From Streptosporangiaceae bacterium (GTDB taxonomy: Bacteria > Actinomycetota > Actinomycetes > Streptosporangiales > Streptosporangiaceae): a stretch of 40,522 nt of DNA. The notes beneath the pieces were generated by a model. It was not told the DNA's origin. It did no database searches and was given only the letters and a program-made list of their open reading frames with translations. The position numbers were made by a program, and so were the translations under genes. The stretch spans positions 1 through 40,522 of the forward strand of contig DASXME010000172.1 of the NCBI GenBank assembly GCA_036495825.1, written 5' to 3'. Of this stretch, positions 1 to 40,522 are shown one piece after another (position 1 is the stretch's first letter; every line of letters begins with the position of its first letter).

Positions 1-890
1 CGGCACCTGCCCGCCGCCCAGACCCTGGCCGCCGACCGCCGCGTCTGCCGCATCGCCCGCACCTGGAAAACCGCCGGCGCGGCCGGCGGCATCGACCTGC
101 TGCGCGCCCGCGCCTACCTCGCCCTCCTGCTCGGCCACGACACCACCGCCCCGCCCCCCGACCTGCTCCCCGCCCCCGCCGGCCCGGCCTCCGGCGCCGG
201 CCCGGCCCCCGGCAGCCAGACCGCCCCCGGTAACGACACAGCCCCCGGCAGCGGCTGCGGCGGGCACGACGGCGAAGACTGCGACCCGGGCCACAGCGAC
301 CAGGACCGGCGCGGCACCGCAGACGGGAACCCGGCCGGGCAGCCCGTCCCGCCCGGACTCCGCAGCCCAGGCCCAGGCACCGGCACGGGCGACGTAGAGG
401 GGCTGCCGCTGGCCGGGACGATCCACCTGACCGTCCCGCTGAGCACCCTGCTCGGCCTCGGCGGCACCCCCGGCGACGCCGCCGGATACGGCCCCCTCGA
501 CCCCGGCACCACCCGCGCGCTGGCCCGCGCCGCCGCCGGAAACCCCGCCACCCGCTGGCACCTGACCATCACCGGCCCCGGCGGCCAGGCGACCGGCCAC
601 GGCCGCGCCGCCGCCCGCGAAATCACCCCCGCTCACCGCGGCAGCGGCAGCGGCAGCGGCAGCGGCAGCGGCAGCGGGTGGACCGTAACGGTCACCGCCG
701 AGCCCCTCGCCGCCAGCCCCTGCCAGCACCGCAGCCGCGAGCCCGGCTACCGGCCCAGCCCCGCCCTGCAGCGCCTCATCCGCGCCCGCCACACCACCTG
801 CACCGCCCGCGGCTGCCGCCGCCCCGCCCAGGACTGCGACCTGGACCACACCGTCCCGCACGACCGGGACGGCCTGACCTGCGAGTGCAA
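1..890 (+). CDS. DUF222-type HNH endonuclease, 5' exon (gene start lies upstream of the window)
   Basis: Frame 1 is open from nt 1 and reads ...LLRARAYLALLLGHD...AAGYGPLDPGTTRALARAAAGNPATRWHL...(GS)6...RLIRARHTTCTARGCRRPAQDCDLDHTVPHDRDGLTCEC-. The Cys-rich DLDH...CEC segment is the first half of an H-N-H nuclease motif. The frame continues after intron removal (see 2845-2986). Confidence 0.8.
640..675 (+). repeat. Perfect hexanucleotide microsatellite (GGCAGC)x6 encoding (Gly-Ser)6 inside the HNH gene
   Basis: Direct reading: ggcagc repeated six times without interruption, in frame with the host ORF. Confidence 0.95.
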
Positions 891-1150
891 GTGTGCCACG
901 AGCGTGGAAGGCAAGGTGGTTGTGAGGTAGGTGCCTTGTGTTCTGCGGTGCTGCGTGGGAGATGGAGGATTGCTGGCCCTCCGGGGCCGCCCTTCGGGGG
1001 GTGGCTTCAAACTGCCGCATGCTGCGTTAGCTGAAGACTGTCGTGGTGAGCGATGCGGAAAAGGCATCTCATCAGAAGGTGCCAGGTGGGGACCGGGAAG
1101 GCGTTGCGCTGGAAATCCCGTTCGCGGGATTCGCTGTTGACGTGTCGTTA

Positions 1151-1188
1151 CGCAGGTGAGGTGGCATCAGAACCGCGGTGTTTTGCAT
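1151..1188 (+). other. Intron exon-binding sites EBS2 (1151-1157) and EBS1 (1183-1188, loop of hairpin 1173-1196)
   Basis: Complementarity to the last 14 nt of the 5' exon, read directly. The stem ccgcggtg/caccgcgg flanks the loop ttttgcat. Confidence 0.7.
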
Positions 1189-1465
1189 CACCGCGGGATG
1201 AGCCTGGCGGATACCCGGTTACTGGCCAGGTGGTGCCCGGCATGAAGGCGGCGCGAGCCCGGTCTGCGGCTTCTGCGCGGAACGTGGGAAGGCATGCCCT
1301 GATAGTGCTGCCGTGCCGTGGGCGGGGTGGCGAGAGGGAGATCCCCGGGCGTGTGAAGCGTGAGGGGCTGAGTACCGTCGCGGGGCGTGCTGGCGGACCG
1401 GTTCGTAGTAGCTGTGATGTTCCTGCCTGGCGCGGTGGGGGCGGAGCGAAGGGGCCGGTTCATCC

Positions 1466-2767
1466 GTGGTTTGTCCGGTCGGTCAACTGGTTTCCGGGAG
1501 GAGCCGGGTGGATGAGCTGAAGCTGTCAGGCAAGCCGTTTGATATCTCGAAGACGGAGGTGATGGAGGCTTACCGGAAGGTGAAAGCCAATAAGGGCGCG
1601 CCGGGAGTGGATGAGGTGACGCTCGGGGAGTTCGAGACGGATCTGAAGAACAACTTGTACAAGATCTGGAACCGGATGTCCTCGGGCAGTTACTTCCCGC
1701 CCCCGGTGCGGGCGGTGGAAATACCGAAACCGCAGGGCGGCGTGAGGGTCCTGGGGGTGCCTGCTGTCGCGGACAGGATCGCGCAGACGGTGGCGGCGGC
1801 CCGGCTGGAGGAAGCAGTGGAACCAGTGTTCTGCGCGGATTCCTACGGGTTCCGGCCGGGCCGGTCGGCGCTGGACGCGGTGGCGGCATGCCGGCGGCGC
1901 TGCTGGGATTACGACTGGGTGGTCGACTTCGACATCCGGGCGTTCTTCGACAGCGTGCCGTGGGACCTGATCGTCAAGGCGGTGGAGTATCACGCCGCTG
2001 ACCCGTGGGTGGTGCTGTATGTGCAGCGGTGGCTGGCCGCCCCGCTGGCACTGCCCGACGGCACCTTGCAGCGGCGGGACCGGGGGACTCCGCAGGGGTC
2101 GGCGGTCTCGCCCGTGCTGGCGAACCTGTTCCTGCACTACGCGTTCGACGCCTGGATGGCGCGGGAATTCCCGTCCGTGCCGTTCGAGAGGTACGCCGAC
2201 GACGCCGTGGTGCACTGCCGCACCGAGCGCCAGGCCCGCAGGGTCCTGGCCGCGATCGGGACGCGGATGGGGCAGGTCGGGCTGGAACTGCACCCGGGGA
2301 AAACCCGGATCGTGTACTGCCGGGACGGCAGCCGCCGTGGCTCGCATGAGCACACCGCGTTTGACTTCCTGGGGTTCACCTTCCGGGCCCGGTCAGCCCG
2401 GACCCGGCAAGGGCGGGTCTTCACCTCGTTCCTGCCCGCGATCAGCAAGGACGCCCTGAAACGGCTCAGCGGGCAGGTCCGCGCCTGGCGGCTGCACCGC
2501 ATGGTCAGGGCCACCTTCGGCGACCTCGCGCGGCTGGTCAACCCGGCCGTGCGGGGCTGGATGCAGTACTACGGGCGGTTCTACCGCTCCGCGCTGCATC
2601 CCCTCCTCAAGCGCATCAGCACCTACCTGGTGCGCTGGCTCCGCAACAAGTACAAACGGCTGCGCGGGTTCCGCAAGGCCCACAACGCGTGGAAACGGGT
2701 CACCAGGCAATACCCCCGGCTCTTCGCCCACTGGGCCTGGACCGCCACGTTCTGGCGGACAGGATGA
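1466..2767 (+). CDS. Group II intron-encoded protein (reverse transcriptase/maturase, no obvious C-terminal endonuclease domain)
   Basis: RT blocks are present: GAPGVDEVT, FPPPVRAVEIPKPQGGVRVLGVPAVADRIAQ, YGFRPGRSALDA, TPQGSAVSPVLANLFL, and the catalytic YADD in RYADDAVVHC. A maturase X-like tail follows (RGWMQYYGRFYRS...). The likely true start is GTG 1508, preceded by GGGAGGAG. Confidence 0.92.
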   Translation: MVCPVGQLVSGRSRVDELKLSGKPFDISKTEVMEAYRKVKANKGAPGVDEVTLGEFETDLKNNLYKIWNRMSSGSYFPPPVRAVEIPKPQGGVRVLGVPAVADRIAQTVAAARLEEAVEPVFCADSYGFRPGRSALDAVAACRRRCWDYDWVVDFDIRAFFDSVPWDLIVKAVEYHAADPWVVLYVQRWLAAPLALPDGTLQRRDRGTPQGSAVSPVLANLFLHYAFDAWMAREFPSVPFERYADDAVVHCRTERQARRVLAAIGTRMGQVGLELHPGKTRIVYCRDGSRRGSHEHTAFDFLGFTFRARSARTRQGRVFTSFLPAISKDALKRLSGQVRAWRLHRMVRATFGDLARLVNPAVRGWMQYYGRFYRSALHPLLKRISTYLVRWLRNKYKRLRGFRKAHNAWKRVTRQYPRLFAHWAWTATFWRTG

Positions 2768-2770
2768 AAA

Positions 2771-2844
2771 GAGCCGGATGACGGGAGACTGTCACGTCCG
2801 GATCTGAGGGAGCCGGGGGGTGAAACTCCCCCCGGCCACCCGAC
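2771..2844 (+). ncRNA. Group II intron domain V (2771-2804) and domain VI (about 2808-2844)
   Basis: GAGCCGGAUGAC-GGGAGACU-GUCACGUCCGGAUC forms a 34-nt D5-like hairpin starting with the AGC triad. The following GGGAGCCGGGGGG-UGAAACU-CCCCCCGGCCACCC hairpin has an unpaired A. Confidence 0.8.
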
Positions 2845-2986
2845 TTTGGCGCCGCTCTGCCGGCATCATCATCGTGTTAAGCAAGCTGAGGGATGGAAAC
2901 TCGAACAAACTAGCCCCGGCGTGATGACCTGGACCACCCCCGCCGGACGCCGCTACACCACCCTGCCCAGCAAACACCCAACCTAG
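2845..2986 (+). CDS. DUF222-type HNH endonuclease, 3' exon
   Basis: After splicing, AA(889-890)+T(2845) gives Asn, followed by LAPLCRHHHRVKQAEGWKLEQTSPGVMTWTTPAGRRYTTLPSKHPT and stop TAG at 2984-2986. CECNLAPLCRHHH is the N...H half of the H-N-H motif. Confidence 0.8.
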
Positions 2987-3058
2987 GTAATCGGCTTTGG
3001 GGGAACTTTGGTCTAGGAGCTGACGGGTCGGCTTCGCGAAGGCGTTAAGTCTGATGCT

Positions 3059-4108
3059 CTACGCCGGGGTGGCGCCTTCCCTCGCCTCGTAATACCGCGC
3101 GGCGACGTCGGCCGTCATCTCGCGCACCTGCTCGATTTCCTGCTCCGAGAGCCGGTCCTTGAACGAGCCCAGCGCTGCCCGCGAGTCCATCGGCCGGAAC
3201 GCGGTGCGGGACAGTCCGCCGCGCAGGCTCCACGCGTGCGAGGTCTCCGCTCGCCCGTGGTCGGTGGTCGCCGAGATGATGCGCTGCCGAGCCCGGTCGG
3301 TCCAGGTCAGGCCGCACGCCGCGTAGAGGTCACGGAATCCGCCCTCGGGGTCCTTGGCCAGATCCTCGTAACGCTGCATGTGCAGCAGGCCGGGCTCCCG
3401 CTCGTTCAGGTCGCCGAGCGCAGCATAGGTGACCCGCCAGAGCGTCGCGGCCTTGGCGACCGGGTCCGTCGAGTCGGCCGTCGCCTTGAGCTCGCTTGCG
3501 AACGGGCCGAGCAGGTCGCGCATGAGCAGCGGCTGATCCAGCAGCTCGTGCGGATTGGCCTGCCAGCCGAGCTTGCGCCAGCTGCCGACGAACGAGACCG
3601 GATGACGGACGCACACCACTACCCGGACCCCCAGCCGCCGGGCGAACCAGGGCGCCGACAGGGTGGCGAACGGGTCGTCGATAAGGGCGCGGCGGCGGAG
3701 GATCCGGCCGGCCGTGAAGGCGGTCGAGTACTTCGCCAGCCGGGCCAGGTCAGCCAGTGCGCGGTTGCGCTGCAGCTCGGCGACGAGGTGGTACCGCAGC
3801 CGCAGCGTGTCGGAGAACGCAGTCGCCCAGCGTTCGTCATTGTCCGGGCAGATGTACTGGTACCGGTGGGTTATCTCGGCGTTGAGCACGCCAGGAGAAT
3901 GGCCAGGCGGGCGCTGCGGGTTCATCGGCTCGTTGACGTAGACGACTTCACCGCCGGACTGCAGCATCTTGCCGATCCAGCTGGTGCCGCTGCGCGGCAG
4001 TCCGGTAACGAGAATTCCCTGATCCGCGGGCATGCCGGAAACGCCATCTCCTTTGCCGTTGACGGTCACCGGAGCTACCGGCACCAGCTGGGCTCGCGGC
4101 CCAGCCAT
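3059..4108 (-). CDS. PAPS-dependent sulfotransferase family protein
   Basis: N-terminal P-loop-like 5'-PSB motif GLPRSGTSWIGKM and 3'-PB-like VRHPVSFVGSWRK. The alternative start ATG 4033 (MPADQGILVTG...) would remove the 34-nt overlap with the upstream gene. Confidence 0.75.
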   Translation of the reverse strand: MAGPRAQLVPVAPVTVNGKGDGVSGMPADQGILVTGLPRSGTSWIGKMLQSGGEVVYVNEPMNPQRPPGHSPGVLNAEITHRYQYICPDNDERWATAFSDTLRLRYHLVAELQRNRALADLARLAKYSTAFTAGRILRRRALIDDPFATLSAPWFARRLGVRVVVCVRHPVSFVGSWRKLGWQANPHELLDQPLLMRDLLGPFASELKATADSTDPVAKAATLWRVTYAALGDLNEREPGLLHMQRYEDLAKDPEGGFRDLYAACGLTWTDRARQRIISATTDHGRAETSHAWSLRGGLSRTAFRPMDSRAALGSFKDRLSEQEIEQVREMTADVAARYYEAREGATPA

Positions 4109-5214
4109 TCGGCTAGCTGCTGGTTGTGCGGGCGGAAGTAGTCCTCAAGCTCCTCGCGGACCGCCGGCGGTATCGGCGCGGACCGCGGCCGGGCGTTGCG
4201 CTGCTTGAACTCGGGGTGCCCGGCCTGCGGCAGGCCCAGGAAGTCGAGCACCCCATCGTAGATCCGCGCCGGGTCGGTGAAGAACTCGCCGCTGTCCACG
4301 ACGTGGATGCGGTCCCGGCCGAAGACCTTCTCCAGGTTCTGCAGCTGCTCGGCGTAGTGCCCACGCAGCCGGTAGGCGTGATGCTGATGGCTGTAGCTGT
4401 AGTAGCGGGGGTCGGCCACGATCTTCTCGGCCTCGCCCGCCAGCCGGCTCTCTTCGAGTTCGATGGCCCGCGGGTACGACTCGGTCTCGAAGCCGAGAGC
4501 CGTCTCGTGCGCGTGCCCGGAGTAGCTGCGCTCGACCGGGTCGCGCAGCAGCACCAGCAGCTTCACGCCGGGCAGGTCACGGTTGATCCGCTCGGCGGCC
4601 AGCGGGTGCAGCATGTAATACGGGCTGGACTCGAACGCCATCGGCGCCGCGCCGGCCGCGCGCGCGGCGAACCGGGCGCGGACCCGGAGCGGGAAATGGC
4701 TCCGGTACCAGGCCATCCCGCGGTCGTAGGCGTTGTCGAAGTAGTGCACTTCCTGGTGCAGCACCGGGTGGAACACGGCCGGGTGGGCGCTGAGCGTACG
4801 GGACATGGACGTGGTGCCCGCCCGCTGCGCTCCGACGATCAGGAAGCTCGGCAGCATCCGGGCCCAGGAGGTGGGTATCCCGGCTGCCACCAGGGTGGTG
4901 TAGGTGGCGCGCTTGACCGGTCGCGGCAGCCGGTCGCGCCGGCGGGCCTGTGCTGACTGCGACTGTGCTGACTGCGACTGTGCTGATTGCGACTGGGTCG
5001 GCTTGGCCTGCGAACTGCCCGCCGCGGCTGTGCCCGCGGATGCGTCGGCCGAGGCCCGCTCCGCGGTCTGATCGCTCATGCTCATGCCGTCACCCCACTG
5101 GACGCGATGGCGCTGACTAGCTCGGCGTACTCCATGAGTCATCTCCCTCCACACCGGGCTGAGTGCGGGCTGGCAACGAGGGTCGCGAACGCGGTCGGAA
5201 CTGGTCTCCGGCAA
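4075..5214 (-). CDS. Sulfotransferase (Sulfotransfer_1, heparan-sulfate-sulfotransferase-like) with a low-complexity N-terminus
   Basis: FLIVGAQRAGTTSMSRTLSAHP, EVHYFDNAYDRGMAWYRSHFP, LLVLLRDPVERSYSGHAHE, LEDYFRPHNQQLAEWLGREPSW. The maximal ORF is given; internal starts ATG 5142 (after GGAGGGAG) or ATG 5085 (MSMSDQ...) are plausible. Confidence 0.85.
   Translation of the reverse strand: MPETSSDRVRDPRCQPALSPVWREMTHGVRRASQRHRVQWGDGMSMSDQTAERASADASAGTAAAGSSQAKPTQSQSAQSQSAQSQSAQARRRDRLPRPVKRATYTTLVAAGIPTSWARMLPSFLIVGAQRAGTTSMSRTLSAHPAVFHPVLHQEVHYFDNAYDRGMAWYRSHFPLRVRARFAARAAGAAPMAFESSPYYMLHPLAAERINRDLPGVKLLVLLRDPVERSYSGHAHETALGFETESYPRAIELEESRLAGEAEKIVADPRYYSYSHQHHAYRLRGHYAEQLQNLEKVFGRDRIHVVDSGEFFTDPARIYDGVLDFLGLPQAGHPEFKQRNARPRSAPIPPAVREELEDYFRPHNQQLAEWLGREPSWCR
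4948..4992 (-). repeat. 15-bp tandem repeat x3 (ctgtgctgactgcga; third copy has 1 mismatch) encoding (SQSAQ)n
   Basis: Read directly. It corresponds to QSQSAQSQSAQSQSAQ in the N-terminal tail of the 4075-5214 sulfotransferase. Confidence 0.9.
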
Positions 5215-5254
5215 GTGGCAGTGACCATGGCCTCGCAGGCGGACGGCGGCATGC

Positions 5255-6136
5255 TCATTGAGCCCAGCTCAGCGGCCTGCCGAGCAGCCTGGTCAGCTGT
5301 TCGTCGTGCGGGACATAATACTCCTCGAGCATTTGTCGCGTTTTGACTTGGATAGGTTCGCCCGGACGGGCGTTGAACTGGCCGAACCTGGCCGGCTCGT
5401 ACGGCCGCAGCCCTAGGAACGCCAGCAGATCCCGGTACGTCGCGGCAGGCCGGCCGAAGTAGGTCTCGCTGTCCATCACGTGTACCTGCTCGCGCGGGAA
5501 AAACGTGAAGGCGCGCTCGAGTTGCTCCGCGTAGTGACCGCGGTGCCGGTAAGAGTGATGGCGGTGCGACAGGCTCTCATAGGAGATGTCCTCCCGCATC
5601 CGGTCGATCTCGCCCGCGAGCCGCTGGTCCTCTAGCTCCAGCGCCTTCTCGAAGCTCGCCTCCTGCTCGAAGCCGCGGGCGTACTCGTGCTTGTAGGCGG
5701 AGAAGGCACGCTCGACCGGATCGCGCAGCATGACCACCAGCTTCGTCTGCGGCAGGTCGCGGGCGAGCCGCTCCAGCGCGAAGGGGTGGTACACGTAGTA
5801 GCCGCTGGCCTCGAAGGCGACCGGCCCGCCCGCCGCCCGCCGCCGGAGGCGCGCGATCTCGGCGATCGGGAAGTGCCCCTGATACCAGCGCATGCCGCGG
5901 TGGTAGTTCAGGTCGAAGTAGTTGACGCCCTTGCGGAACGTCGCCGGCATCAGCTGCGGGTGGGCCGACAGCATGCGAAACAGCGAGGTGGTGCCGCAGC
6001 GCGAGGCGCCGATCATGATGAAGGAGGGCAGCAGCCGCAGCGGCGCCGTGGCCTCGCCGAGCCCGGTGTACGCCTGCCGCCCGACGTGCCTCAGCTGCCT
6101 GGGCGTGATGTCACGCACGGTCATGACGGGCGGCAC
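5255..6136 (-). CDS. Sulfotransferase (Sulfotransfer_1, heparan-sulfate-sulfotransferase-like), paralogue of 4075-5214
   Basis: FIMIGASRCGTTSLFRMLSAHP, GVNYFDLNYHRGMRWYQGHFP, LVVMLRDPVERAFSAYKHE, LEEYYVPHDEQLTRLLGRPLSW. GGAGGTG lies upstream of ATG 6136. Confidence 0.88.
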   Translation of the reverse strand: MPPVMTVRDITPRQLRHVGRQAYTGLGEATAPLRLLPSFIMIGASRCGTTSLFRMLSAHPQLMPATFRKGVNYFDLNYHRGMRWYQGHFPIAEIARLRRRAAGGPVAFEASGYYVYHPFALERLARDLPQTKLVVMLRDPVERAFSAYKHEYARGFEQEASFEKALELEDQRLAGEIDRMREDISYESLSHRHHSYRHRGHYAEQLERAFTFFPREQVHVMDSETYFGRPAATYRDLLAFLGLRPYEPARFGQFNARPGEPIQVKTRQMLEEYYVPHDEQLTRLLGRPLSWAQ

Positions 6137-6148
6137 CTCCGCGAGCGG

Positions 6149-6994
6149 TCAATCCCAGCCCCAGCGCTGCCTGAGCTGAATGTCAAACTCCGCCTCCACG
6201 CCGGCGATCTCACCGTCGAGTCGCTCCCTGACGAAGGCGATGTCACCCGGCGACATCGCCGGCTTGGTGTCGCCGAGCGGCTTGTACAGCAGGCGCTCGA
6301 CCAGCTTGGACCGCTTGATGCGGCCGACCAGGTCGGCTCCGTCATGGCTGCGCACCCAGTTCGCGGCGTGCTTGGCGGCCGCGGCGAGGGGAAGCCAGCG
6401 GGCCCCGCTCGCGGGCAGCCTGGCCGCGAGATCATCGGGGCTGACGACCTGGCGGCCCACCTGGAGCCAGTCGGTAACCTCGTCGAGAAAGGCCTGCGGA
6501 TCGGCCTGCAGGTCATCGAAGACCGCGATGTGCAGCGCCTTGCGGTCGAAACTGCCCAGGTACCGGCGCAGCAGCGTCGCGTAGCGGCCCTCATCGAGCA
6601 GCACCGGCTCGTTCTGCGCCGTCTCGATAAAGGTCGGTGCGGCCAGCCCGTGCCGTTGCAGGTACAGGTACGAGGAGAATGCGCGGGCGGCCGGCTCGCG
6701 CAGGGTGACCATGAGGCGCACGTCAGGGCCGAGGCACTCGCGGATCCGCTCCGGCGCCTCGGTGTTCACCAGGTAGTCGGGGCAGACCTCGCCGATGATC
6801 TTGTGCTCGGGCCGGGAGCCACTGAATTGCGCGCCGTACCAGTCCAGGCCCCGGTCGTAGTACCGGCTGAAGAAGTAGAGATCCTTGGCCTCGCTGAGGT
6901 AGACCTCCGGATGCGATATCAGGACCTCGTGCAGCCAGGTGGAACCGGACTTGCCCGGGCCGATGTGCAAGAAGTTGGGCAGCTGCTGCGGCAT
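6149..6994 (-). CDS. Sulfotransferase (Sulfotransfer_1-like)
   Basis: FLHIGPGKSGSTWLHEVL, DLYFFSRYYDRGLDWYGAQF, MVTLREPAARAFSSYLY. AAGAGGA lies upstream of ATG 6994. Confidence 0.85.
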   Translation of the reverse strand: MPQQLPNFLHIGPGKSGSTWLHEVLISHPEVYLSEAKDLYFFSRYYDRGLDWYGAQFSGSRPEHKIIGEVCPDYLVNTEAPERIRECLGPDVRLMVTLREPAARAFSSYLYLQRHGLAAPTFIETAQNEPVLLDEGRYATLLRRYLGSFDRKALHIAVFDDLQADPQAFLDEVTDWLQVGRQVVSPDDLAARLPASGARWLPLAAAAKHAANWVRSHDGADLVGRIKRSKLVERLLYKPLGDTKPAMSPGDIAFVRERLDGEIAGVEAEFDIQLRQRWGWD

Positions 6995-7003
6995 CGGATC
7001 CTC

Positions 7004-9013
7004 TTACCCCATTCCGCGCCGGAACAGCCGGGCCAGTTTGAGCATCTGATCGGGATTGACGCCCGTCACCGCCTGCGCGAGCGCGATGTACGGGTAAGGC
7101 GACACCGGCCACCGGCTGATGGCCTTCGTCGCGTCACGGACGGCGGGTCCTCGCTGGCCGAGCGTTGACCGCGCGAACGCAATCTGCCCGAGCATGCGCG
7201 CGTGGCCGCGCCGGGAGGTGGCGAAGTCCGTGTGCTTGGCCAGCATGTACTCCAGGCCGGGCAGGGCGTTCTCCGATTTTCCGCGGTACCACGAGGTGGC
7301 GTTCTTCCTGATGTTCGCCAGCGGCGCGGCGATCAGGCCGACCCGTCCGGCCCGTGCCGCGCGCAGCACCCAGTCGTAGTCTTCCGAGTAGCCGTTCGGC
7401 AGTTCCTCATCGTAGGGGCCGGCCGAGGCGAACACTTCCCGCCGCATCACGAGCGTCGAGGAGTGCAGTTCCTTCACCCGGTTGCGGAGCAGCAGCTGAT
7501 AGCTGATCTCGTCGGACCGGCCACGCCAGTCATGGATCTTGTCGTCGGGCAGCAGCAGCCTGATGCCGGTGCCGACGACGAGGAGCCCGGGGTCACCGAG
7601 CAGCCGGTCGATCTGGAGCCGGAGCTTGGCCGAGTGCCAGGTGTCGTCGTCGTCGCAGGTGGCGATGAAGTCGCCGCGCGCCAGATCCAGGCCGGTGTTG
7701 CGGGCGCCGGCCAGGCCGGGTGAATGCGTGTTGCCGACCACGCGGACGCTGTGCCGCGGTGTGCCCAGCGCGATCAGGTCCTCATCCGGCGTCTCCCGGT
7801 CATGCACGACGATGATGTCCATGTCGCCCGGGTAGTCTTGCCCGACGACTGAGTTGATCGACTCCCTGACCAGCTCGGGACGCTCACGGGTCGGCATGAT
7901 CACGCTGACCAGCGGGCACGTCTTGTCCTGCTGGGCGGGAGACGGGACCGAAGGCGCCTTCGGCTCTGCCTCGGGCTGCGGCTTGTTGCCGAGCCGCCAG
8001 CCGTAGCGGACCAGCAGCGGGAGACCGACCGTGGTAACGACGGCGCGGTCACGCGGGGACATCCGCATCCGCCAGGCCTCGTCGGCGCGCAGGGTAATCT
8101 CGCCGCTGCTGAACCGGGACGGGTTGCCCGACAGGCCGTGGCTGCTGCCGAGCACGACGCGGCCGTCGCCGATATGCGCCAGGTCCGACGGCTGGGGGAA
8201 AATCCCGATGTCGGCCAGCGCCGACTCGACCGCCTGCCGCGGTGCCACGACGAAATCCTCGTACCGGATCCGGGTGACCTGCAGACCGCAGCGGCGCAGC
8301 AACTCGGCCTGGCCCTGGGTGCCCACCCACCGGGCAGCGGCCTCGGCGGGGATGTTGTTCGACATGTGGTCGGCCTGCGCCACGGCGTGCGGGCGCTCTA
8401 TCTGCTTGGTGAGCGAATGAGCCACCCCCCGCACGTCCCTGACCAGGTGTATCACCCGGATGTCTATCCCCGCGCGGTGCAGCGCGAGCGCCTGGACCGG
8501 CCACTTGCTCGCATCCACCACGTAATCGGCGCCGGCCTGGTCGGCGACGGCCCGGTACAGGGCCCGGTAGCTCTCGCCGTACTCGGCCACCTCGTCGCGG
8601 AAGCTGCCGCCGGCCAGCGGCAGGGCGAGCACCCGCGGCAGATGGCGCTGCCGCGCTATGCGGGTCTGCAGCTGATGAACCGCGGCCAGCTTGTCGGCGT
8701 CCCAGCCGCCGAAGGCGCGCTTGCCCACGCCGGTCCAGAACGGGCAGTCGGCGAAGGCCAGGCCGCAGCCGCATAGCTCGCCGCGCGGTGCGGTGCGGCG
8801 CCACAGGTCGATGAGCTCGCCGACGTTGACCAGGCCCGGTATGTCGCCGAGGACCCGTTCAAGCAGCGTGCTACCGGACCGGCCCGATCCCGCGATGTAG
8901 ATGACGGTCGGGTCGTGGCCACCGGCGGGCCGCCCCGCGTCCGTGCCGGACGCGGTCGCAGCACCCGGGGCCGTCATGACGGTTCCGGGTAGCTGCCTGC
9001 CCCTGCGGCTCAT
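7004..9013 (-). CDS. Bifunctional fusion: N-terminal sulfotransferase domain plus C-terminal family-2 glycosyltransferase domain
   Basis: The N-terminal part (about nt 8910-7993) has IYIAGSGRSGSTLLERVLG and VIHLVRDVRGVAHS. A Pro/Ala/Gln linker NKPQPEAEPKAPSVPSPAQQDKT follows (about 7992-7920). The C-terminal part has VSVIMPTRERPELVRESINSVVGQDY, DIIVVHDRE, GLAGARNTGL and the DxD-type ATCDDDDTW. AGGAGG lies upstream of ATG 9013. Confidence 0.85.
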   Translation of the reverse strand: MSRRGRQLPGTVMTAPGAATASGTDAGRPAGGHDPTVIYIAGSGRSGSTLLERVLGDIPGLVNVGELIDLWRRTAPRGELCGCGLAFADCPFWTGVGKRAFGGWDADKLAAVHQLQTRIARQRHLPRVLALPLAGGSFRDEVAEYGESYRALYRAVADQAGADYVVDASKWPVQALALHRAGIDIRVIHLVRDVRGVAHSLTKQIERPHAVAQADHMSNNIPAEAAARWVGTQGQAELLRRCGLQVTRIRYEDFVVAPRQAVESALADIGIFPQPSDLAHIGDGRVVLGSSHGLSGNPSRFSSGEITLRADEAWRMRMSPRDRAVVTTVGLPLLVRYGWRLGNKPQPEAEPKAPSVPSPAQQDKTCPLVSVIMPTRERPELVRESINSVVGQDYPGDMDIIVVHDRETPDEDLIALGTPRHSVRVVGNTHSPGLAGARNTGLDLARGDFIATCDDDDTWHSAKLRLQIDRLLGDPGLLVVGTGIRLLLPDDKIHDWRGRSDEISYQLLLRNRVKELHSSTLVMRREVFASAGPYDEELPNGYSEDYDWVLRAARAGRVGLIAAPLANIRKNATSWYRGKSENALPGLEYMLAKHTDFATSRRGHARMLGQIAFARSTLGQRGPAVRDATKAISRWPVSPYPYIALAQAVTGVNPDQMLKLARLFRRGMG

Positions 9014-9182
9014 GGCAGAACCTCCTGGTTGCGATTTTGCCGACGGGATCTGGCCGACGCCGTGGACGGCGGTGCGGCCGTCCCAGCTACCTGGTCACAG
9101 ATGAAGTACGCGTCTGCTAGAAACCCTACTGTGCTTGCTGGGCGAGCTGTGTTCTGCGTGAGTCCGGGAGGTAAACACATGG

Positions 9183-10124
9183 TTATGCGTAGCCAAGCTG
9201 GGCCAGCAGCGGTCCGATTTCATGCTCGACGTCGGCGACCTGGCTCTCGTCGAGAACCTTGCGCCACCGGCCCACCGAGTCCGGTCGCGCCCGGGCCAGG
9301 CCCGCGCGCAGTGCCTCGAGCCCGTCCGGCGAGGTCTCGAGGAACGTGCCGAGCTGGTCGGCGGCGGTCATCGGGTCCGACACCACGGACTCGTACCGTA
9401 TCTCGACCCAGCGGTCGGCCGGCAGCGTGCCGAGCCCGGCCAGCGCGGCCTCGGTGAACCGCCGCCAGCACCAGGCCGTCCGCACGATGTCGGGGACCTT
9501 GGCGAACTCGTCACGACGGTCCTGCTCCACCCACCACCTGGCGGCGGGTCCCCACAGCGCTCCGCCGCGGCCGTGCTTGTCCTGGCCCGCGGAGGCGGCC
9601 TGCAGCCACGGCTGCTCGGCGTGCGAGACGGCGACGTCGCGGCCGTCCCTGATGATGTGCACGAATTGCGCGCTCGGCATGGTTTCGGCCAGAAACGGCA
9701 CGATGAAGCTGTTCTCCGGATTTTTGTCGGCGAAGCGCCGCCCGCCGTGCAACCCGGCGAGCAGCAGCGACGAGTACGAGAGCCGGAACACCGCCGAGCC
9801 GTGCCGTTCGCTCCACGACCGGTCGTAGACGCACCGGGCGGCGGCCTTCGTCAGCCGGGGCTCGAAGTGGTAGGACACCTCGGGCAGCCGGCCGAGGCAG
9901 GTGCCGAGGAACGTAGTGCCTGACCTCGGTGCGCCGATGATGAACAGCGGGCGGTGCAGCCTCGGGTCGAGCGCGCGGCTCGTGGGCCGCTTGCGCAGCG
10001 TCGGGTCCCGCCGGCGGTCGCGTACGTCGGAGTAGAGGCCGAGCGCGCCGAGCCTGAGCATCTGGCGCCAGCCGAGACCGCCCGGCGGCGCCGCGCCGTT
10101 GGATTCGGTGGGGATGGGTGCCAT
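9183..10124 (-). CDS. PAPS-dependent sulfotransferase family protein
   Basis: LFIIGAPRSGTTFLGTCLGRLP (5'-PSB) and VHIIRDGRDVAVSH (3'-PB-like). GAGG lies upstream of ATG 10124. Confidence 0.8.
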   Translation of the reverse strand: MAPIPTESNGAAPPGGLGWRQMLRLGALGLYSDVRDRRRDPTLRKRPTSRALDPRLHRPLFIIGAPRSGTTFLGTCLGRLPEVSYHFEPRLTKAAARCVYDRSWSERHGSAVFRLSYSSLLLAGLHGGRRFADKNPENSFIVPFLAETMPSAQFVHIIRDGRDVAVSHAEQPWLQAASAGQDKHGRGGALWGPAARWWVEQDRRDEFAKVPDIVRTAWCWRRFTEAALAGLGTLPADRWVEIRYESVVSDPMTAADQLGTFLETSPDGLEALRAGLARARPDSVGRWRKVLDESQVADVEHEIGPLLAQLGYA

Positions 10125-10155
10125 GGTTAACCTCGTGCCGGTTCCTGGGATGCCC

Positions 10156-10330
10156 GATGTTACCGGGCGGTCGCTATCGCTATCGGAAACTCATTCAAAA
10201 CCGAAGGACGGGTCAGCGTAGCCTCAGGTCATCCCAGGCTGCATTGATAATCAATCGAAGTTCGAATAAGTTTCCCGGTCACTAGACCGGAATCCCTGAT
10301 GTTACCGGGTGGCTGCTGCACGTTACCGGG
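10156..10330 (-). promoter_or_regulatory. Candidate promoter/operator region: three copies of GTTACCGGG (two as exact 12-mers GATGTTACCGGG) around a 13-bp perfect palindrome ATTGATAATCAAT
   Basis: 12-mers at 10156-10167 and 10298-10309, third copy at 10322-10330, palindrome at 10243-10255, tandem gctatc x2 at 10172-10183. This is the AT-richer intergenic region just upstream of the sulfotransferase gene block. Confidence 0.35.
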
Positions 10331-11708
10331 CCACTCCCAGTGGCAGCCGTGCCACCTCGCTGGCCAGTGCGGGAATGAGCCACTCGCCAGGGTCGCCGTG
10401 CCGCGCTCCGGCCTTAGCCTGCCGGTCGACCAGGTACCGGACGCTCAGGTCGGCCAGGTACAGGGCCGCGGTCAGCCGGGCCTGCGGTGCCTCGATCCCG
10501 AACGGCGCGGTGACCAGCGCGGCGTGCTCGATGCATGCGCTCGCGGTGGTGAGGGGATCGCCGTGCCCGGGACCGATCTGGACCTGCATCCAGTGATGCA
10601 GCGCGTCGAATCCGAGCGGGGCGTCGGGATCGTATCGCTCCCAGTCCCAGACCAGCATCCCGCCCTGCGTGGTCGCCATGTTCCACGGCGACCAGTCGCC
10701 GTGCCAGGCTCCGTAGGACAGGACGGTGTCACCCGCCCGCTCTGCCAGGCTGTCGAGCGCGTGCTGCAGCGCCGTCCGGTTGGCACCGGCGTCGGCGTCG
10801 GCGAGCCGCAGGCGCAGCTGCCTCAGGTACGTGCTGCTCGCCAGCTCGGCCCGTCGCAGCCCGTCCACACTCGCGATCTCGCTCATGGCGGCGACCAGCC
10901 GGGCGGCCGGCGCGGGCCGGCTGCGCTGCCAGGCGGGGAGCGCGCCGAGGACCAGGACGTCCAGGCCGTGCCACTGACCGTAGTGCAGCACCGGCGCAAC
11001 CTTGATCTCGGTCAGGTCGGCGCGGCCGAGCCGGACGAGCGCGTCGTGCTCGGTGCGCACGAGATCCCGGGTGAGCGAATTGATGCCGATCTTGACGTAG
11101 CCGACAGGTTCGCCGGTCGGCGACAGCAACTGGAGTACCGGCTTGCGGTTGGCCCGGGGCCGGCCGATGAACATGCTGACCCGGAGCTCGCGCGACATCA
11201 CGTTCCGCAGGTACGACTCGATGTTGTCCGGCTGCGGCGCCTCCGCCACCCGGATCCGGCCGCGGATCACGCTGGTGCCGAGCCCGCTGGCCAGGCCGGC
11301 CGACAGCGCCCTGATGGCCAGCCGGGCCGAGAGCGATCCCGACCGGCTGAAGTGCCGTACCGCGGAGGCAGCCAGGCGCGGAACGGTGGGCACGAGCAGC
11401 GGCGGCCGGCCCGGTCCGGAGATGAGCATGAACTCATGCTCCCGGTGCCGCCGCGGCGCGTGGCTGGCCGGCCCGGCGAAGGGCTGCTGTGATCCTGAGC
11501 CGATCCCGTCCAGGGTGACCCGGTCCGGCGGCGGCCAGAGCAGCTCGCAGACATCCTGCAGGTAGGCCGGCCACTCCCGGCTATCGGCTTGTGCCATGAT
11601 CGCCTCGTCGCGCTCAGTGGGCGGAGCCGCGGGGAACGTAACGGAGCTCGCCGCGCCGGACAGAGGCGAAACGGTGACCGCGTGATCGATATTAGTCATA
11701 TCTATCAT
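10323..11708 (-). CDS. Aminoglycoside-phosphotransferase-like (APH/choline-kinase fold) kinase
   Basis: Catalytic-loop and Mg-binding signature GAWHGDWSPWNMATTQGGMLVWDWERY (HGDxxxxN ... DWE). The start is taken as ATG 11708, which forms an ATGA overlap with the stop (11705-11707) of the upstream PAP2-like gene. The ORF track extends to 11921. Confidence 0.7.
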   Translation of the reverse strand: MIDMTNIDHAVTVSPLSGAASSVTFPAAPPTERDEAIMAQADSREWPAYLQDVCELLWPPPDRVTLDGIGSGSQQPFAGPASHAPRRHREHEFMLISGPGRPPLLVPTVPRLAASAVRHFSRSGSLSARLAIRALSAGLASGLGTSVIRGRIRVAEAPQPDNIESYLRNVMSRELRVSMFIGRPRANRKPVLQLLSPTGEPVGYVKIGINSLTRDLVRTEHDALVRLGRADLTEIKVAPVLHYGQWHGLDVLVLGALPAWQRSRPAPAARLVAAMSEIASVDGLRRAELASSTYLRQLRLRLADADAGANRTALQHALDSLAERAGDTVLSYGAWHGDWSPWNMATTQGGMLVWDWERYDPDAPLGFDALHHWMQVQIGPGHGDPLTTASACIEHAALVTAPFGIEAPQARLTAALYLADLSVRYLVDRQAKAGARHGDPGEWLIPALASEVARLPLGVAR

Positions 11709-12667
11709 TCGCCCCCTGACGCCGAGACTGATTGCGCAGTCCAGCTCTCCGCGTTTACGTGCTCCGGACGTGTACCCCTCCGCACATGCACCCCACCGCG
11801 GGGAGCGTGCGCGAAAGTGCGGTCGGCTGCCATGGCCGGCGCGGGGGCGAGTCCAGCGGTAAGACGCACGGCAGTTATGAATAGGTAAAGCAGCAGACAA
11901 CCGTAGATTAGCCCGCCGCAAATATCGGTAAACCAGTGTACGGCGAGGTAACCCCGGCTGTATCCCTCATTGAAGGCGAGAGCGGCCACTACCGCCCCGG
12001 TCCAGATCGCGGCGCGCCGCCGGGCCGCGGGCGTTGCCCCGCCGAATTCACGCCAGAGCAGGTAGCCGATGAGCCCGTAGATGAACACCGCCCTGGCGCA
12101 CCCGCCGGACGGGAAGATGCCGCCCGCCCCGGGCGGCGGGACCCGGTGGACGGTGTGGTTGATGGCCCGGGTGAGGTAGCGCGCGAGCACGAGCGCCGTC
12201 CCGATCGCGACCGGCGGCAGCCAGCGATCCCGGCGCCAGGTGATGGCCATGCATACGGCGGCCATCGCGCCGGCGGCCCAGATCGGGTACCTGTCGCCGA
12301 CCTCGGTGGCGCGCTTCATCTCTTTCGTCCAGTGCGCAAGCTGGTGGGTGGCGGTCCAGTGAAAGATCGGCTTGTCGATCACCGGGCCGCCGTGCACCGC
12401 CGCCAGCGCCAGCAGCACCATGACGCCGTAGATTACCGCCGCGCCGCCCAGCACGAGGAGGAAGAACCGGATGATCCGCCGGGATGCGGGCGGCAGGTCG
12501 CGGTGGCCTGCGGCCGCGCCGCCGCCGCGGGCGGAGTGGCCGTTGACGGAGGACTGAGGGCTGGCGGCGGCCGACACGGGCCGCGACCGCCTGGCGAGCA
12601 GTGCGGCGGCACAGAAGATGACCGCGACACCAGCGGGCCAGAGCAGCACCGCCAACCACTTGGTCAT
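11705..12667 (-). CDS. Integral membrane PAP2-superfamily phosphatase-like protein
   Basis: Hydrophobic throughout. A perfect C3 motif SRGYLAVHWFTD (SRx5Hx3D), a C2-like FPSGG (Gly where the PSGH His is expected) and a loose C1 (RAINHTVHRVP). AGGAGAG lies upstream of ATG 12667. Confidence 0.55.
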   Translation of the reverse strand: MTKWLAVLLWPAGVAVIFCAAALLARRSRPVSAAASPQSSVNGHSARGGGAAAGHRDLPPASRRIIRFFLLVLGGAAVIYGVMVLLALAAVHGGPVIDKPIFHWTATHQLAHWTKEMKRATEVGDRYPIWAAGAMAAVCMAITWRRDRWLPPVAIGTALVLARYLTRAINHTVHRVPPPGAGGIFPSGGCARAVFIYGLIGYLLWREFGGATPAARRRAAIWTGAVVAALAFNEGYSRGYLAVHWFTDICGGLIYGCLLLYLFITAVRLTAGLAPAPAMAADRTFAHAPRGGVHVRRGTRPEHVNAESWTAQSVSASGGE

Positions 12668-12901
12668 TTCTCTCCTGGCCCTTTAGCTCCGCTTTGCCCG
12701 CCGTTGGCCTGCAAGCCCCCCGCAGGTCACACTGTCTTCCATGAGTAAGACTCCCGAGGGAGGCGATTGGGTCACACGCATCCGGCATCTTTTTTCATTC
12801 CCCGGAAGATCTGGCTGCGCGGGCCCAGGTCAGAAGCAAAGATTCACTCAGCGTAACTCAGTGAGGCCCCGGCCGGCCGGCCCGATGACAACAAACTGGC
12901 A

Positions 12902-14839
12902 TCAATGCGCCGATAAGTCGCTGGACGTGCGCACCTGCCGTACCCGGCGGGCGAGGGACGACACTCCGGGCATCGTCGACAGCTTGAGCACGCCGCCGAA
13001 TTTCCACAGCCCGGCCAGGTAGGCAAGGCTCCCGGCCACGATAGAGATCCCCAGGGACACGAAGCCGGGCCCGATCGCGATGCGGAACAGCCCCGGGATG
13101 GCGCCGAAGCACACCGCGCACAGCGCGCAGGCGGTGAACGTGCCGCGCCCGATGGGATGCAGCCGGAACACCACTGCCAGCTGGATCAGCGGCATCAGGT
13201 TGCTCACCACGATGGCCACGGCCCAGCCGATCGCGGCACCGGTGATCCCGTACCTGGGGATCAGCGCCAGGTCCACGCCGATGTTCACGCCGACGGCCAG
13301 CAGGCCGTTCACCAGGCTCCAGCTGCTGCGCCCGGTGGTGATCAGGACCATGTCGACCTGGCCGCAGGCCGACGCGAATAGCTGGGTGAGGCCGAGGATG
13401 ATCATCACGGTGGCCCCGGCGTCGTAGCCCTTGCCGAATACGGCCAGCACCGCGGGCCCGTAGATCACCGCCAGCAGGTACAGCGGCCAGGTGAGCAGGA
13501 TGAGCCAGCCGGTGGTGACCAGGTAGATGACGTTCGCGTTGCGCTTGTCGCCGGCCGTGAACAGCTCGGTGAACCGGGGCTGGGCCGCCGTGCTGATCGC
13601 CATGTTCCCGAGCTGGCCCGCGACCAGGAACCTGGTGGCCGCGGTGTACACGGCCGCGGCGAGCGGTCCCTTGATGAGGGCCACCAGCACGATGTCCATC
13701 CGCTGCAGGATGATCGACGCGAGGTTCGCGACGGCCCGCGGCGTGGTGAACCGCCAGAAGCCCTTGGGGTTCGCGTTGGCCAGCTGGCGCTGTGCCATCC
13801 GCCTGCCGGTGCGGGTGTCTTCCGGCCGCCGGACCGGCCGCCCGCTGTCGGGCGACCGTCCCCAGGCCGGCGAGGGCACCGGAGTGGACAGCGCGAGCAG
13901 CGCGGCGACCTCGGGCGGGAGGTCGGGCATGGTCGCGCGCCGCGGCCCCTTCCGGCGGCGGACGCGGCGCAGCCACACGTAGGAGATGACCGCGGCCGGG
14001 ATCCAGGGGAGCGCCCACAGCGGCGCGAGCAGCGTGGCGCTGCCCGCCCCCACCGCGACCGCCATGCACGCCACCTGGAGGAGCGGCCGGCCGATCTTCT
14101 CCACCATGACGGTGGGCCGCATGTCGCGGTAGCCCCGGGTGGCGCCGAGGAACGTGTTCTCCAGCGCCGCGAACAGCAGCGTGAGGCTCAGCAGGCGCAG
14201 CGCCTCGGCCACGGCCCCGGGACTGGCGGCGGCACCGCCCTTGCTCCCTGAATTCTTGGCCAGCAGCACGTGCGCCAGCGGTCCGGCGAAGGCGAGCATG
14301 CCGATCGTGAGCAGCACCGAGCCCACGATCACCGGGATCACCGCGGCGCGCGCGATGGCCCGGATCCTGCGCTCCTCGCCGAGCGAGCGCAGCCGGGCGA
14401 TGAAGTAGACCAGGCCGACGTTGGCGCCGAGCGTGGCCAGCGCCTGGACGATCAGGTAGGCCGAGGTCGCGGTGAAGAACGCGCCCGCGATGGTCTTGTC
14501 AAAGCGATTGGTGACCATGACGGAGACGGCCAGCGTCGCCACTGCGGAAACGGCAGCGCCCAGGATGTTGAGCGTGCCGCCCCTGGCCACCTCGGCGAGC
14601 TGCGGCTTCCCGGACTGATCCTGACCCGCTCCGGCCTTTCCCGGCCCGGCCGGGCCCGGCCCGCTCCCTCCGGCCCGGCCCGTACGAGGCTGATGCGCCG
14701 GACCGGCCGGCCCCGCGCCGCGCTGGCCGACCGCGCTCGTCGCGCCCGGCCTGCCTCGAGCGCCGGATCCGGCCTGCGCGGATGCCTCACCGGGCGGGGC
14801 ACCCGGCCCCGATCCCGCTGCCTCGGAACGTCCTCTCAC
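12902..14839 (-). CDS. Polysaccharide biosynthesis protein / Wzx-type oligosaccharide flippase (MOP superfamily) with a Gly/Pro/Ala-rich N-terminal extension
   Basis: About 100 aa of low-complexity sequence, then many hydrophobic helices (LNILGAAVSAVATLAVSVMVTNRF...AGAFFTATSAYLIVQALATLGANVGLVYFIARL...). A basic central loop and a second helix bundle ending ...LAYLAGLWKFGG. This layout is typical of Wzx-like flippases. Confidence 0.7.
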   Translation of the reverse strand: MRGRSEAAGSGPGAPPGEASAQAGSGARGRPGATSAVGQRGAGPAGPAHQPRTGRAGGSGPGPAGPGKAGAGQDQSGKPQLAEVARGGTLNILGAAVSAVATLAVSVMVTNRFDKTIAGAFFTATSAYLIVQALATLGANVGLVYFIARLRSLGEERRIRAIARAAVIPVIVGSVLLTIGMLAFAGPLAHVLLAKNSGSKGGAAASPGAVAEALRLLSLTLLFAALENTFLGATRGYRDMRPTVMVEKIGRPLLQVACMAVAVGAGSATLLAPLWALPWIPAAVISYVWLRRVRRRKGPRRATMPDLPPEVAALLALSTPVPSPAWGRSPDSGRPVRRPEDTRTGRRMAQRQLANANPKGFWRFTTPRAVANLASIILQRMDIVLVALIKGPLAAAVYTAATRFLVAGQLGNMAISTAAQPRFTELFTAGDKRNANVIYLVTTGWLILLTWPLYLLAVIYGPAVLAVFGKGYDAGATVMIILGLTQLFASACGQVDMVLITTGRSSWSLVNGLLAVGVNIGVDLALIPRYGITGAAIGWAVAIVVSNLMPLIQLAVVFRLHPIGRGTFTACALCAVCFGAIPGLFRIAIGPGFVSLGISIVAGSLAYLAGLWKFGGVLKLSTMPGVSSLARRVRQVRTSSDLSAH

Positions 14840-14876
14840 CCGTGCCAGCTTGACGGCACCCCCCTACCCCGGGCGG

Positions 14877-16403
14877 TCACGTAGCGCCAGCGGTGAGGAC
14901 CCGCGGTCCGCCATCGACTCCGGGGCCGGACCGGCCTAGGCCCGGCTGGCCATCAGGGCCGGCCGCCTGAGCCTCCTTCTCGCGCCGCATCGCCATGTCG
15001 TTGCGCCAGAGTATGACGTAGGCGAGCAGGGTGAAGGAGATCGGCGGCCCGACCGCCTGATAGGAGATCATGAAAACGAACCCGAGCAGGATGACGAGGA
15101 CTCCCACCATCCCGTAGGGCGTCTTGTCCCGCCGGAATCGCCATACGGCATAGCCGAAGAAGCCGAGGTAGAGCCCCGTGCCGAGCAGGCCGTTGGTGAC
15201 CAGGAGCATCCACAGCTGCCCGTTGCCGCCGATGCTCCTCGAACCGCAGCTCTTGCATGTCTGCGTGCGGCCGACCGCGATCGAGTTCGTGCTGCCCAGC
15301 TCGTGCCGGGTGTCGCCGTAGCCGATGATGGGGGACGAGATCGCGTCCTGAATGGCGATGCCGGACAGCGACGCGCGCACTGAGTTGCTCTTGCCGTTAT
15401 GCAGCCGCGTGGTGATCACGTTGCCGACGGGGGTGGCGATGATCACGACCCCGGCTATCGCGACGACCGCGGCGAAGACCCCCAGCATGGCCAGCTTGCC
15501 CCGGGCGGCCATGCGCACCGCCAGGTAGACCAGGCTGCACGCGACGCCGAGCCACAGCCCGCGGTCGAGTGAGTACAGCAGGGGCGCCATCGCGACGGCG
15601 AACACGATCACGCACCAGCGCCGCTGCCTGCGGGTGGTGGCGTAGCTCCACCAGGCCACGATCAGCCAGGGCAGCAGGATGGCCAGGCAGTTCCCCCACA
15701 TGTTGGTGTAGTCGAACGGCGCTTTCGGCCGGCCTGCCGCGTAGCCGAGCAGGTTCTGGATCTCGGAGGACCCCGGGTGCAGCAGGACCGCAAGCTGGGC
15801 GTTGCCGTTCTGGATGCTCTGCGGGATGACGTAGGCCAGCGGTGAGGTGAACGAGAACGTGGGGTCGGCCATGCCGAGCAGGCCGCCGGCGACCGCGTAG
15901 AACCCGACCAGGCCGAGCAGCGCGGCCAGCTTCCGGCGCGGGAACTCAGCCTCGGTCAGGTTGCCCATGTACAGGAACACGGCGGTGACGCCGATGTAGT
16001 CGGAGCCGCGGAGCCCGTAGGAGATCAGCCGGTTCGAGACCGAGCTGACGACCGTCTGCGGGGCCGTCTGGCCGATCGCCGTGACGCTCAGGATCATCAC
16101 GATCAGGAACATCGCCCAGAGCGCGAACCCGGGCGGCAGCTTGATCGGGCGCTGGCGGTGGGCCCGCCAGCGGTACATCGTCCTGATCGTGGGGAAGGCC
16201 AGCAGGATAGGCATGTAGTCGGCCACCCCGAGTACCCACCACAGCGGGTAGAGGATCAGGTATCCGCTCACCGGCCAGCCCGGGTGCCGGGCGAACCAGT
16301 TGCCGGCGGGCCTGCTCTCGTCGGCCGGCAACTGGCCAACAAGGCGCTCGTCCGGCTCGCCACCGCGGCCGCTGTGCTGGCCTCGCGTCAGCAGCGTCGT
16401 CAT
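14877..16403 (-). CDS. O-antigen ligase/polymerase (Wzy)-like polytopic membrane protein
   Basis: Multi-helix hydrophobic protein with one larger loop (GYGDTRHELGSTNSIAVGRTQTCKSCGSRSIGGNGQLWMLL). It lies between a flippase and a PCP gene. The assignment rests on architecture and context only. Confidence 0.55.
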   Translation of the reverse strand: MTTLLTRGQHSGRGGEPDERLVGQLPADESRPAGNWFARHPGWPVSGYLILYPLWWVLGVADYMPILLAFPTIRTMYRWRAHRQRPIKLPPGFALWAMFLIVMILSVTAIGQTAPQTVVSSVSNRLISYGLRGSDYIGVTAVFLYMGNLTEAEFPRRKLAALLGLVGFYAVAGGLLGMADPTFSFTSPLAYVIPQSIQNGNAQLAVLLHPGSSEIQNLLGYAAGRPKAPFDYTNMWGNCLAILLPWLIVAWWSYATTRRQRRWCVIVFAVAMAPLLYSLDRGLWLGVACSLVYLAVRMAARGKLAMLGVFAAVVAIAGVVIIATPVGNVITTRLHNGKSNSVRASLSGIAIQDAISSPIIGYGDTRHELGSTNSIAVGRTQTCKSCGSRSIGGNGQLWMLLVTNGLLGTGLYLGFFGYAVWRFRRDKTPYGMVGVLVILLGFVFMISYQAVGPPISFTLLAYVILWRNDMAMRREKEAQAAGPDGQPGLGRSGPGVDGGPRVLTAGAT

Positions 16404-16476
16404 GATCGGCTCTCCGTCTCTGGGGAAGCCCAGGTGTCCTGCGCGTTCGCGAGTTCTCGTGCCTCGGTCGCCATGG

Positions 16477-17529
16477 TTACCCTGACGCGCTGACCGAAGT
16501 ACCCTCGGGCGCGAGGATAACCCAGGTCGAACCGGGCTGAAACGCCATCGGCTGCCCGCTGGCGTCGAAGTAGTTGGTGACGTCTCCGATGTGCGGCTTG
16601 GACCAGGTGCCGGTGGCCGCAGTGCCGCCGCTCCCGCCCGCAGCGGCGGCGGAAAATACCTGCGCGTGGCCGCCGCCGATCACTCGGGCGCTCTGCACCG
16701 AGATCCCTAGGTGACGGCTCTCGAAGACCGTCTTGAAGGGGACCGTCTGGACCACCAGGTTCGCCACCTCCACCCGGGGGCCGCCGCTGCTGAGCACCCA
16801 CCGGTTAGCGCTGGCGTCGAAACTCCAGTTCTGTGTGCCCAGGCCGGGAGCAGAGATCGCGACCCCGGTCGGCCGCGTCACCCCGCTGGGCGCGAGCGTG
16901 CTGGCACCGGTGTCCGAGCCCCGGTACCTGAACAGCGGCGGCGGTGCCTGGGCGCCGGTGACCGCGCCCAGCAGGCTGGTCGTCGATGCGGTCAGGCCCG
17001 TGGCCGCTGCCGTGTAGGCGGTCGGATGAACCGTATAACTGGCGGCCTTGACGGCGGACTTGTCGAGAATGTTGATGAAGCCCGTGCTGCCGCCGTTGTA
17101 GCCGGTGACCGGATGCAGCACGGCCAGGATCGCGGCGTCCTCAGGGCGGGCGCCCGTCACCGGGCCCACCGCGCTGACCGACTTCGACTGGAATACGGCG
17201 AGGTAACGCACGGTCGGCGTGGTGAAGTCCTGGTACACCACATCGGCCGAGCCGAGCCCCTCCGGGCTCGATCCCGAGACGAGCACGGCCACGGCAGGCT
17301 TGCCCGCCGCCGCGGAACTGGCCGCGGCCAGGTTGGTCAGCGGGTCCAGCGGGGCGGTGCTCGTGGTCTGGTCGGTCCCCGTTGACGTGGGCGTGGGCGT
17401 CGGGGACGACGGCGGGACCGATGAGATCGGGTTGGGCGCACCGGCCCCGCACGCCGTGACGGCGAGGCCGGCCGCCGCAGCGAGCCCGATCATGGTCCAG
17501 CGCACCTGCCGTGAAGGCGTGCGTGGCAT
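16477..17529 (-). CDS. DUF3048-family lipoprotein
   Basis: Signal peptide with lipobox (LAVTAC), a Pro/Thr-rich linker, then AVLVSGSSPEGLGSADVVYQDFTTPTVRYLAVFQS, which resembles the DUF3048 N-terminal block. Confidence 0.6.
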   Translation of the reverse strand: MPRTPSRQVRWTMIGLAAAAGLAVTACGAGAPNPISSVPPSSPTPTPTSTGTDQTTSTAPLDPLTNLAAASSAAAGKPAVAVLVSGSSPEGLGSADVVYQDFTTPTVRYLAVFQSKSVSAVGPVTGARPEDAAILAVLHPVTGYNGGSTGFINILDKSAVKAASYTVHPTAYTAAATGLTASTTSLLGAVTGAQAPPPLFRYRGSDTGASTLAPSGVTRPTGVAISAPGLGTQNWSFDASANRWVLSSGGPRVEVANLVVQTVPFKTVFESRHLGISVQSARVIGGGHAQVFSAAAAGGSGGTAATGTWSKPHIGDVTNYFDASGQPMAFQPGSTWVILAPEGTSVSASG

Positions 17530-17532
17530 AGG

Positions 17533-19242
17533 TCAGTTGCCCGGAACTCTGCCGGCCGGGTCGCCCTGCCCCTCGCGGCTGCGGATCCGTCGCTCCCGCC
17601 TGTTGTCCGGCCGGTCGTCGGGCGCGGACGGCGGGAGCTCGGCCTGCCCGCGTCCCGCGGTCGCGCTCGGCGCGGAGTCGTCGGGACCAAGCCGCGGCCC
17701 GCCGGCCCTGGGCGGCCGCACGCTGACCCGGGAGCTGATGGCCGACAGCACCGCGCTGCCGAGCACCGGAGTCCGCAGCTGGCGCAGGCGCCTGATGCAC
17801 TCGGCCGCGTCGTCGCGCGTGGTGCGCGGGACCTCCACGGCGATGAGCGCGGCGTCGGCGAACTCGGCCAGGGCGAAGGTGTCGGCACCGTCGTCGGTGG
17901 CCTGCGCGTCGATGATCACGTAGCGGGCGTCCCTGCGCAGCTGCGAGGTGAGCGCCTGGGTCCGGTCATGCTGCAGGTTGTAGACGGCCAGCGAGGTGTC
18001 CGCGCCCGGCGTGATCACCCAGAGGCCGGGAATGCCGGCCGGCCCCCTGGCCACATCCCGGACGGTCGCGCGCCCGGCGAGCACCTCGGACAGCCCGCGG
18101 CCATCCTCGACGCCGAGCATCTCGGGGGCCACGCTGTCGTCCAGGTTGGCGCAGACCAGCACGACTTCACCGTGCGTCCTGGCCATGGTCGCGGCCAGGT
18201 TGGCCGCCACCACGCTGCCACCAGGGCCCGACGTCGTCCCGGCCACCAGCAGGACGTGGCTTCCCTCGCCCAGTGACGCGGCCACCGCGTGCGCGAGCTC
18301 GGTGAAGGCCTGCCCGGTGCGTGACCTCGGCGAGGCGAGCGAGAGCTGCTGGCTGAACGCCTTCCTGGGCACGTTGAGCAGCAGCGGCAGGCCGAGCAGA
18401 CGCTCCGCGTCGCGGGCGGTGTGGATCTTCTTGTCGCGCCGGTCCCAGATGAACGCGCCGATCAGGCCGAGCAGCAGCCCGGCGACGAGCCCGCTCGGCA
18501 GGATCAGCGACTTCTTGGGGCTGGTCGCCTTGCCGGGCACCCCCGCGGGAGACAGGATCGATCCGCCGGAATTCTTGGCGCCGGCCCCGGCCAGCGTGCT
18601 GATCTGGCCGGTGAGGCTCTTCAGCTGGGTGTTGACCGAGCCCAGGATGGTCTCGTCGGTGGCCCGCTGCGAGGAGTTAGAGGGCAGCCCGCTGATCTTC
18701 GTGTTCAGCGAGGACGCCTGCTGCGTCAGAGAGGTCACCTGCGTCTGCAGCGTCTTGACCTGGGCCTGGGTCTGCGCCACCGAGGTGTTGCTCCGGTTCT
18801 GCAGGTACGCCTGACCGAAGGCGTTCGCGCAGGCGGCCGCTCCCGTCGCCGTGGGTGCACCACAGGTGATCAGGAGCACCGAGGAGTTCGGCGGGACGGC
18901 AACCGAGACGTTCTGAGTGAGCTGGAACGGCGTGAGCGTGCTGTGCATGATCTTGGCCGCGGGTACCGCGACGGTGTCGGAGGTGACAACCTGTGCCTCG
19001 GTGTCGAGGTTGACCGTCGCGCCGTTGGTGCGGCTGCCCTGGACCACATTCGCGCCGTTGTCAGCCCCGGTGGGCGTGACGCTCACCTTCACCGTCGCGT
19101 CATATGTCTTTTTCGCGACGGTGGTGTAGCCGAAGGCCCCAATCAGGCCGATGATCGTCAGGCTCACCACGATCAGCCAGCGTCGGCGTAGTACGCCGAC
19201 GTAGTCGGCCACCTGGAATGAGTCCGGAAGACCGGGATTCAT
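17533..19242 (-). CDS. Polysaccharide co-polymerase (Wzz/PCP) with a C-terminal BY-kinase-like, apparently degenerate P-loop domain
   Basis: Wzz-type N-terminus (FQVADYVGVLRRRWLIVVSLTIIGLIGAFGYTTVAKKTYDATVKVSV), a long Gln/Thr/Ser-rich periplasmic region and a second TM (LILPSGLVAGLLLGLIGAFIW). The ATPase-like domain has VLLVAGTTSGPGGSVVAANLA in place of Walker A. GAGGAG lies upstream of ATG 19242. Confidence 0.75.
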   Translation of the reverse strand: MNPGLPDSFQVADYVGVLRRRWLIVVSLTIIGLIGAFGYTTVAKKTYDATVKVSVTPTGADNGANVVQGSRTNGATVNLDTEAQVVTSDTVAVPAAKIMHSTLTPFQLTQNVSVAVPPNSSVLLITCGAPTATGAAACANAFGQAYLQNRSNTSVAQTQAQVKTLQTQVTSLTQQASSLNTKISGLPSNSSQRATDETILGSVNTQLKSLTGQISTLAGAGAKNSGGSILSPAGVPGKATSPKKSLILPSGLVAGLLLGLIGAFIWDRRDKKIHTARDAERLLGLPLLLNVPRKAFSQQLSLASPRSRTGQAFTELAHAVAASLGEGSHVLLVAGTTSGPGGSVVAANLAATMARTHGEVVLVCANLDDSVAPEMLGVEDGRGLSEVLAGRATVRDVARGPAGIPGLWVITPGADTSLAVYNLQHDRTQALTSQLRRDARYVIIDAQATDDGADTFALAEFADAALIAVEVPRTTRDDAAECIRRLRQLRTPVLGSAVLSAISSRVSVRPPRAGGPRLGPDDSAPSATAGRGQAELPPSAPDDRPDNRRERRIRSREGQGDPAGRVPGN

Positions 19243-19722
19243 GCTGCGGTACTCCTCACTATCTCGGTGCCTTTCTGCTCGGCACCTGGCCGCCCAACAC
19301 TGTCGGTCGACGCCAAACGCTGCTTATTGAGTGCCAGGGTGTCGATCTGAACCATTCGGTACCGCTTTGCTGCCGGTCCATGGCCGCCGCTGTCGACAAC
19401 CTGTGCAGTGTCGACGCGCGGTTCAAGCCGTTGGATGACATCTGGCCCGCTATCGGTGGATTTTTTCCTATCTAGGCTGGCCAACCTGGATGTCGCGAAT
19501 GCGGTGTATGAGTCTATGGTAGACGCGCGCGTCCCAGTGACGGGACGCGGCGATCCCGCGTGCACGTTAGCACTCCCCCGTAGTAGACCCCCCGGCGGCG
19601 CGGCCCCGGCCTGCCGCCGGCCGGCCCGCCTGCGCGAGCCGGGCGCGTGACCGCGAACCGGCACACAGCGTGCCCCCAGGCAAAGCCGGCCTTTTTCCCA
19701 CGAGGAACCGGGCGGGCTCCCC

Positions 19723-20949
19723 ATGAAACTGCCTACTCTAGGGTCCATGGAACACCATGCACGTGAAATACGCCAGTGCGATGACCGGCCCAGCCGCGCC
19801 ACCCGGGCGCGGTCCAAGGCCAGGAACCAGGCGCGGCACTGGCGCGGCGGGCTGGCCGCGGTGGCTGCCGTGGCGGCTCTGGTCACGCTGGCGGCGGTCG
19901 GCTGCGCCAGCACGTCGTCACCGCCGGGGGCCAGCGGCGGCACGAGCCCGAGCCCGGGAGCCGGCGGTGTCGTGAGCCCGCCGGCCGGCGGTGGCACCGG
20001 CGGCGGTGCCACCGGTCCCGGCGGCTCGTCGCTGAGCGCCAACCAGCGGGCCGGCATCGCCGGCGGCGCGCTGTTCGGCGGCGACGTGCCGCTGGTCAGC
20101 GAGCAAGGGCAACTCGGCCGGAAACTTGCCATAATCCGGGTATACGACCATCTGGGTGAAGATTTCATGAACCCACAGGTGCGGCGGTTCATGTCCAGCG
20201 GTAGCACGCTGCTCGTCAGCCTGGACACCCTGCCGGGCGGGGCCAGCTACGCCTCCATTGCCGCCGGGCACGAGGACGCCACGATCTCCGGGTTCCTGCG
20301 GTCGGTGGACCAGGCCGCCGTCCAGTACCACCTCGGCGCGATCTACATCTGCTTTGAGCACGAGGCCGACACCCCCCCGCATCACACCGGGCTCGGCACG
20401 CCCGCGCAGTTCGTCCAGGCCTGGGATCACATCCACCAGCTCGCCACCGGCGCGCACCTGGACTGGAACCAGGGCGGGCGGCTGCACTGGGTGCTGATCC
20501 TCACGCACGGCACCTACATCGCGGGCACGGCCGGCCAGTACTGGCCGGGCGCCGATGAGGTCGACATCGTCGGCGTGGACGGGTACAACACGGCGGACTG
20601 CCGTGCGGCCACCGGCGGCAACATGGTGGCCCAGGGCAACGACGTGCAGACCCCGGCCGACCTCTTCGGCGCGGTGCTCGGCTTCGCCAGGACGCACGGT
20701 GACCTGTCGGTGTTCGTGGCCGAGTGGGCCAGCGTTCCCTACGCGTCGCTGGCCATCCAGCCCGGGTTCATCCACCAGATGCAGGAGTACGTCGCCGCCA
20801 ACCACGCGATCGCGGCGGCGATGTACTGGAATGGGCACGGCCAGGGCAACGGCTGCGATTACAACCTGAACAGCCGCCTGTCCTCGCTCACCGCGCTGGC
20901 CAGCATGGGCCTGTCGGCTGCCCTGCAGGGGCGTGTCCCGTCCGTCTGA
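19723..20949 (+). CDS. Glycoside hydrolase, GH26-like (beta-mannanase/endoglycanase-like) lipoprotein
   Basis: Signal/lipobox LVTLAAVGCAST and a Gly/Pro/Ser linker. The TIM-barrel-like blocks ICFEHEAD, WPGADEVDIVGVDGYN and VFVAEWAS resemble the two catalytic-Glu segments of GH26. The start codon is uncertain. Confidence 0.5.
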   Translation: MKLPTLGSMEHHAREIRQCDDRPSRATRARSKARNQARHWRGGLAAVAAVAALVTLAAVGCASTSSPPGASGGTSPSPGAGGVVSPPAGGGTGGGATGPGGSSLSANQRAGIAGGALFGGDVPLVSEQGQLGRKLAIIRVYDHLGEDFMNPQVRRFMSSGSTLLVSLDTLPGGASYASIAAGHEDATISGFLRSVDQAAVQYHLGAIYICFEHEADTPPHHTGLGTPAQFVQAWDHIHQLATGAHLDWNQGGRLHWVLILTHGTYIAGTAGQYWPGADEVDIVGVDGYNTADCRAATGGNMVAQGNDVQTPADLFGAVLGFARTHGDLSVFVAEWASVPYASLAIQPGFIHQMQEYVAANHAIAAAMYWNGHGQGNGCDYNLNSRLSSLTALASMGLSAALQGRVPSV

Positions 20950-21014
20950 AATGCGATCTTCGGCCTCCGGCCTTTCGGCCCATGGCCCCCGAGGGCAAAG
21001 GTCCGTCAGCGAGT

Positions 21015-21056
21015 AAAGGCCTGGCCGGGAGCGAATTCGCTCCCGGCCAGGCCTTT
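21015..21056. terminator. Bidirectional intrinsic terminator: perfect 42-nt palindrome between convergent genes
   Basis: aaaggcctggccgggagcgaa|ttcgctcccggccaggccttt is an exact reverse complement, centred on GAATTC. A GC-rich stem is flanked by an A-tract and a T-tract, so either transcript ends in a hairpin plus U-run. Confidence 0.8.
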
Positions 21057-21095
21057 TACCTACTGGCGGTTTACGTCAAGAAACGGCCAGGACCG

Positions 21096-23417
21096 CTAAA
21101 TGGTCGGCAAGCGCCATTCCTGGTTTAGCCCGCCGTTGCAGGCCCAGATCTGGAGGGGCGCCCCGTTGGCGGTATTCGAATTCGTGTCGTCAAGGCACTT
21201 GCCCGCCGCCTTGTTGACCAAGGCGTACTTCGAGCCCGGCGTCCAGATCTGGCTGGCGCCGCCGGTGCAGGTGTCCAGCACCACCTGCGTCCCGTTCACG
21301 GTGCCGCCGCCGGTGGTGTCCAGGCACAGCCCGTCGATCTGGACGGTGCCGTTCGAGGCCAGCGTCCACTGCTCCGCCGGGAACTCGATGCAGGTCCACA
21401 TCTGCACCGCGGTGCCGCTCGTCGTGCTGCCGTTCGGATCCTGCAGGCACGGGACCTGGGTGTCGGCCTGCAGCTCACCGGAGAACAGCATCCCGCTGGC
21501 CGGCGGGGGCGGCGGCGCCTGGGCGGCCGGCAGCGGCCAGACCTGCTGCCCGCCGCCGTTGCAGGTCCACAGCTGCAGTTGGGTGCCGTTCGTGGTGCTC
21601 GTGCTCGGGTCATCCAGGCACTTGCCGCCGTCGCCGTTGACCAGCGTGTTGCCCGCGCCCTGGTGCCACTGCTGATTCGACGCCCCGTTGCACGCCCAGA
21701 GCTGGATCTTCGCGCCGTTCGGCGGGACCTTGGCGCTGCCCGCCACGGCCAGGCACTGGCCGTTGACCTGCACCGTCCCGTTCGGCTGGATCGTCCAGTT
21801 CTGCGACGCGTCGTTCAGGCAGGTCCAGAACTGGATCTTCGTGCCTTCGGTGGACGAGTCGCCGGCGTCGTCCACGCACATGGCCGCCTTGCCCTGGTTG
21901 GTCTCGTCCAGCCCGCCGATCCGGCCCAGGCTGAACATCCCGGACGGGATCGGCCCGCCTGGCGTCGGGGCGGTCGCGGTGGTCAGCGGGAACAGCGCGT
22001 TCTCGCTGTGGAAGGCACCGCCGATCATGCTGACGTCGGTGCCGAGCAACAGCCCGCCGGCCGTGTCTGACGGCGTGCCCGGCGGGATGGGCGTCAGGTC
22101 CTGCACGCCGACCCCGCGCAGCGTGCCGGGGCGCCACCAGGGGAGCGCCAGGCCGGTGTTCGCGTCCAGCGCCGCGACCCCGTTGACCAGGACCGCGTTC
22201 GCCTCGCACACCACGTTGTTGCCGCACTCGTTGTTCACCCACCGGTTGTGCCCGCCGACGTAGACGACCGATCCGGCGATCGCGACCGAGTGGAATGTGT
22301 CGCCGCCGTTGTAGTTGACCCACACCGGCTGGACGCTCGTGCCGGTGGCCGCGGTCTGGAACCTGGCCGCGGCGTCGCAGATGCTCGCCCCGCCGGCCGA
22401 CTTGAAGCCGGTGGTCACGACGACGAAGAACGAGCTGTCCGGGGAGAAGTCAATGGCGTTGACGTAGTCGTGCTCCAGCGAGCAGTTGTTGGCCAGCAGC
22501 GGGGACGACCAGTTAGCCAGCGTGGCCGTCGCGCCCAGGCCGCCGCCGGTGTTGATCACCGCAACCCTGGGCCTTGACTGCCCGTTGACCTGCAGGAACG
22601 AGCCGCCGAAGGCGAGGTGATTGCCGTCCGGGCTCAGCGCCAGGGTGTTGAGCCCGAGTGCCGTGCCGGCGATCTTGTCGCCCGGGGTGAACTGGAAGGA
22701 GGTGTCAAGCGCGCCCGTGGTGGCGTTCAGCCTGGTGAGCCCGGAGGCCGAGGTGCCGTCCGCCTTATTGAAGTTCCCGCCGACGTACAGCGCGTTGCCG
22801 TTGTAAGCGAGGGAGCTGGCGTAGCCGTTGATCGAGCCGGTGAAGCCCGAGACGACCTGGCCGTCGGCGGCGCCGCCGACCGAGAGCTGCACGACGCCAG
22901 GGTGGCTGGCGGTGTTCACGGTGGTGAAGGCGCCGCCCGCGTACACCGTGTTGTTCGGTCCGGCGACCACCGAGTACACCGGGCCCTGGTCGAGGGCTGG
23001 CTTGAAGTTCGGGTCGATCGCGCCGGTGCCGAGCTGATAGGCGAAGATGTCGTCCCTGGTCACCATGGTGCCGGCCGTGCAGTTGTTAACCGGGCCGGGC
23101 ACGCAGGCCTGGGTGAAGGCTCCCGCCACGACCACCTCGCCGTTGACCACGGCCATGCTGTACACGGTGGACGGCGCGCAGGTACCGCTGCCGAACCACT
23201 GCGGGTTGCACGCGGGGCTGCCGGCGAACACGTTTGGCGTCCAGCTGACCGCGTTCGGGGACACCAGGGCGGGCAGCCGGGCCGCCGCCGGGGTGACCCG
23301 GGCGACCCCCTGGTCCGCTTTCGCGTGGGACGCCGCGCTAGCTGGCGCGGACGCCAGCCCCGCGACGACCGCGGCGGCGGCACAGGCCGCCATACCGCTG
23401 AGAAAACGTGCGCGCAT
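21096..23417 (-). CDS. Secreted repeat (beta-propeller-like) protein with two C-terminal ricin-B (CBM13) lectin domains
   Basis: Signal peptide MRARFLSGMAACAAAAVVAGLASAPASA (ATG 23417 after GAGGAG; the ORF track extends to 23585). Repeated ...DPNFKP / LDTSFQF...-type segments. Two (QxW)3 modules: IQFWTCLNDASQNW, IQLWACNGASNQQW, LQLWTCNGGGQQVW, then a PPPPP linker, then VQMWTC..EQW, VVLDTCTGGASQIW, LQIWACNGGLNQEW. Confidence 0.8.
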   Translation of the reverse strand: MRARFLSGMAACAAAAVVAGLASAPASAASHAKADQGVARVTPAAARLPALVSPNAVSWTPNVFAGSPACNPQWFGSGTCAPSTVYSMAVVNGEVVVAGAFTQACVPGPVNNCTAGTMVTRDDIFAYQLGTGAIDPNFKPALDQGPVYSVVAGPNNTVYAGGAFTTVNTASHPGVVQLSVGGAADGQVVSGFTGSINGYASSLAYNGNALYVGGNFNKADGTSASGLTRLNATTGALDTSFQFTPGDKIAGTALGLNTLALSPDGNHLAFGGSFLQVNGQSRPRVAVINTGGGLGATATLANWSSPLLANNCSLEHDYVNAIDFSPDSSFFVVVTTGFKSAGGASICDAAARFQTAATGTSVQPVWVNYNGGDTFHSVAIAGSVVYVGGHNRWVNNECGNNVVCEANAVLVNGVAALDANTGLALPWWRPGTLRGVGVQDLTPIPPGTPSDTAGGLLLGTDVSMIGGAFHSENALFPLTTATAPTPGGPIPSGMFSLGRIGGLDETNQGKAAMCVDDAGDSSTEGTKIQFWTCLNDASQNWTIQPNGTVQVNGQCLAVAGSAKVPPNGAKIQLWACNGASNQQWHQGAGNTLVNGDGGKCLDDPSTSTTNGTQLQLWTCNGGGQQVWPLPAAQAPPPPPASGMLFSGELQADTQVPCLQDPNGSTTSGTAVQMWTCIEFPAEQWTLASNGTVQIDGLCLDTTGGGTVNGTQVVLDTCTGGASQIWTPGSKYALVNKAAGKCLDDTNSNTANGAPLQIWACNGGLNQEWRLPTI

Positions 23418-23700
23418 CGTGCTCCTCTTGTCTTTGTCCGGGGAATCCCGCGACCTCTCGTTAACTAGACGCGGAGCCCGTCGGTTTGGATGACGTAGCT
23501 GTCCGTGATCATGTCCAGCCATCCGCCACGCCGATGCCCGGTGCCGGCAAACGATAAAGAATGCCGGCCTACAGCCGCCGGGCACTTGGTGACTTCAAGG
23601 GGAACTCGTTATCCCGCGGACATGAACCGACGATCCCGGCGCGCGCCGCCCCCGGGCGGCCGCCCGGCGCACGGCCGGCCCGGTGTGGCAGGCTGGGCGG

Positions 23701-24414
23701 ATGGCTCGCGCACGGCTGGACAAGCGCCCCCGCGAGGTGTCGGCGATGTTCGACCTGGTGGCGGAGCGCTACGACCTGCTCAACGACGTGCTGTCGGCGG
23801 GCCAGGACCGGCGCTGGCGGCGCGCGGTCCGCGCCGCCCTCGCGATCACGCCTGGCGAGCGGGTCCTGGATCTGGCCGCCGGGACCGGCACCGTCTCCCG
23901 GGTCCTGGCCGCGGCCGGGGCGGACTGCGTCGCCTGCGACTTCTCGCTCGGCATGCTCCAGGCGGGCGCGGCGCGGCTGGCCGGGACCGGCGAGCGTGCC
24001 GCGGTCAGGTTCGTGGCCGGCGACGCGCTCGCGCTGCCGCTGCGCGACGCCGCGTTCGATGCGGTCACTATCTCGTTCGGCCTGCGCAACGTGGCCGACC
24101 CGGCGGCCGCCCTGGCCGAGATGCGGCGTGTCACCAGGCCAGGCGGCCGCCTGCTGATCTGCGAGTTCAGCCATCTGTCCAGCCGCAGGCTCGATGCGCT
24201 CTACGGCCGCTCGCTCGCCACCCTGCTGCCTGCGGTCGCGCGCAGGCTCTCTCCGAACCCCGACGCCTACGCCTACCTGGCCGAGTCGATCGACGACTGG
24301 CCGGGCCAGCAGGAGCTCGCGGGCCTGATCCGCGCCGCGGGCTGGTCGGCGGTGCGCTGGCGCAGCCTGTCCCTCGGCGTCGTCGCCCTGCACCATGCGG
24401 TCAACCAGGACTGA
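23701..24414 (+). CDS. menG: Demethylmenaquinone methyltransferase (UbiE/MenG family class I SAM methyltransferase)
   Basis: [30 protein letters not shown], the SAM motif [12 protein letters not shown], then ISFGLRNV and [15 protein letters not shown]. The ORF track start is 23683; ATG 23701 (MARARLDK) is preferred. Confidence 0.85.
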
Positions 24415-24444
24415 GCCGCAAGGTCTAGACTTCGAACGAACAAC

Positions 24445-24462
24445 TTGTGAAGCGGTTCACAA
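24445..24462. promoter_or_regulatory. Rex (redox-sensing repressor) operator-like inverted repeat TTGTGAA-GCGG-TTCACAA
   Basis: Perfect 7+4+7 palindrome read directly. It has the same half-sites and spacing as the actinobacterial ROP consensus (TTGTGAA-N4-TTCACAA). An extra half-site TTCACAA lies at 24473-24479. The site is upstream of the reductase-nuo gene string. Confidence 0.7.
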
Positions 24463-24497
24463 GAGAAGTCCGTTCACAAGACAGTCAGGGAATTTCC

Positions 24498-25859
24498 GTG
24501 AGCGAGCTAACTCCCCCCGCACCCGCCCGAAGCACCCGCCCGAGAACCAGCCCGAGCGCGAGCACTCGCCAGGCCGGCGACGAGGCCGACGTCATCGTGG
24601 TCGGCGCCGGGCCCGCCGGGTCGACCACCGCGTTCTACCTGGCCCGAGCCGGGCTTGACGTGCTGCTCCTGGAGAAGACCAGGTTCCCCAGGGCGAAGGT
24701 GTGCGGCGACGGCCTCACCCCGCGCGCGGTCAAGGCCCTGGTGGCGATGGGCATACCTACCGACGAGCGGGACGGCTGGATCAAGAACAAGGGCCTGCGG
24801 ATCATCGGCGGCGGCGCCCGGCTCGAGCTGCCCTGGCCCGACTTGACCAGCTATCCGGGCTACGGCCTGGTGCGCAGCAGGCTCGGGTTCGACGAGACCC
24901 TGGCCCGCACCGCGCAGAAGGCGGGCGCCAGGCTGGTCGAGGGCATGACCGTGACCGGCCCTGTTCTCGACGACAGGACCGGCCGGATCACCGGCGTGAT
25001 CGCCAGGGAGACTGTCGCCCGGGAGACCGGGGCGGCCGACGGCGCCGACGGCGCCGAGCGCAGCTACCGCGGCCGGATCGTGATCGCCGCCGACGGCAAC
25101 TCCTCGCGGCTGTCCGTCTCGATGGGCCTGCGCAAGCGCGAGGACCGGCCGCTCGGCGTCGCGGTCCGCACGTACTACCGCAGCCCCAGGCACGACGATG
25201 ACTACCTGGAGTCGTGGCTGGAACTGTGGGACGGCGGCAGGCTGCTGCCCGGCTACGGCTGGATCTTCGGCGCAGGCGACGGGACCAGCAACGTGGGCCT
25301 CGGCCTGCTCAACACCAGCGCCGCCTTCCAGCACACCGATTACCGCGCGCTGCTCAAGAGGTGGCTGGCCGGGATGCCGGCCGAGTGGGGCTACTGCGAG
25401 GAGAACCGGACCGAGCCGATCAGGGGCGCGGCCCTGCCGATGGGGTTCAACCGGACGCCGCACTACACTAATGGGCTGCTGCTCGCGGGCGACGCGGGCG
25501 GCATGGTGAACCCGTTCAATGGCGAGGGCATTGCCTACGCGATGGAGTCCGGCGAAATCGCCGCGAGGGTGATCACGCAGGCGCTCGCCCGGCCGTCCTG
25601 GCCGGGCGCGGAGCGCGTGCTCAGCACCTACCCGCAGGCACTCAAGGATGCCTACGGCGGCTATTACACGCTCGGGCGACTGTTCGTGCGGGCGATCGGC
25701 CGTCCGGAGCTGATGCAGTTCGCGACCAGGCACGGCCTGCGCAGGCCGACCGCGATGCGATTCGTGCTGAAGCTGCTGGCCAACCTCACCGACCCGCGGG
25801 ACGGCGACGCGGCCGACCGGGTGATCAACGCCATGTCTAGGCTGACGCCTGCGGCCTAG
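24498..25859 (+). CDS. Geranylgeranyl reductase family flavoprotein (MenJ-like menaquinone side-chain reductase candidate)
   Basis: FAD fingerprint DVIVVGAGPAGSTTAFYLARAGLDVLLLEK, then CGDGLTPRAVK and LLAGDAGGMVNPFNGEGIAYAMESG. The ORF track start 24447 lies inside the Rex palindrome, so the in-frame GTG 24498 is preferred, though uncertain. Confidence 0.8.
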   Translation: MSELTPPAPARSTRPRTSPSASTRQAGDEADVIVVGAGPAGSTTAFYLARAGLDVLLLEKTRFPRAKVCGDGLTPRAVKALVAMGIPTDERDGWIKNKGLRIIGGGARLELPWPDLTSYPGYGLVRSRLGFDETLARTAQKAGARLVEGMTVTGPVLDDRTGRITGVIARETVARETGAADGADGAERSYRGRIVIAADGNSSRLSVSMGLRKREDRPLGVAVRTYYRSPRHDDDYLESWLELWDGGRLLPGYGWIFGAGDGTSNVGLGLLNTSAAFQHTDYRALLKRWLAGMPAEWGYCEENRTEPIRGAALPMGFNRTPHYTNGLLLAGDAGGMVNPFNGEGIAYAMESGEIAARVITQALARPSWPGAERVLSTYPQALKDAYGGYYTLGRLFVRAIGRPELMQFATRHGLRRPTAMRFVLKLLANLTDPRDGDAADRVINAMSRLTPAA

Positions 25860-25890
25860 CGGGCCCGAAGATGGAAAGGGGCAGGCGGCA

Positions 25891-26250
25891 ATGAGCCTCT
25901 ACGTACCGATCATGGTGCTCGCGGGACTGGGCGCGTTCTTCGCGGTCTTCTCCGTCGCGATGGGCGCGCTGGCCGGGCCGAAACGCTGGAACCGGGCCAA
26001 GCTCTCGGCCTACGAGTGCGGCATCGAGCCGACGCCGCAGCCGGTTGGCGGCGGCCGGTTCCCGGTGAAGTACTACCTGACGGCGATGCTCTTCATCGTC
26101 TTCGACATCGAGATCATCTTTCTCTATCCGTGGGCGGTCGCCTTCGACAAGCTCGGCGTGTTCGGGCTCGTCGAGATGGTGCTGTTCATCGTGACCGTCC
26201 TGATCGCGTTCGCCTACGTGTGGCGGCGCGGCGGACTGGAATGGGACTAG
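25891..26250 (+). CDS. nuoA: NADH-quinone oxidoreductase subunit A
   Basis: 119 aa with three hydrophobic helices: [33 protein letters not shown]. Confidence 0.93.
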
Positions 26251-26252
26251 CC

Positions 26253-26843
26253 ATGGGCCTTGAGGAGAAGCTGCCGAGCGGGATCCTGCTCACCACGCTG
26301 GAGAGCGTGGTCGGGGCCGCGCGCAAGTTCTCGGTCTGGCCTGCCACGTTCGGTCTGGCCTGCTGCGCCATGGAGCTGATGGCGACCGGCGGGCCGCGGC
26401 ACGACCTGGCCAGGTTCGGCATGGAGCGCGCGTCGGCCACGCCGCGGCAGGCGGACCTGATGATCGTGGCCGGGCGGGTCAGCCAGAAGATGGCCCCGGT
26501 GCTGCGGCAGATCTACGACCAGATGGCCGACCCCAAGTGGGTCATCTCGATGGGCGTGTGCGCCTCGAGCGGCGGCATGTTCAACAACTACGCGATCGTG
26601 CAGGGCGTCGATCACGTCGTTCCGGTCGACATCTACCTGCCCGGCTGTCCGCCGCGGCCGGAGATGCTGCTGGACGCCATCCTGAAGCTGCACGACAAGA
26701 TCCAGAACGTCAAGCTCGGCCCGAACCGGCAGCGCCAGATCACCGAGCTGGAGCAAGAGAAGCTGCGCCGGCTGCCGCTGGCGAGCGCCGCCGCGGTCCC
26801 CGGCGTCCCGGCGGCCGCGGCCAGCCCGGAGGTGGCACGGTGA
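26253..26843 (+). CDS. nuoB: NADH-quinone oxidoreductase subunit B
   Basis: [45 protein letters not shown] (cluster N2 ligands). ATG 26253 lies 2 nt after the nuoA stop. Confidence 0.93.
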
Positions 26844-27562
26844 CCGAACGGGACAACGACAACCCGGCCGCCGGCCTGCCGGCCAGGACCGGCGACGAGC
26901 GGCTCGCGGAGCAGGTCGTCGGCACCGGCATGTTCGGCACCTCGACCAGCGGCGACACCTCCGGCTACGGCGGCCTTCAGGTGCGGCGCGCGCCCGGGCT
27001 GTCCAGCCCGCAGCCCTACGGCTCGTACTTCGACGAGATCGCCGACGAGCTCGGCCGCGCGCTGGCAGCGGCGGGCCTGCCGTTCGGCGACGCGGTGCTG
27101 CGCGTCGTCGTCGATCGCGGCGAGCTGACCTTCTACGTCAGCCGGGAGCGGCTGCCCGAGGTCGCGCGGACGCTGCGCGACGACCCGGCGCTCGCCTTCG
27201 AGCTGTGCGGCGGCGTATCGGGCGTGCACTACCCGCAGGACGCGGGCGGCGAACTGCACGCTGTCTATCACCTGGCCTAGATCAGCAGGAACCGGCGGCT
27301 GCGCCTCGAGGTGACCGCGCCCGACGCCGACCCGCACATCCCCTCGCTGACCGGCGTCTACCCGACGTGCGACTGGCACGAGCGGGAGACCTGGGACTTC
27401 TTCGGCATCGTCTTCGACGGTCACCCGGCGCTGACCAGGATCGAGATGCCGGATGACTGGAAGGGCCACCCGCAGCGCAAGGACTACCCGCTGGGCGGCA
27501 TCCCGGTCGAGTACCGCGGCGCGACGATACCGCCGCCCGACGAGCGGAGAGCGTACGCATGA
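26840..27562 (+). pseudogene. nuoC: NADH-quinone oxidoreductase subunit C, reading frame interrupted by an in-frame TAG at 27278-27280
   Basis: The GTG 26840 start overlaps the nuoB stop (GTGA). The frame reads ...[89 protein letters not shown]... Both halves are in the same frame and both look like NuoC. The identity call is firm; whether the stop is real is open. Confidence 0.8.
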
Positions 27563-28887
27563 CAGCTCCGGCATCCGAACGTGTCTACACGGTCAGCGGG
27601 CAGGACTGGGACGAGGTCGTCGCCGCGGCCGACGAAGCCGGGGATCTCCCCGGCGACGACCGGCTGGTCGTCAACATGGGCCCGCAGCACCCCTCGACGC
27701 ACGGCGTGCTCCGGCTGGTCCTGACCCTGGACGGTGAGAGCGTCACCGACATCAGGCCGGGGATCGGCTACCTGCACACCGGCATCGAGAAGAACATGGA
27801 GTTCCGCACCTGGACCCAGGGCGTCACGTTCTGCACCAGGATGGATTACCTCTCGCCGCTGTTCAACGAGGTCGCATACTGCCTGGCGGTCGAGCGGCTG
27901 CTCGGTATAGAAGATCGCATTCCCGAACGCTCCAGCGTTATCCGTGTGCTGATGATGGAACTCAACCGGATTTCCTCGCACATGATGGCGGTCGGCACGT
28001 TCGGCCTGGAACTCGGCGCCACCACGGTCTTCCTGAACTGCCTGAAGGAACGTGAAGTGGTGCTCGACCTGTTCGAGCTGATCACCGGGCTGCGGATGAA
28101 CCACGCGTACATCCGCCCCGGCGGCGTGGCCCAGGATCTGCCGCCCGGCGCGATCAAGAAGATCGGCGAGTTCTGCGCCACGATGCCGGCCCGCATGCTG
28201 GATCTGCGGCACCTGCTCGACGCGAACCCGGTCTACCTGGCCCGGACCAGGGGAATCGCCTTCCTGGACCTGCGCGGCTGCATGTCGCTGGGCGTCACCG
28301 GGCCGATCCTGCGCAGCACCGGGCTGCCCTGGGATCTGCGCAAGAGCCAGCCCTACTGCGGCTACGAGAGCTACGACTTCGAGGTGCCCATCGAGGACAC
28401 CTGCGATGTCTACGGCCGGTACCTGGTCAGGATGGCCGAGGTGGACGAATCACTCAAGATCATCGAGCAGTGCCTCGACCGGCTGATGGCAGACCGGCCG
28501 GCCGACGATCCCGTGATGATCCGTGACGCTAAGATCGGCTGGCCGGCGCGGCTGGCGCTCGGGCCCGATGGCCTGGGCCCGTCGCCCGACCACATCGCGC
28601 ACATCATGGGCGAGTCCATGGAGGCGCTCATCCATCACTTCAAGCTGGTTACCGAAGGATTCCGGGTGCCCGCAGGCCAGGTCTACAGCGCGGTCGAATC
28701 GCCGCGCGGCGAGCTCGGCTGCCACCTGGTCAGCGCGGGCGGCACCCGGCCGTACCGGGCGCACTTCCGCGACCCGTCCTTCACCAACCTGCAGGCGCTG
28801 ACCGCGATGTGCGAGGGCGGCATGGTGGCAGACGTGATCGCCGCGGTGGCGAGCATCGACCCGGTAATGGGAGGCGTGGACAGGTGA
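27559..28887 (+). CDS. nuoD: NADH-quinone oxidoreductase subunit D
   Basis: [40 protein letters not shown], ending ...[13 protein letters not shown] overlap with the nuoC stop. Confidence 0.95.
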
Positions 28888-28971
28888 AGTGGTCGTTCTT
28901 CCGTCCGATGCCGGCAGTTCGCCGTCTCGCATCGACGCTCCGCTTCGATGCGATGGGAGGCGTGGACAGGT
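28867..28971 (+). repeat. Exact 19-nt direct repeat (atgggaggcgtggacaggt at 28867-28885 and 28953-28971) bracketing a 67-nt insert between nuoD and nuoE
   Basis: Read directly; the copies are 86 nt apart. The first copy ends nuoD (..MGGVDR-TGA). The second is followed by TAATG, the arrangement expected for an overlapping nuoD stop and nuoE start. The insert contains hairpin gcatcga-N9-tcgatgc (28929-28951). Confidence 0.9.
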
Positions 28972-28972
28972 A

Positions 28973-29653
28973 ATGCCGTTCAGCCAGGAGGCGCGCACCC
29001 GGCTGGAGGCCGATGCCGCCGAGATCATCGCCAGGTACCCGCGGCCGCGCTCCGCGCTGCTGCCGCTGCTGCACCTGGTGCAGGCGGAGGAGGGGTACGT
29101 CTCCTCCGACGGCGTGGCCTTCTGCGCCGCGCAGCTCGGCCTGACCGACGCCGAGGTGACCGGCGTGGTCACCTTCTACACGATGTACCGGCGCCGCCCT
29201 GGCGGCGAGTACAACGTGGGCGTGTGCACGAACACCCTGTGCGCGGTGATGGGCGGCGACGCCATTTTCGCCGGCCTGACCGAGCACCTGGGCATCGGCA
29301 ACCACGAGACCACGCCGGACGGCAAGGTCACGCTGGAGCGGGTGGAATGCAACGCGGCCTGCGACTTCGCGCCGGTCGTGATGGTCAACTGGGAGTTCTT
29401 CGACAACATGACCCCCGACTCGGCCCGCGCGCTGGCCGATGACCTGCAGGCCGGCCGCCCGGTCACGCCGTCGCGCGGCCCGGCCCGGCTGTGCACCTGG
29501 CGGGAGGCGGCCAGGATCCTGGCCGGCTTCCCCGATGACCAGGCGGCCGACGGGCCCGCCGCAGGGCCGCCGGCCCTGGTCGGCCTGAAGATCGCCAGGG
29601 AACACGGCTGGACGGCGCCCGCCGCGAGCAACGGCGGGAGTGAGGCATCATGA
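28973..29653 (+). CDS. nuoE: NADH-quinone oxidoreductase subunit E
   Basis: MPFSQEARTRLEADAAEIIARYP..., with 2Fe-2S ligand context GVCTNTLCAVMGG and VECNAACDFAPV. The ORF track start 28889 lies inside the duplicated insert and is not preferred. Confidence 0.9.
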   Translation: MPFSQEARTRLEADAAEIIARYPRPRSALLPLLHLVQAEEGYVSSDGVAFCAAQLGLTDAEVTGVVTFYTMYRRRPGGEYNVGVCTNTLCAVMGGDAIFAGLTEHLGIGNHETTPDGKVTLERVECNAACDFAPVVMVNWEFFDNMTPDSARALADDLQAGRPVTPSRGPARLCTWREAARILAGFPDDQAADGPAAGPPALVGLKIAREHGWTAPAASNGGSEAS

Positions 29654-31005
29654 CTGACACGCTGACCCCGGTGCTCACCGCGCACTGGGACGATCCCGAC
29701 TGCTTCACGCTGGCTGGCTACCGCCGGGCCGGCGGGTACCGGGGCCTGGCCGCGGCGCTGGCCATGCCGCCCGATGACGTCATCGCCCAGGTCAAGGCGT
29801 CCGGCCTGCGCGGCCGCGGCGGCGCGGGCTTCCCGACCGGCATGAAGTGGGGCTTCATCCCGCAGGGCGACGGCAAGCCGCACTACCTGGTGCTGAACGC
29901 GGACGAATCCGAGCCCGGCACCTGCAAAGACATGCCGCTGATGCTGGCCAGCCCGCACGTGCTGATCGAAGGCATGATCATCGCCTCCTACGCGATCAGG
30001 GCCGAGCGCGCGTTCATCTACGTCCGCGGTGAGGTCCTGCACGTGATCAGGCGGCTGCACCACGCGGTAGCCGAGGCGCGCGAGGCCGGCTATCTCGGGC
30101 CGGACATCCTCGGCTCGGGCTACGACCTGGAGATCGTGGTGCACGCCGGCGCGGGCGCTTACATCTGCGGCGAGGAGACCGGGCTGCTCGAATCGCTGGA
30201 GGGCTACCGCGGCCAGCCGCGGCTCAAGCCGCCGTTCCCGGCGATCGAGGGGCTCTACGCCTGCCCGACCGTTGTCAACAACGTGGAAACGATCGCCAGC
30301 GTGCCGTCCATCATGGTCAACGGCGCGGACTGGTTCGCCGCGATGGGCACCGAGAAGTCCAAGGGGTTCGGCATCTTCTCGCTGTCCGGCCACGTGACCA
30401 CGCCCGGCCAGTACGAGGCGCCGCTCGGCATCACGCTGCGCGAGCTGCTCGAGCTGGCCGGCGGCGTGCGCGCCGGGCACCGGCTCAAGTTCTGGACGCC
30501 GGGCGGCTCGTCCACACCGATTCTCACCGCCGAGCACCTGGACGTGCCGCTGGACTACGAGTCGATCGGCGCGGCCGGCTCGATGCTCGGCACCCGCGGG
30601 CTGGAGATCTTCGACGAGACCACCTGCGCGGTCCGCGCTGCGCTGCGCTGGACCGAGTTCTACGAGCACGAGTCCTGCGGGAAGTGCACGCCGTGCCGGG
30701 AGGGCACGTACTGGATGCGGCAGCTGCTGGTGGATCTGGAAGCGGGCCGGGGCAGCGAGGACGACCTGGCCCGGCTGCTCGACATCAACGACAACATGGT
30801 CGGCCGGGTGTTCTGCGCGCTGGGCGACACCGCGGGCAGCCCGGTCGCCTCGACGCTCAAGTACTTCCGGGATGAGTATCTCGAGCACCAGAAGCGGGGC
30901 AGCTGCCCGTTCGACCCGGCCGCGGCCACGCTGTTCGGGGCGCAGGCCCGATCGGCGCAGGCCCAATCTTCGCAGGCAGAGCCTTCAGGGGAGGCACGGG
31001 CATGA
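29650..31005 (+). CDS. nuoF: NADH-quinone oxidoreductase subunit F
   Basis: [44 protein letters not shown] overlap with nuoE. Confidence 0.95.
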
Positions 31006-33452
31006 CCCAGGACACGGTGGCCGCCCGCGACACCGACAAGGTGACCGTCACCATCGACGGGTTCGAGATCGCCGTGCCCAAGGGCACCCTGGTGATCCGC
31101 GCCGCCGAGCTGCTCGGCATCCAGATCCCGCGGTTCTGCGACCACCCGCTGCTGGATCCGGTGGGCGCCTGCCGCCAGTGCCTGGTGGACATCGAGGGCC
31201 AGCGCAAGCCGTTCGCCTCCTGCACCACCACCTGCACCGAGGGCATGGTGGTGCGCACCCAGCTCACCTCCGAGGTCGCCGACAAGGCGCAGCGCGGCGT
31301 GATGGAACTGCTGCTGATCAACCACCCGCTCGACTGCCCGATGTGCGACAAGGGCGGCGAGTGCCCGCTGCAGAACCAGGCGATGGCCAACGGGCAGGGC
31401 GAGAGCAGGTTCACCGGGGTCAAGCGGACGTTCGAGAAGCCGGTGCCGCTGTCCACCGAGGTGCTGCTCGACCGCGAGCGCTGCGTCCAGTGCGCCCGGT
31501 GCACCCGGTTCGCCGAGCAGATCGCCGGGGACCCGCTGATCGAGCTGATCGAGCGCGGCCCGCACGAGCAGATCGCGATCGCCGAGGGCAAGCCGTTCGA
31601 CTCCTACTACTCCGGCAACACCGTGCAGATCTGCCCGGTGGGCGCGCTCACCGGCGCCGCCTACCGGTTCAGGGCCCGGCCGTTCGACCTGGTCTCGACC
31701 CCGAGCGTCTGCGAGCACTGCGCGGCCGGCTGCCGGCAGCGCACCGACCAACGGCGCGAAGCGGTGACCAGGCGGCTGGCGGGCGATGACCCGCAGGTCA
31801 ACGAGGAGTGGAACTGCGACAAGGGCCGGTGGGCGTTCACCTACGCCAGCCAGCCCGACCGGCTGACCACGCCGCTGGTCCGCGGCGAGGACGGCGTGCT
31901 CGCGCCCGCGTCCTGGCCGGCCGCGATCGCGGCGGCCGCCCGCGGGCTGGCCGAGGCCAGGGGCAGCGCCGGCGTGCTGGCCGGCGGTCGGCTCACCCTG
32001 GAAGACGCCTACGGCTACGCGAAGTTCACCCGGCTGGCGCTGGGCAGCAACGACATCGACATGCGGGCTCGCCCGCACTCGGCCGAGGAGGCGCAGTTCC
32101 TGGCCGCCTTCGTGGCCGGCCGCGGCATCGACGTCAGCTACCAGAGCCTGGAGCAGGCCCCGGCCGTGCTGCTGGCCGGCTTCGAGCCGGAGGACGAGTC
32201 ACCCATCGTCTTCCTCCGGCTGCGCAAGGCGGTGCGCAACCGCGGCCTGAAGGTCTACTCGGTCGTCGCGCTGGCCAGCCACGGCCTGGCCAAGCTGTCC
32301 GGCGGGCTGATCTCCTGCGGGCCGGGCGCGGAGGCCGAGGTGCTCGGCCACCTGATCAGCGGGACCGGACTCGATGCGACCGGTGCCGCGGCGGCCGCCG
32401 CGCTGGCCGTCGAGGACGGCCCGCCCGCGGTGATCCTGGTCGGCGAGCGGCTGGCCGAGGCGCCCGGCGCGCTGACCGCGGCGGCCAGACTGGCCCAGGC
32501 CACCGGCGCGCGGCTCGCCTGGATCCCGCGGCGGGCGGGCGAGCGCGGCGCGATCGAGGCCGGCGCACTGCCCAACCTGCTCCCGGTCGGCAGGCCGGTG
32601 GACGACCCGCAGGCCAGGGCGGAGGTCGCCAGGGCCTGGTCGGTCGGCCAGGGCACGCTGCCGACCGCGCCCGGCCGCAGCACCGGCCAGATCCTGGCCG
32701 CCGCCGCGGCCGGCCGGCTCGGCGCGCTCGTGGTCGCGGGCGTGGACCCGGCCGATCTGCCGGAGCCCGCGGCGGCGCTCGACGCGCTCGAGGCCGCGCC
32801 GTTCGTGGTCAGCCTGGAGTTGCGGGTCAGCGCGGTCACCGACCGGGCCGACGTGGTCCTGCCGGTGGCGGCGGTGGCGGAGAAGGCCGGCACGTTCGTG
32901 AACTGGGAGGGTCGCGGCGGCTCGTTCCCGCCGGCGCTCGGCGTCCCTGGGGCCCGCAGCGACCTGCAGGTGCTCGGGGCCATCGCGGACGAACTGGATG
33001 TGCACCTCGGGCTGCCCGACGCCGAGGCGGCCCGCCGCGAGCTCGCCGCGCTCGGCACCTGGCAGGGACGGCGCGCCGCCGATCCGCTCGGCAGCGCCGT
33101 GGTCCGCTTCGAGCCCGCGCTGCTCGCCGGGGACGAGGCGGTGCTGGCGACCTGGAACCGGCTGCTCGACGCGGGCCGGATGCAGGACGGCGAGCCCTAC
33201 CTGGCCGGGACGGCGCGGCCGGCGGTCGCGATGATGTCCGCGGCGACCGCGGCGCAGGCCGGTCTCGGCGACGGCGATAAGGTGACCGTTGCCACCGGGC
33301 GAGGCGCCGTGACGCTGCCCGTCACGGTGGCACCGATGCTGGACCGCGTGGTGTGGCTGCCCGCCAACTCGGCTGGCTGCGCCGCCCGCCGCCAGCTTGG
33401 CGCCGGCCACGGCAGCCGGGTCACGATCCAGAGGGCAGGGAGCGACGAATGA
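31002..33452 (+). CDS. nuoG: NADH-quinone oxidoreductase subunit G
   Basis: [49 protein letters not shown] long molybdopterin-oxidoreductase-like C-terminal region follows. ATGA overlap with nuoF. Confidence 0.95.
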
Positions 33453-34798
33453 CCAGCTTGGCCGGAGTGCCTCTCGCGGCCGCCGATCCGACCCTGGCTA
33501 GCTTCGGCCACGACACGTGGTGGCTGATCGCGATCAAGGTCGCCTTCATCTTCATCTTCCTGCTGCTGATGACGATGTTCATGATCTGGGCCGAGCGGCG
33601 GGTCATCGGCCGGATGCAGCAGCGGCCCGGGCCCAACCGGGCCGGGCCGTTCGGGCTGCTGCAGCCGATCGCGGACGCGCTCAAGCTGCCGCTCAAGGAA
33701 GACATCATCCCGCTGGGCGTGGACAAGGTGCTGTTCATCCTGGCCCCGATCATCTCGGCCGCGCCCGCCTTCGTCAGCTTCGCGATCATCCCGTTCGGCC
33801 CGGAAGTCTCGATCTTCCATCACCACACCCCGCTGCAGCTCGCCGACCTGCCGGTCGCCGTGCTGCTGGTGCTCGCGATGAGCTCGATGGGCGTCTACGG
33901 CATCGTGCTGGCCGGCTGGTCGTCCAGCTCGCCGTACTCGCTGCTCGGCGGGCTGCGCTCGTCCGCCCAGGTGATCAGCTATGAGATCGCGATGGGGCTG
34001 TCCTTTGTCGCGGTATTCCTCTACTCGGGCTCGCTGTCCACCACGGCGATCGTGGCGGCGCAGGCGCACGGCGGCACGTTCCACCTGTTCGGCGGGATCC
34101 TGCACTACCCGTCCTGGTTCGCGATCCTGCTGATCCCGTCGTTCCTGATCTACCTGGTGACGATGATCGGCGAGACCAACCGGCTGCCCTTCGACCTGCC
34201 GGAGGGCGAGGGCGAGATCGTCGGCGGTTTCCACACCGAGTACTCGTCGATGAAGTTCGCCATGTTCTACCTGGCCGAGTACATCAACATGACCACGGTG
34301 GCCGGGCTCGCCGTCACGCTGTTCCTCGGCGGCTGGCGGGCACCCTGGCCGCTGTCGGTGTGGGCCGGCGCGAACAGCGGCTGGTGGCCGATGCTCTGGT
34401 TCCTGGCCAAGACGCTCATCCTGCTGTTCGGCTTCATCTGGCTGCGCGGCTCGCTGCCCAGGATCCGCTACGACCAGCTGATGGCGCTGGGCTGGAAGAT
34501 CCTCATCCCCGGCTCGCTGGTGTGGATCATGATGATCGCCACGATCAGGGTGTGGCGGCGTCAGGGCGGCAGCGACGGCCTGTACCTCATCGGCGGCTTC
34601 GTGCTCGTCCTATTCCTGGCGATCGTCTGGGTCTGGGAGACGGCCGCGGAACGCCGCCGCGCCCGGCTCGAGGGCCTGGCCGAGCCGGAACCGCCCGACG
34701 AGGGCGACCAAGGTGGCCAAGGCTTCCCCGTTCCGCCGCTGGATCTTCCGCACTACCACGGGATCGCCAGCAAGAGTAAGGAGGTCACCGGTGCTTGA
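33449..34798 (+). CDS. nuoH: NADH-quinone oxidoreductase subunit H
   Basis: [58 protein letters not shown]. The ATG 33449 start overlaps the nuoG stop (ATGA); the ORF track starts earlier at 33353. Confidence 0.93.
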
Positions 34799-35378
34799 CT
34801 TCCTCAACCCGATCAAGGGTTTCGGTGTCACCTTCCACCAGATGTTCAAGAAGGTGGATACCGTCGAGTACCCGGATGACAAGCGGCCCACCGCGCCCCG
34901 GTTCCACGGCCGGCACCAGCTGAACCGCTGGCCGGACGGGCTGGAGAAGTGCATCGGCTGCGAGCTGTGCGCGTGGGCCTGCCCGGCCGACGCGATCTAC
35001 GTCGAGGGCGATGACAACACCGACGCCGAGCGGTACTCGCCGGGCGAGCGGTACGGCAGCGTCTACCAGATCAACTACCTGCGCTGCATCCTGTGCGGGC
35101 TGTGCATCGAGGCCTGCCCCACCCGGGCGCTCACCATGACCAACGAGTACGAGCTCGCCGACGACAGCCGGGAAAGCCTGATCTGGACCAAGGAGCAGTT
35201 GCTCGCCCCGCTGCAGTCCGGCATGGAGGCGCCGCCGCACCCGATGCGGCTCGGGGCCACCGAGCGGGACTACTACCTGCTCGGCCGGGCCGGCACCTCG
35301 TCGGCCCCGTCGCGGCCGGCCGGGGCTGGCGAGGCGAGCGAGACGAGCGGGGCCCAGCGAGAAGGACATCAGCGGTGA
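34791..35378 (+). CDS. nuoI: NADH-quinone oxidoreductase subunit I
   Basis: Two 4Fe-4S motifs, [12 protein letters not shown] and [15 protein letters not shown] 34791 is preceded by AAGGAGG (34778-34784); the ORF track starts at 34713 inside nuoH. Confidence 0.92.
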
Positions 35379-36205
35379 GTCACCTAACCCTGCTCGCGGC
35401 CGGCACGCCCGGCCCCGGCGAGGCCTCGATCACCCAGAACCTGGTGTTCTGGGTGCTGGCCGTCGTCTCCGTCGCGGCCGGCCTCGGGATGATCATGGCC
35501 AGGCGCGCGGTGCACTGCGCGCTGCTGCTCGCCGCCGTGATGCTCTCGCTGGCGGTGCTCTACGCGATGGCGGGCGCGCCGTTCCTGGCGTTCGTGCAGG
35601 TGATCGTCTACACCGGCGCGGTGCTGATGCTGTTCCTGTTCGTGCTGATGCTGGTGGGGGTCAGCTCGTCGGACTCCATCGTGGAAACGATCAAGGGCCA
35701 GCGGCTGGCCGCGGCGGCGGTGGGCATCGGGATGCTCGTCCTGCTCACGCTCGGCATCGGGCACGCCGAGATCGGCGGAGCCAAGCCGCTCACGTCGAGC
35801 TACGGATCGGGCAACGTCGGCGGGATCGCCGACCTGATCTTCACCAAGTACGTGTTCCCCTTCGAGGTCACCAGCGCCCTGCTGATCACGGCGGCGCTCG
35901 GCGCGATGGTGCTCGCGCACCGCGAGCGCACCACGCCCAAGCCGACGCAGCGCGAGCTGTCGAGGAAGCGGATCGCTGGCAGCCACCCGGCCCCGCTGCC
36001 CAGCCCCGGCACCTACGCCCGGCACAACGCGGTGGACATGCCGGCCCTGCTGCCCGACGGCACGCCGTCCGAGCTCTCGGTCAGCCCGGTCATCGCCGCC
36101 CGGCGGATGACCGGCCTCGACGAGCCGCCCGGGCAACTGGAGGCGCCGGACCAGATAGCGGCGCCGGACCAGCATGAGGCACACCCGCAGGAGGCACGCC
36201 CGTGA
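35375..36205 (+). CDS. nuoJ: NADH-quinone oxidoreductase subunit J
   Basis: [74 protein letters not shown] overlap with the nuoI stop. Long non-hydrophobic C-terminal tail. Confidence 0.9.
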
Positions 36206-36501
36206 GCCCGGCCCACTACGTCGCGCTTTCCGTGATCCTCTTCGTCATCGGCGCCGTCGGCGTGCTCGTCCGGCGCAACGCGATCGTGATCTTCATGTGC
36301 GTGGAGCTGATGCTGAACGCGTGCAACCTCGCGTTCGTCGGCTTCGCCCGGGCAAACGGCAACCTCGACGGCCAGGTCATCGCCTTCTTCGTGATGGTGG
36401 TCGCCGCCGCCGAGGTGGTCGTGGGACTGGCCGTGCTGATGGCGATCTTCCGGACCCGCAGATCCGCGTCGGTGGACGACGCGAACCTGCTGAAGTACTA
36501 G
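36202..36501 (+). CDS. nuoK: NADH-quinone oxidoreductase subunit K
   Basis: 99 aa with three helices: [33 protein letters not shown] overlap with nuoJ. Confidence 0.93.
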
Positions 36502-36518
36502 AAGGGGCTGCGTAGTCC

Positions 36519-38543
36519 GTGATGACCACTGTGGCGGCCACTGGCGTGCAGCACGCCGCCTGGCTGTTGCTCGCGTTCCCTCTCTTCGGGGCGGCCGTGC
36601 TGCTGCTTGGCGGCCGGCGAACCGATCGCTGGGGACATCTGCTGGGGGTTGCGACCCCGCTTGCGGCGTTCGGATACGGTCTTGCCTGCTTTTTCGCACT
36701 GCTCGGCTACCCGGCCGCGCAGCGCAGCCGGGACCTGCACATGTTCAACTGGATCCCGGTCGGCGGGTTCCGGGTCAGCGCGGGCCTGCTGCTCGACCCG
36801 CTGTCGCTGAGCTTCGTGCTGCTGATCACCGGGGTGGGCTCGCTCATCCATATCTACTCGGTCGGCTACATGGCGCACGACAGCGACCGGCGCCGGTTCT
36901 TCGGCTACCTGAACCTGTTCATCGCCGCGATGCTGCTGCTGGTGCTGTCCGACAACTACCTCGGCCTGTACGTCGGCTGGGAGGGTGTCGGCCTCGCCTC
37001 CTACCTGCTGATCGGGTTCTGGCAGTTCAAGCCGACCGCCGCGACCGCCGCGAAGAAGGCCTTCATCGTTAACCGGGTCGGTGACGCCGGGCTTTCGCTG
37101 GCGATCATGCTGATGTTCTCCACCTTCGGCACGGTCAACTTCACTGGCGTGTTCGGCGGCGCGCACAAGGCGGGGCCCGGCGTGCTGGCCGCGCTCGGCC
37201 TGCTGCTGCTGCTCGGCGCGTGCGGCAAGTCCGCCCAGTTGCCGCTGCAGTCCTGGCTGCTCGACGCGATGGAAGGCCCGACCCCGGTCTCCGCGCTGAT
37301 CCACGCGGCGACCATGGTGACCGCCGGTGTCTACCTGATCGTCCGGTCCAACGTAATCTTCGACCTGTCCCCGACCGCGCGGCTCGGGGTGCAGGTGGTG
37401 GGCGCGGTCACCCTGCTGTTCGGCGGGATCATCGCCTGCGCCAAGGACGACATCAAGAAGTCGCTGGCGGGTTCCACCATGAGCCAGATCGGCTACATGT
37501 TCCTCGCCGCCGGCCTCGGCCCGGCCGGCTATGGCCTGGCCATCGGGCTGCTGCTCGCGCACGGGTTCTTCAAGGCCAATCTGTTCCTCGGGGCCGGATC
37601 GGTCATGCACGGCATGGACGACGAGGTGAACATGCGCCGCTACGGCGGCCTGGCCCGGTTGATGCCGGTGACGGCCGCCACCTTCGGCCTGGCCTACCTG
37701 GCCATCATCGGCATCCCGGGGTTCTCTGGCTTCTTCACCAAGGACCCCATCATCGAGGCCGCCTTCGACAAGGGCGGGGTCTCCGGCGCGCTCCTCGGCA
37801 CCGCGGCGCTGATCGGCGCGGGCCTGACCGCGTTCTACATGACCCGGATGGTGCTGATGACCTTCTTCGGCAAGCGCCGCTGGGAAGAGGCAGGCCCGCG
37901 GGGTGGCGCTGAGCCGCGCACCGGCGAGCCGCAGCCTGAGGGTGCGCCCCATGCGGCACCGGCGCACCAGACGGCCACCGAGCAGGCGCACCAGCCGCAC
38001 GATGTGCATGATGTACCGCATCCGCACGAGTCACCGCAGGTGATGCTCTGGCCGATGATCCTGCTCGCCATCGGATCGGTGGGAGCGGGCGCCTTCCTCG
38101 CCACGGGCGACAGGCTCGTCAACTTCCTGGCCCCGGTGACCCGCACCCCGGCCGTGCCGCCCGGCATAGTCGGCCCGTACGGGCTTGGTGCCCTGGGGCT
38201 GGCCCTGGTAGCGATAGCGGCCGCCTGGTGGATGTACAGGCGCCGGGAGGTACCGGCGGTCGCCCCGGCCGGGCGGTTTCCGGTGGTCGCGGCCCGCAAG
38301 GATCTCTACGGCGACGCCTTCAACGAGTCGGTCCTGATGCGTCCCGGCCAGTGGCTGACCAGGCTGTCGGTCTACTTCGACAACCGGGGCGTGGACGGGC
38401 TGGTCAACACGGTCGCCGCCGCGATGGGCGGTGCTTCCGGCCGGCTCCGCCGGGTGCAGACCGGGTTCGTCCGTTCCTACGCGCTTGCGATGTTCTTCGG
38501 CGCCGCGCTGCTCGTCGGCGCCCTCCTCCTGGTGAGGCTGTAG
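36519..38543 (+). CDS. nuoL: NADH-quinone oxidoreductase subunit L
   Basis: Antiporter-like subunit: [57 protein letters not shown]. His/Pro/Glu-rich insert before the C-terminal amphipathic segment. Confidence 0.93.
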
Positions 38544-38546
38544 ATA

Positions 38547-40214
38547 ATGTCTAGTTTTCCGTGGCTGACCGTTACCGGGGCGATACCGCTGGCCGGCGCC
38601 GTGGTGATCTCCCTGATCCCGCGCGCGACCGCACCAGGAGACGCCGTAGGGCGGACTTCCGGCCAGGACAGCGTCGGCAGTGAGTGGACTTCCGGCCTGG
38701 AAAGCGCCGCAGGGCGGACTTCCGCGCCCGACAGCGAGGCGGATCACCGGGCGCGCAACGAACTGGCGAAGTGGCTCGCGCTCGGCTTCTCGCTGGTCAC
38801 CCTGGCCTTCACGATCGTGATGGCCGTGCGGTTCAAGCCGTCAGGCGCTGACTTCCAGTTCACCCAGAGCGTCTCGTGGATCCCGGCGTTCGGGGTGCAC
38901 TACGCAGTCGGCGTGGACGGCATCGCGCTGGTGCTGATCGGGCTGACCGCGGTCTTGATGCCGGTCGTGATCCTCGCGTCATGGAACGACGCGGAGTCCG
39001 GCAAGCGCAGCGTGAAAACCTACTTCGCGCTGATGCTGGTGCTGGAGACGATGATGGTCGGCGTCTTCGCCGCTACCGACGTGTTCCTGTTCTACGTCTT
39101 CTTCGAGGCCATGCTGATCCCGATGTACTTCATGATCGGCAGCTACGGCGTCGGGCAGCGGCAGTACGCCGCGGTCAAGTTCCTGCTGTACAGCCTGCTC
39201 GGCGGGCTGCTGATGCTGGTCGCCGTCATCGCGCTGTACGTGTACTCGGCCCGCTCCGGGCACCCGGGGACGTTCCTGTTCAGCAGCCTCGTGCACGTGC
39301 ACCTCACGCCCACCGTGCAGAAATGGCTGTTCCTCGGCTTCTTCGTCGCGTTCGCGATCAAGGCGCCGCTGTGGCCGTTCCACACCTGGCTGCCGGACGC
39401 CGCCACCGCGGCCCAGCCGGGCGCGGCGGTGCTGCTGGTCGGCGTGCTCGACAAGGTGGGCACGTTCGGGATGATCCGTTACTGCCTCGAGCTGTTCCCC
39501 GCCGCGGCCAGGTACTTCACGCCGCTGATCCTCGCGCTGGCGGTGGCCGGCATCCTGTACGGGGCGATCGTGGCCATCGGCCAGGCCGACCTGAAGCGGC
39601 TGATCGCCTACACGTCGGTCTCGCACTTCGGCTTCATCGCGCTCGGCATCTTCGCCATGACCAGCCAGGGCCAGTCCGGCGCGACGCTGTACATGGTCAA
39701 CCACGGCTTCGCCACCGGGGCGCTGTTCCTCATCGCCGGCTTCATGATCGCCCGGCGGAACTCGCAGCGGATCGCCGACTACGGCGGCGTGCAGAAGGTC
39801 GCGCCGCTGCTGGCCGGCCTGTTCCTCATCGCCAGCCTGGCCGGCCTGTCCCTGCCGGGCCTGTCCACGTTCGTCAGCGAGTTCCTCGTCCTGGTCGGCA
39901 CGTTCTCCCGGTACAAGGTGCCCGCCGTGCTGGCCACGGCCGGCATCATCCTGGCCGCGATCTACCTGCTGTGGATGTACCAGCGCACGATGAACGGGCC
40001 GGTGCGCGAGGAAGTCAGGAACATGCCCGACCTGAAGGCCAGGGAGCTATGGGCGGTCGGGCCGCTGATCGCGCTGATCATCGGGCTCGGCGTGTACCCC
40101 AAGCCGGTGCTCGACATCATCAACCCGGCCGTGCAGCACACGATGACGCAAATTCACGCTACTGACCCGGTGCCTCAGCATCCGGCCACCGCGCAGAACG
40201 GAGTTGCGCCGTGA
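38547..40214 (+). CDS. nuoM: NADH-quinone oxidoreductase subunit M
   Basis: FYVFFEAMLIPMYFMIG, KAPLWPFHTWLPDA, AYTSVSHFGF. Carries a low-complexity loop insert after the first helix. Confidence 0.93.
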   Translation: MSSFPWLTVTGAIPLAGAVVISLIPRATAPGDAVGRTSGQDSVGSEWTSGLESAAGRTSAPDSEADHRARNELAKWLALGFSLVTLAFTIVMAVRFKPSGADFQFTQSVSWIPAFGVHYAVGVDGIALVLIGLTAVLMPVVILASWNDAESGKRSVKTYFALMLVLETMMVGVFAATDVFLFYVFFEAMLIPMYFMIGSYGVGQRQYAAVKFLLYSLLGGLLMLVAVIALYVYSARSGHPGTFLFSSLVHVHLTPTVQKWLFLGFFVAFAIKAPLWPFHTWLPDAATAAQPGAAVLLVGVLDKVGTFGMIRYCLELFPAAARYFTPLILALAVAGILYGAIVAIGQADLKRLIAYTSVSHFGFIALGIFAMTSQGQSGATLYMVNHGFATGALFLIAGFMIARRNSQRIADYGGVQKVAPLLAGLFLIASLAGLSLPGLSTFVSEFLVLVGTFSRYKVPAVLATAGIILAAIYLLWMYQRTMNGPVREEVRNMPDLKARELWAVGPLIALIIGLGVYPKPVLDIINPAVQHTMTQIHATDPVPQHPATAQNGVAP

Positions 40215-40522
40215 GCCTCGCCGCCATGACCCATGCCGCGCTAGCGGCGGCCCCTGGGGCCGGGACGATCCACCCGCCGAGCATCGAGTACAGCCAGCTG
40301 TCCCCGATGCTGCTCGTGTTCGGCCTGGCCGTGGCCGGCGTACTAGTCGAGGCCTTCGCGCCCCGGCCCGTGCGGCGCCCCGTACATCTCGTGCTGACCC
40401 TCGGCGGCCTGGCGGTGGCCTTCGTCCTCACGGTCGTGGTCGCCTCCTCCAAGAGCCTGTTCAGCGGCCATTCGCCCGGTCACGTGGCCGCGATGGGCGC
40501 GGTCGCGGTGGACCGGCCGACG
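40211..40522 (+). CDS. nuoN: NADH-quinone oxidoreductase subunit N (5' part; truncated by the window end)
   Basis: The GTG 40211 start overlaps the nuoM stop (GTGA). An open frame runs to the last base: ...IEYSQLSPMLLVFGLAVAGVLVEAF... Position is last in the nuoA-N order. Confidence 0.85.
   Translation, partial: MSLAAMTHAALAAAPGAGTIHPPSIEYSQLSPMLLVFGLAVAGVLVEAFAPRPVRRPVHLVLTLGGLAVAFVLTVVVASSKSLFSGHSPGHVAAMGAVAVDRPT

Follow-up and report, generated by a model that had tools for sequence, protein, structure and literature searches.

Six successive sulfotransferase genes occupy positions 3059–10124 on the minus strand of a 40.5-kb window (the whole stretch of DNA analysed) from an uncultured soil actinomycete of the Streptosporangiaceae, alongside genes for a GT2 glycosyltransferase domain, a small-molecule kinase, a PAP2-family protein, a Wzx-type flippase, a Wzy-like protein, a DUF3048 lipoprotein and a PCP protein. 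The locus, which spans 3059 to about 20949, perhaps with 23585 as its outer limit, is interpreted as an expanded wps-1-type, Wzx/Wzy-dependent actinomycete glycan cluster whose product would be a multiply sulfated, possibly phosphorylated, extracellular or wall-associated polysaccharide (rough probability 0.65). Since the PAPS-type sulfotransferases are genuine and are set in a Wzx/Wzy/PCP locus, the product is best read as a lipid-linked repeat-unit glycan that carries sulfate. This analysis established the domain identities, the conservation of the PAPS motifs, the soluble or membrane topology of the proteins, synteny across genomes, and the kinase and GT2 folds. The original prediction was thus partly supported: a sulfated glycan stands as its core, whilst novelty, an extreme enzyme ratio, an accessory island and activity of all six enzymes were either unsupported or in want of qualification.

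The gene content and order of the locus match those of wps-1 from Actinoplanes missouriensis, the two being likened by content and order alone. Knock-outs of wps-1 (AEM 2026) show that it is needed for formation of the sporangium and the sporangium matrix, and the matrix likewise depends on the neighbouring sulfate adenylyltransferase/APS kinase, AMIS_7390 (PMC13390465). A sulfated polysaccharide was predicted as the wps-1 product, which the Actinoplanes authors themselves describe as chemically undemonstrated (PMC13390465), and chemical demonstration is lacking for every member of the wps-1-type family; with a matching cluster and the same prediction published in 2026, the kind of locus is no longer new, the one in the window being an expanded form of it. 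Sulfotransferase-bearing Wzx/Wzy loci do yield sulfated exopolysaccharide in the case of synechan (PMC8205485), a comparison that was aptly drawn at the outset. Clusters related in sequence and similarly organised are found in metagenome-assembled genomes of Streptosporangiaceae and other actinomycetes and, among cultured genera, in Catellatospora, Micromonospora and Natronosporangium; over 20 genomes contain the gene set.

As originally proposed, all six ORFs match Pfam Sulfotransfer_3 and/or Sulfotransfer_1, with scores of 41.6–85.4 bits against a gathering cut-off of 27 bits. The P-loop and R-x7-S strings first quoted for them are present in the translations, and the PSB and PB motifs of all six are conserved across orthologues of 50–98% identity. 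The six domains did not arise by recent duplication: ST2 and ST3 alone are close (49% identity), ST4 is far from both, and the rest are mutually unalignable by BLASTP. A hydrophobic-segment topology check found no transmembrane segments in the sulfotransferases, the GT2 protein or the kinase.

ST1 (3059–4108, minus strand), a cytoplasmic sulfotransferase, covers the full Sulfotransfer_3 model (52.3 bits) and keeps its PSB (GLPRSGTS) and PB (VRHPVSFVGS) motifs in five orthologues. Its PDB sequence matches are weak and confined to sulfotransferases (2zq5, E 9e-4, presumably a mycobacterial Stf1-type enzyme), and within the family it is an accessory gene, present in Streptosporangiaceae-type loci and absent from Micromonosporaceae. 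ST2, ST3 and ST4, also on the minus strand, match the heparan sulfate 3-OST/NDST carbohydrate sulfotransferases with E values of 1e-12 to 1e-22. ST2 (4075–5214; Sulfotransfer_1 48.1 bits, Sulfotransfer_3 44.5 bits) retains a 3-OST-like Glu/His motif, QEVHYFD; its N-terminus carries a low-complexity SQSAQ repeat and an uncertain start codon, and a 15-nt tandem repeat lies within the gene at 4948–4995. ST3 (5255–6136; 52.5 and 46.8 bits), the paralogue of ST2, matches 3rnl (E 5e-22) as well as NDST1 and 3-OST-1/3/5 (E 1e-14 to 1e-12). Its PAPS motifs are intact and motif comparison shows the canonical catalytic Glu/His replaced (KGVNYFD), with Gly where 3-OST has the catalytic Glu, as in the core WpsH-type enzymes, and with the His also missing in ST3. 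At least one sulfotransferase domain may therefore be inactive or employ another base, and the notion of six active enzymes is accordingly less than certain. ST4 (6149–6994; 42.6 and 28.5 bits) matches 3-OST-1/3 in the PDB (E 3e-16) and keeps its PSB motif (GPGKSGST) and a KDLYFFS motif in orthologues. ST6 (9183–10124, minus strand) has the highest score of the six (Sulfotransfer_3, 85.4 bits), is weakly similar to TPST (PDB, E 3e-3) and NoeE (E 9e-4), and is limited to the window and its nearest relative, the 95%-identical locus L001, which holds the sole orthologue seen.

The remaining sulfotransferase domain, ST5, is fused to the GT2 domain in one protein (7004–9013, minus strand; Sulfotransfer_3 41.6 bits, Glycos_transf_2 72 bits), which is the core marker protein of the locus family, with more than 120 full-length homologues at 57–78% identity. 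The ST5 half (about residues 35–340) belongs to a CurM/OLS/TPST-like clade with an invariant Cys triad, and its profile matches the OLS sulfotransferase 4gox (E 6e-15), the CurM sulfotransferase (5e-11) and TPSTs (1e-9). The second half (about residues 366–669) is a GT-A fold glycosyltransferase. In the AF2 model of the fusion (pLDDT 84) its matches with probability 1.0 are 9jma (PglI according to the sequence table, AvpGT according to the fold table), WrtF and SpsA, and its overall likeness is to enzymes of lipid-linked or polymer glycans (9jma, WrtF and TarS/TarP).

These assignments bear on an alternative in which the polysaccharide is lightly sulfated or unsulfated, several of the sulfotransferases being inactive relics, redundant condition-specific alternatives or enzymes for non-glycan acceptors; the TPST-like ST6 might act on protein tyrosines, for example, and ST1 on a metabolite. 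The replaced Glu/His of ST3 and the resemblance of ST5 and ST6 to tyrosylprotein and polyketide rather than carbohydrate sulfotransferases are in keeping with it, as is the mild phenotype of the Actinoplanes wpsB (sulfotransferase) knock-out (PMC13390465). The number of sulfotransferases also ranges from 1 to 6 among otherwise similar loci (1–3 in low-count loci, 2–3 in Micromonosporaceae, 6 in the window), so that the core pathway can evidently do without most of them. However, the strict conservation of the PAPS motifs in orthologues of all six at 50–75% identity points to purifying selection on cofactor binding, the genes are co-oriented and tightly packed with the glycan genes (gaps of 9–200 nt), and ST5 is physically joined to a glycosyltransferase, so that little or no sulfation is considered unlikely. 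A hypersulfated Wzx/Wzy-dependent glycan is a plausible product, with the proviso that six sulfates per two- or three-sugar unit would near the limit of available hydroxyls, for which reason some of the enzymes may be alternative, sub-stoichiometric or directed at other acceptors.

Among the partner genes first proposed, those for the GT2, PAP2, flippase, DUF3048 and PCP proteins were confirmed by Pfam, whereas the Wzy_C and APH matches fell below cut-off and draw their support from orthologues and a fold search. The kinase (10323–11708, minus strand) is a WpsI-type small-molecule kinase of the APH/choline-kinase/maltokinase fold, assigned by fold and conserved residues. Its gene most likely starts at the ATG at 11708, which overlaps the PAP2 stop codon (ATGA), and not at 11921. 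In the window its APH match reaches 18.9 bits (cut-off 23.2); K, E, HGDxxxxN and DxE are invariant across 41 homologues, and the AF2 model (pLDDT 87) matches homoserine kinase, APH(3'), LicA, maltokinase and FN3K in Foldseek with probability 1.0. The family comprises 1,939 clusters at 50% identity (E<=1e-30), the gene is kept in related loci, and the probable substrate of the enzyme is either a repeat-unit sugar or a sugar precursor. The adjacent PAP2-family membrane phosphatase (11705–12667, minus strand; 39.6 bits) has weak undecaprenyl-diphosphatase matches, is also encoded in L001, L007 and L015, and probably serves to recycle the carrier lipid as a polyprenyl-diphosphate phosphatase.

The Wzx-type flippase of the MOP superfamily (12902–14839, minus strand) matches MatE at 39.8 bits (cut-off 24.9) and Polysacc_synt weakly, contains 12 hydrophobic segments and is kept in most related loci that have enough flanking sequence; as its N-terminal 80 or so annotated residues are Gly/Pro-rich, the true start may lie downstream. 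Beside it is encoded the Wzy-like polytopic membrane protein (14877–16403, minus strand), whose Wzy_C match of 22.6 bits lies under the 31.7 cut-off, whose orthologues in L023 and L025 have unmarked Wzy_C matches, and whose gene adjoins the kinase gene in relatives, a conserved arrangement. The DUF3048 protein (16477–17529, minus strand), an extracytoplasmic lipoprotein with a signal segment followed by a lipobox-like VTAC, has both its N- and C-terminal domains above cut-off; in L001, L007, Catellatospora and Micromonospora its gene is flanked by those for the PCP and Wzy proteins. The PCP protein, a polysaccharide co-polymerase (17533–19242, minus strand), combines a Wzz N-terminal domain (38.9 bits) and GNVR with a cytoplasmic BY-kinase-like domain (residues 302–505; TIGR01005/01007/Wzc-type matches), and its transmembrane segments (24–42 and 247–265) give the classic two-TM topology. 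In the BY-kinase-like domain the Walker A lysine is lost and the Tyr cluster absent, and every orthologue has a degenerate Walker A.

Two neighbouring genes had been overlooked. The first, on the plus strand at 19723–20949 and thus divergently transcribed, encodes a WpsE-type GH26-family glycoside hydrolase lipoprotein, identified by an orthologue profile: the single-sequence Pfam match is weak (E 0.079), whereas the profile of eight orthologues matches C. thermocellum Lic26A (2bv9) over 276 residues (E 6e-45). Two Glu residues, E214 and E334, are invariant, the gene is conserved among related loci, and the enzyme probably trims or releases the polymer. The second (21096–23585, minus strand) encodes a secreted protein with a beta-propeller (DUF5122, 47.7 bits) and ricin-B lectin repeats (Ricin_B_lectin, 143.8 bits). 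In L001, Catellatospora, Micromonospora and Natronosporangium, too, the locus is adjoined by propeller proteins, which bear ricin, malectin or CBM96 domains, a recurrence suggesting that the protein in the window may bind or process the glycan, although its membership of the glycan system is uncertain.

Pfam Wzy_C spans O-antigen ligases, O-oligosaccharyltransferases and polymerases, and the Wzy-like protein could be a polymerase or could instead resemble an O-antigen ligase. It is conceivable that no free polymer is made and that the Wzy_C-domain protein, acting as a ligase or oligosaccharyltransferase, couples a short sulfated oligosaccharide, or a wall-teichuronic-acid-like chain with a TagO/TagA-type linkage unit, to one of several acceptors: peptidoglycan, a lipid or a secreted protein, for instance the neighbouring lectin/propeller. 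The weakness of the Wzy_C match is compatible with this, as are the GT26 (TagA/WecG-type) gene of the nearest relatives, a hallmark of wall-polymer linkage units, and the lectin/propeller proteins that consistently adjoin the locus. Such attachment is nonetheless improbable: a full-length Wzz and GNVR PCP, of a kind that goes with polymerisation, is kept directly upstream, Pfam and NCBIfam detected no LCP-family ligase gene in the window, and several relatives have a Bac_transf primer typical of EPS/CPS.

Within the 40.5-kb window there is no priming transferase, GT26 or PAPS-synthesis gene, in agreement with what had been noted for priming and PAPS supply, but the window appears to be an entire contig and gene absence is thus weak evidence. 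In L001 (95% nucleotide identity, colinear), a WecG/TagA-type GT26 gene follows 36 nt past the ST1 stop codon, and colinearity breaks precisely at this site, where the window gives way to a group II intron and the end of the contig. The 6:1 ratio of sulfotransferase to glycosyltransferase domains, described as extreme, is thus in part a contig-edge effect, the GT26 gene of L001 following the last sulfotransferase; in other relatives, genes for GT26, GT32 or Alg13/14 occur, as does one for a priming enzyme of the Bac_transf type. The flanking gene taken for a mobile intron/HNH gene has reverse transcriptase and maturase domains only, with no HNH domain. Nor is an accessory island borne out: GC content stays level throughout the window, and the menG/menJ/nuo neighbourhood is common to L002 and L015, relatives at only about 30–75% protein identity, which argues for an old, stable location. 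It is very improbable that a small lipid, such as a sulfomenaquinone-like compound (cf. mycobacterial Stf3), is the sulfotransferase substrate, next to an unrelated Wzx/Wzy cluster. In favour of this are the genes at 23683–25859 for a MenJ-like reductase and menG (345.9 bits, above cut-off), and the presumed Stf1-type match of ST1. Synteny disfavours it (the Micromonosporaceae ST/GT/Wzx/Wzy/PCP module has no nearby men or nuo genes), the sulfotransferase genes are interspersed among, or fused to, glycan genes, and ST2–4 are of carbohydrate type.

The route proposed for the multiply sulfated polysaccharide is an inference as regards its substrate, the sequence of its steps, how many sulfates are really added and what DUF3048 and the lectin do. 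A priming enzyme encoded off-contig, either a Bac_transf phosphoglycosyltransferase as in relatives or a housekeeping WecA/TagO-type enzyme, would place the first sugar-phosphate on polyprenyl phosphate, and GT26 (WecG/TagA-type; its gene cut off in the window and directly past ST1 in the nearest relative) and the GT2 of the ST5-GT2 fusion would lengthen it into a short repeat unit. Different positions would be sulfated at the cytoplasmic face by as many as six soluble PAPS-dependent sulfotransferases, which represent four or five subfamilies, and the APH-fold kinase would add phosphate or make a sugar-1-phosphate precursor. The decorated unit would then be flipped across the membrane by Wzx and polymerised by the Wzy-like protein under control of the PCP with its degenerate kinase-like domain, the carrier lipid being recycled by PAP2 and the chains trimmed or released by the GH26 lipoprotein.

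The locus is not a one-off, and represents a conserved family that occurs widely among soil actinomycetes and extends to cultured genera; the heavily sulfated surface sugar polymer predicted here would be one that nobody has isolated so far.

The minus-strand genes of the window are co-oriented from 19242 down to 3059 (ORF listing and translation), and a profile-HMM check bears out the original prediction of six consecutive sulfotransferase genes at 3059–10124, with every domain scoring above the Pfam curated cut-off. These are ST1 (3059–4108), ST2 (4075–5214), ST3 (5255–6136), ST4 (6149–6994), ST5 (7004–9013), which is fused to a C-terminal GT2 domain, and ST6 (9183–10124). They are followed on the same strand by genes for a kinase-like protein (10323–11708, start revised), a PAP2 protein (11705–12667), a MatE/Polysacc_synt flippase (Wzx, 12902–14839), a Wzy_C-like membrane protein (14877–16403), a DUF3048 lipoprotein (16477–17529) and a polysaccharide co-polymerase (PCP) with Wzz/GNVR domains and a BY-kinase-like tail (17533–19242). 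Two neighbouring genes had been overlooked, namely a divergently transcribed GH26 lipoprotein gene (19723–20949, plus strand) and a minus-strand gene for a secreted DUF5122 β-propeller with ricin-B lectin repeats (21096–23585; Pfam). Beyond these, menG, encoding demethylmenaquinone methyltransferase (23683–24414, plus strand, above the equivalog cut-off), and a MenJ-like gene for a geranylgeranyl-reductase-family reductase (24447–25859, plus strand) lie directly upstream of nuoA-N. The ORFs at 23505–24428 (plus strand) and 19239–20228 (minus strand) were rejected as spurious Arg/Pro-rich frames, the real genes being menG and the GH26 gene respectively.

All six domains match Sulfotransfer_3 (41.6–85.4 bits against a Pfam cut-off of 27), and in five the Sulfotransfer_1 score exceeds its own cut-off (22) as well. 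The P-loop and R-x7-S strings originally reported are present in the translations and conserved outside the window. The 5'-phosphosulfate binding (PSB) loop, G-x-x-[KR]-[SAC]-G-[ST]-[ST], expected after the first β-strand, is present in each domain and is kept in most orthologues across the related loci L001–L026, whilst the 3'-phosphate binding (PB) motif R-x7-S takes the form [LVI]R[DEH]x6S in all six domains and their orthologues; the two motifs are retained in orthologues of other genomes at 50–98% identity. In the AF2 model of ST5, the PSB loop sits between strand 36–41 and helix 48–56. Judged by BLASTP, the six domains are not recent duplicates: ST2 and ST3 (49% identical) are the sole close pair, ST4 is a distant relative of both, and ST1, ST5 and ST6 are mutually unalignable.

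The nearest solved structures to ST2–ST4 are heparan sulfate 3-O-sulfotransferases, the sulfotransferase domain of NDST and the bacterial sulfotransferase 3rnl (E 1e-12 to 5e-22). The ST5 domain was placed by a profile search against PDB sequences, since the top 50 fold-search matches of the full ST5-GT2 model were to GT2 domains alone; the profile matches the sulfotransferases of OLS and CurM as well as those for tyrosylprotein (E 6e-15 to 1e-9). ST1 and ST6 have weak PDB matches, to sulfotransferases alone.

Alignment to 3-OST, NDST and 3rnl shows that ST2 keeps the Glu/His catalytic base of the E-x-H motif (QEVHYFD). At the same position ST3 has KGVNYFD, in which Glu is replaced by Gly and His by Asn, and ST4 has KDLYFFS; the core heparan-sulfate-type (HS-type) sulfotransferase of Micromonosporaceae reads KGVHYFD. 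ST3 has thus lost both canonical catalytic residues with its PAPS motifs intact, and may use another base or be non-catalytic. The ST5-type domain carries a C-x-C-G-x5-C-P-F-W motif (C81, C83 and C90 in the window protein) that is invariant in the 43 close and 15 distant homologues aligned and absent from the other five sulfotransferases of the window; it may be a metal-binding site. ST2 also has an N-terminal extension in which a 15-nt tandem repeat (4948–4995, 3.2 copies, 96% match) encodes a low-complexity SQSAQ tract, and the true position of its start codon is uncertain.

The export machinery is recognisable to varying degrees. The Wzx protein matches MatE (39.8 bits, cut-off 24.9) and, weakly, Polysacc_synt, and has 12 hydrophobic segments. 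The Wzy-like protein scores below the Wzy_C cut-off in the window (22.6 against 31.7 bits), its orthologues in L023 and L025 being confident Wzy_C matches; from its sequence, polymerase and ligase roles would both fit and cannot be told apart. The PCP matches Wzz (38.9 bits, cut-off 25.5) and GNVR and has two transmembrane segments, and its BY-kinase-like tail has a degenerate Walker A motif (GTTSGPGGS, residues ~330–345) from which the lysine is lost in the window and in every orthologue. The C-terminal tyrosine cluster is also absent, so regulation by tyrosine autophosphorylation is unlikely, and the domain looks like a family-wide pseudokinase.

The sulfotransferases, GT2 domain and kinase have no hydrophobic segments, which places sulfation in the cytoplasm, the site of PAPS. 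Sulfate would be added to the lipid-linked unit or its precursors on the cytoplasmic side, before flipping. The AF2 model of the kinase (pLDDT 87) superposes on homoserine kinase, APH(3'), LicA, maltokinase and FN3K, and the invariant Lys, Glu, HGDxxxxN and DxE residues are kept; the protein probably works as a kinase of sugars or small molecules and not as a protein kinase. In its GT2 half, the fusion is similar to enzymes that act on lipid-linked oligosaccharides or wall polymers. As a single sequence, the GH26 lipoprotein gave no significant Pfam match; an eight-sequence orthologue profile matched the GH26 lichenase Lic26A at E 6e-45, with the two catalytic Glu residues invariant, and the gene is conserved beside the locus in other genomes. 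DUF5122/Rax2-like secreted β-propellers with ricin-B, malectin or CBM96 modules are found beside the locus in several families (L001, 17015–21115; L011, 11934–17988; L025, 13730–16801; L026, 13355–15910), adjoin it in all complete relatives examined, and may bind or process the glycan.

Loci of this kind form a conserved family. For the ST5-GT2 fusion, searches gave more than 120 full-length homologues with 57–78% identity, nearly all from soil metagenomes, and a genome scan recovered 21 loci. By tblastn of all window proteins, the nearest relative, in a Streptosporangiaceae MAG (L001, 95% identical in nucleotides), is colinear with the window at 89–98% protein identity, and recognisably the same gene set occurs in MAGs of other Streptosporangiaceae, 'Actinomycetes', Actinomycetales and Pseudonocardiales and in four cultured Catellatospora species. 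This shared set consists of the PCP, DUF3048, Wzy, kinase, an HS-type sulfotransferase, Wzx, GH26 and an ST5-type sulfotransferase beside or fused to GT2. Neighbourhood look-ups added Catellatospora sp. TT07R-123, Micromonospora sp. WMMA2032 and Natronosporangium hydrolyticum, and a kinase profile retrieved 1,939 50%-identity clusters at E<=1e-30, which indicates that the system is common. Homology searches thus describe a family that is widespread in soil metagenomes and is also carried by culturable Micromonospora, Catellatospora and Natronosporangium.

What varies most is the number of sulfotransferase domains, which reaches six in the window and L001, against five in L002, L005 and L010, four in L003, L008 and L023, three in Micromonospora, two in Catellatospora and Natronosporangium, and one or two in L007, L012 and L015; these are counts of domains, and the short, truncated loci L004, L006 and L009 give minima. 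An ST5-type and one HS-type enzyme form the core. The accessory members are ST1, ST4, a further copy of the HS-type and ST6, the last seen only in the window and L001. The glycosyltransferase complement differs too: some relatives have genes for Alg14 and Alg13, the latter as a fusion to the sulfotransferase in Catellatospora. Within its locus, the Streptosporangiaceae relative L003 includes (14065–16287 and 5596–6498) genes for a GHMP kinase, a SIS isomerase and a HAD phosphatase, which by their domains make up a heptose-type nucleotide-sugar pathway, and a Caps_synth glycosyltransferase, pointing to a different backbone sugar in that variant.

The closest described system is the sporangium-related wps-1 cluster of Actinoplanes missouriensis (AMIS_7280-7380, WpsA-K; Tezuka & Ohnishi, AEM 2026, PMC13390465). 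It encodes a GT2 protein (WpsA), a sulfotransferase (WpsB), GT26 (WpsC), DUF4262 (WpsD), GH26 (WpsE), a methyltransferase (WpsF), Wzx (WpsG), a heparan-sulfate-type sulfotransferase (WpsH), a kinase-like protein (WpsI), Wzy (WpsJ) and Wzz (WpsK) (PMC13390465). Knock-outs of nearly all wps genes distort the sporangia, as does deletion of the adjacent CysN/CysC-type sulfate adenylyltransferase/APS kinase gene AMIS_7390, and the authors predict a sulfated polysaccharide, whose chemical verification they describe as still awaited (PMC13390465).

The window was compared with wps-1 through the domains and gene arrangement published in PMC13390465, and its assignment to the same family is supported by sequence links to other Micromonosporaceae loci together with matching content and order. 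The reversed wps order K-J-I-H-G-F-E corresponds to Wzz-Wzy-kinase-ST-Wzx-MT-GH26 (MT, methyltransferase); Natronosporangium has this order with the methyltransferase and no GH26 match, and Micromonospora and Catellatospora have it with GH26 and without the methyltransferase. Shared with the window are a GT2 beside a sulfotransferase, an HS-type sulfotransferase, a protein-kinase-like/APH protein, Wzx, Wzy, GH26, a Wzz/PCP with a C-terminal export/kinase-like domain and, in the nearest relatives of the window though not in the window itself, GT26. By content, WpsA/WpsB would correspond to the fused ST5-GT2, the two halves of which are encoded apart but side by side in Catellatospora, Micromonospora and Natronosporangium. 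The likely counterparts of WpsH are ST2/ST3, which are 50–55% identical to the Micromonosporaceae sulfotransferase encoded between the kinase and Wzx genes, whilst WpsI would correspond to the window kinase, its fold confirmed by the model, and WpsE to the window GH26, identified by its profile match to the solved lichenase.

There are also clear differences. wps-1 has two sulfotransferase domains as opposed to six, and the window genes are all co-oriented in a rearranged order, include PAP2 and DUF3048 genes, and lack the methyltransferase, DUF4262 and an adjacent CysNC-type gene, with no GT26 on this contig. The window host is an uncultured Streptosporangiaceae-like organism, in which Actinoplanes-type sporangia may not form. 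Literature searches on DUF3048 and on Micromonosporaceae sulfotransferases yielded nothing useful. The novelty lies in how extremely the sulfotransferases have expanded and diversified, in the fusion of ST to GT2, and in the view of the family as a whole, some carriers of which can be cultured.

Of the extreme 6:1 ratio of sulfotransferases to glycosyltransferases first proposed, the six sulfotransferases are borne out; with the GT26 of L001 counted, 6:2 is the safer figure. A GT26 gene of the WecG/TagA type is present in L001, L002, L003, L005, L007 and L008 and absent from the window, where a permissive tblastn of positions 1–3100 found no GT26 remnant and no priming transferase. Colinearity with L001 stops at 3056, directly past the ST1 stop codon, and the GT26 gene of L001 lies 36 nt beyond this point, convergent with ST1; in its place the window runs through ~200 nt of unrelated sequence into a group II intron and on to the end of the contig. 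That contig, of 40,522 bp, appears to be covered by the window in full. Because the GT26 gene lies at the colinearity break and the contig ends there, the one-glycosyltransferase picture is at least partly an effect of the contig boundary or of rearrangement. On the side where the window has the intron, L001 carries the GT26 gene and three propeller/lectin genes. The intron RNA spans 964–2844 (plus strand, Rfam matches to D1-D4 and D5/D6), ~200 nt past the ST1 stop, and its ORF at 1466–2767 (plus strand), originally described as an intron/HNH gene, encodes RT and maturase domains alone, with no HNH or other endonuclease domain found by Pfam. Positions 1–960 have an unusually high GC of 0.79, contain no convincing ORF and match none of the related loci; they may be an intron target site, an assembly artefact or something else.

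The reported lack of priming and PAPS-supply genes stands for the window: tblastn found no Bac_transf homologue in the 40.5 kb, and Pfam and NCBIfam scans of its ORFs found no CysN/CysC-type gene. For the wider family it holds in part, as a Bac_transf priming enzyme adjoins the locus in L007, L019, L022 and L023, whilst no CysN/CysC-type gene is listed within 10 kb of the locus in L022, L023, L025 and L026. WecA is encoded away from many O-antigen clusters and, by analogy, the priming transferase for the window locus could be encoded elsewhere.

To our knowledge, synechan is the sole bacterial Wzx/Wzy/PCP and sulfotransferase system with a chemically proven sulfated EPS. Its xss locus in Synechocystis sp. 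PCC 6803 (Maeda et al., eLife 2021, PMC8205485) resembles the window in its Wzx/Wzy/PCP pathway and its in-cluster cytoplasmic sulfotransferases of distinct subfamilies. In xss, 8 glycosyltransferases, its own priming enzyme among them, stand beside 2 sulfotransferases (PMC8205485), the inverse of the ratio in the window (6 ST : 1 GT, or 2 GT in the nearest relative). The window also lacks the OPX/outer-membrane step, as expected for a Gram-positive host, and an XssQRS-type regulator, whilst its kinase, GH26, DUF3048 and PAP2 proteins fall outside the xss component list (PMC8205485). The nearest solved animal relatives of ST2, ST3 and ST4 are the NDST sulfotransferase domain and 3-OST-1/3/5 (E 1e-12 to 1e-16), which share the PSB and PB motifs with ST2–ST4, the catalytic E-x-H with ST2, and the use of several regiospecific sulfotransferases for one glycan. 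The animal enzymes work in the Golgi lumen on the completed polymer, whereas the soluble, cytoplasmic enzymes of the window would have to act before export, and ST3 and ST4 diverge at the catalytic-base positions. The same superfamily includes the mycobacterial Stf0-Stf3 and rhizobial NodH/NoeE enzymes, bacterial sulfotransferases that likewise depend on PAPS; ST1 resembles 2zq5, a mycobacterial Stf1-type chain, and ST6 resembles NoeE, both marginally (E 1e-3). Stf0-Stf3 and NodH/NoeE modify glycolipids, menaquinone or Nod factors and are not known to occur within Wzx/Wzy/PCP loci.

A sulfated glycan made by a Wzx/Wzy/PCP locus, the central claim of the original prediction, remains the best-supported reading, with a predicted product in every family member. 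In its strongest form, soil Streptosporangiaceae would produce a GAG-like hypersulfated polysaccharide with about two sulfates per sugar in a two- or three-sugar repeat, possibly with phosphate, sulfated at the stage of a lipid-linked unit in the cytoplasm by five or six regiospecific carbohydrate sulfotransferases; this is tentative, with a probability of roughly 0.3. As a two- or three-sugar repeat has few more than six free hydroxyls, six enzymes are unlikely to achieve full occupancy; more plausibly, they act as alternatives or sulfate the repeat only in part. The proposed accessory island, as a recent acquisition, is rejected: GC stays at 0.67–0.75 over the whole locus and core-gene flank without a step, and the position beside menJ/nuo is common to the distant L002 and L015, whose locus proteins are ~30–75% identical to those of the window, which together argue for long residence. 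A link to sulfomenaquinone, suggested by the adjacent menG/menJ, is rejected since the module occurs without men genes in Micromonosporaceae.

Chemical proof of bacterial sulfated polysaccharides comes mainly from cyanobacteria and a few Gram-negatives of marine origin, and those of actinomycetes have so far only been predicted genetically (wps-1, 2026). If the hypersulfated reading is true, the product would exceed every known bacterial polymer in its density of sulfate, and no sulfated polysaccharide of a Gram-positive bacterium would have been chemically defined before it. The locus would also supply, ready for use, a set of soluble bacterial relatives of the heparan sulfate 3-OST/NDST sulfotransferases; being soluble and cytoplasmic, such enzymes, if active, would be of relevance to the enzymatic synthesis of sulfated glycans. 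By its sequence links to other loci and its gene content and order, the window locus is placed in the family that was reported in 2026 and that soil actinomycetes commonly carry, and the culturable relatives are hosts in which the sulfation hypothesis is directly testable. Should all six enzymes be active, the product would be a heparin-like bacterial polyanion, with a bearing on metal or water retention and on phage or predator defence in soil.
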